From Candidatus Omnitrophota bacterium (GTDB lineage: Bacteria; Omnitrophota; Gorgyraeia; Aquiviventales; Aquiviventaceae), in assembly GCA_016180575.1 (NCBI GenBank), contig JACPAY010000008.1, positions 14,234 to 78,233 of the forward strand: a stretch of 64,000 nucleotides of DNA, in the 5' to 3' direction. The notes under the pieces were generated by a model. That model searched no databases. It was not told the origin of the DNA and was given only the letters and a program-made list of their open reading frames with translations. The position numbers and the translations under genes are program-made. Below, one piece after another: positions 1 through 64,000 of this stretch; the first letter of the stretch is position 1, and the number at the start of each line of letters is the position of its first letter.

Positions 1-77
1 CGAAGCGGGACGGCTTCGTCCGGTTCCCCAAGTCCCGCGTCATCAGCATTGAGCCGGCCCCGGCGCGCAACGGGTGA
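1..77 (+). CDS. rpmA: 50S ribosomal protein L27, 3' fragment (5' end off-window)
   Basis: Frame from nt 3 reads KRDGFVRFPKSRVISIEPAPARNG then TGA at 75-77. This resembles the L27 C-terminus (E. coli ...[24 protein letters not shown]). It lies directly upstream of obg, the usual order. Confidence 0.75.
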   Translation, partial: KRDGFVRFPKSRVISIEPAPARNG

Positions 78-95
78 CGGCGATGGGCCGTGCTC

Positions 96-1103
96 ATGTG
101 GTTCGTCGACCACGCCCAGATCACCGTGCAGGCCGGAGACGGCGGGCGCGGGTGCTCCGCCTTCGCGCAACCCCCGTACACGCGCTTCCCGTATCCTGAC
201 GGCGGCGACGGCGGTGATGGCGGCGACGTCATCATGCTGGCCGACCCGCAGGCCGCCACCCTCCTGGATTTTCACTTCCGCCATGAGTTCCGGGCCGGCC
301 GCGGCGGCCACGGCGGCAGCAACAAGCGGGCGGGCAAGCGGGGGGAGCCCCGGCTGATCCGCGTGCCGGTCGGCACGGTCATCCGCGAGGCGGTCTCCGG
401 GAACGTCCTGCGGGACCTCGCCCAACCGCACGAGCGCGTCGTCATCACGAAGGGCGGGCGGGGCGGCCTCGGCAACGCGACCGCCACAGAAGCCGGTCCG
501 GGCGCGCCCGGGGAGACGCGGCAGCTCGTGCTGGAGCTGAAGCTCATCGCGGATGTGGGGCTCGTGGGCGCCCCCAACGCGGGAAAATCATCGCTCTTGG
601 CCCGCATCTCCACCGCCCGCCCGAAGATCGGGGCCTACCCGTTCACCACCCGCTACCCGGTGCTGGGCGTCGTCAATGTGGATCTGCCTGCCGCTGCGCG
701 GCAGCAGGCAGGCGGCCGTAGGACGTTCGTCGCCTGCGACATCCCCGGCCTCATTGAGGGCGCGCACGCCGGCAAGGGCCTCGGCATCCAGTTCCTGCGG
801 CACGTGGAGCGGACCCGGCTGCTCGTGCACCTGGTCGACGCGGCCGCGGTCGATGGCCGCGACCCGGTCGAATCACTGCGCCAGGTGAACCGCGAGCTGG
901 CCGAGTACGACCCGGAGCTGGCGCGCAAGCCGCAGCTCGTCGCGGCGAACAAGATGGATCTCCCGGCCGCCCAGGCGAACCTGGAGCGGCTGGCGAAGGA
1001 GGCGGGGCGGCCGGTGTGGCCGATCTCCTGCTCGACGGGGCAGGGCATCCCGGCCCTGCTCCAGGCCGTCTGGGACGCCCTCCACACAGGTCACGACGCA
1101 TGA
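96..1103 (+). CDS. obg: GTPase Obg/CgtA
   Basis: ORF 90..1103. Has the MWFVD start typical of Obg and a Gly-rich Obg fold (GDGGRGC, GGDGGDGG). G1 is GAPNAGKSS, G3 is DIPGLIEGA, G4 is NKMD. ATG at 96 is preferred over GTG at 90. Confidence 0.93.
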   Translation: MWFVDHAQITVQAGDGGRGCSAFAQPPYTRFPYPDGGDGGDGGDVIMLADPQAATLLDFHFRHEFRAGRGGHGGSNKRAGKRGEPRLIRVPVGTVIREAVSGNVLRDLAQPHERVVITKGGRGGLGNATATEAGPGAPGETRQLVLELKLIADVGLVGAPNAGKSSLLARISTARPKIGAYPFTTRYPVLGVVNVDLPAAARQQAGGRRTFVACDIPGLIEGAHAGKGLGIQFLRHVERTRLLVHLVDAAAVDGRDPVESLRQVNRELAEYDPELARKPQLVAANKMDLPAAQANLERLAKEAGRPVWPISCSTGQGIPALLQAVWDALHTGHDA

Positions 1104-2215
1104 GCGAGCACGAACCCACCGTCCAGCGCTTCATCGTGAAGGTCGGCAGCAGCGTGCTGACGGATGCGCGCGGCCGGCTGCTGCCGGAGCGCATCGACGA
1201 GCTGGCCCGGCAGCTTGCGGCGTGCGCCGCGGGGCGCCGACAGCCGATCGTCGTCTCCTCCGGCGCGATCGCCTGCGGGATGAGCTCGCTGGGCCTCGCC
1301 GTCCGTCCCAAGCCGCTGGCGCAGCTGCAGGCGTGCGCCGCCATCGGCCAGGGCGAGCTCATGCGCCTCTACACGCAGGCCTTCGCGGCGCGCGGGGTGC
1401 TCACGGCGCAGGTGCTGCTGACCCAGGAGGACCTGGCGGACCGCGCGCGGTTCCGCAACGCCAAGCAGACGCTGCTCGCGCTCCTCCATCGGCGGGTGGT
1501 CCCCATCGTGAACGAGAACGACACGGTGGCGGTGGAGGAGATCACCTTCGGCGACAACGACCGGCTGGCGGCGCTGGTCGCCGTCGCGGTGGACGCCGAG
1601 CTGCTGGTGGTGCTCACCGACGTGGACGGCGTCCTGCAGAGTGGCAGGCCGCTGGAACGGCTGGACCTGCGGGCCCCGGCGGCGGCCCTCGACCACGGCG
1701 GGCGGCGGCAGACGACGAAGGGCGGCATCGCCTCCAAGCTCGAAGCGGCCCGCATCGCCGGCCACAGTGGGATCCCCGTGGTCATCGCCAACGGCACCCG
1801 CGCCGGCGTCCTCGCGGACATCCTGGCGGGCCGAGCCGTCGGCACGCTGTGCGTGCCGCCCCGCGCCCGCCTGGCCTCGCGGAAGTGGTGGATCGCTTTC
1901 TCGCTGCGCCGGCCCAAGGGGACGGTGGTGGTGGACGCGGGCGCCGCGGAGGCGGTGCTGGAGAAGGGGAAGAGCCTGCTCGCCTCCGGCGTGCAGGACG
2001 TGCAGGGCGAGTTCGCGGCGGGCGCGTTCGTGACGCTGACGGACGGCGCGGGACATGAGCTGGCGCGCGGCGTGTGCAATTTCTCCTCTTCGGAGCTTGC
2101 GCGCGTGCGCGGCATGAAGAGCGCCGAGATCGCCCGGCTCCTTGGCCGCGCGCGCGTCCCTGAGGTCATCCATCGGGATGATCTGGTGCTGGCGCGCGAC
2201 CTCCATCAGCCATGA
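1100..2215 (+). CDS. proB: Glutamate 5-kinase (with C-terminal PUA domain)
   Basis: ORF 1016..2215. The internal start MSEHEPTVQRFIVKVGSSVLT at 1100 forms an ATGA overlap with the obg stop. Amino-acid kinase motifs are present and a PUA-like tail; proA follows. Confidence 0.92.
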   Translation: MSEHEPTVQRFIVKVGSSVLTDARGRLLPERIDELARQLAACAAGRRQPIVVSSGAIACGMSSLGLAVRPKPLAQLQACAAIGQGELMRLYTQAFAARGVLTAQVLLTQEDLADRARFRNAKQTLLALLHRRVVPIVNENDTVAVEEITFGDNDRLAALVAVAVDAELLVVLTDVDGVLQSGRPLERLDLRAPAAALDHGGRRQTTKGGIASKLEAARIAGHSGIPVVIANGTRAGVLADILAGRAVGTLCVPPRARLASRKWWIAFSLRRPKGTVVVDAGAAEAVLEKGKSLLASGVQDVQGEFAAGAFVTLTDGAGHELARGVCNFSSSELARVRGMKSAEIARLLGRARVPEVIHRDDLVLARDLHQP

Positions 2216-3468
2216 CGCTGCGCGACTCGATCATCCAGGTCGCGCAAGAGGCCCGCGCCGCGTCCCGCCTCCTGTCCACGGCCCCGACCGAGGCGAAGAA
2301 CCGGGCGCTGCGCGCCATGGCGGATGGGCTCCGGGCCGGCCGCGACGCGCTCCTGGCCGCCAATGCGGAGGATGTGCGGCAGGCCAAGGCGGCTGGCCTG
2401 CCGGGGGCGCTGATCGAGCGGCTGTCGCTCACCCCGAAGCGGGTGGACGAGATGGTCCAGTCGGCGGCCGCCGTGGCGGGGCTGCCCGACCCGGTCGGCG
2501 AGGTCATCCGGGCCTGGCGGCGCCCCAACGGCCTCCAGATCCGCAAGGTGCGCGTCCCGCTCGGGGTCATCGGCATCATCTACGAGTCCCGCCCCAACGT
2601 GACGAGCGAGTGCGGCTCGCTGTGCGTGAAGAGCGGCAACGCGGTCATCCTGCGGGGCGGGGCGGAATCGTTCCGCTCCAACCAGGCGATCGGGCGCATC
2701 CTGCGGGAGGCGCTGCGGGCCGCGGGCCTGCCGGAGGCGGCGGTGAGCCTCATCCCGACCCCGGACCGCGCCGGCGTGGACGCGATGCTGCAGCTGGACC
2801 AGCTCATCGACGTCATCATCCCCCGGGGCGGGGAAGCGCTCATCCGGAAGATCGCCGAGCAGTCCCGGATCCCCGTCATCAAGCACGCGAAGGGGGTCTG
2901 CCACGTCTACGTGGACGAGGCGGCGGACCTCGGGATGGCGGAGGCCATCGCGCTCAACGCGAAGTGCCAGCGGCCCGCCACCTGCAACGCGATGGAGACG
3001 CTGCTGGTGCACGAGCGCGTGGCGAAGGCCTTCCTGCCGCGCATCGCCGGCCGGCTGCGGGAGGCGAAGGTCGAGCTCCGCGGGGATGAGGCCGCGCGCG
3101 CGATCGTGCCGGGCATGGCGGCGGCGACGGAGGAGGACTGGTCCACCGAGTACCTGGACCTCATCCTCTCGGTGAAGGTGGTGCGCTCGCTCGCCGAGGC
3201 GGTCGAGCACATCCGCCGCTACGGGTCGAATCATTCCGACGCCATCGTGACGGCCGACGAGGCCGCCGCCCGGCGGTTCACGCAGGAGGTGGACTCGGCC
3301 GCGGTGTACGTCAACACCTCCACCCGGTTCACGGACGGCTTCCAGTTCGGCCTCGGCGCCGAGATCGGGATCAGCACCGACCGGCTGCACGCGCGGGGTC
3401 CCATGGGCCTTGAGGAGCTCACCACGTACAAGTATGTCGTCTTCGGCTCCGGGCAGCTGCGCGAATGA
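2212..3468 (+). CDS. proA: Gamma-glutamyl phosphate reductase
   Basis: ORF 2212..3468, 418 aa. Aldehyde dehydrogenase-type ProA sequence (NAVILRGG, catalytic Cys context CNAMETLLVH). ATGA overlap with proB. Confidence 0.94.
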   Translation: MTLRDSIIQVAQEARAASRLLSTAPTEAKNRALRAMADGLRAGRDALLAANAEDVRQAKAAGLPGALIERLSLTPKRVDEMVQSAAAVAGLPDPVGEVIRAWRRPNGLQIRKVRVPLGVIGIIYESRPNVTSECGSLCVKSGNAVILRGGAESFRSNQAIGRILREALRAAGLPEAAVSLIPTPDRAGVDAMLQLDQLIDVIIPRGGEALIRKIAEQSRIPVIKHAKGVCHVYVDEAADLGMAEAIALNAKCQRPATCNAMETLLVHERVAKAFLPRIAGRLREAKVELRGDEAARAIVPGMAAATEEDWSTEYLDLILSVKVVRSLAEAVEHIRRYGSNHSDAIVTADEAAARRFTQEVDSAAVYVNTSTRFTDGFQFGLGAEIGISTDRLHARGPMGLEELTTYKYVVFGSGQLRE

Positions 3469-4052
3469 GCGCGGCCCCGCTGGCGCGGATCGGGATCTTC
3501 GGCGGGACGTTCAACCCGATTCATCTCGGCCACCTCCTGCTGGCGGAGACCGCGCGCGAGCGGCTTGCGCTGGACCGTGTCCTGTTCATCCCGACGCGCC
3601 TGCCGCCGCACAAGCGCGTCCGCGGGCTCCTGCCCGGTCCGGCGCGGCTCCAGCTGATTGAGCTGGCCATCCGAGACCATCCGGCGTTCGTGGCCTCCGA
3701 TATCGAGTTGCAGCGGCCGGGCCCCTCGTACTCGATCGACACGGTCCGGCTCCTGCGGCAGCGGCTCCCGGGTGCTGCGCTCTTCCTCCTCCTCGGGGAA
3801 GACATGCTGGCGGCCCGCTGGGTCGCGTGGGGGGAGCTTTCGCGGCTGTGCACGGTCGTCGCCGCCCACCGTCCGGGCGCGCCGCATCCGGCGCCGGTCC
3901 GCGGGATCAGGTGGCTTGCGATGCCGCAGGTCGACATCGCCTCAACGGACATCCGGAAGCGCCTCGCCGCCGGCCGCTCCATCCGCTACCTCGTGCCGCC
4001 GCTCGTTGAACGGCACATCCTCCAGCACCGCCTCTACATGGCCGCGTCATGA
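3465..4052 (+). CDS. nadD: Nicotinate-nucleotide adenylyltransferase
   Basis: ORF 3465..4052. Has the GIFGGTFNPIHLGH nucleotidyltransferase motif and an ISSTxIR-like IASTDIRKR. Confidence 0.92.
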   Translation: MSAAPLARIGIFGGTFNPIHLGHLLLAETARERLALDRVLFIPTRLPPHKRVRGLLPGPARLQLIELAIRDHPAFVASDIELQRPGPSYSIDTVRLLRQRLPGAALFLLLGEDMLAARWVAWGELSRLCTVVAAHRPGAPHPAPVRGIRWLAMPQVDIASTDIRKRLAAGRSIRYLVPPLVERHILQHRLYMAAS

Positions 4053-5050
4053 TCACGCTGCCGGTTTTCATCCTGCTCGGGGTGCTCCTGGCGATCTCCG
4101 CGCTCACCTCAGCCTCTGAGGCGGCGATCCTGTCCATCAACAAGGTCCGGCTGCGACACCTCATGGAGGAGGGGGACCGGAACGCCCGGCTGACGTTCGA
4201 GCTGCTCACCCGCCTCGACCGGGTGATCGGCACGCTGCTCGTTGCGAACAACCTGGTCAGCGTCGCCATTGCGGCGATCGCGTCCTGGATCTTCGTCTCC
4301 TACTTCGGTTCGGAAACCGGGCTGGCGATCGCCACGGGGGTCGTGACCGCGGTCCTGCTCCTCGTGGGCGAGGTGACGCCAAAGACATTCGCGGCGACGC
4401 ACCCCGAAACGGTGATGTTCGTCATGGTCCATCCCCTGCGGCTCCTGATGTCGGCCCTCGCCCCGGTCGCCGCGTTCTTCGCCTGGGCCGCCCGGTGGCT
4501 GCTGCGGCTCCTGCGCATCCCGACGAGGCGGCGCTTGCCCCTGGTCACGGAAGAGGAGATCAAGGTGATGATCCAGATGGGGCGCGAGGCCGGGGTGCTG
4601 GCCGAGGAGGAGCTGCGGCTGCTCCACCGGATCTTCGAGTTCAGCGACTCGCTGGTGCGCGAGGTCATGGTGCCCCGAAGCCAGATCGTGGGCATGGACC
4701 TCGACGCGAAGTCAGAGGAGGCGCTCGACGTGCTCATCGAAGAGGGGCACGCGAGGGTGCCGGTGTACCGCGGGACGCTGGACCAGATCGTCGGCGTCAT
4801 CTATGCCCGGGACCTCCTGGCCATGGTCCGCCACGGGGGGCTCTTCGTGCTGCAGGACCTGATCCGCCCCGTGGCGTTCGTGTCGGAGACCAAGCGCGTC
4901 GCAGAGCTGCTGAGCGAGTTCCAGCGGGACAAGGTGCAGATCGCCATCGTGCGGGACGCCAAGGGCGCCACCGCGGGCCTCGTCACCATCGAGGACCTGC
5001 TCGAGGAGATCGTCGGGGAGATCCGCGAAGAGGCGCCGCCCCGCCGCTGA
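4049..5050 (+). CDS. CNNM/DUF21 transmembrane domain plus CBS-pair protein (hemolysin/CorC-like, no CorC_HlyC tail)
   Basis: ORF 4049..5050. Four N-terminal hydrophobic helices are followed by two CBS-like repeats (VREVMVPRSQIV..., IVGVIYARDLL..., GLVTIEDLLEEIVGEI). Confidence 0.8.
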   Translation: MITLPVFILLGVLLAISALTSASEAAILSINKVRLRHLMEEGDRNARLTFELLTRLDRVIGTLLVANNLVSVAIAAIASWIFVSYFGSETGLAIATGVVTAVLLLVGEVTPKTFAATHPETVMFVMVHPLRLLMSALAPVAAFFAWAARWLLRLLRIPTRRRLPLVTEEEIKVMIQMGREAGVLAEEELRLLHRIFEFSDSLVREVMVPRSQIVGMDLDAKSEEALDVLIEEGHARVPVYRGTLDQIVGVIYARDLLAMVRHGGLFVLQDLIRPVAFVSETKRVAELLSEFQRDKVQIAIVRDAKGATAGLVTIEDLLEEIVGEIREEAPPRR

Positions 5051-5054
5051 TCGC

Positions 5055-5084
5055 TTGACAGTTGCGGGGAGGTCATGCTAGGCT
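5055..5084 (+). promoter_or_regulatory. Putative sigma70-type promoter (TTGACA, 18-nt spacer, TGcTAGGCT extended -10)
   Basis: TTGACA at 5055-5060 and TG-n-TAGGCT at 5076-5084, in the 86-nt gap before the small Zn-ribbon gene. Confidence 0.4.
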
Positions 5085-5136
5085 GTGCCGTGCTCGCCGC
5101 AGGGAAACCGGGATTGCAACCCAACAAGGAGGGTCG

Positions 5137-5277
5137 ATGGAGGCCTACTGTGTCAAGTGCAAGGCGAAGCGTGAGATGAAAGACGCCAAGCAGGTCAAGA
5201 TGAAGAACGGCCGCTCCGCCATGAAAGGGAAGTGTCCCACCTGCGGGACAGGGTTGTACCGCATCATGGGGTCGTGA
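5137..5277 (+). CDS. Small zinc-ribbon protein (DUF5679-like, CxxC...CxxC)
   Basis: MEAYCVKCKAKREMKDAKQVKMKNGRSAMKGKCPTCGTGLYRIMGS, preceded by AAGGAGGG 5 nt upstream. This is the in-frame internal start of ORF 5062..5277. Confidence 0.75.
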   Translation: MEAYCVKCKAKREMKDAKQVKMKNGRSAMKGKCPTCGTGLYRIMGS

Positions 5278-5717
5278 GCGGCGCGCGCGGCTCGTCCGGG
5301 TCGGAGATCGACAGCCACGCGAAGGCGCTGCTGGCGGCGCGGGCCGCGCAGGCGAAGCAGGCTGAGGATGTCGTCATCATGGATCTCCGGACCCTCTCGA
5401 CCCTCACCGATTTCTTCATCCTCTGCACCGCGGGGAGCGAGCGGCAGCTTGACGCGCTGAAGGACCACATTGAAGGCGAGCTGGCGCGGGAAGGGTGCGC
5501 GGTGCGGCACGTCGAGGGCGCAGCATCCCCCGGCGGGCCTGCCCGCGCGCCGCGCGCAGGCGGGCCTCCCCGGGCGTCCGAGCGCGACCTCCGGTGGGTC
5601 TTGATGGACTGCGGCGACATCGTCGTGCATCTGCTGGACCAGCCGACCCGCGACTTCTACCGGCTGGAGGATCTCTGGGCGGACGCCCCGCGGCTTCCGC
5701 TCCCCCAGGCGCGGTGA
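5274..5717 (+). CDS. rsfS: Ribosomal silencing factor RsfS (iojap family)
   Basis: ORF 5232..5717. Carries DVVIMDLR..LTDFFILCTAGSERQLDAL and WVLMDCGDIVVHLL..R.FYRLEDLW. GTG at 5274 makes a GTGA overlap with the upstream stop. Contains a Pro/Ala/Arg-rich insertion. Confidence 0.85.
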   Translation: MSGARGSSGSEIDSHAKALLAARAAQAKQAEDVVIMDLRTLSTLTDFFILCTAGSERQLDALKDHIEGELAREGCAVRHVEGAASPGGPARAPRAGGPPRASERDLRWVLMDCGDIVVHLLDQPTRDFYRLEDLWADAPRLPLPQAR

Positions 5718-5718
5718 C

Positions 5719-5746
5719 GGCGTCCCTCGACTCCGCTCGGGACGCC
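5719..5746 (+). repeat. Hairpin GGCGTCCC-N12-GGGACGCC just after the rsfS stop
   Basis: 8-bp perfect inverted repeat. Its core CGTCCCTCGACTC...CTCGGGACG recurs inside the cupin gene at 20460-20491. Confidence 0.6.
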
Positions 5747-5791
5747 GGCGCTGCGCAGCCTGTTCCGCTCCAGCCTGGTCGTCCTCCCGGA

Positions 5792-7429
5792 ATGACAGCG
5801 ATAGAAGAGACGCTCCATCGGCTCCTCCGGGACGCCGTGTCCGGTGACGCGGTGTCCGACGGCTTCCTCCGCTGGGAGATCCCCAAGGACCCCTCGTTCG
5901 GCGACCTCTCCAACGCCGTCCCCTTCAAGCTGGCGGCCGGCCGGCGGCAGCCGCCCCAGCGGATCGCCGAGGACCTGGCGGCGGCGTTCCTCGCCCGCTG
6001 CCGCGAGACGGACGCAGGCGGCTGGATCGAGCGGGTCGAGGCGAAGGCGGGCTTCCTCAACATCTTCCTCTCGCAGCGGGCGCTCGCCCAGGTCCTGCGG
6101 GAGATCCTCCGCCAGCGCCGCCGCTACGGGACGCGCCGGCCACGAGCGCGCGAGGCGGTCAACATCGAGTTCGTGAGCGCCAACCCGACCGGCCCCCTGA
6201 GCGTCGCCCACGGCCGCCAGGCCGCGGTCGGCGACGTCCTTTCTCGGCTGCTGCGCTCCCAGGGCTGCCGCGTCACCACCGAGTTTTACCTGAACGACGA
6301 GGGCCGCCAGATTGAGCTGCTCGGCCGGTCGCTGCGCGCCCGGTACCTGCAGCAGCTGGGGCGGGACGAGCCGTTTCCTGAGGACGGCTACCACGGGCGC
6401 TATGTGGCGGAGAGCGGTGAGCGGCTGCGCGCGCGCCATGGCGGCCGCCTGGCGGACCGGCCGCTTGAGTATTTCATGCGGGCCGGCATGCGGGAGCAAT
6501 TGGGCGAGATCAAGCGGGTGCTCAGGACGTTCGGCCTTGAGTTTGACCGATGGACCAGCCAGCGGAAGCTGCGGACCTCCGGCCGGATCGACCGCGCCCT
6601 GCGCCTGCTGCGCGAGCAGGGCGCGCTGTACGAGGCGGAGGACGCGCTGTGGTTTGCCTCGACGAAGTACGGCGACGACAAGGACCGCGTCGTGCGCAAG
6701 CGCGACGGGGAGCTGACGTACCTGGCGCCCGACATCGCCTACCATTGGGGGAAGTTCGGGCGCGGCTACGACCGGCTGGTGAACCTGTGGGGCCCGGACC
6801 ATCACGGCTATATCGGGCGGGTCAAGGCCGCCCTCACCGCGCTGGGGCTGCCGGCGGAGCGCCTTGTGGTGCGCATCGTCCAGCTCGTCACGCTCTCCCG
6901 CAAGGGTGTTGCCGTGCCCATGTCGAAGCGCCAGGGGGAGTTCGTGACGTTCCGCGAGGTGCTGGACGAGGTGGGGGTGGATGCGACGCGCTTCTTCTAC
7001 CTCATGCGGACGATGGAGAGCCATCTGGATTTCGACCTGGAGCTGGCCAAGGCCCAGTCGCAGGAGAATCCGGTCTACTACGTCCAGTACGCCCATGCGC
7101 GGATCTGCAGCATCCTCGCAAAAAGTGCCAGGCGCTTCCGGCGGCCGGACCTGCGCCTGCTCGAGGCGCCGGAGGAGCGGCTGCTCCTGCGCGGCCTCTT
7201 CCAGTACCCGATCGTGCTCCGCCTCTGCGCGGGGTCGCTTGAGCCGCACGGGCTGACCGCCTACCTCCGGAAGCTGGCCGAGACCTTCCACGTGTTCTAC
7301 ACCAAGCACCGCGTCATCAGCGACGACCGGGAGCGCTCCGCCGCGCGCCTCGCGCTCGTGCGGGCGACGCGGCAGGTCTTCGAGAACGGCCTCGGGATCC
7401 TCGGCGTGAGCGCGCCCCGCCGCATGTGA
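5792..7429 (+). CDS. argS: Arginine--tRNA ligase
   Basis: ORF 5495..7429; ATG at 5792 (MTAIEETLHRLL) is chosen. Class I motifs are SANPTGPLSVAHGR (HIGH-like) and a C-terminal DALR anticodon-binding region. Confidence 0.92.
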   Translation: MTAIEETLHRLLRDAVSGDAVSDGFLRWEIPKDPSFGDLSNAVPFKLAAGRRQPPQRIAEDLAAAFLARCRETDAGGWIERVEAKAGFLNIFLSQRALAQVLREILRQRRRYGTRRPRAREAVNIEFVSANPTGPLSVAHGRQAAVGDVLSRLLRSQGCRVTTEFYLNDEGRQIELLGRSLRARYLQQLGRDEPFPEDGYHGRYVAESGERLRARHGGRLADRPLEYFMRAGMREQLGEIKRVLRTFGLEFDRWTSQRKLRTSGRIDRALRLLREQGALYEAEDALWFASTKYGDDKDRVVRKRDGELTYLAPDIAYHWGKFGRGYDRLVNLWGPDHHGYIGRVKAALTALGLPAERLVVRIVQLVTLSRKGVAVPMSKRQGEFVTFREVLDEVGVDATRFFYLMRTMESHLDFDLELAKAQSQENPVYYVQYAHARICSILAKSARRFRRPDLRLLEAPEERLLLRGLFQYPIVLRLCAGSLEPHGLTAYLRKLAETFHVFYTKHRVISDDRERSAARLALVRATRQVFENGLGILGVSAPRRM

Positions 7430-7432
7430 GCC

Positions 7433-9352
7433 ATGCTCGAATACGCCCGGCTCTCCGTCAATCAGCGCCTGCCGCTTGACCGCTTCCTCGGACAGCTGAG
7501 CCAGTTCGGCTACCGCCGCGTGGACCAGGTGGCCGATCCGGGCGAGTTCGCGCTGCGCGGGGGCGTGCTCGACCTCTTCCCGGCCACGTTTGAAGCCCCC
7601 CTCCGGATCGAGCTGGACGGCTCGCGCGTCAATTCGATCCGCAGCTTCAATCCCCAGACGCTGGAGACCCTGGACCGCCACACGCTCGTGGTCATCCTGC
7701 CGCGCCCGGTCCACGCCCGGGTGTCCGTGGAGGTGCCGTTCGAATCGTTCGTCGACCTCCAGGAGGGGGATTACGCCGTGCACCTCGAGCACGGCATCGG
7801 CCGCTACCTCGGTCGCACGACGCTCGCCGGCCGCCAGGGCCAGCAGGAGGCGCTGCTGCTCGAGTACGCCGGGGGCGACCGGCTCTACGTGCCGATGGAC
7901 CAGGTCCACCTCGTCCAGAAGTACGTGGCCTTCGGCGCGCGCTCGCCCGCGCTCCACACCCTCGGCGGCGCCGCGTGGCAGCGGGCGAAGGCCAGGGCCT
8001 ACGTCGGCGCGTGGACCTACGCGAAGACGCTGCTGGACCTGCAGGCCAGGCGCCTCGCCCTCCCCGGCTATGCCTTTGCCGCCGACCACGAGTGGCAGGC
8101 GGCGTTCGAGGCCGCGTTCCCCTACCGGGAAACGCCCGACCAGATGAGCGCCGCCGCCGACGTGAAGCGGGACATGGAGCGCCCGCGGCCGATGGACCGC
8201 GTCCTCCTGGGGGACGTCGGGTACGGGAAGACCGAGGTGGCCATGCGGGCCGCGTTCAAGGCGGTGATGGACCACAAGCAGGTGGCGGTCCTGGTCCCCA
8301 CAACGATCCTCGCCTACCAGCACCACCGGACGTTCACGAAGCGGCTGCAGGGCTTCCCCGTGCAGGTGGAGATGCTCAGCCGGTTCCAGTCGGACACAGC
8401 ACAGCGCCGGACGCTCGAGGCGCTCTCCCGCGGCGGCTGCGACATCGTCATCGGCACCCACCGGCTGCTCTCCGGCGACGTCCGGTTCAAGGACCTCGGG
8501 CTGCTCATCGTGGATGAGGAGCAGCGCTTCGGCGTGCAGGACAAAGAGCGGCTGAAGCAGTGGCGCACGCAGATGGATGTCCTGACCCTCTCGGCCACCC
8601 CCATCCCCCGGACGCTCTACCTGGCGCTGGTCGGCGCCCGGGACCTCTCGCTGATCGCCACGCCGCCGGAGAACCGGCATCCGATCGACACCCACATCGT
8701 CGAGGAGGATGACGGTTCGCTGCGCCGCTGGCTCCTGAAGGAGCTGGAGCGCGGCGGGCAGGCGTACCTTGTGCACAACCGCGTGCACGACATCCACCGG
8801 GTGGCCCGCCGGGTGGCCGACCTGGTCCCCGAGGCCCGCGTGGGGACCGCCCACGGCCAGATGGCTGAGGGGGAGCTCGAGCAGGTGATGGTGGCCTTCA
8901 TCGAGGGGACGATCGACGTGCTGGTGACGACGACCATCATCGAATCCGGCATCGACATCCCCAACGCGAATACCCTCATCGTGCGGGACGCGGACAGCTT
9001 CGGCCTCGCCGACCTCTACCAGCTGCGGGGCCGCGTCGGCCGCTTCGACCGCCGGGCCTACGCCTACCTCGTGGTGGCGAAGCCCGCGGCGCTGACGGCG
9101 GAGGCCCGGACGCGCCTCACCGCCATGACGGAGCACACGGCGCTGGGGTCCGGCTTCAAGATCGCGATGGAAGACCTGAAGCTCCGCGGGGCGGGGAACC
9201 TGCTGGGCGTCGAGCAGTCGGGCCATGTCACTGCGGTCGGGTTCGACCTCTACTGCCGGCTGCTGCGCGAGGCGGTCAGCCGGATCCGGGATGAGGGCTC
9301 ATCAGGCGATCTGCCGCCGCAGACCACCCTCGCGATGGCGGAGCAGCGATGA
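7433..9352 (+). CDS. mfd: Transcription-repair coupling factor, short form (639 aa)
   Basis: ORF 7433..9352. Has a UvrB-like segment (GEFALRGGVLDLFP), a CarD/TRCF RNAP-interaction segment (DYAVHLEHGIGRY...GGDRLYVPMDQVHLVQKY) and an SF2 translocase (GDVGYGKTEVA, VDEEQRFG, QLRGRVGR). No room exists for the N-terminal and C-terminal domains of canonical ~1150-aa Mfd. Confidence 0.88.
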   Translation: MLEYARLSVNQRLPLDRFLGQLSQFGYRRVDQVADPGEFALRGGVLDLFPATFEAPLRIELDGSRVNSIRSFNPQTLETLDRHTLVVILPRPVHARVSVEVPFESFVDLQEGDYAVHLEHGIGRYLGRTTLAGRQGQQEALLLEYAGGDRLYVPMDQVHLVQKYVAFGARSPALHTLGGAAWQRAKARAYVGAWTYAKTLLDLQARRLALPGYAFAADHEWQAAFEAAFPYRETPDQMSAAADVKRDMERPRPMDRVLLGDVGYGKTEVAMRAAFKAVMDHKQVAVLVPTTILAYQHHRTFTKRLQGFPVQVEMLSRFQSDTAQRRTLEALSRGGCDIVIGTHRLLSGDVRFKDLGLLIVDEEQRFGVQDKERLKQWRTQMDVLTLSATPIPRTLYLALVGARDLSLIATPPENRHPIDTHIVEEDDGSLRRWLLKELERGGQAYLVHNRVHDIHRVARRVADLVPEARVGTAHGQMAEGELEQVMVAFIEGTIDVLVTTTIIESGIDIPNANTLIVRDADSFGLADLYQLRGRVGRFDRRAYAYLVVAKPAALTAEARTRLTAMTEHTALGSGFKIAMEDLKLRGAGNLLGVEQSGHVTAVGFDLYCRLLREAVSRIRDEGSSGDLPPQTTLAMAEQR

Positions 9353-10305
9353 CGCTGATCCGCCTGCTGCTCGCCGCCGTCCTGCTTGGAGGAGCGGCGG
9401 GACCGGCTCGAGCGGACACGGTGAACCGCATCGTGGCCATCGTCAACGATGACGTGATCACGCAGGCCGACGTGGACGCCTACCTTGCGTCGGTGCTCGA
9501 GGAGCAGGACCCGCCGCCGGACGCCGAGCCGGCCCAGCTGCGCGGCAGCATCCTGCGGCGCATCATCGAGCAGCGGGTGATCCTCCAGGAGGCCCGCCGG
9601 CAGGGCATCACGGTTGAGACGGACGACATCAGCCAGCGCCTTGAGGAGCTCCGGAAGCGCTTCGAGTCCGAAGAGGCGTTCCGGCAGTCGCTCGAGGAGT
9701 CGCGCCTCTCGATGGAACAGCTCAAGGAGCAGCTGCGCGACCAGCTGATGGTGCAGCGGCTCATCGAGACGAAGATCCGCGCCGCCATCACGGTCAGCCC
9801 CTTCGAGATCGCCAAGGAGCTCGAGGCCCATCCGGAGCTGGCCAGGGTGGGGGATCGCGCGCGCGTCTCCCATCTCCTCGTGCGGGTCAAGCCGGGCCGC
9901 TCGGCCGAGGACGCGCTGCAGACCGTCACGCGCCTCCGCCGCCAGCTCGCGGAGGGGGCGGACTTCGCCGACCTGGCGAGGCGGCATTCCGAGGACCCTC
10001 AGGCGCAGGCCGGCGGGGCGCTGGGCTGGGTGGGCCGCGGGGAGCTGCTGCCGGAGCTTGATCAGGCGCTCTCCACGCTGCGCGTGGGCGAGGTGTCTGA
10101 ACCGATCCAGACGCCGCTCGGATGTCATCTGATCAAGCTGGAGGAAGAACGGGCGGCCGAGGGCCGCGCGGACACGGAGACCCATCAGGCGGTCTACCAG
10201 CAGATCTATCAGAAAAAATTCCAGACGGAGTTCAGCCGCTGGCTGGCCGGCCTGCTGCAGCGCGCCTATATCGAGGTGCTCGCCCCCAGCCAGAACGAGG
10301 GCTGA
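9349..10305 (+). CDS. surA: SurA-like periplasmic chaperone / parvulin-type peptidyl-prolyl isomerase
   Basis: ORF 9349..10305. Has a signal-like N-terminus, a SurA_N-like helical region and one PpiC/parvulin domain (HLLV...GGALGWVGRGELLPELD...GCHLIKLEE). Sits in surA-pdxA-rsmA order. Confidence 0.75.
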   Translation: MTLIRLLLAAVLLGGAAGPARADTVNRIVAIVNDDVITQADVDAYLASVLEEQDPPPDAEPAQLRGSILRRIIEQRVILQEARRQGITVETDDISQRLEELRKRFESEEAFRQSLEESRLSMEQLKEQLRDQLMVQRLIETKIRAAITVSPFEIAKELEAHPELARVGDRARVSHLLVRVKPGRSAEDALQTVTRLRRQLAEGADFADLARRHSEDPQAQAGGALGWVGRGELLPELDQALSTLRVGEVSEPIQTPLGCHLIKLEEERAAEGRADTETHQAVYQQIYQKKFQTEFSRWLAGLLQRAYIEVLAPSQNEG

Positions 10306-11381
10306 TGGCCTCCCCCCAGCCGGTGCTCGCCATCACCTGCGGAGATCCCTGCGGGGTCGGGCCGGAAGTGCTCCTCAAGGCGCTTGCGCAGGCGCGTCCG
10401 CCCCGGCGGCTCCGGCTGGCGGTGATCGGCGATCGCATCGTCTTTGAGGAGACGGCCCGGCGGCTCCGGCGCCGGCTTCCCCCGTGGCGGGTGGTCCGCG
10501 CCCCCCAGCGTCCGCGTCCAGGCGATTCCCTCACGCTCATCGATTGCCGCCGCAGCGACCGGTTTGCGCCGGGACGCTCATCGCGGGAGGCCGGGGCGGC
10601 CTCGCTCGCCTACCTCGAGGAGGCGCTTGCGCTCTGGCGCGCCGGCAGCCTGGGGGCGCTCGTGACCGGGCCGGTCACCAAGTGGGCGATCCGCCGCGTG
10701 CGCCCCTCGTTTGTGGGCCAGACGGAGTACCTGGCGCGCGCCATGAGGATCCGCGATGTCGTGATGCTGTTCGTCTCGGACTCTCTGCGGGTGGCGCTCC
10801 TGACCCGCCATATCCCGCTGCGCCGCGTCGCGGCGGCCGTCGACCGGGGGCTCGTGCAGCGCGCGGCGCGCCTCACCGCCGAGGCGCTGTCGGCCGCGTT
10901 TCGGATCCCCCGGCCGCGCCTGGCCCTGTGCGGGATCAACCCGCATGCCGGGGAAGGCGCACCCGCCTCCGAGGAGCGCCGCGTGCTGCTCCCGGCATTG
11001 CGGGCGCTGCGCCGTGAGGGGATCCGCTGCGAGGGGCCGTTCGCGGCGGACGGGCTGTTCGCCTCCCTGAGCGCTGCGCGGCCGCCCTTTGATGCCGTCA
11101 TCTCGCCCTACCATGACCAGGGGCTCATCCCGTTCAAGATGGTCGCCCGAGACCGCGGCTGCCAGATGAGCGTGGGGCTGCCGATCGTCCGCACCGCACC
11201 CGACCACGGAAGCGCCCTGGACATCGCGGGGCGGGGGGTGGCGGATCCCGGCTCGATGCGCTATGCGCTGGAGCTGGCCATGAGGCTGAGCATGTCCCGG
11301 GACCACGTCCCTGTTTCGCCTCCCTTATCCGATGGCGAAAGAGGGACGCGGTCTCCTCATTTGTATGCTGACGGTGCCTGA
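10305..11381 (+). CDS. pdxA: 4-hydroxythreonine-4-phosphate dehydrogenase
   Basis: ORF 10122..11381; ATG at 10305 overlaps the surA stop. Motifs: MASPQPVLAITCGDPCGVGPEV, GQTEYLA, NPHAGE, PDHGSALDIAG. The last ~30 codons run through a repeat element. Confidence 0.9.
   Translation: MASPQPVLAITCGDPCGVGPEVLLKALAQARPPRRLRLAVIGDRIVFEETARRLRRRLPPWRVVRAPQRPRPGDSLTLIDCRRSDRFAPGRSSREAGAASLAYLEEALALWRAGSLGALVTGPVTKWAIRRVRPSFVGQTEYLARAMRIRDVVMLFVSDSLRVALLTRHIPLRRVAAAVDRGLVQRAARLTAEALSAAFRIPRPRLALCGINPHAGEGAPASEERRVLLPALRALRREGIRCEGPFAADGLFASLSAARPPFDAVISPYHDQGLIPFKMVARDRGCQMSVGLPIVRTAPDHGSALDIAGRGVADPGSMRYALELAMRLSMSRDHVPVSPPLSDGERGTRSPHLYADGA
11294..11363 (+). repeat. Family-1 hairpin repeat, copy a (forward)
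   Basis: GTCCCGGGACCACGTCCCTGTTTCGCC-loop-GGCGAAAGAGGGACGCGGTCTCCTCATTTG. 20-bp arms with 2 mismatches. The right end abuts the rsmA ATG at 11365. Confidence 0.8.
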
Positions 11382-12192
11382 GCTCAAGGCGCTGCTGCGC
11401 TCGCGCGGCCTGCGGCTGACGAAGCGGCTCGGCCAGCATCACCTGGTGGACGCGGCCGTGCTTGAGCGGATCGTGGAGCGCTGCGGGCTCTCATCGCAGG
11501 ACACCGTCGTTGAGATCGGCGCGGGGCTCGGGGCGCTCACCGAGCCGCTGGCCCGGCGCTCCGGCCGCGTCGTGGCGGTGGAGGCCGACCGGGGCATCGC
11601 CAGCGCGCTGGCGGAACGGATGCGATCTCAGCGGAACGTGACGGTCGTGTGCGGGGACATCCTGCGGTTCGCGTGGGCGGACGTCCCCGGCGCCGTCGTG
11701 GTCGGCGCGATCCCCTATCAGCTCACCTCGCCGATCCTCGGGGTACTCGCCGAATCGCGCCGGGCGATCCGGAAGGTCGTGCTGATCATCCAGGAGGAGG
11801 TGGCGCAGCGCCTCCTCGCGTCCCCGGGGACGAAGGCCTACGGGCGGCTCACGCTGCTGGGGCAGTACTGCTGGGACATCAGGCCGCTGCTGGACATCCC
11901 GCGCCGCGCCTTCTTCCCGCAGCCGGCGGTCGATTCCCGGTGCGTGGAGCTGACGCCGAAGACGCGCGGGGCGGTCCGGGTGGCGGATGAGCGGCTGTTC
12001 TTCGACCTGGTGAAGCGGGCGTTCGCGCATCGCCGCAAGACGCTGGTCAACTGCCTCAGCGGCCCGGGCGGCCTGCCGCGCGCCGAGGCGGAAACCCTCG
12101 TGGCGGCGCTGGGCCTGCCGCCCGCCGTGCGGGGGGAAACACTCTCGCTTGCGCAGTTCGCGGCGCTTGCGAACCTCCTCGGCTCCTGCTGA
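11365..12192 (+). CDS. rsmA: 16S rRNA (adenine1518/1519-N6)-dimethyltransferase
   Basis: ORF 11332..12192. Motifs: LGQHHLVD, VVEIGAGLGALT SAM motif, IPYQLTSP. ATG at 11365 is preferred because 11332 lies inside the repeat; the start is uncertain. Confidence 0.9.
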   Translation: MLTVPELKALLRSRGLRLTKRLGQHHLVDAAVLERIVERCGLSSQDTVVEIGAGLGALTEPLARRSGRVVAVEADRGIASALAERMRSQRNVTVVCGDILRFAWADVPGAVVVGAIPYQLTSPILGVLAESRRAIRKVVLIIQEEVAQRLLASPGTKAYGRLTLLGQYCWDIRPLLDIPRRAFFPQPAVDSRCVELTPKTRGAVRVADERLFFDLVKRAFAHRRKTLVNCLSGPGGLPRAEAETLVAALGLPPAVRGETLSLAQFAALANLLGSC

Positions 12193-12210
12193 GAAGTGCC
12201 TGGCACTTTT

Positions 12211-12219
12211 TGCTATAAT
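12211..12219 (+). promoter_or_regulatory. Putative extended -10 promoter element TGcTATAAT upstream of gatC
   Basis: TGCTATAAT at 12211-12219, 10 nt before the gatC ATG region. It is preceded by the palindrome AAGTGCC-T-GGCACTT and a T5 run. Confidence 0.35.
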
Positions 12220-12228
12220 GCGGATGAG

Positions 12229-12522
12229 ATGACCGTCGTGACGCCGGAGATCGTCAGACAGGTCGCGCTGCTGGCGCGCCTGCGGCTGGAAGGCCAGGCG
12301 CTGGCGCAGCTGGCCGCGCAGCTCGATGAGATCCTGCAGTACATCCAGCAGCTGCAGGCGGTCAAGACGGATTCCGTCGAGCCGACCAGCCATGTCCTGC
12401 CGCTCTCCAACGTCCTCCGGAAGGATGAGCCCGGCGCCTGCCTCAGCCAGGAGACGGTGCTGGCTCTTGCCCCCGCCACGCAGCGCCCCTTCGTGACCGT
12501 CCCCAAAGTGCTCGAGACGTAA
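12229..12522 (+). CDS. gatC: Asp/Glu-tRNA amidotransferase subunit C
   Basis: ORF 12196..12522; ATG at 12229 chosen. VRQVALLARLRLEGQALAQLAAQLDEILQYIQQLQAV...EPTSH matches GatC. gatA and gatB follow. Confidence 0.9.
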   Translation: MTVVTPEIVRQVALLARLRLEGQALAQLAAQLDEILQYIQQLQAVKTDSVEPTSHVLPLSNVLRKDEPGACLSQETVLALAPATQRPFVTVPKVLET

Positions 12523-12530
12523 CCCCGCGC

Positions 12531-14063
12531 ATGGCGTCCGGTGAGCTCGCAGCGAAGACGGTTCATGAGCTGCGCGCCCTCATCGCGCGGGGAACGCTCT
12601 CGCCCCTCGACCTGCTCGAGGACCTCCTGGCGCGCATCGAGCGCGTGAATCCCTCGGTGCACGCGTACCTGGCCATTGAGCCGGATCGCCTGCGGCAGCA
12701 GGCCGCCATCCAGCTGCGCGAGGCCCCGCGCGGCGGGCGGCTCCACGGGATTCCCATCACGATCAAGGACAACATCTGCGTCAGGGGCGAGGAGACGAGC
12801 TGCGGGTCGCGCATCCTCGCGGGATTTCGGCCGCCATACGACGCCACGGTGATCGAGCGGCTCCGGCAGGAGGGAGCGCTCATCCTCCCGCGCGCGAACA
12901 TGGATGAGTTCGCGTTCGGCTCCTCGACGGAGAACTCGGCGTTCGGGCCGACGCGCAACCCGCGGGCTTCGGGGCTCGACCGCGTCCCCGGCGGCTCAAG
13001 CGGCGGCTCGGCCGCGGCCGTGGCGGCGGACCTGGCGGTCGCGGCGCTGGGCAGCGACACCGGCGGCTCGATCCGGCAGCCCGCCTCGTTCTGCGGCATC
13101 GTCGGCCTCAAGCCCACCTATGGGCGGGTGTCGCGCTACGGCCTCGTGGCATTCGCCTCCTCGCTCGACCAGATCGGCCCGCTCACCAAAGACGCGGAGG
13201 ACGCGGCCATCCTCCTTTCGGTCATTGCCGGGCATGACCCGCGGGATTCCACCTCGGCGCCCGTCGAGGTGCCCGACTACGGGGCGCTGCTCAAGGAGCC
13301 GCCCAAGGGGCTGACCCTCGGCGTCCCGGCGCTGCCAGGCGCCGAGGGGCTCAGCCCGAATGTCCGCGCGGCGGTCGATCAGGCGCTGGAGGCGTTCCGC
13401 TCGCTCGGGATCAAGACGGTGCCGGTCGAGCTGCCGCACATCGACAAGGCGATCGCGACGTACTACATCATCGCAACCGCCGAGGCCAGCTCCAACCTCG
13501 CGCGGTACGACGGCGTGCAGTACGGCCGCCGAGGCCAGCTCCAACCTCGCGCGGTACGACGGCGTGCAGTACGGGTTCCGCCTGCCTGCCGCGCCGCCGT
13601 CAACGGGAGCCGGCGCGGCGCAGGCAGGGGCCTCCCGCAACTCCCTGATGGACATGTACCTGGACACGCGCAGCCAGGGGTTCGGCGCCGAGGCCAAGCG
13701 CCGCATCCTCCTGGGCACCTACGTCCTCTCGCAGGGCTACTACGACGCGTACTACCTGAAGGGGATGCGGGTGCGCACGCTCATCAAGCAGGGGTTTGAT
13801 GAAGCGCTGAAGCGCTGCGACGCCGTCGTGATGCCGACGGCGCCCACGCCCGCCTTCCGGCTCGGGGAGAAGATCAGCGATCCCCTGGAGATGTACCTCT
13901 CGGACATCTACACGATCTCCGCCAACCTGGCCGGGGTGCCGGCGCTTTCGGTCCCGTGCGGCCGCTCGCCGGAGGGGCTGCCGATCGGGCTGCAGCTCCT
14001 CGCCCGGCCGTTTGAGGAAGCGACGCTGCTCCGGCTGGCCTACGCGTACGAGCAGGCGGCGGC

Positions 14064-14067
<4 letters not shown>
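12531..14067 (+). pseudogene. gatA: Glutamyl-tRNA(Gln) amidotransferase subunit A, frame broken by a 49-bp tandem duplication (as sequenced)
   Basis: ORFs 12531..13799 and 13360..14067 together cover a full GatA (amidase signature GGSSGGSAAAVAA, GSDTGGSIRQPA). The peptide [16 protein letters not shown] is encoded twice. Deleting one 49-bp copy gives one 1488-nt ORF. Confidence 0.9.
13477..13574 (+). repeat. Perfect 49-bp direct tandem duplication (2 copies) inside gatA
   Basis: 13477-13525 equals 13526-13574 base for base, and the flanks differ on both sides. 49 mod 3 = 1, so a +1 frameshift results. Confidence 0.95.
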
Positions 14068-15499
<1,432 letters not shown>

Positions 15500-15503
<4 letters not shown>

Positions 15504-16870
15504 CGTGGAACCGCATGGTGAACCCCGCCCCATGGGGCGGGGTGAAGGCGTGGCTGGCGGCGGCGGTGTTCGCCGTGGCCGTCCTGGGGGTTCGGCACAC
15601 GGCGACGCTGGGCGCGAAGGCCAGCGCCCCGCCGGAGGCCTCGGAGAACGAGGACATCTACAAGGAGCTGGAGCTCTTCGAGCACGCGCTCTCGATCGTC
15701 CGCTCCGACTACGTGGAAGAGCCCAAGGCCAAGGACCTGATCTACGGCGCGCTGAAGGGCATGCTCGCCGTGCTCGATCCCTACAGCCAGTTCCTCGACC
15801 CGGACAGCTATAACGAGCTGAAGGTGGACACGGAGGGGGAATTCGGCGGGCTGGGCATCGAGATCACCATCAAGGACGACCTGCTGACCATCATCTCGCC
15901 CATCGACGACACGCCCGCGTTCAAGGCGGGGCTCAAGGCGAACGACCGGATCGTCAAGATCAACGGGGAGCTCACGCGCGGGATCACCCTGCTCGAGGCG
16001 GTGAAGAAGCTGCGGGGCAAGCCCGGCACCCCGGTGGCGCTCACCATCTTCCGCGAGGGCGAGACGGAGCTTGAGGAGGTGACGCTGGAGCGGGCGGTCA
16101 TCACCATCCAGAGCGTGCGGGAGGCCAGCATCCTCGAGGACCACATCGCGTACATCCGGCTGTCCGATTTCCGCGAGCGGACCACCGACGACCTGGCGGC
16201 CGCGGTCGGCAAGCTGAAGGAGCAGGGCATGGACAGCATCATCCTCGACCTGCGGAACAACCCCGGGGGGCTGCTGGATGTGTCCGTCTCGGTCTCGGAG
16301 CTGTTCCTTGAGCGCAACCAGCTCATCGTGAGCACGAAGGGCCGCCTTCGGAACCAGAACCAGGAGCTGCGCTCCCGCATGACCGGGCCGGTGAACGACC
16401 TGCCGCTGGTCGTGCTGATCAACGAGGGCTCGGCGTCCGCCTCCGAGATCGTCGCGGGGGCGATCCAGGACCACCACCGGGGCATCATCATGGGGACCAA
16501 GTCGCACGGGAAGGCCTCCGTGCAGACGATCTTCCCGCTGAAGGACGGAAGCGCCTTGCGCCTCACGACCAGCGCCTACTTCACGCCGGAGGGCCGGTCG
16601 ATCCACGGCCAGGGGATCGTCCCCGACGTGATGGTGCCGTTCGAGAAGGCGCCGGAGCAGAAACCCAAGGGGCCGACGGAGGATCAGGTGTTCGAGCGGA
16701 TCGAGTCCGACCCGGATGTCCAGGACGCGGTGGAGAAGCCCTCCGATGACCTGGTGGAACGCAAGCGCACGGACAACCAGCTCGCCCGGGCAATCGATCT
16801 GCTGAAAGGGATCAAGGTCTATCAAGCTGAGGGACGGCTTCGTGCCCAAGGACGGCGCCGCGTCTACTGA
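15500..16870 (+). CDS. ctpA: Carboxyl-terminal processing protease (S41 family, PDZ domain)
   Basis: ORF 15500..16870. Has an N-terminal signal/TM, a PDZ region (GGLGIEI...DDTPAFKAGLKANDRIVKING) and S41 motifs (LDLRNNPGG, GSASASEI, GTKSHGKAS). Confidence 0.9.
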
Positions 16871-17903
16871 CCGCGGCGCGGGGAACCCCATCCGCATTCT
16901 CGGCATCGAGACCTCGTGCGATGAGACGGCCGTCGGCATCGTCGAGGACGGCCGGCGCATCCTCAGCAACGCGGTGGCCTCAAGCCTGCCGCTCCACGCG
17001 CCCTACGGGGGCGTCATCCCGGAGATCGCCGCCCGCGCCCATGTCGAAACCATCTGGGACGTCACGACCCAGGCGCTGGCGGAGGCGCACCTCTCCCCGG
17101 CGGACCTCGATGCGGTGGCCGTCACGCAGGGGCCCGGCCTGCCCGGCGCCCTCCTCACGGGCCTCTCGTTCGCCAAGGGCCTCGCGCTCAGCCTCGACCG
17201 CCCGCTGATTCCCGTCGACCACCTGGCCGCCCATCTCTATGCGGGCGAGATGTCCGATGAGTCCGTGCAGCCGCCCTACGTAGGGCTGGTCGTCTCGGGC
17301 GGGCACACCGTCCTGTGCGTGGCGCACCCCGACTGCCGCTTCGAGCTGCTCGGGGAGACGAAAGACGACGCGGTCGGCGAGGCGTTCGACAAGGTCGCGA
17401 AGCTGCTGGGCCTCGGCTATCCCGGCGGGCCGGCGATCGACCGGGTCTCGGATGAGGGCCGCGCGGCCTCGGTGGTCCTGCCGAGGTCGCACAGCAAGCA
17501 GCCGTTCGACTTCAGCTTCAGCGGCCTCAAGACGGCGGTGGTCCAGTACGTGCGGAAGGTCTCCGAAGGGCAACCGCAGGGCCTCCAGGCGCAGCAGGTC
17601 GCCGACATCGCCGCCGGGTTCCAGGAGGCGGCGGTGGACGTCCTCGTGACGAAGACGCTGCGGGCGGCCCAGCGGACCGGCGTGCGCCGCGTGGTGGCTG
17701 GCGGCGGGGTGGCGGCCAACCGGCGGCTGCGCGCGCGGTTGAGCGAGGCCGGGGCCGCGAACAAGCTGCAGGTGGTGTTTCCGCCGCCTGCGCTGTGCGT
17801 GGACAACGGCGCCATGATTGCGGGATTGGCCTACCCGCTGCTGCAGCGCGGCCGCGTCGCGCCGCTTTCGATCGCCAGCGACCCGAACCTCTGTCTCGTC
17901 TAA
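16842..17903 (+). CDS. tsaD: tRNA N6-adenosine threonylcarbamoyltransferase
   Basis: ORF 16842..17903. ILGIETSCDETAV, HxxxH-type metal site region (AARAHVE), GGGVAAN. Confidence 0.93.
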   Translation: MPKDGAASTDRGAGNPIRILGIETSCDETAVGIVEDGRRILSNAVASSLPLHAPYGGVIPEIAARAHVETIWDVTTQALAEAHLSPADLDAVAVTQGPGLPGALLTGLSFAKGLALSLDRPLIPVDHLAAHLYAGEMSDESVQPPYVGLVVSGGHTVLCVAHPDCRFELLGETKDDAVGEAFDKVAKLLGLGYPGGPAIDRVSDEGRAASVVLPRSHSKQPFDFSFSGLKTAVVQYVRKVSEGQPQGLQAQQVADIAAGFQEAAVDVLVTKTLRAAQRTGVRRVVAGGGVAANRRLRARLSEAGAANKLQVVFPPPALCVDNGAMIAGLAYPLLQRGRVAPLSIASDPNLCLV

Positions 17904-17909
17904 AAATCG

Positions 17910-18569
17910 ATGACTGATCTTGTGATTCTCCAGCGGCTGCTGCTCATCACCCTGATTGCGGGCGCCATCGGGTTTGAGCGGGAGCGCCGGGGGCGGGCCG
18001 CGGGGTTCCGGACCCACATCCTGGTCGGGGTCGGGGCGTGCCTCATCATGCTCACCGGCCTGTACCTGGCCGAGAGCCTCGCGGGCCGGACGGAGCTCGA
18101 CCCGACGCGGATGGCCGCTCAGGTCATCAGCGGCATCGGGTTTCTCGGGGCGGGGACCATCCTGCGGTTCCGGGCCTCCGTGCGCGGGCTGACGACGGCG
18201 GCCAGCCTCTGGACCGTGGGCGGCGTGGGGGTGGCGGTCGGCGCCGGCTTCGTGCACGGGGCGCTGCTCACCGGCCTGACGCTGATCCTGGTCCTGTTCG
18301 GCCTCTCGCGCCTGGAGCAGGCCATGCGGAAGGATTGGTACCAGACCCTCATCGTGGAGACGGTCGGGACGCCTGAGGAGCTCGTGCGGGTCCGGGCGCT
18401 CCTGGCCGAGTACGATCTGGAGATCCACGACCTCGATGTCAAACCGGGCCACCAGGCGGACCGGGTGCGGCTCGAGTTCCAGGTGAAGTCGGCGGTCGAC
18501 CAGCCGCGGGAGGAGATCATCGAGCATCTGCGGCGCTCCACGCGCGCGGTGGAGGCGCACTGGGTGTAA
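17910..18569 (+). CDS. mgtC: MgtC/SapB family membrane protein
   Basis: ORF 17910..18569. LLLITLIAGAIGFERE...AGFRTHILVGVGACL, several TM helices and an ACT-like soluble C-terminus. Confidence 0.85.
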   Translation: MTDLVILQRLLLITLIAGAIGFERERRGRAAGFRTHILVGVGACLIMLTGLYLAESLAGRTELDPTRMAAQVISGIGFLGAGTILRFRASVRGLTTAASLWTVGGVGVAVGAGFVHGALLTGLTLILVLFGLSRLEQAMRKDWYQTLIVETVGTPEELVRVRALLAEYDLEIHDLDVKPGHQADRVRLEFQVKSAVDQPREEIIEHLRRSTRAVEAHWV

Positions 18570-18583
18570 CAAAAGGAGGGGCG

Positions 18584-19114
18584 ATGGCTATTCGACGGCA
18601 GCGGCCGGAGGAAAGCAGGGAGGAGCGGTGGCTTGAGGTCGATGCGAGCATGACCGGGACGCTCGCGTTCAAGGACCCGGTCAACCTGCAGATCAACGGG
18701 CGGTTTGAGGGCACGCTGGATACCAAGGGCCACCTGGCCATTGGCGAGAAGGCGCAAGTCAAGGCCACCATCACGGGCGAGTCGATCACCATCCGGGGCG
18801 CGGTGACCGGCAACATCACCGCGACGGGCAGGGTCGAGCTGCTCTCGACGGCCCGGGTCACCGGAAAGGTCACCAGCCCTCGGGTGAGCATGGAGGATGG
18901 CGCGATCCTCCAGGGGACGCTGGAGATGTCCGGGGGAATCGGCCAGAGCGCCTGGATGACGATCGAGGAGTTGGCCCGCTATCTCGAAGTGGACGTCGAG
19001 ACCGTCACGCAATGGGCGAAGGGCGGGCGGCTGCCGGCGCAGCAGGAGGGCGACCGGTGGCGGTTTGAGCGGGCGAAGGTGGAAGAGTGGCTGGCGCAGG
19101 AGAAAGTGAAGTAG
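18584..19114 (+). CDS. Bactofilin-domain protein fused to a C-terminal excisionase/MerR-type helix-turn-helix
   Basis: ORF 18584..19114. Has bactofilin beta-helix repeats (INGRFEGTLDTKGHLAIGEKAQVKATITGESITIRGAVTGNITATGRVELLSTARVTGKV). These are followed by WMTIEELARYLEVDVETVTQWAKGGRLPAQQEGDRWRFERAKVEEWL. SD AAAGGAGGGG lies upstream. Confidence 0.75.
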   Translation: MAIRRQRPEESREERWLEVDASMTGTLAFKDPVNLQINGRFEGTLDTKGHLAIGEKAQVKATITGESITIRGAVTGNITATGRVELLSTARVTGKVTSPRVSMEDGAILQGTLEMSGGIGQSAWMTIEELARYLEVDVETVTQWAKGGRLPAQQEGDRWRFERAKVEEWLAQEKVK

Positions 19115-19150
19115 GCGCGGCACTGAACGGAGGCGGGTGCACGGAGGACG

Positions 19151-19462
19151 ATGGAGAAGTTGTGGACCACAAGCGAGGTGGCGCAGTTCCTTGGCGTCAC
19201 GGAACTTGACGTGGAGGAGCTGGTCCGTCAAGGGAAACTGACGGGCTACAAGCTCGGGGGGCAGTTCCTGCGGTTCCGCCCCGGCCAGGTGCAAGCCCTG
19301 AAAGGCACGGTGTCGTTTCGGCCGTATGTGGGGAGGCCTGCCGTGGAGCGCGCCGGCGCCTGGCGGCAGCGGATGCGGGACTTCCTCTATTTTTACGATT
19401 TCTATCTGGTGTCGGCGGCGTTCCTGGCCGTGCTCGTCATCTACCTCATCGCTGCGGGGTGA
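19151..19462 (+). CDS. Excisionase-family HTH protein with C-terminal transmembrane anchor
   Basis: ORF 19151..19462. LWTTSEVAQFLGVTELDVEELVRQGKLTGYKLGGQFLRFRPGQV (HTH_17-like), then hydrophobic FLYFYDFYLVSAAFLAVLVIYLIAAG. Confidence 0.7.
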   Translation: MEKLWTTSEVAQFLGVTELDVEELVRQGKLTGYKLGGQFLRFRPGQVQALKGTVSFRPYVGRPAVERAGAWRQRMRDFLYFYDFYLVSAAFLAVLVIYLIAAG

Positions 19463-20223
19463 CCTCCATGCTCGACGAGCGCCGGCTTCGGCGATGGATG
19501 GGCGAGGTCCGCGACGGCCGCCTGGCGCCCCGCGTCGTGGTGGAGACGCTTCGCCGCCTTCCGTTTGAGGACCTGGGTTTCGCGCGGCTGGACACCCATC
19601 GGCGGCTCCGCCGCGGGCTGCCCGAGGTCGTGCTGGGAGAGGGCAAGACTTCGGCGCAGCTCATCCGGATCGCCCGCCGGATGAGCGCCGCCGGTGAGTC
19701 GGTGCTGGTGACGCGGCTGGATCCCCACGTCTTCCAGGCCGTGCGCCGCGCCCTCCCGTTCCTGCGCTACGACCCCGTGGCGCGGCTCGCCTATCGGCCC
19801 GTCGGGTCCCGGCGGCGCCTGCGCGGGTTCGTCCCGGTGATGACCGGCGGAACGTCGGATGTGCCCGTCGCGGAGGAGGCGGCCCTGACGCTGGAGCTGC
19901 TGGGCAGCCGGACCGCGCGGGTCTACGACGTCGGCGTCGCCGGCGTGCACCGCCTGCTCGCCCAATGGCGGCTGCTGCGGCGCGCGCGCGCCATCGTCGT
20001 GGTGGCCGGGATGGAGGGGGCGCTGGCCAGCGTGGTGGCCGGGCTCGTGCCCTGTCCGGTGATCGCCGCGCCCACGAGCGTCGGGTACGGCGCAAGCTTC
20101 CAGGGCCTGGCGCCGCTCCTCACCATGCTGAACAGCTGCGTGCCGGGGATCGGGGTGGTGAACATCGATAACGGCTTCGGGGCGGCGTATCTCGCCCACC
20201 TCATCAATGCGGGGTACACATGA
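19459..20223 (+). CDS. larB: Nickel-pincer cofactor biosynthesis protein LarB (PurE-like AIR carboxylase family)
   Basis: ORF 19459..20223. LGFARLDTHRRLRRGLPEVVLGEGKT, VMTGGTSDVPVAEEAA, VVAGMEGALASVVAG, GYGA. ATGA-type overlap upstream. Confidence 0.85.
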   Translation: MTSMLDERRLRRWMGEVRDGRLAPRVVVETLRRLPFEDLGFARLDTHRRLRRGLPEVVLGEGKTSAQLIRIARRMSAAGESVLVTRLDPHVFQAVRRALPFLRYDPVARLAYRPVGSRRRLRGFVPVMTGGTSDVPVAEEAALTLELLGSRTARVYDVGVAGVHRLLAQWRLLRRARAIVVVAGMEGALASVVAGLVPCPVIAAPTSVGYGASFQGLAPLLTMLNSCVPGIGVVNIDNGFGAAYLAHLINAGYT

Positions 20224-20313
20224 GGAGTCCGGTTCCCTCTTTCCCATCGGAACACTCGAGGAAACAGGGAACCGGACCCGGGACCATAGGAAAATGGGAC
20301 GTGGTCCCGGGAC
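20217..20313 (-). repeat. Family-1 hairpin repeat, copy b (reverse) plus an adjoining half copy
   Basis: CACATGAGGAGTCCGGTTCCC...GGGAACCGGACCCGGGAC (20217-20284) is about 90% identical to the reverse complement of copy c. GGAAAATGGGACGTGGTCCCGGGAC (to 20313) is a second right arm. The larB TGA lies inside the element end. Confidence 0.8.
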
Positions 20314-20657
20314 AGTCGTTCCAGGGAATCCGGCTGCGGGCGGGGGCCGTGCGTCTGAAGCCGGGAGGGGCGATGGAGTGGCATTCCACCCGGTCGCGCG
20401 AGGAGCTGCTGGTGCTGCTCGCCGGCCAGGTCGGCCTTGAGACGGAGGGTTCCCGTCATCGTCCCTCGACTCGCGTTGCTCGCTCGGGACGACCCCGAGC
20501 AAGGGCCCTTCGGCCAAGGCCGGGGCCCGCGTCGAGGGGTCGCGTCCGGCGCGTGGCGCTGCGGGCCGGGCAGTGCGCGTGGATTCCCCCGCGCACGGTG
20601 CATCGCGTCGTCAACCGCTCCGCGGCCAGCGCGTGGTACCTCTACGTCACCGCATGA
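20220..20657 (+). CDS. Cupin-domain protein with a ~35-aa Arg/Pro-rich insertion between the two cupin motifs
   Basis: ORF 20220..20657. Motif-1-like [22 protein letters not shown] and motif 2 [17 protein letters not shown]. The start is uncertain: the ATG at 20220 is inside a repeat, and GTG at 20301 is the alternative. Confidence 0.6.
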
Positions 20658-22413
20658 TCCCCTTGCGCCAAGAGACCGTCGCTTCCCGGGTGCGTGAGCT
20701 GGGCATCGCCACGACCCGGCAGCTCGAGCAGGCGAAGCAGGAGCTCTCGGCCACGCAGGAGCGCTTCAGCGTGATCCTCGCCCGACAGGGGCTGCTCCGC
20801 GATCCCGACGCCGGCAAGCGGCTCGCCACCCAACTGGGATCCGTCCCGCAGCGCCTGGACGCCGCCCCCGGCTCGTGCCCCAAGGCCGATCAGGTGCCTG
20901 CCGCGATGTGGCAGGCTCATCGGCTGGTCCCCCTGCGAGAGCACGATGGCAAGCTGCTGCTCGCCACCGATGATCCGTTCGCCGTGTTCGCCCTCGAGTT
21001 CCTGGGGGCGCGGTGCGGATGCGAATTGGAAGCGGTCCTGATCCGGGAAGGGGAGCTCGCCCCGCTGTTGGAGGCGACGCCGACTGCTCCGTCCGCTCCC
21101 GCCGCCCCCTCCACGCCTGCGATCGCACCTGCTCCGCCCAAGAGCCCGCCGCCCGCACGCAAGACCGCCGCCCCCCCTGAGATGTCTGCCCGTCCGGCGC
21201 CCGCCAAGGCTGCGCCCGCCCCGCCGTCGGCGGGGCCGGTGAGCGGAGCGGCGGCCGGCGATGAGCCGATCATCCGCCTCGTGGACTCCATGATGGCCGA
21301 GGCGGTCCGGATGCGGGCGAGCGACATCCATATCGAGCCGGCCAAGGACGGCGTGCGGGTGCGGTACCGGATCGACGGGGTGCTGCACGACGTCAACAGC
21401 CCTCCGAAAGCGCTGCAGGGGCCGATCGTCAGCCGGATCAAGATCATGGGCGGGCTGAACATCGCGGAGAAGCGCCTCCCGCAGGACGGGCGGCTGCAGC
21501 TGGCTGTGGAGAATCGTCCCTTGGATGTCCGCATCTCCACGCTCCCGGCCATGCACGGCGAATCCGTCGTCATGCGGCTGCTCGACCGCAGCCAGCCCAT
21601 CCGCGGCCTCCAGGAGATGGGGATGCTGCCCCAGGACCAGCAGATCTGGGATGAGCTCATCCATCGCCCGCACGGGATGGTGCTGGTCACCGGCCCCACC
21701 GGGTCGGGGAAGACGACCACCCTCTACGGCGCGCTGGCGACGCTGAACCAGCCGGACCGGAAGCTCATCACCGTGGAGGACCCGGTGGAGTACCAGCTGT
21801 CGGGCGTCAACCAGGTCCTGGTCCGGTCGTCGATCGGGCTGACCTTCGCCGCCGGCCTGCGGTCCATGCTGCGCCAGGCCCCCGACATCATCATGGTGGG
21901 AGAGATCCGCGACCAGGAGACCGCCCAGATCGCGGTCCAGGCGGCGCTGACCGGGCACCTGGTCTTCTCGACGCTGCACACCAACGACGCCCCCTCCGCC
22001 ATCACCCGGCTGATCGACATGGGGATCGCCCCCTTCCTGGTCGCCTCGACGGTGCAGGGGATCCTGGCCCAGCGCCTGGTGCGGCGCGTCTGCCCGGCGT
22101 GCCGGATCACCGATAACGCGACGGCGGAGGAGCAGGCGTTCCTCGGCGAGCCTGCGGTCGCCCAGGTCATCCGCTCAAACGGCTGCGACAAGTGCCGGGG
22201 CTGCGGGTTCCTCGGCCGCGTCGGGGTCTTCGAGCTGCTGCGCATCACCGAGCCGGTCCGCCAGCTCATCATCACCAAGGCCTCCGCCTCCCTGATCCGC
22301 GCCGCGGCCGTCCGGGAGGGGATGCGCGGGCTCCGGGAGGACGGCGTCATGAAGATCCGGGAGGGGTTGACCACCATGTCCGAGGTGCTGCGCCTGGTGA
22401 CCGAGGCCGAAGA

Positions 22414-22417
<4 letters not shown>
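20654..22417 (+). CDS. gspE: Type II secretion / type IV pilus assembly ATPase (GspE/PilB family) with N-terminal T2SSE_N domain and Pro/Ala linker
   Basis: ORF 20573..22417; ATG at 20654 makes an ATGA overlap with the cupin stop. Walker A is GPTGSGKTT, plus Asp/His boxes, Walker B (IIMVGEIRD) and a tetracysteine CPAC...CDKCRGCG. Confidence 0.9.
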
Positions 22418-23691
<1,274 letters not shown>

Positions 23692-23702
23692 GCACAACGG
23701 TC

Positions 23703-23769
23703 GAGACAGGAGACAGGGGACAGGGGACCGTCCGGCGGGGCATGTCTCATGTCTCATGTCTCATGTCTC
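23703..23769 (+). repeat. Heptad-repeat-armed hairpin embedding the gspG start codon
   Basis: (GAGACAG GAGACAG GGGACAG GGGAC) at 23703-23728, a 13-nt spacer, then (ATGTCTC)x4 at 23742-23769. The arms are complementary heptad by heptad, with G.U wobbles that pair only in + sense RNA. Confidence 0.85.
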
Positions 23770-24208
23770 AAAAGGAGGCTTTACTCTCGTAGAGCTCTTG
23801 GTGGTGATCGCGATCCTCGGGATCCTCATCAGCCTCGTCACCGCAGGGGCGCAGGCCGCGCGGCGGCGCGGCGCCGTGACGAAGGCGAAGACGACTGTCT
23901 CGGCCCTCGAGACGGCCATCGCGATGTACGAGAGCGACATGGGCGAGTATCCGGCGAGCGGGAACGAGACGCTGGTGGCAGCGCTCCAGGACGATCCGGA
24001 CGACGTCGACTGGGGCGGCCCGTACATGGAGTTCAAGCAGGATGAGCTGGAAGGCGGCGCGCTGCTGGACCCGTGGGGGAACCCCTACGAATATGTCTCG
24101 GTCAACGGCGGCTCCCCGAAGCATCGGGAGCGCTCCTACGACCTCTACTCGCTCGGTCCGAACGAGCAGGACGAGGATGGAGCCGGCGACGACATCTACA
24201 ATTGGTGA
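23756..24208 (+). CDS. gspG: Type II secretion major pseudopilin GspG-like
   Basis: In-frame ATG at 23756 within ORF 23684..24208. Leader MSHVSKGG then FTLVELLVVIAILGIL (prepilin cleavage/methylation motif). GspG-like C-terminus YDLYSLGPNEQDEDGAGDDIYNW. Confidence 0.88.
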   Translation: MSHVSKGGFTLVELLVVIAILGILISLVTAGAQAARRRGAVTKAKTTVSALETAIAMYESDMGEYPASGNETLVAALQDDPDDVDWGGPYMEFKQDELEGGALLDPWGNPYEYVSVNGGSPKHRERSYDLYSLGPNEQDEDGAGDDIYNW

Positions 24209-24218
24209 GCTGACGGCA

Positions 24219-24292
24219 GGGACAAGAGACAGGGGACAGGGGACAGGGGACCGTCCGGCGGGACCCGTCTCATGTCTCATGTCTCATGTCTC
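24219..24292 (+). repeat. Second heptad-repeat-armed hairpin embedding the next pseudopilin start codon
   Basis: GGGACAA GAGACAG (GGGACAG)x2 GGGACC at 24219-24251, the same spacer core CGTCCGGCGGG, then GTCTC(ATGTCTC)x3 at 24267-24292. Confidence 0.85.
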
Positions 24293-24749
24293 AAGACGCT
24301 CGTCTTCCGGCGGGATGACGCTGGTCGAGCTGCTGGTCGTCCTGGGCGTCATCGGCATCATTCTGGCGATCAGCGTGCCGGGCATGGCGGGCTACGCCAG
24401 GCAGCTGCGCCTCAAGACGGCGACCCGGCAAACCGTCGGGCTGCTCTCGCTCGCCCGCAGCCTCGCGATCAGCTCGCGGACGGACCACACGGTGGTCGTG
24501 AACCCGGAGCAGGGGGTGATCCAGATTGTCAACGAGGCCACGGGGGACACGCTCGAGCAGACGGTGCGGCTGCCCTCGTCCGTGACGGTCGAGCTGGAGT
24601 CCGGCGGAGAGCCATCGCAGGAGTTGAGCCTCACGTTCCGTCCCAGCGGCGCCTTGACGGGCCGGACGGTCTTGCTGCGCCTGGCCGATCGGGATAGACA
24701 CCACGCCGTTCAGGTGACAGGCGCCACCGGCGCCGTCAGCGTCCAATGA
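24279..24749 (+). CDS. Minor pseudopilin, GspH/FimT-like
   Basis: In-frame ATG at 24279 within ORF 24042..24749. Leader MSHVSRRSSSGG then MTLVELLVVLGVIGIILAISVPG, followed by a GspH/FimT-like beta region. Confidence 0.8.
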   Translation: MSHVSRRSSSGGMTLVELLVVLGVIGIILAISVPGMAGYARQLRLKTATRQTVGLLSLARSLAISSRTDHTVVVNPEQGVIQIVNEATGDTLEQTVRLPSSVTVELESGGEPSQELSLTFRPSGALTGRTVLLRLADRDRHHAVQVTGATGAVSVQ

Positions 24750-24752
24750 CGC

Positions 24753-24781
24753 TTGACGAAGGCGGAAAATCATGCTACAGT
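24753..24781 (+). promoter_or_regulatory. Putative sigma70-type promoter (TTGACG, 17 nt, TGcTACAGT)
   Basis: TTGACG at 24753-24758 and TG-n-TACAGT ending at 24781, about 15 nt upstream of the ATG at 24797. Confidence 0.4.
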
Positions 24782-24796
24782 CCTCTCGGATTGCCT

Positions 24797-25375
24797 ATGG
24801 GTAGCTTCCGGCGCCCGGTCCTCGACGGGCTGACCTTCCTCGCGGTTATTCTCATTCCCGTGACGGTCGCTCTTTCCAACACCCTGCGCGAAGAAGCCGT
24901 GAGCTATCGGACCCAGGGCTATGAGGCCCAACGGCGGGGCGATGCCGCCACCGCGTTGACGTACTACCAGAAGGCGGCCGCGCTCGACCCCTCCTACCCG
25001 ACGCCGCACAACGACATCGGCATCGTGCTGGAGGAGCAGGGGCGGTTGAGCGAAGCCGAAGCGTCCTATCAGCGGGCGCTCGCGCTGAACCCCAACTACC
25101 TCGAAGCCCATGCGAATCTGGCCATGCTGTACGAACGGATGGGCGAGCGGGAGAAAGCGATTTCCCACTGGCGGACGCGCTATGAGCTGGGGGAGGGCGA
25201 CGACCCCTGGACCGCTCGTGCCGAGGAGCGGCTCGTGGCCCTCGGCGTCCTCAGCGCGCGCGCCGGCCTGAAAGGCACCGAGCGCCGGCGGCTCACGGAT
25301 GACGCGTTCCGCGCGCACGCGCAATCGATCAAGGACTTTCGCTCGCTCACGGAAACGCATGGCAACTGGCCGTAG
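24797..25375 (+). CDS. TPR-repeat protein with N-terminal membrane/signal segment (PilF/PilW-like role possible)
   Basis: ORF 24746..25375. The ATG at 24797 (MGSFRRPVLDGLTFLAVILIPV) fits the upstream promoter-like site. TPR units: ALTYYQKAAALDPSYP, AEASYQRALALNPNYLEAHANLAMLYERMG. Confidence 0.7.
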   Translation: MGSFRRPVLDGLTFLAVILIPVTVALSNTLREEAVSYRTQGYEAQRRGDAATALTYYQKAAALDPSYPTPHNDIGIVLEEQGRLSEAEASYQRALALNPNYLEAHANLAMLYERMGEREKAISHWRTRYELGEGDDPWTARAEERLVALGVLSARAGLKGTERRRLTDDAFRAHAQSIKDFRSLTETHGNWP

Positions 25376-25459
25376 CGCGCCGGCCGCCCACACCCCGATA
25401 CATCCATCATCACCCCGTTGATCTAGCCCAATCATCCGGTTCCTCGCCACACATTCACA

Positions 25460-28144
25460 ATGGGAGCGCCACGAGCGTTTTTGATCGATGGCACCGCGTT
25501 CTGCTACCGCGCCTTCCACGCGATCCGGGGCTTGAGCACCGCGGACGGGCGGCCGACCAACGCCGTGTACGGCTTTATCCGGATGCTCGACTCGCTCCGC
25601 GAGAAGGAGCGGCCGGACTTCCTGGCCGTCGCCTTCGACGTGGGCAAGCCCACGTTCCGGCATCAGCGGTTTGAGGCCTACAAGGTCCAGCGCAAGCCCA
25701 TGCCGGACCCGCTCATCGCGCAGCTCCCGCTGGTCAAGCGGCTGCTCGAGGCCTCCCGCGTGCCCGTCTTCGAGCGGGAGGGGTACGAGGCCGAGGACGT
25801 CCTGGGCACGATCGCCCGGCGGATCGTCGGCCAGGGGGTGGAGGTGTTCCTGGTAACCGGTGACAAGGATGCGCTTCAGCTCGTCAACAGCCACATCAAG
25901 GTCTACAACCCGCACCGGGAGGAGGCGGCGGTCCTCGACGCCGACGCCGTCCAGGCGCGCTATGGCGTCGGGCCGGAGCGCCTCGTGGACCTGATGGCGC
26001 TGATGGGCGATGCGACCGACAACATCCCCAGCGTCCCCGGCATCGGGGAGAAAACGGCCTCCGGCCTGCTCCAGCGGTTCGGCACCCTCGACGCGCTCTA
26101 CGAGCATCTCGACGAGCTGGAGAGCCCCGCCCGCCGGGCCAGCCTCGCCGCGTCGCGGGACCAGGTGGCGCTCTCGCGGGAGCTGGCCCGGATCGACACG
26201 GAGGTCCCGCTGGACGTCCGGCTCGATGACCTGCGGCCCCGGGAGCCCGATTGGCCGCGCCTTCGCGCCCTCTTGCGGGAGCTGGAGTTCAAGCAGCTGC
26301 TCCAGGCGCTCGATGCCCGCGCCCCAGCCCCTGCCGGGCCCGCAACCGCGGTGCGGGGCCTGACCACGCCCCAGGAGGTCGAGGCATGCCTGCAGCGCCT
26401 TGGCGCCGCCCCGGAGGCGGGGGTCTTTTGCCAGCCGGTTCCGGACGGCATCCTCCTTGCCATGGCCTGCGAGGAGCGCGCCGCGTGGGTGACGGCGCTC
26501 GACCGGGAAACGCTCACTGCTGACACAGGACGTCGGCTCTGCGACTGGCTGGCCGACCCGCGCGCGCCCAAAGTGGCCCATGACGCGAAGGCAATCATGC
26601 GGCTGCTCGCCCGGTTCGGGATCGAGCTGGACGGCATCACGGGCGACCCCATGCTCGCCGCCTACCTCCTGAACCCCGCCCGGACGAACCAGGAGCTGAG
26701 CGACCTCTCGGCGGAGTGGTGTGATGAGCCGCTCGGGGCGCTGCCGAAGCGGCAGGAGCCCTCCGCGTCTCTGGCGCCTGGCCTGTCTGCCGTGCCGAGC
26801 ACGGCACAGGCAGGCGCGGCGGAGCCGTGGGCGCCCGTTGCGCAGCGGGCCTGCGCCATCGTCCGCCTGCACAGGCGGCTGCTCGCGAAGCTCCGCGAAA
26901 ACGGCCTGGAGCCGCTGTACGCGGACCTCGAGCTGCCGCTGCTCCACGTGCTGGCCCGGATGGAGGCCGCGGGGGTGGCGGTGGACCTCAGGCACCTCGC
27001 CGGGCTGAGCGCCTCGATGCAGGCGCAGATGAGTCAGCTCACCACGGAGATCTACCGGCTGGCCGGGACCGAATTCAACCTCAATTCGCCGCGGCAGCTG
27101 GCCCAGGTGCTGTTTGAGCGGCTTGCGCTTCCCGTCGTGAAGCGCACGAAGACGGGCCCCTCCACCGACAGCGACGTGCTGGCCAAGCTGGCCGCCCAGC
27201 ATCCCTTGCCCCAGCAGCTCATCCAGTACCGCGAGCTCTCGAAGCTTGTCTCCACGTATGTGGAGGCGCTGCCCAAGCTCGTGGACCCCGCCACGGGGCG
27301 GCTCCACACCACGTTCAACCAAACCGCCACGGCCACCGGGCGGCTCTCCTCAAGCGACCCCAACCTCCAAAACATCCCGGTCAAGACGGAGCTCGGGCGC
27401 TCGATCCGCAAGGCGTTCATCGCCGGCCTCCCGGACGGGGTGCTGCTCGCCGCCGACTATACCCAGGTTGAGCTGCGCATCCTGGCGCACCTCTCGGGGG
27501 ATGAGCAGCTCGTGGAGGCGTTCCGGAAGGGCCACGACATCCATCGGGTCACCGCCTCGCTCATCTACGGCCTGCCAGAGGAGGCCATCCAGCCGGCGCA
27601 GCGCAACGCGATGAAGGCGGTGAACTTCGGCATCCTCTACGGGATGTCCGCGCGCGGGCTCTCGCAGGAGCTGGGCATCCCGCTCGAGGAGGCCCAGGCG
27701 TTCATCGAGGCCTACTTCCAGCGGTATCCCAAGGTGCGGGCGTACCTGGACAGCCAGATCGAGCGGGCGCGGCGCGACGGCTTCGTCCAGACGCTGCTCG
27801 GCCGGCGCCGGTACATCCCGGAGGTCAACAGCCCCGATGGCATGACCCGGCAGTTCGGCGAGCGGATGGCCATCAATGCCCCGATCCAAGGGACGGCGGC
27901 GGACCTCATCAAGCGGGCGATGGTCCAGCTCGATGAGCGGCTGGCTCGTGAGCGGATGAGCAGCCGCATGGTCCTGCAGGTCCACGACGAGCTGGTCCTT
28001 GAGACCCCGCGCGGGGAGCTGGAGCGGCTCTCCCGCCTCGTGCGGGACACGATGGAAGGCGCCATCGCGCTGGATGTCCCGCTCACGGTCACGCTGAAGG
28101 CCGGCCCCAACTGGCTGGAGCTGTCGGAACTGCCAGGCGCGTAA
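25460..28144 (+). CDS. polA: DNA polymerase I
   Basis: ORF 25460..28144, 894 aa. Has a 5' nuclease domain (LIDGTAFCYRAFHA, GDKDALQL), a 3'-5' exonuclease-like middle and pol motifs (DYTQVELRILAH, RNAMKAVNFGILYG, QVHDELV). Confidence 0.96.
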   Translation: MGAPRAFLIDGTAFCYRAFHAIRGLSTADGRPTNAVYGFIRMLDSLREKERPDFLAVAFDVGKPTFRHQRFEAYKVQRKPMPDPLIAQLPLVKRLLEASRVPVFEREGYEAEDVLGTIARRIVGQGVEVFLVTGDKDALQLVNSHIKVYNPHREEAAVLDADAVQARYGVGPERLVDLMALMGDATDNIPSVPGIGEKTASGLLQRFGTLDALYEHLDELESPARRASLAASRDQVALSRELARIDTEVPLDVRLDDLRPREPDWPRLRALLRELEFKQLLQALDARAPAPAGPATAVRGLTTPQEVEACLQRLGAAPEAGVFCQPVPDGILLAMACEERAAWVTALDRETLTADTGRRLCDWLADPRAPKVAHDAKAIMRLLARFGIELDGITGDPMLAAYLLNPARTNQELSDLSAEWCDEPLGALPKRQEPSASLAPGLSAVPSTAQAGAAEPWAPVAQRACAIVRLHRRLLAKLRENGLEPLYADLELPLLHVLARMEAAGVAVDLRHLAGLSASMQAQMSQLTTEIYRLAGTEFNLNSPRQLAQVLFERLALPVVKRTKTGPSTDSDVLAKLAAQHPLPQQLIQYRELSKLVSTYVEALPKLVDPATGRLHTTFNQTATATGRLSSSDPNLQNIPVKTELGRSIRKAFIAGLPDGVLLAADYTQVELRILAHLSGDEQLVEAFRKGHDIHRVTASLIYGLPEEAIQPAQRNAMKAVNFGILYGMSARGLSQELGIPLEEAQAFIEAYFQRYPKVRAYLDSQIERARRDGFVQTLLGRRRYIPEVNSPDGMTRQFGERMAINAPIQGTAADLIKRAMVQLDERLARERMSSRMVLQVHDELVLETPRGELERLSRLVRDTMEGAIALDVPLTVTLKAGPNWLELSELPGA

Positions 28145-28219
28145 TGTGTAAAGCGTAATGCGTAATGTGACGGAACCTCCTGCGCCGCAGTTGCATTACG
28201 CCTTACGCATTACGCATTG
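28142..28219 (+). repeat. Heptad-repeat-armed hairpin (GCGTAAT-type) between polA and coaE
   Basis: Left arm 28142-28170 (units of GTAATGC/GTAAAGC) and right arm 28191-28219 (GCATTAC GCCTTAC GCATTAC GCATTGA). About 29 bp paired with 2 mismatches and 4 G.U pairs in + sense, and a 20-nt loop. The polA TAA is at the stem base. Confidence 0.8.
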
Positions 28220-28242
28220 AACAAGACTGGCATTGTTTAGGG

Positions 28243-28881
28243 ATGGTGGTGATCGGCGTCACGGGCGGGGTCGGCACCGGCAAGAGCACCGTCGCCCGGA
28301 TGTTCCAGCGGCTCGGCGCGGTGGTGCTGGACGCGGACGCGCTCGCCCATGAGGCAATGGAGCCGAACCGCCCGGCCTGGCGGCGCATCGTGCGGGCGTT
28401 CGGGAAAGGGATCCTCAACCCGGATCAGACGATCAACCGCAGGCGCCTGGCGCAGCGGGTGTTCCGGGATGCAGAGGCCCGCAGGCGCCTGGAGCGGATC
28501 ATCCATCCGCAGGTGCTGCGGGAGATCCGGCTGCGCATCGGCCGGCTGCGGCGCGCGCGACGCACGCGCGCGGTCGCGCTGGACGTCCCGCTCCTGATCG
28601 AATCGGGTGCTGCGCGGATGGCGGATGCGCTGGTGGTGGTGACGGCACCGCCTGAGGTCCAGCGCCGGCGGGCGCAGCGCCGGCATGGGTGGTCAGCGGA
28701 GGAGACCAAGCGACGGATTCGGGCGCAGTGGGATCTGGCGGCCAAGGCGGCCTTGGCCGATTACGTGGTCGATAATTCGGACGGCGTGGATGCCACGCGA
28801 ACACAGGTGAGACGGATATGGAAACAACTGGTGCCGCACCGCAGCAGCAACAGCAGGCCAAGCTCGACATCGCCGCGCTGA
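28243..28881 (+). CDS. coaE: Dephospho-CoA kinase
   Basis: ORF 28243..28881. [22 protein letters not shown]-loop; DADALAHE. The 3' end overlaps the rho start by 64 nt. Confidence 0.9.
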
Positions 28882-30116
28882 AGGATTTGAAGATCTCGGA
28901 GCTCACGAAGGTGGCGCGCGAGCTGGGGGTCAACGGGATCTCCGGCTTGAAGAAGCAGGACCTGATCTTCAAGATCCTGTCGGCGCAAACGGAAAAGGAG
29001 GGGCTCATCTTCTCCTCCGGGGTGCTGGAGATCCTGCCGGACGGGTTCGGCTTCCTCCGGTCGCCCAACTACAACTACCTGCCGTGCCCGGACGACATCT
29101 ACGTCTCGCCGTCCCAGATCCGCCGCTTCGACCTGCGGACGGGCGACGTCGTCAACGGACAGGTCCGGCCGCCGAAGGAGGGGGAGCGCTACTTCGCCCT
29201 CCTGAAGGTCGAGGCGGTGAACCACGAGAACCCCGAGGACTCGAAGGTCAAGGCGAACTTCGACAACCTCACGCCGATCTACCCGAAGGAGCGGTTCGTG
29301 CTCGAGACCTCCCAGAAGGAGGTCTCGACCCGCATCATGGACCTCCTGACGCCGATCGGGAAGGGCCAGCGCGGGCTCATCGTGGCGCCCCCCTACAGCG
29401 GCAAGACCGTCCTGCTGCAGAAGATCGCCAACGCCATCACGACGAACCATCCGGAGGTGGTCCTGATCGTGCTGCTCATCGACGAGCGGCCGGAAGAGGT
29501 GACCGACATGCAGCGCTCGGTCAAGGGCGAGGTCATCTCCTCCACGTTCGACGAGCCGGCCGACCGCCACATCCAGGTGGCGGAGATCGTGCTGGAGAAG
29601 GCCAAGCGCCAGGTGGAGCACAAGAAGGACGTCGTGGTGCTCCTCGATTCCATCACGCGCCTGGCCCGGGCCTACAACACGGTCGAGCCCCACAGCGGGC
29701 GCGTGCTGACGGGCGGCCTCGACGCCAATGCGCTCCACAAGCCGAAGCGGTTCTTCGGCTCCGCGCGCGGCGTGGAGGAGGGCGGCAGCCTCACCATCAT
29801 CGGGACCTGCATCGTGGACACCGGCTCCCGGATGGACGAGGTCATCTTCGAGGAGTTCAAGGGGACGGGGAACATGGAGCTGACGATGGACCGCAACCTG
29901 TTCCAGCGGCGGGTCTATCCGGCCATCGACATCCGGCGCTCGAACACGCGGCGGGAGGAGCTGCTCGTCCCGAACGATGACCTCCAGCGGATCTGGGTCC
30001 TGCGCAAGGTCCTCAACGAGATGGACCCGGTGCAATCGATGGAGCTCCTGATCGACCGGCTCTCCAAGACGAAGTCGAACCAGGAGTTCCTCGCGACGAT
30101 GGCGAAGAAGAGCTGA
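28818..30116 (+). CDS. rho: Transcription termination factor Rho
   Basis: ORF 28818..30116, 432 aa. Has an N-terminal RNA-binding domain ([14 protein letters not shown]), a Walker A region (APPYSGKT) and a RecA-type core. Confidence 0.96.
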
Positions 30117-30126
30117 GGGCCACCAC

Positions 30127-30342
30127 ATGAAGGACGGCATCCATCCGGAGTACGTCGAGTGCACGATCACCTGCACCTGCGGCGCTGTCTACCAGACCCG
30201 CTCGACGCGAAAGAGCCTGCACGTGGAGATCTGCGCCAGCTGCCATCCCTTCTTCACCGGCACGCAGAAGCTGGTGGACACGGCCGGCCGCGTGGAGAAG
30301 TTCAAGCGGAAGTACAGCCGCAAGACACCCGCCAAGAAATGA
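30127..30342 (+). CDS. rpmE: 50S ribosomal protein L31 (Cys-containing form)
   Basis: ORF 30127..30342. MKDGIHPEY...CTCGAVY...[11 protein letters not shown]...VEKFKRKY. Confidence 0.95.
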
Positions 30343-30350
30343 CAGCGATA

Positions 30351-30418
30351 GTCCCGGGTCCGGTTCCCGGTTTCCCGGAGTTCTCCGATAGGAAAGCGGG
30401 AACCGGACTCCTCATTTG
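30351..30418 (+). repeat. Family-1 hairpin repeat, copy c (forward)
   Basis: GTCCCGGGTCCGGTTCCCGGTTTCC-loop-GGAAAGCGGGAACCGGACTCCTCATTTG. It ends 1 nt before the prfA ATG. Confidence 0.85.
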
Positions 30419-30419
30419 A

Positions 30420-31517
30420 ATGATCCCTCGGCAACAACTCCTTGACCAGCTCGCGCAGTTCGACCGGCGCTACACGGAGCTGGAGCAGCGCCTCGCCGAG
30501 CTGGCCGGCAGCCGCAGCGACCCGCAGGCCTACCAGGCGCTCTCCAAAGAGCTCTCCGACCTGCGCGACACCGTGCTGAGCTACCGGACGTACCTGCGGA
30601 TCGAGCGCGAGGCGGTCGAAGCGGAATCACTCTTCCATGCCCAGGGCGACCTGGAGGTGCGGGAGCTGGCCAAGGAAGAGGCGGTGGCGCTGCGCCAGCA
30701 GCAGGTCGAGCTGCTGGCGGAGCTTGAGCGGGATTGGCTCTCGCGGCACGAAGCGCCGGAGCGTCCCCTGATCGTCGAGATCCGGGCCGGCACCGGCGGC
30801 CAGGAAGCGAGCCTGTTCGTGGCCGACCTCTACCGCATGTACACCAAATACGCGGCGCGGTGCGGTCTCGCGGTGGAGCCGCTGGAGTCGCAGCGGACGG
30901 AAGCGGGCGGGTTCAAGGAGATCGCGTTCTCGGTGAAGGGCCCGGGCGCCTGGCGGCGGTTCCAATATGAGCGGGGGGTCCACCGGGTGCAGCGCGTGCC
31001 CGCCACGGAAGCGCAGGGACGCATCCATACCTCCACCGTGACCGTGGCGGTCCTGCCGGAACCAGAGGAGGTCGAGCTGGCGGCGATCCCGTCGAAGGAC
31101 CTCCAGATCGACGTCTTCCGGTCGTCCGGTCCAGGGGGGCAGGGGGTGAACACGACGGACTCGGCGGTGCGCATCCGGCATCTCCCCACGGGCCTGGTCG
31201 TGACCTGCCAGGATGAGCGGAGCCAGCTGCGGAACAAAGAGAAGGCGATGCGCGTGCTCCGGGCCCGGCTGCTCGAAGCGCTCCAGCAGGACAAGCGGCA
31301 GCAGGCCGCCCAGGACCGCCGCAAGCAGGTGGGCACGGGTGAGCGCAGCGAAAAGGTCCGGACCTACAATTTTCCCGATCGCCGCGTGACCGACCACCGC
31401 ATCGGGCTGACCCTCCACAAGTTTGACCTCATCCTCGAGGGGGACCTTCAGGAGCTCGTGGACGCGCTGAGTGCCGCGGACCGGTCGACCGCGCTCCAGG
31501 GCGAGACAGGCCCATGA
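30420..31517 (+). CDS. prfA: Peptide chain release factor 1
   Basis: ORF 30420..31517. PAT (PxT) tripeptide, GGQ motif (SSGPGGQGVNTT), prmC downstream. Confidence 0.95.
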   Translation: MIPRQQLLDQLAQFDRRYTELEQRLAELAGSRSDPQAYQALSKELSDLRDTVLSYRTYLRIEREAVEAESLFHAQGDLEVRELAKEEAVALRQQQVELLAELERDWLSRHEAPERPLIVEIRAGTGGQEASLFVADLYRMYTKYAARCGLAVEPLESQRTEAGGFKEIAFSVKGPGAWRRFQYERGVHRVQRVPATEAQGRIHTSTVTVAVLPEPEEVELAAIPSKDLQIDVFRSSGPGGQGVNTTDSAVRIRHLPTGLVVTCQDERSQLRNKEKAMRVLRARLLEALQQDKRQQAAQDRRKQVGTGERSEKVRTYNFPDRRVTDHRIGLTLHKFDLILEGDLQELVDALSAADRSTALQGETGP

Positions 31518-32383
31518 GCCGGCGCCTCGTGCGGGAGGGGGCGCGGCGGCTGCAGGCGGCGGGCCTGGCGCATGGGCGATACGAGGCCGAGTGGCTTCTC
31601 GGCCGCCTGACGGGGACCTCGCCGCTTGAGCTGTACCTGCGGGGGGAAGGGGAGGAACCCCCGGCGCCCATCGCGGAGCGATTTCTCTCGCAGATCGATG
31701 CGCGGGCCGCCGGCACGCCGTTCCAATACCTCCTCGGCGAGGCGGAGTTCTGCGGGCAGCCGTTCGCCGTCCGGCCCGGCGTCTTCATCCCGCGCCCGGA
31801 AACCGAAGCGGTGGTCGAGGCGGCGCTGCGGGCGCTGCGCGAGCGGCAGCGGCGGGCGGGAGCTTCGCTGCGGCTCCTCGACCTGGGGACGGGCAGCGGC
31901 TGCATCGCCGTGACCCTGGCGCGGGCGCTGCCGGCTTGTGTTGTCGTGGGAGTTGAGCTATCATGGGAGGCGCTGTGCGTCGCCCGCCAGAACGTCCTGC
32001 GCCACGGGCTCGCCTCGCGGGTGCAGCTGGTGCAAGGGCGTTGGACGCAGCCGCTGCGCGGCGCGTTCGACGGGGTGGTCGCCAACCCCCCGTACATCCC
32101 CAGCGCTCAGGTGGACCACCTCCCGTTGGACGTGCGGCAGGAGCCCCGGGCAAGCCTTGACGGCGGCGGCGACGGGATGCGGGACCTGAGCGAGCTCATG
32201 CGTCAGGCCCCGCGGCTGTTGGCGCCAGGCGGCGTCCTCGCGCTCGAATGCGGCGAGGAGCAGACAGCACCGCTGGCCGCCGCAGCGGGATGGGCGCGGG
32301 ACGTGAGTCCGCTGCGGGACCTGGCGCAGCGGCCGCGCGGCATACTGGCTATCAAGGCAGGGAAGGAGCCGGTCCTCGGGTGA
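31514..32383 (+). CDS. prmC: Release factor glutamine N5-methyltransferase (HemK/PrmC)
   Basis: ORF 31514..32383. LDLGTGSGCIAV SAM motif and NPPY (VANPPYIP). Confidence 0.92.
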   Translation: MSRRLVREGARRLQAAGLAHGRYEAEWLLGRLTGTSPLELYLRGEGEEPPAPIAERFLSQIDARAAGTPFQYLLGEAEFCGQPFAVRPGVFIPRPETEAVVEAALRALRERQRRAGASLRLLDLGTGSGCIAVTLARALPACVVVGVELSWEALCVARQNVLRHGLASRVQLVQGRWTQPLRGAFDGVVANPPYIPSAQVDHLPLDVRQEPRASLDGGGDGMRDLSELMRQAPRLLAPGGVLALECGEEQTAPLAAAAGWARDVSPLRDLAQRPRGILAIKAGKEPVLG

Positions 32384-33687
32384 CCCGATCGTCCGGTTCG
32401 CCGGTTTCCCCGATCGCCCCCGTCGCGAGCGAGAGATTGCTCATCAGGCCCAGCGGGCCGCTGCGCGGGACGGCGGTGGTGAACGGGGCCAAGAACGCCG
32501 CGCTGCCGATCATGGCGGCGTGCCTGTTGACAGACGAACCGTCGATCATCGAGCGCGTCCCGCACGTGACGGACGTCGTGACGATGATCGAGATCCTCCG
32601 GCAGCTGGGGGTGTCCGTCTCGTTCGCGGACGGGCGGCTGTCGGTCGCGCCCGGCCGGTACACCGGCACCGCGGCCCCCTACGATCTGGTGAGCCGGATG
32701 CGGGCCTCGGTGTGCGTGCTGGGGCCCCTGCTCACCCGGCAGGGGAAGGCCCAGGTCTCCATGCCGGGCGGCTGCGTCATCGGGCCGCGCCCCATCGATC
32801 TCCACCTGAAGGGGCTGCAGGCGCTCGGGGCGGCCTTCACGATCGAGCATGGGTACGTCGTCGGCACGGCGAGCGGGTTGCGGGGCGGCCGCGTGCAGCT
32901 CGGCGGAGCCTTCGGCTCCTCGGTGCTCGCGACGGCCAACGTGATGATGGCCGCGACGCTGGCGGAGGGCGTCACGACGATCGAACAGGCCGCCTGCGAG
33001 CCTGAGGTGGTGGACCTGGCCCATTGCCTCATCGGCATGGGGGCCCGCATCGAGGGGCAGGGCGGACCGGTCATCCGGGTGGAGGGGGTGAGCCGCCTCC
33101 GCGGGGCCCATCACCGGATCATCCCGGATCGCATCGAAAGCGGCACCCTGATGATCGCCGCCGCGATGGTCGGCGGCGACCTGACGCTCGAGGGGGCGCG
33201 TGCCGAGCACCTGGGCGCGGTGATCGACAAGCTCGCGGAGGCCGAGGTCGTGATCGAGAAGTTGGACAGCGCGCTGCGGGTTCGCGCGGCCCATCCGCCG
33301 CGGGCGGTGGAGATCACGACGCTGCCGTTTCCCGGATTCCCGACGGATCTCCAGGCCCAGATGATGGCGCTGATGGCGGTGGGCCGCGGGGTGAGCGTGC
33401 TGACGGAGAAGGTCTACCCCGAGCGCTTCATGCACATCGGGGAGCTGAACCGGATGGGCGCCGCCATCACCCGCGAAGGGTCCAGCGCGATCGTGAAGGG
33501 GGTGGAGCGGCTCTCCGGCGCGCCGGTGAACGGGTCCGACCTGCGCGCATCGGCCGCGCTCCTGCTGGCGGGGATGTGTGCGGAGAACCAGACCGAGCTG
33601 ACCGGCGTGGAGCATCTGAAGCGCGGCTATCAGAACCTCGAGGAACAGCTGGTGCGCCTGGGCGCCGATATCCAGCGCATCAGCTAA
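32380..33687 (+). CDS. murA: UDP-N-acetylglucosamine 1-carboxyvinyltransferase
   Basis: ORF 32248..33687; GTG at 32380 makes a GTGA overlap with prmC. GAKNAALPIMAA; active-site loop region RPIDLHL; EPSP-synthase fold length. Confidence 0.92.
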   Translation: MTRSSGSPVSPIAPVASERLLIRPSGPLRGTAVVNGAKNAALPIMAACLLTDEPSIIERVPHVTDVVTMIEILRQLGVSVSFADGRLSVAPGRYTGTAAPYDLVSRMRASVCVLGPLLTRQGKAQVSMPGGCVIGPRPIDLHLKGLQALGAAFTIEHGYVVGTASGLRGGRVQLGGAFGSSVLATANVMMAATLAEGVTTIEQAACEPEVVDLAHCLIGMGARIEGQGGPVIRVEGVSRLRGAHHRIIPDRIESGTLMIAAAMVGGDLTLEGARAEHLGAVIDKLAEAEVVIEKLDSALRVRAAHPPRAVEITTLPFPGFPTDLQAQMMALMAVGRGVSVLTEKVYPERFMHIGELNRMGAAITREGSSAIVKGVERLSGAPVNGSDLRASAALLLAGMCAENQTELTGVEHLKRGYQNLEEQLVRLGADIQRIS

Positions 33688-33701
33688 TCGGAAAGGAGCC
33701 C

Positions 33702-33956
33702 ATGGTCGTCATTCGCTTGCAGCGGCGGGGCACGAAGAAGACCCCGCACCATCGCATCGTCGCGGCCGACCGGCGCCATGCCCAGCGCGGGCGGGTGCTG
33801 GAGACGCTGGGATACTACGACCCCTCCGATGACCCCCCGCGGTTCTTGCTGGATGAGGCGCGCCTGGGGTACTGGGTGTCGACGGGCGCCCAGATGTCCG
33901 AGGCGGTCGCCGCCCTCGTGAGGCGGTTCAAGCGCACGCAGGCGAATGCGGTGTGA
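33702..33956 (+). CDS. rpsP: 30S ribosomal protein S16
   Basis: In-frame ATG at 33702 after [50 protein letters not shown]. Confidence 0.95.
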
Positions 33957-34671
33957 TGTGCTGACGGCGTTCCCGGAGATGTTCCCGGGCGTGCTGGGCG
34001 CCTCGATCCTGAAGCGCGCCCAGGCGAGCGGCCGCCTGCGGATCGCGGTCCATGACCTGCGAGACTACACGCATGACAAGCGCCGGACGCTCGATGACCG
34101 CCCCTACGGCGGCGGGCCGGGCATGGTGATGCGCGTGGAGCCGATCGCCGAGGCGGTCGAGGCCCTGCGCGCGGGGTGCCGAAGCGCCCGCCACCGCAGC
34201 TGTCAGACGATCCTGCTCACGCCGGCGGGCGAGCGGCTCACGTCGAGCCTGGCGAAGGAGCTGGCCGGCGTCGGGCACCTGGTCCTCATCTGCGGCCACT
34301 ACGAGGGGGTTGATGAGCGCGTGCGGGAGCTGCTCGTGGACCGCAGCCTGTCCATCGGCGATTACGTGCTGACGGGCGGGGAGCTGCCGGCGATGGTGCT
34401 CATCGACTGCATGGCCCGCTTTGTCCCGGGCGTGCTCGGGCACCGGGAGGCGACGGTGGAGGAGTCCTTCAGCGCCGGGTGGCTTGAGTACCCGCAGTAC
34501 ACGCGGCCGACGACGTTCCGGGAGAAGCGGGTGCCGGACGTGCTGCTGTCCGGCGATCATGAGCGCATCGCGCGGTGGCGGAAGCTCCAGGCCGCGGCCC
34601 GGACGCTGGCGACGCGGCCGGATCTGGCGACGAACGGCCGCCGCCGCGAGGGTGGTCAACGGAGAGGGTGA
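33946..34671 (+). CDS. trmD: tRNA (guanine37-N1)-methyltransferase
   Basis: ORF 33946..34671. [43 protein letters not shown]. Confidence 0.95.
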
Positions 34672-34672
34672 G

Positions 34673-35092
34673 ATGGACTGGCTGACACAGGTGCACGGCA
34701 CAGCGCCGCCCGAGCGGCCGGCGTTCCGTCCGGGCGATGAGGTCCGTGTCTGGTACCGGATCCTCGAGCAGGGCAAAGAGCGGCTGGGGCAGTTTGAGGG
34801 GATCGTCATCCGCCTCAGGGGGGCCGGGCGGTCGCGGACGTTCACCGTCCGGCGCGTCACGCACGGCGAGGGGGTCGAGCGGGTCTTTCCCGTCGATTCG
34901 AAGATCATCTCCAAGATCGACGTCCTCCGACAGGGCAAGGTCCGTCGCAGCCGCCTCTATTTCCTGCGGTCGGTGATCGGCAAGCGCCGCATCGCCGCGG
35001 CGAGCGAGCCCAAGACCCTGAATGCCGAGCCCGCCACCGAGAAGCCCGAGGGGATCGCCGCCGCGACCGGGCAGCCCGCCCCGCAGCCCTGA
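34673..35092 (+). CDS. rplS: 50S ribosomal protein L19
   Basis: In-frame ATG at 34673 within ORF 34421..35092. FRPGDEVRVWYRILEQGKERLGQFEGIVI...FTVRRV..GEGVERVFP, plus a Pro/Ala-rich tail. Confidence 0.93.
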   Translation: MDWLTQVHGTAPPERPAFRPGDEVRVWYRILEQGKERLGQFEGIVIRLRGAGRSRTFTVRRVTHGEGVERVFPVDSKIISKIDVLRQGKVRRSRLYFLRSVIGKRRIAAASEPKTLNAEPATEKPEGIAAATGQPAPQP

Positions 35093-35696
35093 CGCGCTGG
35101 TCCGCGCCGCCGGGTTCCGCTGGGTGGCGGGGGTGGACGAGGCGGGCTGCGGTCCGTGGGCCGGCCCCGTGGTGGCCGCCGCGGTCATCCTCCGCGCGTC
35201 CAGCCTGCCGGTCCGCATCGACGACTCCAAGCGGCTCACCCCGGCCCAACGCGCGAGGGCCTTTCAGGCCATTCTGGAGCATGCCGAGGTGGGCTTCGGG
35301 ATTGTCTGCGCCCAGGAGATCGACCGCGAGAACATCCTCCGGGCCGCCCACGCGGCCATGCAGCACGCGGTGCTGGATCTCCCCCGGGTTCCGGATTTCA
35401 TCCTCCTCGACGGCCGCTTTCCCCTGAGCCCTCCGCATCCCTGCTGGCCGATCGTCCGGGGCGATCAGCGCAGCTATGTCATCGGCTGCGCTTCCATCAT
35501 GGCGAAGGTGCTGCGGGACGGGCTGATGGACTTCTACCACCGGCTCGCCCCACGCTACGCCTTCAACCGCCACAAGGGCTACGGCACCGCGCTGCACGCC
35601 GAGCGCCTGCGGCGGCTTGGGCCGTCGGTGTTCCACCGGCGCAGCTTCGGCCCCGTGGCCGAGGCGATCCTGCATGAGCGACGCGCACAGCTTTGA
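35022..35696 (+). CDS. rnhB: Ribonuclease HII
   Basis: ORF 35022..35696. VAGVDEAGCGPWAGPVVAAAV, DDSKRLT, DGRF..., SIMAKV. The start is uncertain: ATG at 35022 overlaps rplS by 71 nt, and GTG at 35120 is the alternative. Confidence 0.85.
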   Translation: MPSPPPRSPRGSPPRPGSPPRSPDALVRAAGFRWVAGVDEAGCGPWAGPVVAAAVILRASSLPVRIDDSKRLTPAQRARAFQAILEHAEVGFGIVCAQEIDRENILRAAHAAMQHAVLDLPRVPDFILLDGRFPLSPPHPCWPIVRGDQRSYVIGCASIMAKVLRDGLMDFYHRLAPRYAFNRHKGYGTALHAERLRRLGPSVFHRRSFGPVAEAILHERRAQL

Positions 35697-36171
35697 CATC
35701 GTGTCGAAGGTGAATCTGCAGGAGCTGCGGAATGCGCTCCAGCAGGCGCAGAAGGAGGTCGCGACACGGTTCGACTTCCGCGGCAGCCGCGCCGGCATCG
35801 CGTTTGAGGAGTCGCCGCCGGTGGTCAAGCTCACCGCGGATCAGCCTGCCCAGCTGAAGGGCGTGCTCGACGTGCTGCAGGGGAAGATGGCGAAGCGGGG
35901 CGTGCCGCTGAATGCCTTCCGGTGGGATCCGCCCGACACGCTCCCGGGCGGCGGCGCCAAGCAGCAGGGCCATCTCCAGCAGGGATTGAGCACGGAGCAC
36001 GCCCGGGACATCGTGGCGACGATCAAGGCGCTGGGCTTGAAGGTGCAGCCGCGCATCGATGGCGATGCGGTGCGGGTGAGCGCGAAGGCGATTGATGACC
36101 TCCAGACGGTCATCCAGGCCGTGAGAGCGAAGGGCTTCCCGGTCCCCCTGCAGTTCGAAAATTACCGCTGA
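35674..36171 (+). CDS. yajQ: YajQ family (UPF0234) nucleotide / cyclic-di-GMP-binding protein
   Basis: In-frame ATG at 35674. MSDAHSFDIVSKVNLQELRNALQQAQKEVATRFDFRGS ... PLQFENYR matches the YajQ family end to end. Confidence 0.88.
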   Translation: MSDAHSFDIVSKVNLQELRNALQQAQKEVATRFDFRGSRAGIAFEESPPVVKLTADQPAQLKGVLDVLQGKMAKRGVPLNAFRWDPPDTLPGGGAKQQGHLQQGLSTEHARDIVATIKALGLKVQPRIDGDAVRVSAKAIDDLQTVIQAVRAKGFPVPLQFENYR

Positions 36172-36187
36172 ACGGTGGTGTCTCAAT

Positions 36188-36278
36188 GTGGCGGGTCCTG
36201 CCGCGCCGCCACCCCGTCGGCTGTCCTCGGCCTTCGCCTGCGGGCAGGCGACGGGGTCCCCGGCTCTGCGTCACCCGC
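36188..36278 (+). repeat. Family-2 structured repeat, copy a
   Basis: GTGGCGGGTCCTGCCGCGCCGCCACCCCGTCGG...CGACGGGGTCCCCGGCTCTGCGTCACCCGC. About 90% identical to 55655-55751, with nested stems. Confidence 0.8.
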
Positions 36279-36330
36279 CAAATTGAGTGTTTGGGGTGTC
36301 CCGGTATCCATCTTCTGATAGGGCTGTGGG

Positions 36331-36825
36331 TTGCAAGGCTCAATCGAGCAGTTTCTAGCGCAGGTTGCCCGGCGGGGGTCCTGGGTGGGCGGGGGGAGTG
36401 TCGCGGCGTTCAGCGCGGCGCTCTCGGCCGCGCTCCTCGAAAAGTTGGTCCATGACCCCGCCGCCGCCCGGCGTCTCGGCGCGGTGCGCCGGGAGTGCCT
36501 GGCGCTGCTGGACCGGGACGCGGAGGCGTTCGCCCGCGTCATCCGGACGACGCGGCGCAAGGACCGGCGGGCCTTCCGGGCAGCGCTCCAGGCGGCGACC
36601 GAAGTGCCCTGCCGCGTCTTCGAGCACGCCCAGCGGGTGCAGGCCGCGTGCCGCGCCGCCCAGCAAGCCGTCAAGCCGAGATTCCAGTCGGACCTGCGGT
36701 GCGCGATGGCCGTGGCGATCGCCGCGGGGGAATCGGCCCGCACGCTGATTCACACCAACCTCGCCTGGCTGAACGACCCGGCCTATGCGAAGCGAATCCG
36801 CCGAAGGCTCCAGGCCGCCGGATGA
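36331..36825 (+). CDS. Cyclodeaminase/cyclohydrolase-family protein (FtcD C-terminal / FchA-like)
   Basis: ORF 36331..36825 with a TTG start. GGGSVAAFSAALSAALLEKLV and an all-helical remainder typical of the formiminotransferase-cyclodeaminase C-domain. ATGA overlap with folD. Confidence 0.7.
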   Translation: MQGSIEQFLAQVARRGSWVGGGSVAAFSAALSAALLEKLVHDPAAARRLGAVRRECLALLDRDAEAFARVIRTTRRKDRRAFRAALQAATEVPCRVFEHAQRVQAACRAAQQAVKPRFQSDLRCAMAVAIAAGESARTLIHTNLAWLNDPAYAKRIRRRLQAAG

Positions 36826-37691
36826 CCGAGCAGCTTCTCCGCGCAGCCGATATCGTCGACCGGCTGGAGCCGCAGCTCAAACGGGACATCGACCAGCTCC
36901 GCGCACAGCACGGGAAGGGGCCGCACCTCCGCATCCTCTACTTTACGGACCACTCGCCCTCGATCTTGTTTAAAAACGCGCAAGAAAAGGTCGCGAGGCG
37001 GCTTGGCATCACCCCGGGAACTCAGGGCTGCGATTGGGGGCATGTGACACGTGAAGAGGTGAAACGCGTGATCACGCAATGGAACCGCGACCCGGCGGTC
37101 CACGGAATCTTCGTCCATCAGCCGCTGCCTCCGCAGCTGGACGCTCAGGAGATTTCCACGCTCATTGATCCGCAGAAGGACGTGGAGGGCATCCATCCGC
37201 AAAACTCCGCCAGGCGGTTTTTCGCTAAGGCGCGGATCGGGTCCTGCACGGCGCTCGCGGTCATGGAGCTGATCGACGAGGCGCTCCGGCGGAGCGGGGG
37301 CACGCTGGAAGGCAAGGAGGCCGTGGTCGTCGGGCACAGCGAGATCGTGGGGCGCCCCGTGGGGATGCTGCTGCTGGACCGGCTGGCGACGACGACGGTG
37401 TGCCACGTGGCGACGAAGGCGCTTCAGCAGCACGTGGAGCGGGCGGACGTCCTGGTGGTGGCGGTCGGGCAACCCGAGCTCATCAAGGGCGCGTGGATCA
37501 AACCGGGCGCGGTCGTCATCGACGTCGGCATCAACGTGGTCGGGGGGAAGGTGGTGGGCGATGTGGAGTTCGAGGCCGCCCGCGCGCGCGCGGCCTTCCT
37601 CACGCCGGTCCCCGGCGGGGTGGGCCCGGTCACCGTCATGATGGTGATGAAGAACACCGTGGAAGCGTTCAAGCTCCAACAAAAAGGTTAG
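36822..37691 (+). CDS. folD: Bifunctional 5,10-methylene-THF dehydrogenase / 5,10-methenyl-THF cyclohydrolase
   Basis: In-frame ATG at 36822. VHGIFVHQPLP, DVEGIHP, VVGHSEIVGRPVGMLL, TPVPGGVGPVTVMM. Confidence 0.93.
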   Translation: MTEQLLRAADIVDRLEPQLKRDIDQLRAQHGKGPHLRILYFTDHSPSILFKNAQEKVARRLGITPGTQGCDWGHVTREEVKRVITQWNRDPAVHGIFVHQPLPPQLDAQEISTLIDPQKDVEGIHPQNSARRFFAKARIGSCTALAVMELIDEALRRSGGTLEGKEAVVVGHSEIVGRPVGMLLLDRLATTTVCHVATKALQQHVERADVLVVAVGQPELIKGAWIKPGAVVIDVGINVVGGKVVGDVEFEAARARAAFLTPVPGGVGPVTVMMVMKNTVEAFKLQQKG

Positions 37692-37773
37692 CGTGTTTGC
37701 GCGTTTGCGAGTTTGCGCGTTCGTGTCACGGTAGACTGAACGCGCCAACGCGCCAACGCGCCAACGCGTGAAC
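37691..37773 (+). repeat. Octad-repeat-armed hairpin between folD and metF
   Basis: Left arm GCGTGTTT GCGCGTTT GCGAGTTT GCGCGTTC (37691-37723), right arm (CGCGCCAA)x3 CGCGTGAA (37738-37773). About 33 bp paired, with a T.C mismatch recurring every 8 nt. Ends 5 nt before the metF ATG. Confidence 0.8.
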
Positions 37774-37778
37774 TCAAC

Positions 37779-38663
37779 ATGAGTTTGTCTGAGTCGAATA
37801 GGTTCGAAGCGAAGCTAGGGAAGAAAACGTTCTTAGTCACGATGGAGGTCAACCCGCCGAAGGGGACCGATCTCTCCGAGATCCTGAGCGCGGTGGCGCG
37901 GGTCAAGGGGCTCGTGGACGCCATCAATGTCACCGACGGCTCAGGCGCCATCATGCGCGCCTGTCCCCTGGCGGTGGCGAAGAGCGTGCTGGATGCCGGG
38001 GTGGACCCCATCTTCCAGATGACCTGCCGCGACCGCAACCGCCTCGCGCTGCAGGCGGACCTGCTCGGGGCCGCCATCCTCGGCATCCGGAACGTCCTCC
38101 TGCTCACCGGCGACGACCCGAAAGCCGGGGACCACCCCGACGCCAAGCCGGTCTTTGACATCAACTCCGCCGCGCTCATGCAGGCCGCGAAGGGGCTCGC
38201 CGAGGGCAAGGACATGGCCGGGAAGCCGCTCGCCGGCTCGCCGCAATTCTGCATCGGGGCGGCGGCCGATCCCGGGGCGAAGGACCTCGACGTGGAGCTG
38301 CAGAAGTTCCAGGCCAAGATCGGGGGCGGCGCCGCGTTCTTCCAGACGCAGGCGGTCTTCGATCCCGCGAAGCTGGCGGCCTTCATGGGCCGGGCCAAGC
38401 CGTTCGGCAAGCCGGTGCTGGCGGGGATCCTGCTCGTCAAATCGGCGAAGATGGCGCGCTACATGAACGACCACGTGTGGGGCATCCACGTCCCGGATGA
38501 CCTCATCGCGCGCTTCGAGCGCGCCGCGGACAAGCGGGCGGAGTGCGTGGCCGTGACGACCGAGCTCATCCGCGCCGTCCGGCAGTCGGCGGACGGCATC
38601 CATCTCTACGCCCTCGGCTGGGAGGACCTCGTGCCGGACATCCTGACGAAGGCGCTCGCATGA
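37779..38663 (+). CDS. metF: 5,10-methylenetetrahydrofolate reductase
   Basis: ORF 37779..38663. FLVTMEVNPPKG, AINVTDGSGA, FQMTCRDRNRLALQADLLGA, LLLTGDDP, FFQTQAVFD. Confidence 0.9.
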   Translation: MSLSESNRFEAKLGKKTFLVTMEVNPPKGTDLSEILSAVARVKGLVDAINVTDGSGAIMRACPLAVAKSVLDAGVDPIFQMTCRDRNRLALQADLLGAAILGIRNVLLLTGDDPKAGDHPDAKPVFDINSAALMQAAKGLAEGKDMAGKPLAGSPQFCIGAAADPGAKDLDVELQKFQAKIGGGAAFFQTQAVFDPAKLAAFMGRAKPFGKPVLAGILLVKSAKMARYMNDHVWGIHVPDDLIARFERAADKRAECVAVTTELIRAVRQSADGIHLYALGWEDLVPDILTKALA

Positions 38664-39808
38664 GCTCGGCGCTCACCACGGGACCCCTGCAGAAGACGGC
38701 GCTCCACGAGCGGCACCGGCAGCTCGGCGCCAAGATGACCGACTTCCACGGCTGGGACATGCCGCTCTACTACACGAGCATCCTCGAGGAGCACCAGGCG
38801 GTGCGCCAGGCCCTGGGGCTCTTCGACGTCTCCCACATGGGCCAGGTCCTCGTGACCGGTCCCGACGCGCGCGAGACGCTGAACCGGTGCCTGGTGAGCG
38901 ACCTCGCGCAGGTGGAGAGCGGGCGCGCCTGCTACACGCTCATGCTGAACCCGGAGGGCGGGATTCTGGACGACCTCATCGTCTACCGGCTCGGCGAGCA
39001 GGACTACCTGGTCATCGTCAACTGCGGCAACCGCGCAAGCGACGTCGCGTGGCTCAACGCCCACCGCGAGGGCCGCGCCACCGTCACCGACATCAGCCAG
39101 GGCCGCTCGATCGTCTCGGTCCAGGGGCCGCTGGCCTGCCGGGTGCTGGAGCAGATGCTGGACGCGAAGGTCGCCGGGCTCTCGCGGTTCGGCATCGCGC
39201 CCGTCCGCCACATGGGCCCTGAGGCATGCATCGCCCGCACGGGATACACGGGCGGCGACGGCTTTGAGCTGTTCCTCCCCGACGCCCACGCCAAGCGGCT
39301 GTGGGACGCCATCCTGAGCGCCGCCCAGCCGCTCGGCGCGCGTCCGGTCGGGCTCGGCGCGCGGGACACCCTGCGGGTCGAGGCGGGGCTGCGGCTCTAC
39401 GGGACCGACATGGACGCCTCGACCAGCCCCCTCGAGGCGGGCCTCGAGTGGACGGTGGCGGCCAACAAGCCGGACTTCATCGGCCGCGCGGCGCTGGCGC
39501 ACCAGCGCCTGCAGGGCCTCACGCGCCGGTTCGCCGGGTTCGAGCTCGCGCAGGGGCCGATCCCGCGCGGCGGGACCGCGCTGGAGGCGGGCGGGCGGAT
39601 CGTCGGCACGGTCACCAGCGGGACGTTCAGTCCGGTCCTGAACAAGCCGCTCGGCATGGGCTATGTGGAGCCGGCATGCGCGGCGCCGGGCGTTGCGCTC
39701 ACGATGACGGTCCGGAGCCAGCGGTACGCGGCGACCGTGGTCAAGCTGCCCTTTTGGAAAGGACAGGCGAAACAGCCCGCGATCCCCAACCTGGAGCGCA
39801 CAACGTGA
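38660..39808 (+). CDS. gcvT: Glycine cleavage system aminomethyltransferase (T protein)
   Basis: In-frame ATG at 38660 with an ATGA overlap. LHERHRQLGAKMTDFHGWDMPLYY, LFDVSHMG, ARTGYTGGDGFEL, GLGARDTLRVEAG. Confidence 0.95.
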   Translation: MSSALTTGPLQKTALHERHRQLGAKMTDFHGWDMPLYYTSILEEHQAVRQALGLFDVSHMGQVLVTGPDARETLNRCLVSDLAQVESGRACYTLMLNPEGGILDDLIVYRLGEQDYLVIVNCGNRASDVAWLNAHREGRATVTDISQGRSIVSVQGPLACRVLEQMLDAKVAGLSRFGIAPVRHMGPEACIARTGYTGGDGFELFLPDAHAKRLWDAILSAAQPLGARPVGLGARDTLRVEAGLRLYGTDMDASTSPLEAGLEWTVAANKPDFIGRAALAHQRLQGLTRRFAGFELAQGPIPRGGTALEAGGRIVGTVTSGTFSPVLNKPLGMGYVEPACAAPGVALTMTVRSQRYAATVVKLPFWKGQAKQPAIPNLERTT

Positions 39809-40188
39809 TGCAGGTCCCTGCGGAGTTGCGGTACACCAAGACGCACGAGTGGATGAAGCGCGAGGCCAGCGAGGCGGTCGTCGGCATCACGGCCCACGCG
39901 CAGGAGGAGCTGCGGGACGTGGTGTTCGTGGAGCTGCCGAAGGTCGGCAAGGCGGTGAAGCAGGGAGAGCCGGCGGCGGTCATCGAGTCGGTCAAGGCCG
40001 CGTTCGACATCTACGCCCCGGTCTCCGGCACCGTGACCCGCGTCAACGAGGCGGTGGCGAAAACGCCCCAGCTCGTCAACCAGGATTGCTATGGGGCCGG
40101 GTGGCTCTTTGCCCTCGCCCCGAGCGCGCCGGCGGAGGCGTCGTCGCTGCTCTCGTCAGAGGCATATGCAAAACAGGTCCAGGCGTAA
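39808..40188 (+). CDS. gcvH: Glycine cleavage system H protein
   Basis: In-frame ATG at 39808. LRYTKTHEWM, lipoyl-lysine motif IESVKAAFDIYAPVSG. Confidence 0.95.
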   Translation: MQVPAELRYTKTHEWMKREASEAVVGITAHAQEELRDVVFVELPKVGKAVKQGEPAAVIESVKAAFDIYAPVSGTVTRVNEAVAKTPQLVNQDCYGAGWLFALAPSAPAEASSLLSSEAYAKQVQA

Positions 40189-40199
40189 GTCGGCGAATA

Positions 40200-40262
40200 T
40201 CCCGGGGACACGTCCATTTTCCCGTCCTCGGCCGAGAGGAAAATAGACGCGTCCCCGCATCG
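40200..40262 (+). repeat. Family-1 hairpin repeat, copy d (forward, divergent right end)
   Basis: TCCCGGGGACACGTCCATTTTCC-loop-GGAAAATAGACGCGTCCCCGCATCG. Ends 1 nt before the gcvPA ATG. Confidence 0.75.
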
Positions 40263-40263
40263 A

Positions 40264-41607
40264 ATGGATTACGCCCCGAACACCGACGCCCAGCTGCAGG
40301 AGATGCTCCGCGCCATCGGCGTGGGTTCGTTCGAATCGCTCATCAGCACGGTGCCGGCGGAGCTTCACGCGCGCGCGCTCGAGGTGCCGTCGGGATTGGC
40401 CGAATCGGAGGTGATCGCGCTCGGCGAGGAGCTGGCCGGGCGCAACCGCGCGCTCACCGAGGTCGTCTCGTTCCTCGGGGCGGGCTGCTATGCGCACCTC
40501 ATCCCGACGGTGGTGGATGCCCTCGCCTCCCGCGGCGAATGGCTGACGCCCTACACCCCCTATCAGGCCGAGGCGAGCCAGGGGACGCTGCAGGCGATCT
40601 ATGAGTTCCAGACGATGGTGTGCGAGCTCTTCCAGATGGACGTCGCCAACGCCTCGCTCTATGACGGCGCCTCCAGCGTCGCGGAGGCGGCGCTGCTGGC
40701 GCTCCGGACGACCGAGCGGTCCCGCATCCTGGTCTCCGAGGCGGTGCATCCGCACGCCCGCGAGACGCTGGCGACCTACCTGATCGGCTCAACGGCCACC
40801 GTGCAGGAGATCCCCACGGTCAACGGGGTCACGGACCTCGAGGCGCTCGGCAAGGCGCTGCGGGACGACGTGGCGTGCGTGATCCTGCAGCAGCCGAACG
40901 TGTTCGGCTGCCTCGAGCCGATGGGGCAGGCGGGCGAGCTGGCGCACCGCGTCGGGGGGCTCTTCATCGCGTCGGTCTACCCGATCAGCCTGGGGCTGCT
41001 CCAGCCGCCCGGCGCCTACGGCGCGGACATCGCGGTCGCCGAGGGCCGCTGCCTCGGCAGTCCCCCGGCCTACGGCGGGCCGGGCCTCGGGCTCTTCACG
41101 ACGACGAGCGCGCTGCTGCGCAAGGTGCCGGGCCGCCTCGCCGGCTGCACCGTGGACCAGGCCGGGCGGCGCGCGTTCACCCTGACGCTGCAGACGCGCG
41201 AGCAGCACATCCGGCGGGAGCGGGCGACCTCGAACATCTGCACGAACGAAGGGTGGCTCGCCCTGCGGGCCACCATCTTCCTGAGCCTGCTCGGCCCCAG
41301 GGGGATGCAGGAGCTGGCCCGGCTCAACCTCGAGAAGGCGCGCTACGCCCGCGAGCGGCTGCGGGAGATCCCGTGGATTTCGCCGGCGTTCGACCAACCA
41401 GTGTTCAATGAGTTCACGCTCCAGTTCGATGCGGCGCATCCGGTGGAGGCGGTCAACCGGCGGCTGGCCGCCGCGGGCTTCGCAGGCGGGTTTCCGCTCG
41501 CCGAGTGGTACCCGGCGATGCCGCAGGGCTCGCTCTGGTGCGTGACGGAGCTCATCAGCAAGGCCTCCATCGACCGGCTCATCGAGGTCTTGAAGCGGGT
41601 GGGGTGA
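40264..41607 (+). CDS. gcvPA: Glycine dehydrogenase (decarboxylating) subunit 1
   Basis: ORF 40264..41607, 447 aa. FLGAGCYAH, TPYTPYQAEASQG, REQHIRRERATSNICTNE. Confidence 0.95.
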   Translation: MDYAPNTDAQLQEMLRAIGVGSFESLISTVPAELHARALEVPSGLAESEVIALGEELAGRNRALTEVVSFLGAGCYAHLIPTVVDALASRGEWLTPYTPYQAEASQGTLQAIYEFQTMVCELFQMDVANASLYDGASSVAEAALLALRTTERSRILVSEAVHPHARETLATYLIGSTATVQEIPTVNGVTDLEALGKALRDDVACVILQQPNVFGCLEPMGQAGELAHRVGGLFIASVYPISLGLLQPPGAYGADIAVAEGRCLGSPPAYGGPGLGLFTTTSALLRKVPGRLAGCTVDQAGRRAFTLTLQTREQHIRRERATSNICTNEGWLALRATIFLSLLGPRGMQELARLNLEKARYARERLREIPWISPAFDQPVFNEFTLQFDAAHPVEAVNRRLAAAGFAGGFPLAEWYPAMPQGSLWCVTELISKASIDRLIEVLKRVG

Positions 41608-43112
41608 TGTCCATGTCGGGTCCCCTTATTTTCGAGCGGTCCGTCCCGGGACGGCGCGGCTACGTCCTGCCTCCGGGCGATGTGCCCGCTGTGCCCGCCG
41701 CTGACGCGCTGCCCGAGGACCAGCTGCGCGCGATCCCTCCGCGCCTGCCCGAGGTCGCGGAGTTCGACGCGGTGCGGCACTACACCCGGCTCTCGCAGGC
41801 CAACTTCTCCGTCGACACCCACTTCTACCCGCTGGGCTCCTGCACGATGAAGTACAACCCGAAGCTCAATGAGCGCATCGCGGCGCTCCCAGGCTTTGCC
41901 TGGCTGCATCCGCTGCAGCCGGCCTCCCAGGTGCAGGGCATCCTGCAGCTCCTCCATGAGCTGGAACAGCTCCTCTGCGCGGTGACCGGCATGGCCGCGT
42001 TCACGCTGCAGCCCGCGGCGGGCGCCCAGGGCGAGCTGACCGGGCTCAAGATCATCGCGGCCTATCACAGGCGCCGCCGGGCGCGGTCCACGATCCTGAT
42101 CCCCGACTCGGCTCATGGGACCAACCCCGCCTCGGCGGCGCTGTCCGGCTTCACCGTGGTCCAGGTCAAGTCCGGGCCGGACGGGCTCATCGACCTGCAG
42201 GAGCTGCGGCGCAAGCTGACGAAGGACGTCGCCGCCCTGATGCTCACCAACCCGAACACGCTGGGGCTCTTCGAGCGGGAGATCAAGACCATCGCAGCGC
42301 TCCTGCACGAGCAGGGGGCGCTGGTCTACATGGACGGCGCGAACATGAACGCGCTGCTCGGCATCTCGCGCCCCGGCGACATGGGGGTGGACCTGCTGCA
42401 ACTGAATCTCCACAAGACGTTCTCCACGCCGCACGGCGGCGGCGGGCCCGGGGCTGGCCCGGTGGGGGTCACAAAGGCGCTGGAGGAGTTCCTGCCGGTG
42501 CCCCGCGTGCGGAAGACGGGCGCCCGGTTCCGGTGGGAGACGCGGGGCCGCGCGACGGTCGGCCGCGTCCACGGGTTTTACGGCAACGTCGGGGTGCTGG
42601 TCCGGGCGTACGCGTACATCCGCACCCTCGGCCGCGAGGGGCTCGCGCGGGCGAGCCGTACCGCGATCATCAACGCGAACTACCTCAAGGCCAAGCTGCA
42701 GGAGGCGTTCCCGGTGCCGTTTGACGACCACTGCATGCACGAGTTCGTCGTGACGCTCAAACCGCTCCTGGCGCATGGCGTCAGCGCCGGGGACGTGGCG
42801 AAGCGGCTGCTCGATTACGGGCACTACGCGCCGACGGTGTACTTCCCGCTCATCGTCGAGGAGGCGCTGATGATCGAGCCGACCGAGACGGAGTCGAGGG
42901 AGACGCTGGACGAGTTCGCCAAGGCGCTCGTCGCCATCGCCCACGAGGCGCAGCACAACCCGGAGCTGGTGCGGCGCGCCCCCCAGCGCATGGTGGTGGA
43001 CCGCGTGGACGAGGTGAAGGCCGCGCGCGAGCCCAACTTACGCTATCACGCCAGTCCCGGGACCGCTTCGGCGCTCCACGCGAGTCCCGGGGACAGGTCC
43101 ATTTTTCCATGA
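41607..43112 (+). CDS. gcvPB: Glycine dehydrogenase (decarboxylating) subunit 2
   Basis: In-frame ATG at 41607. YPLGSCTMKYNP; PLP-lysine context NLHKTFSTPHGGGGPG. The C-terminal ~20 codons run into repeat copy e. Confidence 0.94.
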   Translation: MSMSGPLIFERSVPGRRGYVLPPGDVPAVPAADALPEDQLRAIPPRLPEVAEFDAVRHYTRLSQANFSVDTHFYPLGSCTMKYNPKLNERIAALPGFAWLHPLQPASQVQGILQLLHELEQLLCAVTGMAAFTLQPAAGAQGELTGLKIIAAYHRRRRARSTILIPDSAHGTNPASAALSGFTVVQVKSGPDGLIDLQELRRKLTKDVAALMLTNPNTLGLFEREIKTIAALLHEQGALVYMDGANMNALLGISRPGDMGVDLLQLNLHKTFSTPHGGGGPGAGPVGVTKALEEFLPVPRVRKTGARFRWETRGRATVGRVHGFYGNVGVLVRAYAYIRTLGREGLARASRTAIINANYLKAKLQEAFPVPFDDHCMHEFVVTLKPLLAHGVSAGDVAKRLLDYGHYAPTVYFPLIVEEALMIEPTETESRETLDEFAKALVAIAHEAQHNPELVRRAPQRMVVDRVDEVKAAREPNLRYHASPGTASALHASPGDRSIFP

Positions 43113-43150
43113 CGAGACAATGGGAAAAATAGACCAGTCCTCCTCATTTG
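43054..43150 (+). repeat. Family-1 hairpin repeat, half copy plus copy e (forward)
   Basis: GTCCCGGGACCGCTTCGG (half, from 43054), then GTCCCGGGGACAGGTCCATTTTTCC-loop-GGAAAAATAGACCAGTCCTCCTCATTTG (43084-43150). Confidence 0.8.
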
Positions 43151-43845
43151 TGTGGCGCATCTTCATCGATGGACCGCGCCCCGCCGCCGAGCAGATGGCG
43201 CGCGATGAGGCGCTGGCGCAGACGCCCGTCCCGACGGCGCGGCTCTACCGGTGGGCGCCGCCGGCCATCTCGCTGGGCTGGAAGCAGCCGCGCCCCGAGT
43301 GGTGCGAGCCGGCTCGGTGGACCGCGGCGGGGCTCGAAGCCGTCGAGCGGCCCACCGGCGGCGGGATCGCCGTCCACGGCAGCGACGTCTCCATCGGGGT
43401 GGTCGTTCCGCGCGCCGCGGGGTGCCATCTCGACACGCTGATGAGCGCGGTCTGCGGGAGTGCGGCCGAGCTGTGCCGGGCGTATGGGGTTGCGGCCTCC
43501 ACCTTGCTGGACGCGCCGGCTGACGGGCGGGTGACCTGCTGCCTCGCGGAGCCCAGCCCCTATGCGGTGCTGGTGGGCGGGAGGAAAGTGGCTGGCTTCG
43601 CCCTCCGGCGCTACCCCTGGGCATGGCTCATCCAGGGCTCGCTGCTGGTGCGGCCGATCCCAGAGGGGCTGGCGCGCGCCATGCCGTCGGAGGCGATCCG
43701 TGAGTTGGAGACGCGGGCCGTCTCGCTGGCCGAAGCGGCCGGGGAGACGGTGACAGAGCAAGAGGCGGCCGAGCGGTGGGCCGCCCACTGGGCCTCGTGG
43801 TGGGAGGCGCCGGCCCGAGGGGCGCTCGTGCACGATGCGATGTGA
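43120..43845 (+). CDS. Lipoate-protein ligase / octanoyltransferase family protein (BPL_LplA_LipB domain)
   Basis: ORF 43120..43845. RLYRWAPPAISLGW.Q, ERPTGGGIAVHG, GRKVAGFALRR. GTG at 43150, just past the repeat, is an alternative start. Adjacent to the gcv genes. Confidence 0.72.
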   Translation: MGKIDQSSSFVWRIFIDGPRPAAEQMARDEALAQTPVPTARLYRWAPPAISLGWKQPRPEWCEPARWTAAGLEAVERPTGGGIAVHGSDVSIGVVVPRAAGCHLDTLMSAVCGSAAELCRAYGVAASTLLDAPADGRVTCCLAEPSPYAVLVGGRKVAGFALRRYPWAWLIQGSLLVRPIPEGLARAMPSEAIRELETRAVSLAEAAGETVTEQEAAERWAAHWASWWEAPARGALVHDAM

Positions 43846-44002
43846 CACCTGCAAGCAGGAGAGCGCCGTTGTGATGCGGGTGGTCATCGCCAAGGACTAC
43901 AACCGCAGCATGAGCCGGCCGATCTTCAACTGCCCGTCATGTTTTGACCAGAAGGAGCAATCCAAGGACCGCGCAACCAAGAGGAGGACGTCGCCCGCAT
44001 GA
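43835..44002 (+). CDS. Small zinc-ribbon protein, 55 aa (below the ORF-track cutoff)
   Basis: MRCDTCKQESAVVMRVVIAKDYNRSMSRPIFNCPSCFDQKEQSKDRATKRRTSPA. Has CxxC...CxxC. It overlaps the upstream stop and makes an ATGA overlap with the downstream start. Confidence 0.5.
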   Translation: MRCDTCKQESAVVMRVVIAKDYNRSMSRPIFNCPSCFDQKEQSKDRATKRRTSPA

Positions 44003-44994
44003 TCACCACACTCGTCGGCAGCTACCCCAAGGTCGCTGAAGGCGCCTATTCAACCAAGCTCATCGGCGCCATCACGAAGTGGCAGCGCCAGGAAGTGACC
44101 GATGACCAACTGGAGGAGACCTGCCAGGAGATCACCACGGCGGTCATCCGGGAGCAGGAGCAGGCCGGGGTGGACCTGGTCACGGACGGCCAGATCCGCT
44201 GGGAAGACCTGGTGACGCCGATCGCACGGGGGCTGGAGGGCTTTGAGATCAACGGCCTCTCCCGCTGGTTCAACAACAATGTCTACTACCGCCGGCCCAT
44301 CCTGCACAAGGCCCCGGCGCGTCGGCGGCCGATCCTCGCGGACCAGTACCGGTTCGCGGCGCGCGCCGCGACCAGGCCGGTCAAGGCCATCCTGCCGGGC
44401 CCCTACACCTTCGCGGCGCTCTGCGAGGACCGGCATTACAACTCGTTCCGGCGGTTCGCCCTGAAGATGGCCGAGCTCCTGCACGCCGAGGCGCAGGACC
44501 TGGTCAAGGCCGGGGCCCCGCTCGTCCAGTTCGACGAGCCCGCGGTCGGCTTCGGGAAGACCGACCTGAAGCTGGCGGTCGAGGCGCTCGGCGTCGCGGC
44601 GCGCGGGTTGAAGGCGAAGACCGCCGTCTACACGTACTTCGGCTCGCTCGACGGCGGGCTGGCGGCCCTGCAGCGCGCCCCGGTCGATGTGATCGGCCTC
44701 GACGTCGTCTCGGATCCCAAGACGCTGGCGGCGCTGAAGCGGGTGAAGCTCACCAAGGAGATCGCCCTCGGCTGCCTGGACGCGCGGAACACCAAGCTCG
44801 AATCGGTGACCGAGCTGCACGCCCTGTTCGCCGTGGCGGCGAAGCGGGTGCCGCTGGACCGCCTCTACGTCAATCCGAACTGCGGGCTCGAATTCCTGCC
44901 GCACCGCCAGGCGCTTGCCAAGGTCAAGCGGCTGGTCGAGGCGGTGCGCAGCTTCAAACGCGGTATCAGATACCAATCGAAGATTGGTATCTGA
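43999..44994 (+). CDS. MetE-like (cobalamin-independent methionine synthase family) barrel protein lacking the full Zn-ligand set
   Basis: ORF 43999..44994. LVGSYPK, DGQIRWEDLV, ILPGPYTFA, NPNCGLEF. The H-x-C site is replaced (AVYTYFGS). Confidence 0.7.
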   Translation: MITTLVGSYPKVAEGAYSTKLIGAITKWQRQEVTDDQLEETCQEITTAVIREQEQAGVDLVTDGQIRWEDLVTPIARGLEGFEINGLSRWFNNNVYYRRPILHKAPARRRPILADQYRFAARAATRPVKAILPGPYTFAALCEDRHYNSFRRFALKMAELLHAEAQDLVKAGAPLVQFDEPAVGFGKTDLKLAVEALGVAARGLKAKTAVYTYFGSLDGGLAALQRAPVDVIGLDVVSDPKTLAALKRVKLTKEIALGCLDARNTKLESVTELHALFAVAAKRVPLDRLYVNPNCGLEFLPHRQALAKVKRLVEAVRSFKRGIRYQSKIGI

Positions 44995-44999
44995 TACCG
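44961..44999 (+). repeat. Perfect 18-bp inverted repeat (3-nt loop) containing two GGTATCnGATACC palindromes
   Basis: CGGTATCAGATACCAATC-GAA-GATTGGTATCTGATACCG. The upstream stop codon TGA (44992-44994) lies in the second palindrome. SD AAGAGGAGGA follows. Confidence 0.9.
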
Positions 45000-45013
45000 A
45001 AAGAGGAGGACCC

Positions 45014-46009
45014 ATGTTGTTGACGACGTCTGTCGGCAGCCTGCCCAAGCCGGACTACCTGACCAAGGCGCGGTCGCAGGCGCGCAAAGGCGAAATGGAT
45101 GCGAAGCGGCTCCGCGCGCTCGAGGAGCAGGCGACCCGCGAGTGGATCGCGATCCAGGAAGGGCTGGGCCTCGACGTCCTGGTGGACGGCGAGCAGTACC
45201 GCGGCGACATGGTCGCCTACTTCGCCGAGCACCTCGCCGGGTTCGCGCAGAGCGAGCTGGTGCGCTCCTATGGCAACCGGTACTACCGCAAACCCATCAT
45301 CACCAGCCGGATTGCGCGGCCGCGGCCGATCACGGTCGAGTGGTGGCGGTTCGCCCAGGCCCTGACGACGCGGCCGGTGAAGGGAATGCTCACCGGCCCC
45401 TACACGATCATGGACTGGTCGTTCAACGAGCACTACCCCTCACGCCGGGCAGCGACCTTGGCGATCGCCCAGGTGGTCCGCGAGGAGGCCAGGGACCTCG
45501 AGCGCGCCGGGGCGCAGTACGTCCAGGTGGATGAGCCGGCCATCTCGACGCGCCCGGAGGAGATGGACCTCGCCATCGAAGCGCTCGGCATCGTCACGCG
45601 GGGCCTGCGGGCGAAGACCATCACGCACATCTGCTACGGCGACTTCAAGACGATCGGGCCGAAGCTCCACCGGCTGCCGGTGGACCAGATCGACCTGGAG
45701 TTCGCCAACCGCAACTTCGAGCTGCTCGACTTCTTCAAGGGCCGGCGGTTTCCGAAGGAGATCGGGCTCGGGGTGGTGGACGTGCACAGCCACCGCGCGG
45801 AGTCGAGGGACGAGGTCGTCGAGGGCTTGCGCAAGGCGCTCACGGTCTTCCGCCCGGAGCAGCTCATGGTGGATCCGGACTGCGGCCTCAAGACGCGCAC
45901 ACCGGAGGAGGCCATCGCGAAGCTGCGGGTGGTCGTCGAGGCGACCCGCGAGGTCCGCGAGGCGCTCGGCAATGGACGCGGAACCGGCGCGAAGAGGGCG
46001 AAACGGTGA
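45014..46009 (+). CDS. MetE-like catalytic-domain protein (Zn ligands present)
   Basis: In-frame ATG at 45014 after AAGAGGAGGA. VGSLPKPDYL, LVDGEQYRGDMV, MLTGPYTIMDWSF, THICYGDF, VDPDCGLKTR. Confidence 0.8.
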   Translation: MLLTTSVGSLPKPDYLTKARSQARKGEMDAKRLRALEEQATREWIAIQEGLGLDVLVDGEQYRGDMVAYFAEHLAGFAQSELVRSYGNRYYRKPIITSRIARPRPITVEWWRFAQALTTRPVKGMLTGPYTIMDWSFNEHYPSRRAATLAIAQVVREEARDLERAGAQYVQVDEPAISTRPEEMDLAIEALGIVTRGLRAKTITHICYGDFKTIGPKLHRLPVDQIDLEFANRNFELLDFFKGRRFPKEIGLGVVDVHSHRAESRDEVVEGLRKALTVFRPEQLMVDPDCGLKTRTPEEAIAKLRVVVEATREVREALGNGRGTGAKRAKR

Positions 46010-46857
46010 CCAAGCGGATCACGATCGCTGACCTCCAGGCGCGCAAGCGGCAGGGCGGAAAGCTCGCCATGCTCACCGCCTACGACTACCCCATCGCCAA
46101 GCTGGTGGACGAGGCCGGGGTGGACATGGTGCTGGTCGGCGATTCGCTCGGGATGGTGGTGCTCGGCTATGAGACCACGACCCCGGTGACGATGGACGAG
46201 ATGCTCCACCACGCCAAGGCGGCCCGGCGGGGGGTCTCGCGCGCGCTGCTCATCGGCGACATGCCGTTCCTCTCGTTCCGCGCCACGCGGGCCGACGCGG
46301 TCCGCAACGCGGGACGCTTCGTCCAGGAGGCGGGCTGCGACGCCGTGAAGGTGGAGTGGAAGCCCGGCATCGAGGACACCGCCAGGGCCATCATCGACGC
46401 CGGGATCCCGGTCATGGGGCACGTCGGGCTCACCCCCCAGACGGCGGCGAGCGAGGGCGGCTTCGGCATGCGGGGCAAGGATGCCGAGTCGGCCGCGCGA
46501 ATCATCGCGCAGGCGGTCGCGCTCCAGGAGGTCGGCTGCTTCGCGATGGTGCTCGAGTGCATCCCCGACGTCGTGGCCCAGGAGATCACCCAGCGCCTGT
46601 CGATCCCGACGATCGGGATCGGGTCAGGGCCTTTCTGCGACGGGCAGGTGCTCGTTACCTACGACCTGCTCGGCCTGTTCGACCGGTTCACCCCGGCGTT
46701 CGCCAAGCGCTACGCGGACCTCTCCCGCGTCATCCGGGAGGCCTCGGCGTCGTTCGTACAGGAGGTCCGGGCAGGGGCCTTTCCCGGCAAGGAGCACACC
46801 AGGTCCATGGCGCCCGACGAATACGACAAGCTGAAAAAAGGGACCGGGTACGAATGA
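46006..46857 (+). CDS. panB: 3-methyl-2-oxobutanoate hydroxymethyltransferase
   Basis: ORF 46006..46857 with a GTG start. MLTAYDY, LVGDSLGMVVLGY, VKVEW, GHVGLTPQ, IPTIGIGSG. Confidence 0.93.
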   Translation: MTKRITIADLQARKRQGGKLAMLTAYDYPIAKLVDEAGVDMVLVGDSLGMVVLGYETTTPVTMDEMLHHAKAARRGVSRALLIGDMPFLSFRATRADAVRNAGRFVQEAGCDAVKVEWKPGIEDTARAIIDAGIPVMGHVGLTPQTAASEGGFGMRGKDAESAARIIAQAVALQEVGCFAMVLECIPDVVAQEITQRLSIPTIGIGSGPFCDGQVLVTYDLLGLFDRFTPAFAKRYADLSRVIREASASFVQEVRAGAFPGKEHTRSMAPDEYDKLKKGTGYE

Positions 46858-46917
46858 GGGGACGCTTCTATTTTTCCAATCGGATGCGTCGGGGAAAAAT
46901 GGAAGTGTCCCCGGGAC
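46851..46917 (-). repeat. Family-1 hairpin repeat, copy f (reverse)
   Basis: CGAATGAGGGGACGCTTCTATTTTTCC-loop-GGAAAAATGGAAGTGTCCCCGGGAC. The panB TGA lies in the element end, and the next gene's ATG (46899) lies in the other arm. Confidence 0.8.
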
Positions 46918-47573
46918 GATATTATCCGCTCTTCGCAGACCTGGCCGGCCGCCGGTGCGTGGTGGTCGGCGGCGGGCTCATCGCACAGCGGAAGGTAACG
47001 ACGCTGCTCGGCTGCGGCGCGGCCGTGACCGTCATCAGCCCGACGCTCACAAAACGGCTGGCCGGCTATGCGCGCAAGCGGAGCATCCGCCACCAGCAGC
47101 GCCCCTTCCGCCCGTCGGACCTGGCGGGCGCATGGCTCGTCCTGGCCGCGACGGACGATCAGCGCACGAACACGCTCGTGTCCCGCTCGGCGGCGCGGCG
47201 GCGGATCTTCACCAACGTGGTGGACCAGAAGCCGCTCTGCTCCTTCATCGCCCCGGCGATCGTCCGGCGGGGTCCGCTCACCATCGCCATCAGCACCGGC
47301 GGGGCCAGCCCCGCGCTGGCCAAGCGGCTACGCCGAGAGCTGGGGGAACGGCTCGGCGGCGACTACATCTCAATGCTCCGGCTCCTCGCCGGCCTGCGGG
47401 GCGTGGCCAAGCGGCGGCTGCCAAGCTACCAGGACCGGAAGCGGTATTTCGATGCGCTGGTGGGGGGGCGCGTCTTTGCGCTCGTCAAGGCGGGGAAGCG
47501 GGGGGAGGCCCGGCGGACGGCGCTCGCCCTCCTCGAGCAGCGCGCGGCCGCCAACGGGAGACGGGCCTCATGA
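46899..47573 (+). CDS. sirC: Precorrin-2 dehydrogenase / sirohydrochlorin ferrochelatase (CysG N-terminal / SirC / Met8-like)
   Basis: In-frame ATG at 46899. YYPLFADLAGRRCVVVGGGLIAQRKV Rossmann motif; ISTGGASPALAKRLR. Confidence 0.82.
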   Translation: MEVSPGRYYPLFADLAGRRCVVVGGGLIAQRKVTTLLGCGAAVTVISPTLTKRLAGYARKRSIRHQQRPFRPSDLAGAWLVLAATDDQRTNTLVSRSAARRRIFTNVVDQKPLCSFIAPAIVRRGPLTIAISTGGASPALAKRLRRELGERLGGDYISMLRLLAGLRGVAKRRLPSYQDRKRYFDALVGGRVFALVKAGKRGEARRTALALLEQRAAANGRRAS

Positions 47574-47592
47574 CAGCGCCCGTGCCGCCCTC

Positions 47593-48039
47593 GTGACGGT
47601 CGTCATCCATACGATCTGCTCGCTCTTGAGCTACGGCGCGTTTTTGGCCGCGTTCGTCGCGGGGGTGCTGTTCCTCATCCAGGAGCGGCAGCTCAAGCGC
47701 AAGACGATGGGCGTCCTGTTCCGCCAGTTGCCGTCGCTTCAGGCGCTCGACCGGGCCAACTTCCTCGCCATCGGGATCGGGTTCGGGCTCCTGAGCCTCG
47801 GGACGGCGTTCGGCTTCCTGGGCGCCGGGCGGCTGCTCGGACGCTGGTGGACGTGGGACCCGAAGGAGTGCCTGACGGTCGCGATGTGGGGCTCGTACCT
47901 GGCGCTGTGGCTGGTCCGGCTGCGCGCCACCCTGCGGGGCCGGCGCGTGGCGCTGCTGTCCATCCTGGGGTTCAGCCTGGTGCTGTTCACCTTCATCGGG
48001 GCGAGCCGGCTGCTCTCCTCGTGGCACGCGTACCTCTGA
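47593..48039 (+). CDS. Cytochrome c assembly (CcsA/HemX-like) membrane protein, short form
   Basis: In-frame GTG at 47593 within ORF 47068..48039. Four predicted TM helices and a WWTWDPKE (WGxxWxWDxKE-like) motif. Sits immediately upstream of hemA, as Bacillus hemX does. Confidence 0.65.
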   Translation: MTVVIHTICSLLSYGAFLAAFVAGVLFLIQERQLKRKTMGVLFRQLPSLQALDRANFLAIGIGFGLLSLGTAFGFLGAGRLLGRWWTWDPKECLTVAMWGSYLALWLVRLRATLRGRRVALLSILGFSLVLFTFIGASRLLSSWHAYL

Positions 48040-49097
48040 TGCACATCGTGGTCGTGGGATTGAATCACCACTCGGCGCCCATCGAGCTGCGGGAGCGCCT
48101 CGCGTTCCCCCGGGACCAGCTGCCGGGGGCGCTGGCGCGGCTGCGGTCGGATGTCGGCCTGCAGGAAGCCATGATCCTCTCCACCTGCAACCGGGTGGAG
48201 ATCTACGCGGGCGTCCCCGAGCTGGACGGGACCATCGACCGGCTCCACCGGTTCCTCAGCGAGCATGGCCGCGTGGCGCCGGACGGCCTCGTTCCGCGCC
48301 TCTACAGCCTGAGCGAGCCGGAGAGCATCCAGCATCTCTTCGCGGTGGCGAGCGGCCTGGACTCGATGGTGCTGGGGGAGGGGGAGATCCTCCATCAGGT
48401 GAAGCGCGCCTACGAGTGGGCGCGGGGCGAGGGCGCGACGGGAAAGCTCTTCAACGCCCTCTTCCAGCGCGCGCTCAACGCGGCGAAAGCGGTCCGGGCG
48501 CAGACCGCCATCGGGCGGGGCTGCACGTCGATCGGCACGGTGGCGGTCACGCTGTCGGAGAAGATCTTCGGCAGCCTTGAGCGGGCCACGGTCCTGCTCA
48601 TCGGGGCGGGGAAGATCGGGGAGCTGGCGCTCAAGCGCCTGGCCGCCCGCGGGGTTCGCGAGATCCGGTTGATGAACCGAACGCTTGACCGCGCGGAAGA
48701 GCTGGCGTCGGGGTGTCGGGCGGTTCCCGTGCCGCTCACGGCGCTGCCCTCGCAGTTGCTGGAGGCGGACATCCTCCTGACGTCGACGAGCGCGCCCTCC
48801 TACCTCGTGGACCGCGGCGCGGTCGCGGCGGCGATGCGCGCGCGCCGCCAGCGGCCGCTGTGCATCGTGGACCTGGGGGTGCCGCGCAACGTCGATCCGG
48901 CGGCGGCGACTCTCGAGAACGTCTACCTCTTCGATATCGACGACCTGCAGGGCCTGGTCGATTCGACGCAGGAAGAGCGGCGGCAGGCGCTGGACGAGGC
49001 CCGGGCCATCCTCGCCGGCAAGGTCGAGCGGTTTTTTTCATGGCGGCGGGAGGAGATCTCCTCATGCTTGTGCTCGGGACCCGCGGCAGCTCCCTAG
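48039..49097 (+). CDS. hemA: Glutamyl-tRNA reductase (short C-terminus)
   Basis: In-frame ATG at 48039. VGLNHHSAPIELRERLAF, STCNRVEIY, GEGEILHQVK, LIGAGKIGELA. 352 aa, so the dimerisation region looks shortened. Confidence 0.9.
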   Translation: MHIVVVGLNHHSAPIELRERLAFPRDQLPGALARLRSDVGLQEAMILSTCNRVEIYAGVPELDGTIDRLHRFLSEHGRVAPDGLVPRLYSLSEPESIQHLFAVASGLDSMVLGEGEILHQVKRAYEWARGEGATGKLFNALFQRALNAAKAVRAQTAIGRGCTSIGTVAVTLSEKIFGSLERATVLLIGAGKIGELALKRLAARGVREIRLMNRTLDRAEELASGCRAVPVPLTALPSQLLEADILLTSTSAPSYLVDRGAVAAAMRARRQRPLCIVDLGVPRNVDPAAATLENVYLFDIDDLQGLVDSTQEERRQALDEARAILAGKVERFFSWRREEISSCLCSGPAAAP

Positions 49098-49966
49098 CGA
49101 TGTGCCAGGCGCAGATCGTGCAGGCGAAGCTCGAAGAGCGCCGGCCCGGATGCGCGGTGAGGCTCCAGACGATTGCGGCCCAGGCGGACAAGGACCCGGA
49201 GTTGCCGCTCGTGGCGCTCGGCGGCCAGGGGGTGTTCGTGAAGGAGCTGGAGGCGGCGCTGGGGGACGGGCGCATCGACTGCGCCGTGCACAGCCTGAAA
49301 GACCTGCCGCTCGATCTGCCGTCGACGCTGCGCATCGCGGCGGTGCTGGAGCGCGAGGAGCCGCGCGATGCGCTGGTGAGCCGCTCCGGCGGCTCGCTCG
49401 AGCGGCTGCCGGCTGGCGCGCGCGTCGGGACCTCGAGCCTGCGCCGGCAAAGCCAGCTGCGCCGCCGCCGCCCGGACCTGCAACTCCTGGAGATCCGCGG
49501 CAACGTGGACACCCGGCTGCGCAAGCTGGACGAGGGCCGCTACGACGCCATCGTCCTGGCCGCCTGCGGGCTCATTCGCCTCGGCCTTGAGGAGCGCATC
49601 ACCGAGTATCTGGGATTTGAGACGATGCTGCCCGAGCCCGGGCAGGGGGCGCTGGCGGTGGAGGCCCGCGCGGAGGACGGCGAGACGCTGGAGCTGCTCA
49701 GCGTCCTTGAGGATCCCACGAGCCGCGCCTGCGTCGAGGCGGAGCGCGCGTTCCTGCGCGCGCTGGGCGGCGGCTGCCGCGTGCCGATGGCGGCCTACGC
49801 CTCCGAGGCGGGCGGGACGCTGACGCTGGACGGCTCGGTGACCGCGCCGGACGGCAGCGCGCAGGTGCGCGGGACGCGCCAGGGGCCGATGACCGAGCCC
49901 GTCGCGCTCGGCGAGCGCCTCGCCCAGGACCTGACCGCCCAGGGCGCCAAACAGTTATTAGAGTGA
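49064..49966 (+). CDS. hemC: Hydroxymethylbilane synthase (porphobilinogen deaminase)
   Basis: In-frame ATG at 49064. LGTRGSSLAMCQA, GVFVKELE, AVHSLKDLP, GTSSLRRQSQL, RGNVDTRLRKL, GGCRVP. Confidence 0.93.
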   Translation: MLVLGTRGSSLAMCQAQIVQAKLEERRPGCAVRLQTIAAQADKDPELPLVALGGQGVFVKELEAALGDGRIDCAVHSLKDLPLDLPSTLRIAAVLEREEPRDALVSRSGGSLERLPAGARVGTSSLRRQSQLRRRRPDLQLLEIRGNVDTRLRKLDEGRYDAIVLAACGLIRLGLEERITEYLGFETMLPEPGQGALAVEARAEDGETLELLSVLEDPTSRACVEAERAFLRALGGGCRVPMAAYASEAGGTLTLDGSVTAPDGSAQVRGTRQGPMTEPVALGERLAQDLTAQGAKQLLE

Positions 49967-49967
49967 A

Positions 49968-50177
49968 GGAGGGGGACCAGGGAGCCCCGCCCAGCGAGGA
50001 AGGGGAGAACAGTGAGCGGGTACCTCGTGCGAGGCCGGAAGGCCGAGCACACGATGCATGAAACTGTCCGCAGCGTTCGAAAGGGGGAGACCAGCCCCGC
50101 CGTAGGCGGGGCGATAGGAGGGGGAAACCGGTTTCCCCCTCCTATGGAGCGTCCCTCGTCTTGACGATAGACGCGAC
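49968..50177 (+). other. Structured non-coding spacer upstream of tRNA-Arg, sharing two sequence blocks with the tRNA(CAT) upstream region
   Basis: Block A is GGAGGGGGACCAGGGAGCCCC (49968-49988). There is a perfect hairpin ATAGGAGGGGGAAACC/GGTTTCCCCCTCCTAT (50114-50155). It is followed by GGAGCGTCCCTCGTCTTGACGATAGACGCGAC up to the tRNA 5' end. Confidence 0.7.
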
Positions 50178-50250
50178 GCGCCCGTAGCTCAGCGGATAGA
50201 GCGCCAGCCTCCGGAGCTGGATGTCGTGGGTTCAAATCCCGCCGGGCGCG
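50178..50250 (+). tRNA. tRNA-Arg (anticodon CCG)
   Basis: Manual cloverleaf: acceptor GCGCCCG/CGGGCGC, D arm GCTC-AGCGGATA-GAGC, anticodon arm CCAGC-CTCCGGA-GCTGG, T arm GTGGG-TTCAAAT-CCCGC. 73 nt, CCA not encoded. Confidence 0.9.
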
Positions 50251-50271
50251 CTTTTTCGACACGGACTGGAC

Positions 50272-51783
50272 ATGAAGAAGGGAACCGTTTACCTCGTGGG
50301 GGCCGGGCCGGGGGATCCCGGGCTGCTGACGGTCCGCGGAGCCGCGCTTCTGCGGCAGGCGGACCTGGTGGTCTACGACCATCTGGTCTCGCCCAGGATC
50401 CTGGACCACTGCGCGCCGGGCGCGAAGCGGGTGTACGTCGGCAAGGAGGCCGACCGGCACCAGATGTCTCAACAGGCGATCAACCGGTCGCTCATCCGCG
50501 CCGCCAGGGCGGGACAGACGGTCGTCCGGCTGAAGGGCGGCGACCCGTTCCTGTTCGGGCGGGGCGGGGAGGAGGCGCTGGATCTTGTCCGCGCGAAGGT
50601 CGCCTATGAGGTCGTGCCGGGGGTGACCAGCGCGACCGCGGTGCCAGCCTACGCCGGCATTCCGGTCACCCACCGCGCGCTGGCCTCCTCCGTGGCGGTC
50701 GTGACGGGGCATGAGGACCCCGCGAAACCCTCGAGCGCCGTCCGGTGGGATCGGCTGGCGACGGCGTGCGACACCCTGGTGTGCCTGATGGGGGTCTCGA
50801 CGCTGGCGTCGATCGCCGCGCGGCTCATCCGTCACGGCCGGCCGACGGTGACGCCCTGCGCGGTCATCGAGTGGGGGACGTACCCGCGGCAGCGGACGGT
50901 CACCGGGACGCTGCGCACCATCGCGCGGCGGGCGCGCACGGCCCGCGTGCGCCCGCCCGCGGTGCTCGTCATCGGTGACGTCGTGTCGCTTCGCGAGCGC
51001 CTCGCCTGGTTTGAGGCGCGCCCGCTCTTCGGCAAGCGCATCCTCGTCACGCGGGCTTCCGATAGGGCCGCCTCGTTCGCGGAGCGGCTGGAGGCGCTGG
51101 GGGCGGAGGTGGTCCAGCTGCCGGCGATCGAGCTGGTCCCCGTGAAACAGAACGGCCTTTTCCGCGGCGTCATCAAAGAGATACGTAAGCCCGACTGGGT
51201 GTTCTTCACGAGCCCGGAGGGGATCGGGTGGTTCGCCCGGATGCTGCGGCCCCACCGCAAGGACGTCCGATGGCTGTCCGGCTGCCGCATCGGCGCCATC
51301 GGACCGAAGACGGCGCTGGCCATCGAGGAAGCCGGGCTCCATGTGGACTTCGTTCCAAGGCGGTTCAGCCAGGAGGGGATCCTCGAAGGCCTCCCGAGGC
51401 GCCTGCTCACCGGCAAGCGCGCGCTGATCCTCAGCGCCGCAGAGAGCCGGGATGTCCTCGAGGCGGGGCTGCGCGCGCGGGGGGCGCACGTGCGCAAGGT
51501 CCCCATCTACCGCACGGTCATCCCGGCGGCCCTGAGGGAGGGCGTCGCGGCGGTCGCGCGGCAGAGGTTTGACCTTGTCGCGGTCACCTCGGCGAGCTGC
51601 GTCGAGCACCTCATTCATGCGCTGCGGGCGGCAGGCCAGGGGCGGCAGCTTCGCCGGCTGCGGTTCGCCTCCATCGGGCCGGTCACCTCGCAGGCGGTCC
51701 GCGCGCGAGGGGGGCGTGTCGCCGTGGAAGCGAAGACCTCAACCATTGAAGGCCTGATCGACGCCATGGTACGGGCACGATGA
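50272..51783 (+). CDS. cobA: Uroporphyrinogen-III C-methyltransferase fused to uroporphyrinogen-III synthase
   Basis: In-frame ATG at 50272. VYLVGAGPGDPGLLT, VVRLKGGDPFLFGRGGEE, VPGVTSA (SUMT half), then a HemD-like half (ILVTR..., IGPKTA...). Confidence 0.9.
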   Translation: MKKGTVYLVGAGPGDPGLLTVRGAALLRQADLVVYDHLVSPRILDHCAPGAKRVYVGKEADRHQMSQQAINRSLIRAARAGQTVVRLKGGDPFLFGRGGEEALDLVRAKVAYEVVPGVTSATAVPAYAGIPVTHRALASSVAVVTGHEDPAKPSSAVRWDRLATACDTLVCLMGVSTLASIAARLIRHGRPTVTPCAVIEWGTYPRQRTVTGTLRTIARRARTARVRPPAVLVIGDVVSLRERLAWFEARPLFGKRILVTRASDRAASFAERLEALGAEVVQLPAIELVPVKQNGLFRGVIKEIRKPDWVFFTSPEGIGWFARMLRPHRKDVRWLSGCRIGAIGPKTALAIEEAGLHVDFVPRRFSQEGILEGLPRRLLTGKRALILSAAESRDVLEAGLRARGAHVRKVPIYRTVIPAALREGVAAVARQRFDLVAVTSASCVEHLIHALRAAGQGRQLRRLRFASIGPVTSQAVRARGGRVAVEAKTSTIEGLIDAMVRAR

Positions 51784-52838
51784 CACGAGGGCAGCGGCCT
51801 CGGCGCCTGCGACAGAGCGAAGCGCTGCGCGCGCTCGTCCGGGAGACCCGCCTCTCGGCCGAGCAGCTCGTCATGCCGCTCTTCGTGCGGGCCGGCAAGA
51901 ACGTCCGCGCGCCCATCCCCTCGATGCCGGGCCAGTTCCAGCTCTCGGTGGACCAGCTCGTCCGGGAGTGCCGCGGCCTCGCCGAGCAGGGGGTCCCTGC
52001 GGTCCTGCTCTTCGGGCTCTCGGCGCAGAAGGACGAGCGGGCCAGCGCCGCCTACGCAAAGGACGGGCTCATCCAGCAGTCGCTCCAGGCGCTCAAGGCC
52101 GAGCGCGTGCCGCTCCTGGTGATCACCGACGTCTGCCTCTGCGCGTACATGAGCCACGGCCACTGCGGCGTGCTCAAGACGCGGGGCGGGGGGCGGGGAA
52201 AGCCCAAGGCGAAGAAGCGGCCCGCGGCCAAGCCGGCGGCGGCCCTCTCGCTGGAGGACGGGACGGCCTGGATCGACAACGAGGCGAGCCTTGAGCTGCT
52301 CGCCAAGACGGCGGTCTCCCATGCGCAGGCGGGCGCAGACCTCGTGGCGCCCTCCGACATGATGGACGGCACCGTGGGCGCCATCCGCCATGCGCTGGAC
52401 TCGAGCGGGTTCGACCGCGTCCCCATCCTGTCGTACGCCGCCAAGTACGCCTCGACGTTCTACGCGCCGTTCCGCGACGCCGTGGATTCGGCGCCGCGGT
52501 TCGGAGACCGGCGCACGTACCAGATGGACACCGCCAACGCCGAAGAAGCGGTCCGCGAGGCCCGGCTGGACCTCGAGCAGGGTGCTGATATCGTCATGGT
52601 CAAGCCGGCCCTGGCCTACCTCGATGTCATCCGGCGCGTCAAGGACGCGCTGCACTGCCCGGTGGCCGCGTTCAATGTGAGCGGGGAGTACGCGATGGTC
52701 AAGGCCGCCGCCTCCCGCGGGTGGCTGGCCGAGCGGCCGGCGTGGTTCGAGATCCTGCTCGGGATCAAGCGCGCGGGCGCAGACATCCTCATCACCTACT
52801 GGGCCAAGGAAGCTGCGGCCCTCCTGCGCGAGCGATGA
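51780..52838 (+). CDS. hemB: Porphobilinogen synthase (Zn-type), with a Lys/Ala/Pro-rich internal insertion
   Basis: ORF 51780..52838. RRLRQSEALRALVRET, Cys-rich Zn site DVCLCAYMSHGHCG, SDMMDG, SYAAKYAS, active-site Lys context IVMVKPA. Confidence 0.93.
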   Translation: MTRGQRPRRLRQSEALRALVRETRLSAEQLVMPLFVRAGKNVRAPIPSMPGQFQLSVDQLVRECRGLAEQGVPAVLLFGLSAQKDERASAAYAKDGLIQQSLQALKAERVPLLVITDVCLCAYMSHGHCGVLKTRGGGRGKPKAKKRPAAKPAAALSLEDGTAWIDNEASLELLAKTAVSHAQAGADLVAPSDMMDGTVGAIRHALDSSGFDRVPILSYAAKYASTFYAPFRDAVDSAPRFGDRRTYQMDTANAEEAVREARLDLEQGADIVMVKPALAYLDVIRRVKDALHCPVAAFNVSGEYAMVKAAASRGWLAERPAWFEILLGIKRAGADILITYWAKEAAALLRER

Positions 52839-54055
52839 TCGCGGCCACGGACCAGCGCTCGGCGCTCGAAGAAGCCCGGCGCTACCTCGTCGGAGGGGTG
52901 AACAGCCCGGTGCGGGCCTTTCGCCACATCGGCGGGGAGCCGCTGCTCCTGCATCGGGCCAAGGGGGCCGAGGTCGAGGATGTCCAGGGACGGCGGTTCC
53001 TGGATTTCATCGCGGGCTGGGGAGCCATCCTCCTGGGGCACAATCCGCCCGCGGTGGTGGACGCGCTGCGGCGACGAGCCGATGCGGGTGTCCTGCTCGG
53101 GCTGACCCATCCGGCGGAGGCGGAGCTGGCCCGGCTCATCACGGAGGCGGTGCCCTCGGTGGAGCAGGTGCGGTTCACCGTCTCCGGAACGGAAGCCGAC
53201 CTGACCGCCGCGAGGCTGGCGATGGGCATCACCGGCCGAAGGGCCGTGCTGGCGTTCGACGGCTGCTATCACGGGCATGCGGTCCTCGCGCCGGAGGTGA
53301 TCCGCGTTCCGTATAACGATCCGGCCGCGCTCGAGGCGGCACTCCAGCGCCACGGCCAGCAACTCGCGTGCGTCATCGTGGAACCGGTCGCCGCCAACAT
53401 GGGCGTCGTGCCGCCTGAGCCGGGGTTCCTGGCGCGCGTCAGGGACCTCACCAGCCGGCAGGGCATCCTGCTGGTCTTCGATGAGGTGGTCACCGGCTTC
53501 CGGCTCGGCGCCGGCGGCGCGCAGGGATCGCTCGGCGTCACGCCGGACCTGACGGTCTTCGGCAAGATCATCGGGGGCGGGCTGCCCATCGGCGCCGTCG
53601 GCGGCCCCCGGCGGCTCCTGCAGCGCCTGGCGCCGGAGGGCGACGTGTACCACGGGGGGACGTTCGCCGGCCACCCGCTCAGCATGGCGGCCGGCATCGC
53701 TGCGCTCAGGGAGCTTGCGGCGCATCCGCCGTATGAGTCGCTTGAGCGGCGCTCAGGGCGGCTGGCTGACGGGCTGCTCCGCGAATCGCGCGCGCATGGC
53801 GTGAGCCTCCGCGTGAACCGGGCCGGGTCAATGCTCACGGTCTTTTTTGCCGACCGGCCCGTCCGGAACGAGGCGGACGCCAAGGCGAGCCGGCGGGACC
53901 GCTTCGCGCAGTGGGCGCGGGCGCTCCTTGCGCAGGGCATCCTCGTGCCCCCGTCGCCCTTCGAGGCGCTGTTCCTCACCACTGCCCACACCGACGAGCA
54001 CGTGGAGCGCCTCATCCGCGCCTCGGGCGAGGCCTTTCAATCATGGCACGAGTGA
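52835..54055 (+). CDS. hemL: Glutamate-1-semialdehyde 2,1-aminomutase
   Basis: In-frame ATG at 52835 with an ATGA overlap. GGVNSPVRAF, FTVSGTEA, FDEVVTGFR, PDLTVFGKIIGGGLP. Confidence 0.94.
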   Translation: MIAATDQRSALEEARRYLVGGVNSPVRAFRHIGGEPLLLHRAKGAEVEDVQGRRFLDFIAGWGAILLGHNPPAVVDALRRRADAGVLLGLTHPAEAELARLITEAVPSVEQVRFTVSGTEADLTAARLAMGITGRRAVLAFDGCYHGHAVLAPEVIRVPYNDPAALEAALQRHGQQLACVIVEPVAANMGVVPPEPGFLARVRDLTSRQGILLVFDEVVTGFRLGAGGAQGSLGVTPDLTVFGKIIGGGLPIGAVGGPRRLLQRLAPEGDVYHGGTFAGHPLSMAAGIAALRELAAHPPYESLERRSGRLADGLLRESRAHGVSLRVNRAGSMLTVFFADRPVRNEADAKASRRDRFAQWARALLAQGILVPPSPFEALFLTTAHTDEHVERLIRASGEAFQSWHE

Positions 54056-54810
54056 ACCATCGCGGAAATTCGCAGGGGGCGCCGGGCCGGGCGGCCCCCG
54101 AAGCCTGCGTGGCCAGGCTCTCGCTCTACGTGCGGGAGCTGACACGGCTTGGGGCCAAGCGGATCGGCTTCGTCTCGTCGCGGCGCCTGGCGCAGCAGCT
54201 GGGCCTGACGGATGCGCAGGTGCGGCGGGACCTCAGCTATTTCGGGCAGTTCGGCACGAGCGGCCGCGGCTACGAGGTGCAGCGGCTCTATGACCGGCTG
54301 ACCTCGATCCTCGGCGTGTCCGGGCGGAGCTGGAACGTCGCGCTCGCCGGGGTGGGCAACCTCGGCTCGGCGCTCCTGGCCTACCAGGGATTCCGGGAGC
54401 GCGGCTTCTTGTTCCGCGTCGCCGTCGACACCGATCCCCAGAAGATCGGGCGCGCCATCCAGGGCCTCGTCGTTGCGCCCTCGCGGCAGCTGCCGGCGCT
54501 GGTCAAGCAGCATGAGATCCAGATCGGCGTGCTGGCGGTGCCGGTCGAGGCGGCGCAGGCGGTCTGCCGGCAGTTCATCGAGAGCGGGGTGCGCGCCATC
54601 GTCAATTTCGCGCCGGTGCACCTCGAGGTGCCCCCGTCGGTCCGCCTGCAGGTGGTGGACCTGGCGGCGGAGCTTGAGCGCCTCGCGTTCCACCTGGCGA
54701 GGACCACGACCCCGCCACCCGAGCCCGAACCGTGGCCGGGGGCGGGATGTCGCCCCCCGCGGAGCGTAGAACAGCAGGCGCGGCGGGCGTATCCGGGGGG
54801 CTCCACATGA
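54043..54810 (+). CDS. rex: Redox-sensing transcriptional repressor Rex
   Basis: In-frame ATG at 54043. RLSLYVRELTRL...SSRRLAQQLGLTDAQVRRDLSYFGQFGTSGRGY (winged helix), then a Rossmann GVGNLGSAL. Has a Pro-rich tail. Confidence 0.88.
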   Translation: MARVNHRGNSQGAPGRAAPEACVARLSLYVRELTRLGAKRIGFVSSRRLAQQLGLTDAQVRRDLSYFGQFGTSGRGYEVQRLYDRLTSILGVSGRSWNVALAGVGNLGSALLAYQGFRERGFLFRVAVDTDPQKIGRAIQGLVVAPSRQLPALVKQHEIQIGVLAVPVEAAQAVCRQFIESGVRAIVNFAPVHLEVPPSVRLQVVDLAAELERLAFHLARTTTPPPEPEPWPGAGCRPPRSVEQQARRAYPGGST

Positions 54811-55628
54811 CTATGGGCACGGCGCAGGCGGCGCGAGCGGTCAGGGCCGAACCGGCGCCGGATGCGCTCGCCCTCGATGCCAAGCGGCCGTTCATCCAGC
54901 GCCTCTTCACGCGCATCGCGCCGCGCTACGATTGGTTTAACCGCCTCGCGAGCTGCGGGCTGGACCGACGCTGGCGGCGACAGACGCTCGCCTGGGGCGA
55001 TGTCGGACCGGGGCAGCGGGTGCTGGATGTCTGCGCCGGGACCGGCGACCTCGCCCTCCTCTGCGCGCGGCGCCAGCGGGGTGACTCCCCCGCAATGCGG
55101 GGGAGATGGCGAAGCCAGAGGGGGGCCGCCCCCGGCGAGGGGGAGGGCACCGTGGTCGGGATCGACCTGAACCGGGAGATGCTCGCGCGCGCCCAGCGCA
55201 AACAGCGTGCGCGCCGGCTGCCCGTCAGCTGGGTGGAGGGCGACGCCGAGGCGCTGCCGTTTCCCGACGGCAGCTTCGACCGGGTGCTGATCGGCTTCTC
55301 CACGCGGAACCTGAGCGACCTCATGGGGGGCCTGCGCGAGATGGTCCGGGTGCTGCGGCCGGGAGGCCGGCTGCTCATCTTGGAAACCGGACGGCCACGC
55401 CACCCCGTGGTGCGGGCGGGCTACCAGCTCTTTCTCTTCACGGCGGCCAGGGCCATCGGCTTCCTGTTGACCGGCCGGGTGTGGCCGTTCACCTATCTGG
55501 CAAGATCCGTGCAGCGCTTCCTCGCGCCCGAGGAGATGGTGGCGCGGCTGGCCTCCCTGAACACCGAGGCGCGCTACGTGCCACTCTCGCACGGGCTGGC
55601 CAGCCTCTACCTGGCGGTGAAACGATGA
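54807..55628 (+). CDS. ubiE: Demethylmenaquinone / ubiquinone C-methyltransferase (UbiE/MenG family) with an internal insertion
   Basis: In-frame ATG at 54807 with an ATGA overlap. FTRIAPRYDWFNRLAS, VLDVCAGTGDLA, FPDGSFD, LRPGGRLLILE. Confidence 0.85.
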   Translation: MTMGTAQAARAVRAEPAPDALALDAKRPFIQRLFTRIAPRYDWFNRLASCGLDRRWRRQTLAWGDVGPGQRVLDVCAGTGDLALLCARRQRGDSPAMRGRWRSQRGAAPGEGEGTVVGIDLNREMLARAQRKQRARRLPVSWVEGDAEALPFPDGSFDRVLIGFSTRNLSDLMGGLREMVRVLRPGGRLLILETGRPRHPVVRAGYQLFLFTAARAIGFLLTGRVWPFTYLARSVQRFLAPEEMVARLASLNTEARYVPLSHGLASLYLAVKR

Positions 55629-55654
55629 GACGCTGTTCTGTCGAAAACCACCGT

Positions 55655-55751
55655 GTGGCCGCGGGTCCTGCCGCGCCGCCACCCCGCCGGCTGTCCTCGG
55701 CCTCGTCGGCCTGCGGGCAGGCGGCGGGGGCCCCGGCTCCGCGTCACCCGC
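55655..55751 (+). repeat. Family-2 structured repeat, copy b
   Basis: GTGGCCGCGGGTCCTGCCGCGCCGCCACCCCGCCGG...CGGCGGGGGCCCCGGCTCCGCGTCACCCGC. A paired C/G here replaces the T/A of copy a in the long-range stem. Confidence 0.8.
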
Positions 55752-55782
55752 GGCGACACTTTTTGAGCAGGCGCTGGAGCCG

Positions 55783-56724
55783 GTGCAGGCGGACCTGGAG
55801 GCGGTGGCTGAGCGGATGCTCTCGCAGGTCGCCGATCCGGTGGTGCGCAAGGTCGTCTATCTCATCATCGCCGGCGGCAAGCGGCTGCGGCCGGCGCTCG
55901 TCCTGCTGGCGGGCGCCTCGGGCCCGTCTGCCCGCCGCGACGCGCTGCTCGACGCGGCGACGGCGGTGGAGCTCATCCACACGGCCACGCTGATCCACGA
56001 CGACATCATCGACCAATCGCCGCTGCGCCGCTCACAGCCGGCGTTCCACCACCGGTGGGGCACGGAGCGGGCGGTCCTGATGGGCGACTACCTCTATGCC
56101 ACCGCCTTCACCCTGCTCGCGCGCCTGGACGAGCCCGAGGCCATCCGGATCATGGCGGACGTCTGCCGGCAGCTCTGCCGCGGGGAGCTGCGCGAGGTCG
56201 AGGCGCGCTATCGCCTGGACCTCACCGAGGAGGAGTACTTCGGCATCATCGAGGACAAGACCGCGTCGCTGATCGGCGGCTGCTGCCGCAGCGGCGCCAT
56301 CCTTGGCGGCTGCCCGCCCGAGGCGATCGACCGGCTTGCCGCCTTCGGCGTCAGCTTCGGCCTGGCGTTTCAGATCATCGATGACTGCCTGGACCTGACC
56401 GGCGACCCGCGGGAGCTGGGCAAGTCCATCCATGCGGACCTCGATAAGGGGGCACTCTCACTGCCGATCATCTACCTGACCCAGATGATGCCGGAGCGGG
56501 CGAGACGCCGGCTCTTCGCGCCGCTGCGGACGCGCGCATCCGACCCGGCGTTTTTGGCCCGCGTCGCGAAGGAGGCCATCGCGTCGGGAGCCGTCGCGAA
56601 GGCGCAGGCGCGCGCCCACACGGTGATCCAGCCCGCGCTGGAGGCGCTCGCCGGCGTCCCCATGAACGGGCTGATGCGCGCCTATCAGCGCCTGGCCGCG
56701 TACGTCACCTCACGGAGGGCATGA
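55783..56724 (+). CDS. Long-chain polyprenyl diphosphate synthase (IspB/HepT-like)
   Basis: ORF 55783..56724 with a GTG start. First DDxxD is LIHDDIIDQS and the second is QIIDDCLD. GKRLRPALVLL. Confidence 0.88.
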   Translation: MQADLEAVAERMLSQVADPVVRKVVYLIIAGGKRLRPALVLLAGASGPSARRDALLDAATAVELIHTATLIHDDIIDQSPLRRSQPAFHHRWGTERAVLMGDYLYATAFTLLARLDEPEAIRIMADVCRQLCRGELREVEARYRLDLTEEEYFGIIEDKTASLIGGCCRSGAILGGCPPEAIDRLAAFGVSFGLAFQIIDDCLDLTGDPRELGKSIHADLDKGALSLPIIYLTQMMPERARRRLFAPLRTRASDPAFLARVAKEAIASGAVAKAQARAHTVIQPALEALAGVPMNGLMRAYQRLAAYVTSRRA

Positions 56725-56882
56725 CGATGAACATCGGATGGGGGGAGCTGGTCGTGGTGTTCGGCATCGTGCTGCTGATCGTCGGCGCGCGCCGCCTGCC
56801 CGAGATCGGCCGCTCGCTCGGCGACGCGGTCCGGGAGTTTCAGCGCGCGCTCCGGGGGCGCGGATCCAAGAAGGAGCGATGA
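56721..56882 (+). CDS. tatA: Twin-arginine translocase subunit TatA/E (53 aa, below the ORF-track cutoff)
   Basis: [46 protein letters not shown]... matches TatA (TM helix, hinge FG, amphipathic helix). ATGA overlap upstream. Confidence 0.85.
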
Positions 56883-56889
56883 CTCACGG

Positions 56890-57462
56890 ATGAACGGCAC
56901 GACACCTGCGCACCCGGCGACGCCACCGTCGCCTGCCCGGCCGGGGCCCTCCGCTGGCCTCTGGCGGCGGCTCGAGGAGCGGTTCGGCCGGCGGCAGTTC
57001 CTGCTGCAATCAGGCTGGGCGTTCTTCTGGGTCTTCCTCGGGGGATGGCTGCTGTCCAACCTGCGCTATCTCTTCCCGAACATCCTCTACGAGCCCACCC
57101 TGTCGTTCAAGGCGGGCCGGCCTGAGGAGTACCCCCTGGGAGTGAGCGAGAAGCTGAAGAAGGCGCATCGCGTCTGGGTGGTGCGCAACGAGGCGGGCTT
57201 CTACGCCTTCTGGGCGCGGTGCACGCACCTTGGCTGCACGCCGAACTGGTTCGACGCGGAGGCGCGCTTCAAGTGCCCCTGCCACGGCTCCAACTTCAAC
57301 AAGGACGGGGACGTCGTCGCGGGGCCCGCCCCGAAGCCGCTGTGGCGGTGCGCCCTCCAGCTCGCCGATGACGGGCAGCTCCAGATCGACAAGGCGCGCC
57401 TCGAGAACCGGCCGGGGCAGCGGGAACAGGGCGAGTTCTTTTTGCCGTACACGGCGGCATGA
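56890..57462 (+). CDS. Rieske [2Fe-2S] subunit of a cytochrome bc-type complex (Tat signal)
   Basis: ORF 56890..57462. RRQFLL twin-arginine motif, CTHLGC and CPCHGS Rieske boxes. Confidence 0.9.
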
Positions 57463-59219
57463 TGCCCGTCAAGCAATATCTTAAGAAGACTAAAGTTTGG
57501 AAGTCGATTTTCCGCCACGATTTCACCGATACGCCGCGCACGCGGCTCCTGCGCGTCTTCGGCAACGTCTTCCTCCATCTCCATCCGGTCCGGATCGCGA
57601 AGGACGCCATCCGCGTCACCTACACCTGGGGGCAGGGAGGCCTCTCGTTCTACCTCTTCCTCGTCCTCATCGTGACCGGCATCCTGCTCATGTTCTACTA
57701 CCGGCCGGCGAGCAGTTTGGCCTACCGCGACATCAAGGACCTCTCCTTCGCCCTGACGCTGGGCCAGCTCCTGCGCAACATGCACCGCTGGGCCGCGCAC
57801 CTCATGGTCGTGACGGTGATTTTCCACATGGTCCGCGTCTTCCTCACCGGGGCCTACAAGCCGCCCCGGGAGTACAACTGGGTGGTCGGCGTCCTCCTGC
57901 TCGTCATGACGCTCTTCCTCAGCTACACCGGCTACCTCCTGCCGTGGGACCAGCTCGCGCTCTGGGCGGTGACCGTCGGTGCGCAGATGGCCGCCAACTC
58001 GCCGATGCTCGGCAGCGAGGGGCCGTTCCGCCTCCCGTTCATCACGACGTCCAACGACGCCCGGTTCGGGCTCATCGGCGGTACGGTCATCGGGGACGCC
58101 ACGCTGATCCGGTTCTACGTCCTCCACTGCATCGCCGTGCCGTTCATCTTCTCGGTGTTCCTCTGCGTCCACCTCTGGCGCGTCCGGAAGGACAGCTTCT
58201 CCAAGCAGACCGGGGAGAAGGTGGACGTCTGGCCGCACCTCATCTCGCGCGAGTTCCTGGCCGCCCTCCTCATCACGGTCATCCTGTTCGTCTGGTCGAT
58301 CGTGATGAACGCGCCGCTGGAGGCCGAGGCCAACCTGAACGTCACGCCGAACCCCTCGAAGGCGCCCTGGTACTTCGTCGGGCTCCAGGAGCTGCTCGTT
58401 TACTTCGACCCCTGGATCGCGGGCGTGGTGCTGCCGACGCTCATCATCGTGGGCCTCATGGCGATCCCCTACGTGGACACCAACCCCAAGGGGATCGGCT
58501 ACTGGGCCAGGATGCGGTGGCGGCGCATCGGGGGACTGCCCGTCTGGTACCCGGAGGAGCGGCCGCTTGCGGTCTCGGTCTTCATGCTGGGGATCGTCAT
58601 GTGGTTCGTCCTGATCTTCATCGGGACCTACTGCCGCGGCCCGAACTGGGAGTGGTACTGGCCGTGGGAACCGTGGAGCCACCGCCGCATCGCCAAGCTG
58701 ACGCTGAAGAGCCTCCCCAACCTGTGGGGCGGCCTGCTCCTCGCCGGCTATTTCCTGTTCGGCGTCCCCGTGCCGGCAAAGGCCAAGCGCTTCTCCGGCG
58801 CCCTGCACCTGGGCCTGGGCCTGCTGATGTCGGCGGCGCTGTTCGTGCCGCTGCTCATCGCCCCGGATGCCGATTACCCGCTGCGCAGCCGCTCCCAGAC
58901 CCTCTTCGAGGCGCTGGGCCGCTCCACCAACGCCCCGGTCGTCGCGGGGATGTACCAGCTCGTGCAGCGGGGCGGGCCGTGGATCGGCTACCCGCTCATC
59001 GCGGGGCTCATCGGCCTCGTGGGCCTCGCGCTGGGGTGGATGGGGACCCGGTTCGCGCGGCTCAAGGACCGGCTCTACGAGGGCCTCGGGCCCCTCAAGT
59101 ACGCCATCGTGATGGCCCTGCTGCTCATGATGATGGGCGTCCTGGGCAAGATCGCGCTGCGGCTGCTCTTCGGGCTCAAGTACCTGCTCAGCCTGCCCGC
59201 GTTTAACTTCAACATCTGA
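57459..59219 (+). CDS. Cytochrome b (fused b6-like and subunit IV-like parts with a long C-terminal membrane extension)
   Basis: ORF 57459..59219, 586 aa. [23 protein letters not shown] and [14 protein letters not shown] haem-ligand helices, [15 protein letters not shown]-like region NPSKAPWYF. Confidence 0.88.
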
Positions 59220-60421
59220 TGAAGCGCGTCCTCTTCCTCCTGTTCACATGGAGCCTCGCGGCGCTGTTCGCTGTGGCCATCTGGCGGGACACCGACCGGG
59301 AATGGACCCGGACCCAGCGGCGGTTCTTCAAGACGCTCGCGAAGGGCGAGCGGCGGGGTCTTTCGCCCGGCATCAAGCAGCTCATCATCTCGGACCTGGA
59401 CCGGGTGGACCGGTGCACCACCTGCCACCTCGCCGTGGATAAGCCGCAGCTGGCGCTCGCGGAGGAGCCCTTCACCGCCCATCCGGGCCAGATCCTCCAG
59501 TCGCACCCGCCGGAGAAGTTCGGCTGCACCGTCTGCCACGGCGGGCAGGGCCTGGCGACGGAGGCGGAGGCCGCGCACGGGGACGTCAAGCACTGGGAGG
59601 AGCCGCTGCTGCGCGGGCCGCTGGTCCAGGCCTCCTGCGCGCGGTGCCATGGCGATGTCCAGGCCATCGCCGCGCACGCCCCGCTCGCCATCGAGGGCGA
59701 GGCGCTCTTCCGCGCCAAAGGCTGCTACGGCTGCCACGCGGTCCGGGACTTCGGGCAGACCGTCTCCCAGGACCTCACGGCGATCGGCTCGAAGTCCTAC
59801 CTGCTGATGGAGGCCGATTTCGAGATGATGGACCCGCCGCACGACCGCATCCAATGGCTGACGAGCAAGCTGCGCCATCCGCGCCGGCTCAACCCCGGCG
59901 TGCGGCCGGAGCACCTCCCGCCCGGCGAGGAGGAGGTGTTCCCGAGCGCGATGCCGCGGTTCGGGCTCGCGGATGATGAGGTCCGTGCGCTCGCCGTGTA
60001 CCTGTTGAGCCTGACCGAGTTCAACCCGCCGGTGTCCTATACCACCCCGGCCGCGCCCCCCGCGCCCGCGCCGGTCTACTCTTCAGCCGAAGCGCGGGGC
60101 CAGGCGGTGTTCGAGCGGTTCGGCTGCGCCGGCTGCCACGGCAGCGGCGGCCTCGGCGGGCGGCATAACTGGAACGGCGGCCTCGGGCAGGAGATCCCCT
60201 CGCTCCTGCACGTCAAGGCCTATTATGGCCAGGACATCGAGAGCCTGAAGGAGCTCATCCGGCGCGGCCGCCAGCCGGTGCCGCGGGCCGATCCCGCGCG
60301 GCCCCGCACCCTCCTCTATATGCCGGCCTGGGCGGACCGGATCGCAGAGGAGGACCTCGACGCGCTGGTCGCGTACTTGCTCTCGTTGTCCGACCGGTTA
60401 CCGCAAGCCGCGAGCGAATGA
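59219..60421 (+). CDS. Membrane-anchored pentahaem c-type cytochrome
   Basis: ORF 59219..60421. Five CxxCH motifs (CTTCH, CTVCH, CARCH, CYGCH, CAGCH) and an N-terminal TM helix. 1-nt stop/start overlap with cytochrome b. Confidence 0.85.
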   Translation: MKRVLFLLFTWSLAALFAVAIWRDTDREWTRTQRRFFKTLAKGERRGLSPGIKQLIISDLDRVDRCTTCHLAVDKPQLALAEEPFTAHPGQILQSHPPEKFGCTVCHGGQGLATEAEAAHGDVKHWEEPLLRGPLVQASCARCHGDVQAIAAHAPLAIEGEALFRAKGCYGCHAVRDFGQTVSQDLTAIGSKSYLLMEADFEMMDPPHDRIQWLTSKLRHPRRLNPGVRPEHLPPGEEEVFPSAMPRFGLADDEVRALAVYLLSLTEFNPPVSYTTPAAPPAPAPVYSSAEARGQAVFERFGCAGCHGSGGLGGRHNWNGGLGQEIPSLLHVKAYYGQDIESLKELIRRGRQPVPRADPARPRTLLYMPAWADRIAEEDLDALVAYLLSLSDRLPQAASE

Positions 60422-60426
60422 GGGAG

Positions 60427-60483
60427 TATCCGTATCTGATACGGTATAATAACATTCTTAGTTTACCGTATCAGATACGGATA
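60427..60483 (+). promoter_or_regulatory. Perfect 20-bp inverted repeat (two CCGTATCnGATACGG palindromes) flanking a TATAAT box upstream of mnmA
   Basis: TATCCGTATCTGATACGGTA (60427-60446) and TACCGTATCAGATACGGATA (60464-60483), with TATAAT at 60445-60450. AT-rich 17-nt spacer. Confidence 0.6.
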
Positions 60484-60490
60484 TGCGGAT

Positions 60491-61579
60491 ATGCTGATGC
60501 GTGAGCGGGTCCTTGTGGCCATGAGCGGCGGGGTGGACAGCTCCGTCGCAGCCGCCGTCCTCCAGGAGGCGGGCTTTGAGGTGCTCGGGGTCACCCTGCA
60601 GCTCTGGGGAAAGGACGTGTGCGTCGGAAGCGGGACCCGGCTGTGCTGCTCGGTGCGGGACGCCCTCGATGCCCGGGCGGTCGCCAAGCGGCTCGGCATC
60701 GGCCACGAGACGTTGGAGCTGGTCGAGGCGTTCCGCACGCACGTCATCGACTACTTCATCGAGGGCTACCGGCAGGGGCTGACCCCGAACCCGTGCATCG
60801 CCTGCAACGACCACATCAAGTTCGGCGCGCTGCTCGCGCACGCCGAGGCGCGGGGTGTGTCGCTGGTGGCCACCGGCCACTACGCGCGGTCGGAGTACGA
60901 TGCCGCGCGAGGGCGCTACACGCTCCAGCGGGCCGCCGATCCGTCGAAGGATCAGTCTTACGTGCTCTTCAACCTCACACAGACCCAGCTGGCCCGCGCG
61001 CGGTTTCCGCTCGGCGCGATGCGCAAGGCCGAGGTGCGGGAGCTGGCGCGCCGGCTTGGCCTGGCCACGGCGGACAAACCGGACAGCCAGGACGTCTGTT
61101 TCGTGCGCGACCGGAACAAGAACGGCTTTCTCCGCCAGGCCGTCCAGGAGAGCCAGGCACCAGGCCCGATCACGGACACCGATGGGAAGGTCCTCGGCAC
61201 CCATGCGGGGCTGCTCGGCTACACCATCGGCCAGCGCGAGGGGCTGGGGATCGCCGCCGGCAGGCCGCTCTACGTCGTGGCGATCGACCAGCCCAGGAAC
61301 CGGCTGGTCGTCGGGTCGCGGGATGACCTGCTGCGCGATGCGCTGGTCGCGGAGCGGATGAACTGGGTCTCGGCGCCGCCCCCGCGGCAGCCGCTGCGGG
61401 CGCAGGCGAAGATCCGCTCGCGCCACGAGCCGGCGGCGGCGTGGGTGCATCCCGCAGGGGAGGGCGCAGTCACGGTGCAGTTCGATGAGCCTCAGCCCGC
61501 CGTCACGCCGGGCCAGGCGGTGGTGCTCTATGACGGCGACACGGTGCTCGGCGGCGGATGGATCGCGCGCGATGCCTGA
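60491..61579 (+). CDS. mnmA: tRNA-specific 2-thiouridylase
   Basis: ORF 60491..61579. VAMSGGVDSSVAA PP-loop; catalytic Cys contexts (NPCIACN, QDVCF); KDQSY. Confidence 0.94.
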   Translation: MLMRERVLVAMSGGVDSSVAAAVLQEAGFEVLGVTLQLWGKDVCVGSGTRLCCSVRDALDARAVAKRLGIGHETLELVEAFRTHVIDYFIEGYRQGLTPNPCIACNDHIKFGALLAHAEARGVSLVATGHYARSEYDAARGRYTLQRAADPSKDQSYVLFNLTQTQLARARFPLGAMRKAEVRELARRLGLATADKPDSQDVCFVRDRNKNGFLRQAVQESQAPGPITDTDGKVLGTHAGLLGYTIGQREGLGIAAGRPLYVVAIDQPRNRLVVGSRDDLLRDALVAERMNWVSAPPPRQPLRAQAKIRSRHEPAAAWVHPAGEGAVTVQFDEPQPAVTPGQAVVLYDGDTVLGGGWIARDA

Positions 61580-62432
61580 CCTCGACCCAGAGCTCGGAGA
61601 ACAACTGCGCCGCGTGGAAGAGACGCTCGCCGGGTTCGGCCGAGCGATCGTGGCGTTTTCCGGGGGCGTGGACTCCACCCTGCTCGCGGTGCTGGCCCGC
61701 CGGGTGCTGGGGAAAGCCAACACGCTGGCGGTGACCGCCGACTCGCCCTCGCTGGCCCGGGAGGATCTTGAGGAGGCGAGGCGGCTGGCGGCCCGGCTGG
61801 ACCTCGAGCACCTCGTCGCGGCCACGCGCGAGCTCGACAACCCGGCCTACCGGGCGAACGGTGAGGGGCGGTGCTTTTTCTGCAAGCGGGAGCTCTTCGA
61901 GACGCTGGCGTCGTTGGCCGCGTCGCGGGGAATTGCCGCGATCCTGTACGGCGCCATCGGCGATGACCAGGCGGCCGAGCGGCCGGGCCAGCGGGCCGCC
62001 GCCGCAGCCGGGGCGCGGGCGCCGCTGCAGGAGGCCGGGTTGACGAAGCCGCAGATCCGCGCGCTCGCGAAGGCCTGCGGGCTGCCCAACTGGGACCGCC
62101 CGCAGGACGCGTGCCTGGCCTCCCGCATCCCCCACGGGCACGAGGTGACCCCGGAGGCGCTGCGGCGGGTGGAAGCCGCGGAGGCGCTGGTGCGGGCGGC
62201 CGGCTTCCGGCAGGTGCGCGTGCGGGCCGCGGAGACGCATGCCCGCATCGAGGTGGGGCGTGATGAGGTCGCGCGGTTCCGCGATCCCGGGCTGCGCGCC
62301 GCAATCGCGCGGCAGCTCGAAGCGCTGGGGTTCGAGACGGTGGGGGTGGACCGCGCCGGCTACCGCCCGGGCGGCGCCGACCACGCGGCGCCCGACGAGG
62401 TCGCGCTGGATTCGATTGAGGCGCTCGCGTGA
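61572..62432 (+). CDS. larE: PP-loop ATP pyrophosphatase, LarE-type sulfur transferase
   Basis: In-frame ATG at 61572. VAFSGGVDSTLLA PP-loop, RCFFCKRELF, QDACLASRIP, ARIEV. Confidence 0.8.
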   Translation: MPDLDPELGEQLRRVEETLAGFGRAIVAFSGGVDSTLLAVLARRVLGKANTLAVTADSPSLAREDLEEARRLAARLDLEHLVAATRELDNPAYRANGEGRCFFCKRELFETLASLAASRGIAAILYGAIGDDQAAERPGQRAAAAAGARAPLQEAGLTKPQIRALAKACGLPNWDRPQDACLASRIPHGHEVTPEALRRVEAAEALVRAAGFRQVRVRAAETHARIEVGRDEVARFRDPGLRAAIARQLEALGFETVGVDRAGYRPGGADHAAPDEVALDSIEALA

Positions 62433-62444
62433 GTCGGGGAGTGG

Positions 62445-62568
62445 GGAGGGGGACCAGGGAGCCCCACCGGATCGCATGAGCATCAAGACGATTCCTGTTG
62501 GGGCGACCGATAGGGGGGAACCTTGGTTCCCCCCTATGGAGCAGCCCTTGGTTGACGACAGCTGCGAC
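62445..62568 (+). other. Structured non-coding spacer upstream of tRNA(CAT); shares blocks with 49968-50177
   Basis: GGAGGGGGACCAGGGAGCCCC (62445-62465). Hairpin ATAGGGGGGAACC/GGTTCCCCCCTAT (62510-62537). Then GGAGCAGCCCTTGGTTGACGACAGCTGCGAC up to the tRNA 5' end. Confidence 0.7.
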
Positions 62569-62642
62569 GGCGGTGTAGCTCAGCTGGTTAGAGCAGGGGA
62601 ATCATAATCCCAAGGTCGCAGGTTCGAATCCTGCCGCCGCCA
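62569..62642 (+). tRNA. tRNA with anticodon CAT (elongator Met or Ile2; not initiator, since 1:72 is G-C)
   Basis: Manual cloverleaf: acceptor GGCGGTG/CGCCGCC, D arm GCTC-AGCTGGTTA-GAGC, anticodon loop ATCATAA, T arm GCAGG-TTCGAAT-CCTGC. 74 nt, CCA not encoded. Confidence 0.85.
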
Positions 62643-62648
62643 TTCTTC

Positions 62649-63161
62649 ATGATCACAACGACACAACGCCGCGCGTTCACCCTGATCGAGATCCTCGTCG
62701 TGGTGGCCATCGTGGCGCTGCTGGCGACCATCGCGATCCCGCATCTCATCCGCTCGCGCATGGTGGCGAACGAGACGCGGGTCATCGGCCAGCTGCGCGA
62801 GCTGGCCAATGCCCTGATGATGTACCGGGTCGCCAACAACGCCTATCCGGACCAGTGGCAGGCCGACATGTACACCAACGCGGATCCGCACTACGGCCCC
62901 GAGATGTTCAACGTGGACATGCAGGGCGCAGAGTTCATCCAGCAGGGCTACCGGTACCGCTACGCGGATCCGGCCGGGCAGCCGGAGCCCCTGCTGACCT
63001 ACGCCCTCGCCGCGCGGCCGGTCGCGCTGAACCTGACGGGGACGCGGACCATCTGGGTCAATGACACCAATGAGATCTACCACTGCCTGGGGGAGAGCGC
63101 CTCGCCGACCCCTCCCGCCAACGCCACGACGATCAGCCAGGGCCCGCTGGCCTGTCCGTGA
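62649..63161 (+). CDS. Prepilin-type N-terminal methylation-domain protein (pilin / pseudopilin-like)
   Basis: ORF 62649..63161. MITTTQRRA then FTLIEILVVVAIVALLATIAIP, with Ala rather than Gly at -1, and a C-terminal Cys pair. Confidence 0.8.
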   Translation: MITTTQRRAFTLIEILVVVAIVALLATIAIPHLIRSRMVANETRVIGQLRELANALMMYRVANNAYPDQWQADMYTNADPHYGPEMFNVDMQGAEFIQQGYRYRYADPAGQPEPLLTYALAARPVALNLTGTRTIWVNDTNEIYHCLGESASPTPPANATTISQGPLACP

Positions 63162-64000
63162 TGCGGCGCATCATTGAGCTCAAGCACGTCAGGGCCAAGC
63201 GCCATGTTCAGATCCTCCTGGACGAGCTGCTGGACCGGCTGGAGGAGAAGCTGCAGCACTTCAGCGGGGAGGCCGTGTCCGTCCACGCGCTGTTCGAGGA
63301 AAACGGCAGCCACAAGCTGTACCGCACCGCGCTGACGTGCCACGTGCCGGGCCGCACCACCGTGGCGGCGCACGAGGAGCAGCGGGAGGCGGGGCTGTCG
63401 ATCCGGGAAGCGTTCAAGGAGCTTGAGCGGCAGCTGGAGAAGCAGAAGGCGGCCGTCCGCCATGAGCGCCTGCTCAGGCGGGTGAAGCGCGCTCAACGCG
63501 CCGCGCGAGGCCTGCTGTGGCTCGGCGCAGCGCTCGTCCTCGGAACGGGAATCGCCGCCGGCGAAGGGCCGGATGCGTCCTCCTCCCCGAAGGAGCGGGT
63601 GGCCGAGGCACTCCAGCTCATTGAGTCCGCCGACCCCTACCAGCGGCAGCTCGGCTTCCTGCGGCTGGAAGCGCTGCGCGACCCGAGCGCTGCCGACGCG
63701 ATCCGCAAGCACCTCGAGAGCAAGGATCCCGACCTGCGGGCCTACACGCTGCGGGCGCTGGCGGCCATGCAGGGCCCGGCGGCCATCCCGCAGCTGTTGC
63801 AGTCGCTGCGCGGGGACCGTCACCCCGCGGTCCGCCGCGCCGCGCTCCTCGGTCTTGAGCCGCTGCGCGAGCACGACCCCGAGCTCATCCCGGCGTTCAT
63901 CGCGGCGCTGCGCGACCGCCACCCGGAAGTGCGGCTGACCGCCGTGGACATCGTCAGCCGCATCGATCACGCGAGGGCCCGTGAGGCGATCTTCCTGCGC
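63161..64000 (+). CDS. HPF/RaiA-like N-terminal domain, one TM helix, then HEAT (PBS-lyase type) repeats; 3' end off-window
   Basis: Open frame from ATG 63161 (TGATG overlap with the pilin stop) to the window end; absent from the track because no stop is reached. IELKHV...LLDRLEEKL...VSVHALFEE...YRTALTCHVPG...IREAFKELERQLEKQK has the beta-alpha-beta-beta-beta-alpha pattern. Then LLWLGAALVLGTGIAAG, then repeats such as DPDLRAYTLRALAAM and HPAVRRAALLGL. Confidence 0.6.
   Translation, partial: MRRIIELKHVRAKRHVQILLDELLDRLEEKLQHFSGEAVSVHALFEENGSHKLYRTALTCHVPGRTTVAAHEEQREAGLSIREAFKELERQLEKQKAAVRHERLLRRVKRAQRAARGLLWLGAALVLGTGIAAGEGPDASSSPKERVAEALQLIESADPYQRQLGFLRLEALRDPSAADAIRKHLESKDPDLRAYTLRALAAMQGPAAIPQLLQSLRGDRHPAVRRAALLGLEPLREHDPELIPAFIAALRDRHPEVRLTAVDIVSRIDHARAREAIFLR

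Follow-up and report, generated by a model that had tools for sequence, protein, structure and literature searches.

The 64-kb window (the whole stretch of DNA analysed here) carries housekeeping genes only, and a hairpin-forming repeat recurs at the boundaries between them, which raises the question of what kind of sequence this is and how it came to occupy these positions. We consider it likely that the repeat represents a family of small DNA elements of the REP/REPIN or MITE type, non-coding, multiplied by copying and confined to one lineage.

Copies of the hairpin repeat in the window

A search pattern built from the window copies, TCCCGGGNNCNNNTCCNNNTTNCN{18,30}GANNNNKNCN{0,1}CCNCAT, gave six matches in the window, corresponding to the six full copies and no other site, and none in 100 shuffles. 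A covariance model with 58 distinct copies as input recovered the same six at 60–87 bits, with E-values of 1e-14 to 1e-21, and detected no further full copy in the window (Table 1). A hairpin of ~20 bp was predicted for each full copy, with z-scores of −4.7 to −7.1 in five of them (c1: −39 kcal/mol, z −7.1) and −2.6 in c5; c4, which starts ATCCCGGG... and has the tail CCCCGCATCGA, is the most diverged. The first-pass annotation had listed six full and two half copies, and its full copies stood at their coordinates and strands, as did the half copy next to c2. The second half copy is weaker: 16 nt of it are shared with 5' arms in other loci and its spacing to c5 resembles a tandem-half arrangement seen there, while taken alone it is weak because the model gives it only 7.2 bits (E 7.9).

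Table 1 Full and partial copies of the hairpin repeat in the window, with adjoining gene features
Copy	Position	Strand	Support	Context
c1, full, forward relative to genes	11294–11363	+	Pattern match; covariance model 80.2 bits (11288–11363)	Between PdxA domain end and rsmA; rsmA ATG 11365
c2, full, reverse relative to genes	20217–20284	-	Pattern match; covariance model 84.7 bits	CACATGA end provides TGA stop (20221–20223) of larB-like (AIR carboxylase family) gene
Half copy, 5' arm GTCCCGGGACCACGTCCCATTTTCC of other subfamily than c2	20285–20313	-	26-nt 5'-arm match	
c3, full, forward	30351–30418	+	Pattern match; covariance model 87.2 bits	Spacer between rpmE (L31; ORF 30127–30342) stop 30340–30342 and prfA (RF-1) ATG 30420
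c4, full, forward	40199–40263	+	Pattern match; covariance model 60.1 bits	Between gcvH stop 40186–40188 and gcvPA ATG 40264
Probable 5' half copy (GTCCCGGGACCGCTTC...)	43054–43075	+	Covariance model 7.2 bits	In 3' end of gcvPB frame, 30 nt 5' of c5
c5, full, forward	43084–43150	+	Pattern match; covariance model 72.6 bits	gcvPB frame ends within it at TGA 43110–43112
c6, full, reverse	46851–46917	-	Pattern match; covariance model 77.1 bits	CGAATGA end provides panB stop TGA 46855–46857

As proposed earlier, the starts of rsmA, prfA and gcvPA follow forward copies at a distance of 1–2 nt, and the reverse copies c2 and c6 supply the stop codon of the gene upstream from within the element. The start of the lipoate-ligase-like gene after c5 may be ATG 43120 inside the element rather than GTG 43150 at its end, as first annotated. 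The other arm of c6 contains an ATG (46899–46901) in frame with a sirohaem-synthase-like gene whose Pfam domain begins 10 codons further on; this ATG is likely the start of that downstream gene. The PdxA frame reads through c1 to a stop at 11379–11381, with the Pfam PdxA match stopping at residue 386 of 419, and the GcvPB frame likewise runs into a copy, giving both proteins element-encoded C-terminal tails.

Anatomy and covariation of the element

Five parts make up the conserved unit of ~75–80 nt: a single-stranded 5' leader of conserved sequence, cGAYW-GTCCCGGG; the first arm of a stem of ~20 bp in which one internal mismatch is kept; a loop of 13–18 nt, usually with CCGATGG at its end; the matching second arm; and a conserved tail, CTCCTCATTTG, with W-A after it. 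The hairpin architecture described in the first-pass annotation was recovered; its ~65-bp length missed ~5 nt of the unit on the 5' side (cGAYW) and a further 2 nt on the 3' side (W-A). The leader, the tail and the motif in the loop are unpaired and conserved, and an invariant CCCGGG core is present. The outermost 8–13 nt on one side (cGAYW-GTCCCGGG) show no complementarity to those on the other (CTCCTCATTTG), and terminal inverted repeats are absent. Each strand of the element carries one stop codon, TAG in cgaTAGtcc and TGA in caaaTGAgg; a stop is present whichever end faces the upstream gene, and the start of the next gene lies a few bases beyond the far end or within the element.

The 58 distinct copies sort into subfamilies in which both arms change together. 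Seven of 14 outer stem pairs are altered on both sides, and 93.9% of stem cells are paired, as against 80.5% in shuffles and ≤59% in slid controls; the stem is under selection. Two finer points of the earlier description were also reproduced, namely a compensatory stem pair between c2 and c3 (U-A versus G-C) and a C.A or G.U irregularity in the subgroup of c4, c5 and c6, which travels with the element. Which strand folds is ambiguous, with C.A mismatches on one strand set against a stem-base G.U that favours the other.

Placement at junctions between co-transcribed genes

The placement is not confined to the window: we counted 35 sites that are flanked on both sides by co-directional genes, and at all 35 the copy lay at a gene junction. 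At these boundaries of co-transcribed genes both orientations occur, 24 reverse and 11 forward. In the commoner reverse orientation, the upstream gene ends on the element's TGA at 17 of 24 sites; where this TGA is used, the hairpin begins 4 nt later and the next start lies 2–24 nt beyond the hairpin or inside it. In the forward orientation, an ATG is found 1–4 nt past the element at 7 of 11 sites, preceded by CUCCUC, which is not a Shine-Dalgarno sequence, and the element's own TAG serves as the upstream stop at two sites. Copies set nuoL, nuoM and nuoN apart, occur in a type IV pilus operon, and lie inside the essential operons nuoL-M-N, rpmE-prfA and gcvH-PA-PB.

The placement described in the first-pass annotation was thus upheld, while the insertion preference read into it was not, as the same pattern would result if insertions elsewhere were selected against, or if the element favoured AT-richer targets, most of which fall at gene ends when a genome has 70% G+C. 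We infer that copies survive only at the junctions of compact operons because of their built-in codons together with a possible taste for AT-richer targets, and that they would be transcribed there as a stable hairpin between cistrons.

Distribution, turnover and conservation

Among 185,579 species genomes, the pattern occurred in only two, a pair of related MAGs; it was further present in three metagenomes, on 32 contigs in total, and no match was obtained in the viral contigs searched. Judged by these searches, the family appears restricted to one small group of uncultured bacteria, with a density of ~1 copy per 10–15 kb. Contig breaks by assemblers fall within the repeat. It matched no Rfam family even at E up to 5, and a full-text literature search found no description of it, in agreement with the initial impression that it was not a described family.

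Comparisons between genomes ~80–92% identical revealed both filled and empty orthologous junctions, the presence/absence variation that the first-pass annotation had raised. One junction filled in locus L014 is a 14-nt spacer in the window and in L058, and two more filled/empty pairs involve a TGA-A7 spacer and an ATGA stop/start overlap. In a three-way alignment of the larB junction, L014 is without an intact copy, the metagenome locus L058 has one intact copy of the same subtype as the window's half copy, and the window has this half copy together with a full copy of another subtype; the half copy is what is left of an older full copy, still intact in L058. Four orthologous junctions hold copies of different subfamilies, identical at only 44–48 of 66–68 positions, and at several loci partial copies are nested around full copies or stand in tandem. 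Copies can thus be gained or lost, can nest in one another, and can give way to a different subfamily without a change of junction. The filled/empty comparisons are not clean, as there are differences in the flanking bases too and partial copies have often been inserted along with full ones, so that no exact insertion point or target motif could be defined.

Some resident copies are nevertheless strongly kept, which would not be expected of an element that is purely selfish and decaying. Orthologues of c3 in L050 and L051 are identical at 67 of 68 positions (flanks 82–94%) and that of c6 in L033 at 66 of 67 (flanks ~85%); with identities of 66/67, 67/68 and 67/70, copy-specific loops included, some orthologous copies far exceed their coding flanks (80–87%), and a host-level role is therefore possible. 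The earlier view of the repeat as copied or mobile is borne out by its subfamilies, filled and empty junctions and nesting; the opposition it drew to an RNA structure is weakened by these orthologous copies.

The conservation raises an alternative that we hold to be rather unlikely, in which the repeat is a host cis-acting RNA, an intercistronic hairpin spread by duplication and kept by selection, with mobility incidental or past. It would set translational coupling, the downstream start being hidden until the upstream ribosome terminates at the hairpin foot, and could in addition act in mRNA processing or stability between cistrons. Such a role would suit the ~98% identity of orthologous copies and their loops against 82–87% in the flanks, the covarying stem, the location within essential operons, the spacing of the hairpin and next start behind the used TGA, and the biased orientation. 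It is harder to reconcile with the frequency of both orientations, which give the ribosome quite different RNA sequences, with stem mismatches that follow the element and not the transcribed strand, with CUCCUC in place of a Shine-Dalgarno sequence before the forward AUG, and with the differences in presence, nested partial copies and subfamily exchange at four junctions among close relatives. 

The best reading is a previously undescribed, REP/REPIN-like family of copied elements which operon junctions tolerate and of which the host possibly makes use there. That some resident copies are so well conserved suggests a local dependence of the host on them by now, be it for stop and start codons, for translational coupling or for the stability of the mRNA.

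Relationship to known repeats

REP/REPIN repeats and their RAYTs in Pseudomonas and Enterobacteria resemble this family as short non-coding hairpin repeats with many copies outside genes, in having a conserved short 5' motif adjoining a structure-conserved stem and populations of subfamilies, and in long persistence with conserved orthologous sites and vertical inheritance in a narrow lineage. REPINs are described as two inverted REPs that together form a long hairpin, with a single-copy RAYT mobilising it. Here, in contrast, the 5' motif is GTCCCGGG and not the GTAG of REPs, neither arm is a palindromic REP in its own right, the 3' tail is conserved and asymmetric, and no RAYT gene was found beside any copy; REPs also lie mostly after operon ends, whereas this family sits within operons, where one gene stops and the next starts.

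PMC3184786 (citing Supply et al. 1997) describes MIRUs as 40–100 bp repeats in intergenic regions of polycistronic operons, co-transcribed with the operon, with ends overlapping adjacent genes and with filled and empty sites between species. The present family shares this size and operon setting, co-transcription, overlap and site polymorphism; it differs in consisting of dispersed single hairpins without target duplication, where MIRUs form tandem arrays and their filled sites are described as having tetranucleotide direct repeats, and it is unrelated in sequence and lineage. PMC3184786 and PMC2759123 present ERIC/IRU, enterobacterial RU-1 to RU-3, Rickettsia RPE and Neisseria Correia as small hairpin-forming, co-transcribed mobile repeats, some of which lengthen protein genes at the 3' end or form in-frame fusions, and Neisseria REP2 as lying immediately 5' of genes with a ribosome-binding site and ATG. 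The PdxA and GcvPB tails and the in-frame start codon of c6 are comparable; those repeats are 100–170 bp long and have no sequence in common with this family. We found no report in the literature of a repeat with stop codons at both ends that is usable in either orientation.

Possible modes of mobilisation

No RAYT-like ORF was found in the DNA around the copies (phmmer search, E. coli RayT as query, lowest E 2.8), no longer element sharing the repeat's ends was seen there, and ~384 kb around all copies held no multi-copy ORF or transposase, consistent with the absence of a transposase noted at first pass. Target-site duplications, a check raised at first pass, were also absent, since the bases flanking the two element ends do not match. 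IS200/IS605 elements have no terminal inverted repeats and make no target duplication, and their hairpins, separate left and right ones accompanying a TnpA (Y1) gene, are recognised as folded single strands. The present repeat shares these absences, the hairpin and a conserved short sequence adjoining one end (cGAYW); it has a single hairpin, and no TnpA (Y1) gene was found. The conserved flanks are asymmetric, the stem is conserved in structure, and neither terminal inverted repeats nor target duplications are present; from these features we tentatively raise the possibility that the folded single strand is recognised by an enzyme of the HUH/Y1 type, comparable to RAYT or IS200/IS605. A cut-and-paste DDE transposase fits them less well.

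That the family consists of classical MITEs, internally deleted DDE-transposase insertion sequences moved by cut-and-paste in trans, is accordingly very unlikely. The element is small, non-coding and dispersed at ~1 copy per 10–15 kb, it forms a hairpin because the inverted repeat makes up most of its length, and A/T-rich dinucleotides adjoin its 3' end; MITE-like families such as Correia, however, have terminal inverted repeats and TA duplications, whereas here the outermost 8–13 nt are not complementary, the end-flanking bases differ, and neither a longer element with the same ends nor a multi-copy ORF was seen. The REP/MITE-like label of the first-pass annotation is accordingly retained in its REP/REPIN-like sense and not as a strict MITE. 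E. coli REP/BIME sequences have been proposed as nucleoid, gyrase or IHF-type binding sites, and a double-stranded site for such a host protein, its palindrome reflecting dimer binding and not folding, would suit the two orientations, the invariant CCCGGG core, the conserved loop motif and the conserved resident copies, yet is the least probable reading, as a symmetric dimer site does not predict asymmetric flanks and the ~20-bp stem drifts in sequence with pairing kept (7 of 14 pairs changed on both sides), which argues for single-strand folding rather than sequence-specific duplex contacts.

Copies, conserved unit and predicted fold

A degenerate pattern derived from the copies matched the 64-kb window exactly six times and never in 100 shuffles, and the covariance model that had been suggested as a check, built here from 58 distinct family members, recovered the same six full copies (c1–c6) at 60–87 bits, with no seventh full copy. 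The six intervals delimited in the first-pass annotation hold clearly related sequences. Of the two half copies proposed with them, the one on the minus strand is a genuine 5′ arm; that on the plus strand has a 16-nt match, but the match is weak on its own. A candidate seventh copy (E 0.15) was rejected as an unrelated AT-rich hairpin. A hairpin of ~20 bp is predicted for every full copy, with z-scores of −4.7 to −7.1 in five and −2.6 in c5, and the G+C content of the copies is 51–62%, against 70% for the window.

Positions of repeat copies and other features (window coordinates unless a related locus is named; window genes named by Pfam)
Feature	Position	Strand	Upstream	Downstream
c1, full copy	11294–11363	+	pdxA	rsmA
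c2, full copy	20217–20284	−	larB-like	cupin
c3, full copy	30351–30418	+	rpmE	prfA
c4, full copy	40199–40263	+	gcvH	gcvPA
c5, full copy	43084–43150	+	gcvPB	lipoate-ligase-like
c6, full copy	46851–46917	−	panB	sirohaem-synthase-like
Half copy	20285–20313	−		
Half copy	43054–43075	+		
Terminator-scan site within c4	40246–40261	−		
Rejected seventh-copy candidate	44955–45009			
"Empty" junction, related MAG contig L014	~124–192			
"Empty" junction, related locus L005	~5708–5789			
Second kind of junction hairpin	23703–23771			
Second kind of junction hairpin	24226–24294			
Second kind of junction hairpin	28139–28218			
Second kind of junction hairpin	37687–37773			
AT-rich hairpin at gene junction	44961–44999			
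AT-rich hairpin at gene junction	60427–60483			
TGA ending the gene upstream of the latter hairpin	60419–60421			
Third repeat family	36189–36279			
Third repeat family	55661–55751			
Third repeat family, locus L025 of the related MAG	3838–3930			
Perfect 32-nt palindrome	50114–50145			
tRNA gene	50178–50250			
Two type II/IV secretion ATPase genes	20573–23691			

Flank logos and an alignment of 58 distinct copies, drawn from the window and from two MAGs and three metagenomes, defined the conserved unit as cGAYW-GTCCCGGG, an arm, a loop ending in CCGATgG, the second arm, and CTCCTCATTTG followed by W-A. This makes the conserved unit slightly longer than described earlier. Leader, tail and loop motif are conserved at the level of sequence, and the stem at the level of structure: 7 of 14 outer pairs have changed on both sides, and pairing is seen in 93.9% of cells, compared with 80.5% after shuffling and ≤59% with a slid partner. 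The inverted repeat is internal, with the outer leader GTCCC(GGG) and tail CTCCTCATTTG conserved and not mutually complementary. Since the bases beside the two ends of the element do not match, there is no target-site duplication of the kind that the first-pass annotation had suggested looking for; neither the flank logos nor per-copy inspection at 55 distinct sites gave a matching direct repeat at the two ends.

The strand test for the folded strand, which compares G.U with A.C positions, is equivocal. On the GTCCC strand the internal stem mismatches appear as C.A or A.C, and on its complement accordingly as G.U; they favour the CAAATGAGGAG strand. The wobble pair at the base of the stem, also G.U, has the opposite bias and favours the other. 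In 42 of the 58 copies the complementary (reverse) strand gives the more stable fold. The tail sequences of the two strands are CUCCUCAUUUG and CCCGGGAC. An intrinsic terminator has a G+C-rich stem followed by a U-tract, and the hairpins are not terminator-like. A scan of positions 29000–47500 called no copy's main hairpin as a terminator and gave fewer sites than shuffles; the sole site within a copy is a sub-stem of 6 pairs in c4. Scanning for promoters in the same interval gave no promoter-like site.

Placement at stop/start junctions

With all loci taken together, the element is flanked on both sides by coding-like sequence of the same direction at 35 sites, and all 35 are gene junctions, so that the stop/start placement noted earlier is general and extends beyond the window. 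At the 24 sites in reverse orientation relative to transcription, where the CAAATGAGGAG strand is sense, the element's own TGA serves as the stop codon of the upstream gene in 17 and the upstream stop lies 0–1 nt before the element in three more; the next start codon is 2–24 nt past the element or inside its far arm. In forward orientation (11 sites), an ATG follows the element by 1–4 nt at seven, and the upstream stop is either the TAG of cgaTAGtcc (two sites) or 10–17 nt before the element (six), the whole element being read through by the upstream gene at the other three. Proteins whose genes have no in-frame stop there gain element-encoded tails, of ~29 residues in PdxA and ~21 in GcvPB. 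Within c6, an in-frame ATG, conserved in the orthologue, precedes the downstream domain by 10 codons. One MAG carries copies after nuoL, nuoM and nuoN in turn, separating these genes, and two further copies flanking part of a type IV pilus operon.

Two translational readings of the junction fared poorly. The ATG of CAAATGA overlaps the TGA stop and is in frame with the downstream gene at about one third of reverse sites, which equals the chance level, so that a translated bridge ORF starting there is not supported. A split Shine–Dalgarno arrangement, with GGAG before the hairpin and AUG after it, is disfavoured, as the predicted folds engage the GG of that motif in base pairs at the foot of the stem.

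A stop codon at each end makes the element unusually operon-compatible. Its location may stem from selection, with only junction-compatible insertions surviving: those that would end the upstream frame at once and keep the next start usable in compact operons. It may also stem from targeting of AT-richer DNA, since stops, spacers and starts are where such DNA is concentrated when the genome is 70% G+C.

Distribution and hosts

Among 185,579 species-representative genomes, the exact pattern was confined to two MAGs: JAHFGZ01 (labelled Candidatus Omnitrophota, 25 matches) and CAZKXY01 (labelled uncultured Planctomycetales, three matches), the labels of these uncultured hosts being the depositors' own. 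It also occurred in 32 contigs from three JGI metagenomes. A viral origin was dismissed after zero matches in 2.9 million viral contigs. The organisms that carry family copies are closely related to that of the window. Synteny with the window is seen at several loci, with 80–92% identity, and the two MAGs have junctions in common at ~80% identity. Rfam at gathering thresholds matched two tRNAs only in the window, and at E values up to 5 gave nothing overlapping any of the three copies in 40100–47000. A full-text literature search likewise found no description of the family, which the first-pass annotation had not recognised as a described one.

Turnover and conservation of resident copies

Orthologous junctions differ in whether and which copy they hold. 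At the larB junction, an intact copy is absent from L014 (a related MAG contig), a single intact copy is present in L058 (a metagenome contig), and in the window the 5′ arm of an L058-type copy precedes a full copy from a different subfamily; the two stem arms change together between subfamilies. Elsewhere, a junction filled by a copy in L014 is a 14-nt spacer containing a Shine–Dalgarno sequence in both the window and L058, and in two further filled/empty pairs the empty site is a TGA-A7 spacer in one and an ATGA stop/start overlap in the other. The proposed presence/absence comparison yielded four filled/empty pairs, all of them complicated by additional differences or by partial copies inserted alongside; because none is a clean insertion, no target motif could be defined. 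At four orthologous junctions, compared by all-pairs alignment after a BLAST pre-filter, copies of different subfamilies agree at 44–48 of 66–68 positions, beside flanks that are 78–92% identical. Full copies may be adjoined by partial ones at the 5′ end, the 3′ end or both ends, with up to three tandem 5′ modules.

The two "empty" junctions in L014 and L005 both start with TGAGTTCC..., and the L014 spacer additionally carries CGGGAC. They look like collapsed relics of an element with the arms deleted, in which case these junctions would have been occupied repeatedly.

Unitig-level assemblies end within the repeat. Four independent Logan assemblies with the window's RF1 gene (L059–L062) all start inside c3, 30–35 nt 5′ of prfA. 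Short-read assemblies are therefore interrupted by the repeat precisely where genes adjoin.

Where orthologous copies have been retained, they are far better conserved than their flanks, copy-specific loops included. Identity is 66/67 between c6 and its counterpart in related locus L033 and 67/68 between c3 and that in L050, with flanks at 82–87% in both cases, and 67/70 between the copies in L008 and L042, with flanks at ~80%. At 15% divergence, one difference or fewer in 67 positions has a binomial P of ~2e-4. Conversion from other copies would not keep private loops, so some purifying selection on resident copies is likely.

Relation to known repeats and possible mode of copying

A known feature of REP sequences in E. 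coli and Pseudomonas is a conserved 5′ GTAG beside an imperfect palindrome. The present family shares with the REP/REPIN-RAYT system the character of a high-copy, non-coding, extragenic and lineage-restricted hairpin repeat (six copies in 64 kb; 25 in one MAG), but its 5′ motif is GTCCCGGG preceded by cGAYW, and GTAG occurs there in no copy. In its form and population structure the family is similar to REPINs. Unlike MITEs of the terminal-inverted-repeat (TIR) type, the family has neither terminal inverted repeats nor target-site duplications. According to PMC3184786, MIRUs occupy operon spacers with ends overlapping the flanking genes; the present copies likewise sit in spacers of polycistronic operons and overlap flanking stop or start codons, whereas MIRUs are tandem whole-unit arrays in Mycobacterium and the present copies are dispersed singletons in which only halves are tandem. 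Other repeats mentioned there extend gene 3′ ends or carry start codons, and the family recalls these too. By defining features it is not a TIR-type MITE, a GTAG-type REP or a tandem MIRU. REP/REPIN-like is a better label than the earlier "REP/MITE-like", and as the most economical reading we infer a previously undescribed family of small hairpin elements of REP/REPIN type that spread by copying. The first-pass observation is thus confirmed, and its interpretation is in essence supported.

A feature of the REP/REPIN-RAYT system is a cognate RAYT (Y1 transposase) gene, typically repeat-flanked. A phmmer search with E. coli RayT as a single-sequence query, run on all ORFs of 70 aa or more from the ~384 kb surrounding the copies found, gave a best E of 2.8, and all-against-all BLASTP over the same DNA found no multi-copy ORFs. 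Pfam assigned the window ORFs flanking each copy and 10 further window ORFs to housekeeping families only, with no transposase; where copies cluster, the genes among and beside them were nuoL/M/N, ATP synthase and pilus genes. At L004, a related locus with two inverted copies, the ORFs between them are a secretin and a 97-aa ORF without Pfam match. As to an autonomous relative sharing the ends of the element, solitary 5′ or 3′ ends in the DNA around copies occur only as partials abutting full copies, with none 0.7–3 kb apart. The asymmetry of the conserved flanks, the covariation in the stem and the lack of terminal inverted repeats and target duplications fit an HUH/Y1 enzyme better than DDE cut-and-paste; we suggest tentatively that such an enzyme might recognise the folded single strand.

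The main rival, or complement, to a copied element is a host role of resident copies, such as translational coupling or mRNA stability. Their conservation leaves room for it, and we regard it as rather doubtful. Going further, the element would be more than tolerated, a portable intercistronic junction on which the host depends. On this view it would be understandable that a junction retains a copy even as the subfamily type is swapped, and that ~98% copy identity stands beside 82–87% flanks; we nevertheless consider it unlikely. If true, a ~75-nt module would give the upstream stop codon in both orientations and at times the downstream start codon as well, its stable hairpin would couple or insulate neighbouring cistrons in translation and in mRNA decay, and copies of different subfamilies could stand in for one another functionally.

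Read as small copied hairpin elements, these sequences would extend the small repeats of bacteria by a new, well-defined family whose lineage is uncultured and of high G+C content. They offer a useful natural case of an element that lies inside essential operons without breaking them, has a usable stop codon at both ends, and combines turnover with strong conservation at some sites. The case is relevant to how polycistronic gene expression comes to accommodate, or to co-opt, selfish DNA. In practical terms, metagenome assemblies break at gene junctions carrying the repeats, and predicted starts and stops are shifted by them, so that gene callers will mis-annotate C-terminal tails and N-termini nearby, as with PdxA, GcvPB and the gene after panB.

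Other hairpins and repeats in the window

A second kind of junction hairpin has arms of 3–4 tandem heptamers (GGGACAG/CATGTCTC, GCGTAAT/CATTACG, GTTTGCG/CAACGCG); two of these hairpins flank a pilin-like gene (Pfam T2SSG, N_methyl), and the others follow polA and folD. AT-rich perfect or near-perfect hairpins with GTATCAGATAC arms lie at two gene junctions, the second preceded by GCGAATGAGGGAG, which has the same kind of stop codon and GGAG-like tail as the GTCCCGGG family. A third repeat family is a G+C-rich hairpin of ~90 nt (−63 kcal/mol, z −5.1). The perfect palindrome (ATAGGAGGGGGAAACC/GGTTTCCCCCTCCTAT) lies ~30 nt 5′ of a tRNA gene. Just upstream of the pilin-like gene, the two secretion ATPase genes are adjacent paralogues; repeats D1 and D2 are 74–81% identical at a spacing of 1268 nt.

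Follow-up and report, generated by a model that had tools for sequence, protein, structure and literature searches.

Introduction

Inverted intergenic pairs of heptanucleotide arrays have been described in Xanthomonas, where (GGGAATC)n ... (GATTCCC)n arrays lie near or overlap stop codons and are transcribed, with no known function (Rehm et al. 2015, PMC4692102). An excess of heptanucleotides among long simple sequence repeats (SSRs) and the STRR repeats of cyanobacteria are cited in PMC4692102 and PMC4679880. The hairpins that we report here from Omnitrophota, in which our literature search found no such elements described, resemble the Xanthomonas pairs in being built of tandem 7-nt units, typically about four per array and at least three, arranged as two convergent, nearby, reverse-complementary arrays capable of forming a stem-loop. 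Whereas Xanthomonas uses essentially one G-rich, G-quadruplex-forming unit genome-wide, this Omnitrophota clade has many unrelated units, several per genome and most not quadruplex-prone: three in the 64 kb stretch of DNA analysed here (the window, part of an Omnitrophota MAG) and at least 12 distinct units among its relatives. Unlike the Xanthomonas pairs, an Omnitrophota element is also found within coding sequence, in the frame of a prepilin leader.

Dispersed arrays of about four to five heptamers, located in genes, in intergenic DNA or a short way 5' of start codons, are likewise known from Geobacter metallireducens (4x GGGACCG elements in 49 copies, and 5x MTYCTGA sites; PMC2700814) and, as TAACTGA repeats, from Beggiatoaceae (PMC4679880). 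A regulatory role has been proposed for them and is unproven, and by their descriptions most are arrays in direct orientation, each family having a single unit, rather than inverted pairs of many units.

Copies of REP elements occupy many unrelated junctions, directly 3' of stop codons. The REP/BIME/REPIN elements of enterobacteria and pseudomonads (PMC3116915) are comparable to the Omnitrophota hairpins as short dispersed palindromes following stops between co-directional genes, in genome-specific families. Their arms are not tandem repeats, they are extragenic, and REPINs are tied to RAYT transposases, whereas the Omnitrophota arms are tandem heptads, the copy at gspG lies within an open reading frame in 10/10 loci, and the copies at polA and folD overlap stop codons. 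Rickettsia palindromic elements (RPE), reportedly the subject of work by Ogata et al. in 2000, are said to be selfish palindromic DNA found in frame in protein-coding genes. The Omnitrophota palindrome is similarly in frame and stop-free in coding sequence (spacers of 1 mod 3, 0 stops) and would be translated at a site that the host protein tolerates, but RPE are conserved sequences of 100-150 bp rather than heptad arrays, and the Omnitrophota insert would be removed by leader cleavage.

A hairpin on an (ATCTTTC)n repeat in the 5'-UTR of Haemophilus influenzae hmw1A is processed by RNase III (PMC12721329). There, as here, a surface-structure gene has at its 5' end a long hairpin with an arm made of a heptanucleotide repeat. 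The hmw1A hairpin has a single SSR arm of 10 or more units, is untranslated and phase-variable and has been shown experimentally to work; in Omnitrophota both arms are short arrays, the hairpin appears to be translated, and no copy-number variation was seen. A preliminary description of the window had proposed that two such hairpins bury the start codons of both pseudopilin genes as a dedicated translational gate with no described equivalent. In our assessment the hmw1A hairpin is the closest described equivalent to that idea, and together with the inverted heptamers of Xanthomonas it shows that precedents exist.

Results

Two stable hairpins at the 5' ends of gspG and gspH

The features of the locus are as follows.

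22414-23691, + strand: gspE2, second of two tandem T2SS/T4P ATPase genes (Pfam T2SSE, E 8.7e-138; start coordinate inferred from orthologues of 425-427 aa)
23669-23674, + strand: GGGAGA, Shine-Dalgarno-like, within gspE, 9 nt upstream of ATG 23684 (read from sequence)
23684-24208, + strand: gspG prepilin ORF from ATG 23684, overlapping the gspE stop TAA 23689-23691 (ORF; Pfam T2SSG, N_methyl)
23703-23728, + strand: hairpin 1, 5' arm, (GRGACAG) x3.7, translating as ..RDRRQGTGD (sequence, Tandem Repeats Finder, RNA fold)
23729-23741, + strand: hairpin 1 spacer, CGTCCGGCGGGGC; a small stem forms inside it (sequence, RNA fold)
23742-23769, + strand: hairpin 1, 3' arm, (ATGTCTC) x4, holding in-frame ATG 23756 (sequence, Tandem Repeats Finder, fold)
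24177-24179, + strand: upstream in-frame gspH ATG, overlapping the 3' end of gspG at 32 nt from the end of its stop codon
24219-24251, + strand: hairpin 2, 5' arm, (GRGACAR) x4.7 (sequence, Tandem Repeats Finder, RNA fold)
24252-24266, + strand: hairpin 2 spacer, with the CCGTCCGGCGGG core common to hairpins 1 and 2 (sequence, RNA fold)
24267-24292, + strand: hairpin 2, 3' arm, GTCTC(ATGTCTC) x3, holding in-frame ATG 24279 (sequence, Tandem Repeats Finder, fold)
24279-24749, + strand: gspH-like minor pseudopilin, minimal ORF from ATG 24279 (Pfam GspH, N_methyl)

The arrays stand where the preliminary description had placed them, one hairpin at the 5' end of each pseudopilin gene: GAGACAG GAGACAG GGGACAG GGGAC, a 13-nt spacer and ATGTCTC x4 in hairpin 1, and GGGACAA GAGACAG GGGACAG GGGACAG GGGAC(C), a spacer and GTCTC(ATGTCTC)x3 in hairpin 2. 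Tandem Repeats Finder detected all four arms (3.7-4.7 copies per arm), and the 14-mer ATGTCTCATGTCTC occurs 7 times with at most 2 mismatches, against 0.25 expected. As RNA, each element folds into one long hairpin of 6-bp blocks between 1x1 G.A mismatches, with a stability that held against shuffling (hairpin 1, MFE -51.3 kcal/mol, z -5.7; hairpin 2, MFE -59.3 kcal/mol, z -4.1; 0/200 shuffles equally stable in each case). With 3-4 G.U pairs in the sense strand, both are more stable in sense than in antisense (-40.6 vs -30.7 kcal/mol for hairpin 1, -48.0 vs -31.7 kcal/mol for hairpin 2). Because the same sequence is present in two independent Logan assemblies, the hairpins are not an assembly artefact, and both are confirmed as real and stable.

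Rfam covariance models matched only two tRNAs in the window at the gathering threshold, and nothing in 23600-24400 at E up to 1. Scans for promoters and terminators returned zero promoters and zero true terminators; a U tract is absent 3' of both hairpins, and the sole terminator match is a 5-bp stem in coding sequence. The purine arm had also been called G-quadruplex-prone, which does not hold as a general property: hairpin 1 has just three runs of at least three G, a quadruplex in hairpin 2 would need a 10-nt loop and compete with the -48 kcal/mol hairpin, and the majority of related unit families are not G-rich.

Both genes have the marks of prepilins, namely G (or A) at -1, F or M at +1, E at +5 and a hydrophobic N-terminal helix. 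The mature GspG begins at F (23780), and the mature GspH at M (24315) with an in-frame G at -1 that recurs in 12/12 loci. As claimed previously, ATG 23756 shares the frame of GG|FTLVELLVV and ATG 24279 that of GG|MTLVELLVV, neither being preceded by a Shine-Dalgarno sequence; both are paired in the stems, and ATG 23756, as an alternative gspG start, would give the short leader MSHVSKGG followed by F. What had been overlooked is that both frames are open further upstream, gspG as far as ATG 23684 and gspH as far as ATG 24177. From ATG 23684, which sits 19 nt upstream of the hairpin 1 stem, gspG has a 32-aa leader; the GGGAGA motif and its spacing to this ATG are the same in orthologous loci, and the gspE2 3' end, CGGGAGACCCAAGACTATG, is conserved among relatives at the nucleotide level. 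For ATG 24177, no Shine-Dalgarno sequence stands at a suitable distance.

The reading frame through the hairpin

For comparison we used at least 10 orthologous loci of relatives, taken from a metagenome scan. At gspE-gspG junctions with a hairpin, the frame of the mature protein is open through the whole hairpin in 10/10 loci. In nine of the hairpin-bearing junctions this stop-free frame opens from a conserved ATG at -7 relative to the end of the gspE stop, and these nine amount to eight independent lineages because L102 and L103 are close strains and count once; in L100 the hairpin is likewise read through, from an ATG of its own with a Shine-Dalgarno sequence. L093, which has no hairpin, likewise has an ATG at -7 and an open frame. 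Eight spacers were measured, at 88, 97, 82, 82, 79, 94, 94 and 106 nt; every one is 1 mod 3, as is the hairpin-free spacer of 13 nt, and stops through the hairpin number 0 in the mature frame against 0-3 in the other frames. With spacers all of one phase and the frame open, the hairpin would therefore encode a portion of a long leader that is cleaved off. Of 117 GspG homologues, 76 have a leader of 20 aa or more, and 36 of these 76 contain runs of at least three identical residues at offset 7, compared with 0-2 at offsets 5, 6, 8 and 9. It thus appears that the hairpins are translated as part of a disposable pseudopilin leader peptide, and such leaders explain why gene calls place the start of one conserved pseudopilin so differently (136-217 aa).

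An ATG is contained in only 2/9 of the unit families at the gspE-gspG junction. In L097 the sole in-frame canonical start of gspH is an ATG at -38, near the gspG 3' end and similar in position to 24177, with zero starts inside or 3' of its hairpin. On these grounds we think that translation of gspG in the window may well start at ATG 23684, coupled to gspE termination and reading through the hairpin, and gspH is probably read through in the same way from ATG 24177, a start at ATG 24279 being the possible alternative.

Hairpins of the same build at other junctions

Two further hairpins of this architecture lie elsewhere in the window.

28139-28218, + strand: hairpin (GCGTAAT) x4 / (GCATTAC) x3.7 at polA-coaE (Tandem Repeats Finder; fold -49 kcal/mol, z -5.1)
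37687-37771, + strand: 8-nt-unit hairpin (GTTTGCGC) x4.4 / (AACGCGCC) x3.8 at folD-metF (fold -53.2 kcal/mol, z -5.25)

In each case the upstream stop falls in the first unit (polA stop 28142-28144; folD-like stop TAG 37689-37691), and the next gene follows (coaE ATG 28243; metF-like ATG 37779). The window thus has four period-7/8 hairpins with three different units, the (GRGACAG)/(ATGTCTC) family accounting for two copies in 64 kb. Hairpins of the same build occur at tsaD-bactofilin and gspE1-gspE2 junctions too. In non-redundant Omnitrophota loci totalling 129 kb we counted 19 hairpins of period 7 or 8; 10 local shuffles gave 0, and an out-group of 440 kb around pseudopilin genes of other phyla gave 0 of period 7. 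This out-group comprised distant pseudopilins (Planctomycetota, Verrucomicrobiota and others) from a genome-contig scan with mature GspG, in which matches to the generic ELLVVIAI pattern dominated. Scanning viral sequences for (ATGTCTC)3 returned one direct array, unrelated and with no inverted partner.

The common layout is (unit)3.5-6, a loop of 10-60 nt and (reverse-complement unit)3.5-6, the unit being nearly always 7 nt. L097 has six such hairpins in 20 kb, at unrelated junctions. Copies of one family recur within genomes: 23703 and 24219 in the window (loop included), 4596 and 10433 as well as 5221 and 14367 in L097, and both junctions in L084. Hairpins 1 and 2 are copies of one family in a lineage-wide class of palindromic short-tandem-repeat elements at gene junctions.

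Turnover among relatives

Analogous hairpins are present at both junctions (gspE-gspG and gspG-gspH) in most relatives; with this recurrence and the frequency of long leaders, a local duplication by chance does not account for the link to the 5' ends of pseudopilin genes. The window's third prepilin gene (62649-63161) has no hairpin, and the closest relative, L093 (94% GspG identity), has neither. Between this empty site and the filled site of the window the leader is too diverged for insertion boundaries to be defined. Within GspG clusters at 90% identity, members' leaders are wholly different or short, and L102 and L103 (about 95% nucleotide identity) have a common gspG hairpin but different gspH hairpin families. 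Duplication of the genes was rejected as the source of the two copies in the window, since similarity of the flanking coding sequences is limited to the generic pilin N-terminus.

Occupancy of the gspE-gspG junction is about 65% of homologues, against roughly 7-27% at average junctions (window, L097), and a GTCTC-core family is kept there in the window, L086, L084 and the leaders P0019 and P0013. Between the homologous hairpins of the window and L086 the 5' arm has changed with no matching, compensatory change in the 3' arm, whose ATGTCTC units are perfectly conserved despite this drift. No copy-number differences were found among same-strain contigs (window/L001/L002, L094-96, L086-88, L097/98), nor between L102 and L103. 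G.U pairs had been held to exist only in the mRNA sense; the sense preference stands for hairpins 1 and 2, but over the whole class, with n=19 hairpins only, G.U pairs number 50 in sense and 57 in antisense, and the sense strand is the more stable in 11/19.

Discussion

Weighing a dedicated gate against other roles

If the stems sequestered ATG 23756 and ATG 24279 as the true starts of both pseudopilins, temperature, a helicase, a protein or an upstream ribosome would melt the hairpin and open the gate. Both ATGs are indeed in frame and paired within very stable stems, the resulting short leaders would be canonical (MSHVSKGG|F in the window, MSQRG|F in L086, MSHVATIG|F in L102), the sense strand is favoured by 10-16 kcal/mol in hairpins 1 and 2, the 3' arm is intact between the window and L086, and ATG 24279 is the sole gspH start in the window that avoids overlap with gspG. 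Nevertheless we consider such a gate improbable. The idea of a buried initiator is not supported, given the conserved gspE-stop ATG, which opens a stop-free, correctly phased frame wherever it occurs with a hairpin (L100 doing so from its own ATG), and the rarity of ATG among the junction's unit families; a conserved sequestered start or Shine-Dalgarno sequence, as in an RNA thermometer, is thus not seen among homologous elements. The internal ATGs lack a Shine-Dalgarno sequence, and L097 gspH has no start within or after its hairpin. Nor is a dedicated role supported, given like hairpins at polA-coaE, folD-metF, tsaD-bactofilin and gspE1-gspE2, some of them housekeeping junctions, and none in L093 or at the third prepilin gene.

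Selected mRNA structures that act as RNase III sites or as barriers to 3'-5' or 5'-3' exonucleases have somewhat better prospects, though we still regard this as unlikely; such intercistronic punctuation, akin to REP/BIME elements or the hmw1A hairpin, would set the stability or translation of neighbouring cistrons, for example ATPase versus abundant major pseudopilin. It would fit stems of 25-35 bp directly 3' of stop codons between co-directional genes, the high occupancy of pseudopilin junctions, arms that stay complementary while units turn over, and the precedent of a heptamer-SSR hairpin whose cleavage by RNase III raises adhesin expression (PMC12721329). It fits less well with the missing sense-strand G.U bias, with periodic uncompensated mismatches being tolerated and with close relatives that have no hairpins and no obvious substitute, and cleavage in the gspG hairpin would sever the coding sequence from its conserved start codon. 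Phase variation, in which slippage by one heptad in the leader would shift the frame and turn the pseudopilin off or on (ATG-bearing units buffering the effect), seems to us very improbable. Such a switch would call for what is seen here, a unit of 7 nt (not a multiple of 3) in the 5' coding part of a gene for a surface filament, and hmw1A is a known heptamer SSR case (PMC12721329), but the arms hold just 3.5-5 imperfect units, zero copy-number differences appeared in four same-strain contig sets or between L102 and L103, and the same hairpins stand at housekeeping junctions, with no reading frame to shift. CTCTT repeats in the signal peptides of Neisseria opa genes undergo phase variation by slipped-strand change.

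A probable explanation: repeat-palindromes harboured in a cleavable leader

We favour, as the probable explanation, DNA-level repeat-palindrome elements that are read through as pseudopilin leader, rather than a tuned riboregulator. These elements populate junctions of co-directional genes in this Omnitrophota clade and behave like REP, RPE and inverted heptamer-SSR elements, each genome having its own unit families with copies of one family at several loci, and orthologous junctions of close relatives holding unrelated families or none. The arms would evolve by within-arm homogenisation, which would repeat the same mismatch in all units, and some changes are uncompensated. Together these features, as read from the sequences, point to DNA-level turnover. 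The ancestral pseudopilin layout would have been tight, with the gspG ATG overlapping the gspE stop and a leader of 5-9 aa; with no intergenic room, the element would therefore sit in the sole tolerant sequence, the leader that prepilin peptidase removes, where selection on the host gene would keep it in frame and stop-free. A gspG start at ATG 23684 would follow from this placement. Anatomy, class, frame conservation, turnover and the lack of strand bias are all shown by the sequences; beyond them we infer an origin by slippage and inverted duplication, or by recombinational exchange between the very conserved flanks, and any effect on expression (a hairpin unwound by ribosomes, possibly a target of RNase III or exonucleases) would be generic, not a pseudopilin-specific switch.

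Several observations sit less easily with repeat-palindromes as passengers of the leader. Over-occupancy of gspE-gspG is a hint of some site-specific benefit or targeting, lineages only 71-73% identical in GspG still have the GTCTC-core family there, perfect conservation of the 3' arm between the window and L086 could mean that the ATGs matter, ATG 24177 is without a well-placed Shine-Dalgarno sequence, and no mobilising enzyme, RAYT transposases included, was identified in the 64 kb of this genome. A bolder and, in our estimation, doubtful reading is that heptad-armed hairpins are an actively made, exchangeable cassette system of Omnitrophota, with the pseudopilin leader as landing pad and co-option at the RNA level. 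Were it true, the hairpins would be made and moved by an activity specific to the lineage, either a transposase or recombinase that recognises hairpins or a polymerase that switches templates, and modules unwound by ribosomes or cleaved by RNase III would couple pseudopilin synthesis to ATPase-gene translation and tune the stoichiometry of filament subunits.

Implications

It is tempting to see in this locus a new riboswitch or RNA thermometer for pilins, and with the evidence assembled here that unsupported reading is removed. Among long SSRs, those with 7-nt units show the strongest over-representation in many bacteria, and earlier work has noted inverted pairs of such repeats. In this Omnitrophota clade they form a dense natural experiment, with dozens of unit families and rapid turnover even at GspG identities of at least 90%. 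At the recurrent pseudopilin site the element appears to be kept in frame because it is translated within a leader that is later cut off, so that a cleavable prepilin leader can serve as a safe harbour for structured repeat DNA. The pseudopilin hairpins are accordingly clean material for separating action at the mRNA level (coupling, RNase III, stability) from that of pure genomic passengers.

Paired heptad arrays in the window and the clade

Both pseudopilin genes, which encode GspG-like and GspH-like proteins downstream of two T2SS-E ATPase genes, are preceded by inverted heptad arrays read from the sequence, and a repeat scan with folding located two further hairpins of the same build:

23703-23728, + strand: hairpin 1, 5' arm, GAGACAG GAGACAG GGGACAG GGGAC
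13 nt between the arms, + strand: hairpin 1, spacer
23742-23769, + strand: hairpin 1, 3' arm, ATGTCTC x4
24219-24292, + strand: hairpin 2, a near copy of hairpin 1 with identical spacer core
28139-28218: (GCGTAAT)4 / (GCATTAC)3.7, polA-coaE junction
37687-37771: (GTTTGCGC)4.4 / (AACGCGCC)3.8, folD-like/metF-like junction

The pseudopilin arrays and their coordinates match the preliminary description exactly: Tandem Repeats Finder lists all four arms, the double heptad has 7 occurrences where 0.25 would be expected, and the hairpin region is identical in two independent Logan assemblies. As RNA, each forms a single long hairpin of 6-bp blocks with single G.A mismatches between them (MFE -51.3 kcal/mol, z -5.7, for hairpin 1; -59.3 kcal/mol, z -4.1, for hairpin 2), stabilities that none of 200 shuffles reached, bearing out the proposed stems. 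The hairpins at 28139-28218 (-49 kcal/mol) and 37687-37771 (-53 kcal/mol), both with z about -5, equal them in stability, and the structure is not confined to pseudopilin genes.

Each Tandem Repeats Finder array was paired with any reverse-complement array at most 110 nt away. Over 129 kb of non-redundant loci belonging to the clade of this Candidatus Omnitrophica/Omnitrophota MAG, this yielded 19 hairpins of period 7 or 8, and ten locally shuffled versions of the 129 kb yielded none; pseudopilin loci of other phyla (Planctomycetota, Verrucomicrobiota and others; 440 kb) contained no period-7 hairpin. One related locus, L097, carries six in 20 kb (tsaD>bactofilin, bactofilin>HTH, gspE1>gspE2, gspE2>gspG, gspG>gspH and polA>coaE).

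Unrelated units at orthologous junctions

Across 120 GspG homologues (70-99% identical) the mature N-terminus is invariant and the annotated leaders are wholly different. Leaders are short in 38/117 (e.g. MAERRRA↓F, MNERKG↓F; the arrow marks cleavage) and at least 20 aa long in 76/117. Of these 76, 36 contain runs of three or more residues that each match the residue exactly 7 positions away, against 0-2 for offsets of 5, 6, 8 and 9; at the level of protein sequence this is the signature of translated 7-nt repeats. In DNA from 14 lineages, hairpins with unrelated units occupy gspE>gspG, and often gspG>gspH too (5' arm / 3' arm, by locus):

L083: GTTTCGC / CGCGAAA
L084: CAAGACR / GAGTCTC
L086: GGAGACY / ATGTCTC
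L092: YTCRGGG / CCCGAAC
L094: GGGGCAT / CCCCGCG
L097: TGGGCCA / CACGGCC
L099: GAAGTCG / CCACTTC
L100: GGTCGAA / CCTTCCA
L102, L103: CAACAAG / ATGTCGC

The hairpins recur among relatives, but not at every prepilin gene: the gspE>gspG hairpin is absent in three lineages, among them L093 (the closest relative among the loci listed, 94% GspG identity), which lacks both, and the third prepilin gene of the window (62649-63161; MITTTQRRA↓FTLIEILVVVAIV, with FTLIEILVV after the cleavage site) also lacks one. That gene has a short leader and lies directly 3' of a tRNA gene.

Public gene calls of this conserved pseudopilin (P0001-P0161) vary from 123 to 217 aa, with starts placed around the hairpin at an upstream ATG, at an internal ATG or within the mature helix (LVELLVV, MVVIAIL); as a result, many database entries begin at the wrong codon.

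The hairpin lies within leader-coding sequence

At nine hairpin-bearing gspG junctions, from eight independent lineages (the close strains L102 and L103 count as one), an ATG stands 7 nt before the end of the gspE stop (23684 in the window; pattern GACT-ATG-nnT-RA), with a conserved GGGAGA 9 nt upstream. Its frame is stop-free across the entire hairpin up to the G/A↓F cleavage site, while the other two contain 0-3 stops. In L100 a separate GGAGGA Shine-Dalgarno and ATG follow the gspE stop, and that frame likewise crosses the hairpin. From gspE stop to first mature codon, the eight distances measured (88, 97, 82, 82, 79, 94, 94 and 106 nt, one 82-nt value being L091, with a long leader and no tandem-repeat hairpin) are all 1 mod 3, the phase of hairpin-free L093 (13 nt), whose 7-aa leader begins at the same ATG; by phase alone the chance is about (1/3)^8. 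The conserved ATG, open frame and spacing together place the hairpin within leader-coding sequence, the window gspG leader reading MDKHNG-RDRRQGTGDRPAGHVSCLMSHVS-KGG↓F.

The preliminary description took the initiators to be buried by design. ATG 23756 and ATG 24279 are indeed in frame with GG↓FTLVELLVV and GG↓MTLVELLVV, but only 2/9 unit families contain an ATG (ATGTCTC, ATGTCGC), so a buried ATG is not a design feature, and the conserved upstream ATG opens the frame through the hairpin.

For gspH, an in-frame G at -1 in 12/12 loci shows that a leader is translated, but start positions vary. The window gene may start at either ATG 24177, inside the gspG 3' end, or ATG 24279, within the 3' arm of hairpin 2; the sole in-frame canonical start in L097 is ATG -38, similar in position to 24177.

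The last ~20 nt of gspE (CGGGAGACCCAAGACTATG; 23660-23691 region), which encode the C-terminus of GspE and also hold a GGGAGA resembling a Shine-Dalgarno sequence and the start codon of gspG, are nearly invariant in nucleotides across the L083-L103 lineages, whose GspG proteins are only 64-81% identical.

Turnover and strand signature

Same-family copies occupy separate loci of one genome in the window (its two hairpins, loop included), in L097 (two pairs) and at both junctions of L084. Single 90%-identity GspG clusters include members with entirely different or short leaders, and L102 and L103 (~95% nucleotide identity) have the gspG hairpin in common and different gspH families. Copy-number differences within strains were not seen among same-strain contigs. 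The conserved gspE 3' end CGGGAGACCCAAGACT includes GAGAC and CAAGAC, which also form the core of several 5'-arm units there; this suggests that the family could have been seeded in situ. The gspG>gspH cassettes of L102 (560-667) and L103 (640-760) belong to unrelated families in strains ~95% identical in gspG, and that of L102 resembles the cassette of the more distant L099 (842-949), suggesting recombinational exchange of the junction cassette.

The preliminary description placed the G.U pairs in the mRNA sense only. The sense strand is the more stable in both window hairpins, but there is no bias across 19 hairpins (G.U pairs: 50 sense, 57 antisense; sense more stable in 11/19). Mismatches are periodic, identical in each unit (GA,GA,GA or AC,AC,AC), indicating that within-arm homogenisation outpaces arm-to-arm correction. 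Between the window and L086 the hairpins share homology that extends to flanks and loop; their 5' arms differ (GRGACAG vs GAGACYG) without a compensating change in the 3' arm.

Other repeats in the window

A perfect 49-bp tandem duplication (13477-13574) shifts the frame of gatA (amidase); with a single copy, the GatA frame is intact up to gatB. Either the duplication is an error of assembly or it has recently inactivated the gene. Hairpins of ~55 nt (GGGGACnnnTCCnTTTTCC, 15-nt loop, GGAAAAnnGGAnnnGTCCCC) lie close behind stop codons wherever flanks were read, and their stems show apparent compensatory differences among copies:

11299-11355, 30356-30410, 43089-43142: ~55-nt hairpin, then CTCATTTG and a start codon 1-2 nt further
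20225-20279, 40203-40257, 46858-46912: ~55-nt hairpin

A GC-rich structured element of ~110 nt (36180-36290 and 55650-55760; ..GGGTCCTGCCGCGCCGCCACCCCGyCGGCTGTCCTCGGCC...CTGCGGGCAGGCGrCGGGG.CCCCGGCTC.GCGTCACCCGC) matches no Rfam family at gathering threshold. Perfect hairpins at 50112-50147 and 62510-62540 (ATAGGrGGGGAAnCC / GGnTTCCCCyCCTAT, then a TTGACG motif) lie ~30 nt upstream of tRNA genes 50178-50250 and 62569-62642, respectively, and may be terminator-plus-promoter modules. AT-rich palindromes at 44961-44999 and 60424-60486, the latter followed by a short CGGATATG repeat, have a common core, CGGTATCAGATACCG, and sit at a gene 3' end or junction immediately upstream of the next start codon.

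Discussion

The best-supported reading is that these hairpins are REP/RPE-like: palindromic elements of heptanucleotide repeats, forming one class with fast turnover at permissive gene junctions. On this reading the ancestral pseudopilin start overlaps the upstream stop, so that the only permissive site is the leader removed by prepilin peptidase, where the element is held in frame and translated. The preliminary description instead favoured a dedicated translational gate; the comparative data contradict or fail to support each of a dedicated start-codon gate, a thermosensor, a G-quadruplex switch and a phase-variation tract. High occupancy of the pseudopilin junction hints at a generic RNA effect: the hairpin, 19 nt beyond the start codon, might be unwound by ribosomes, cut by RNase III or act as a barrier to exonucleases.

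Heptamer repeats have precedents: inverted (GGGAATC)n pairs close to stop codons in Xanthomonas, of unknown function (PMC4692102), multicopy elements made of heptanucleotides in Geobacter (PMC2700814), Beggiatoaceae arrays of TAACTGA that lie 5' of start codons (PMC4679880) and an RNase III-processed, (ATCTTTC)n-based hairpin upstream of H. influenzae hmw1A (PMC12721329). The elements described here differ from these in having many fast-replaced units in one Omnitrophota clade and an in-frame location in a cleavable leader; this diversity and turnover of units inside one clade, and the in-frame residence of the element in that leader, are what is new here.
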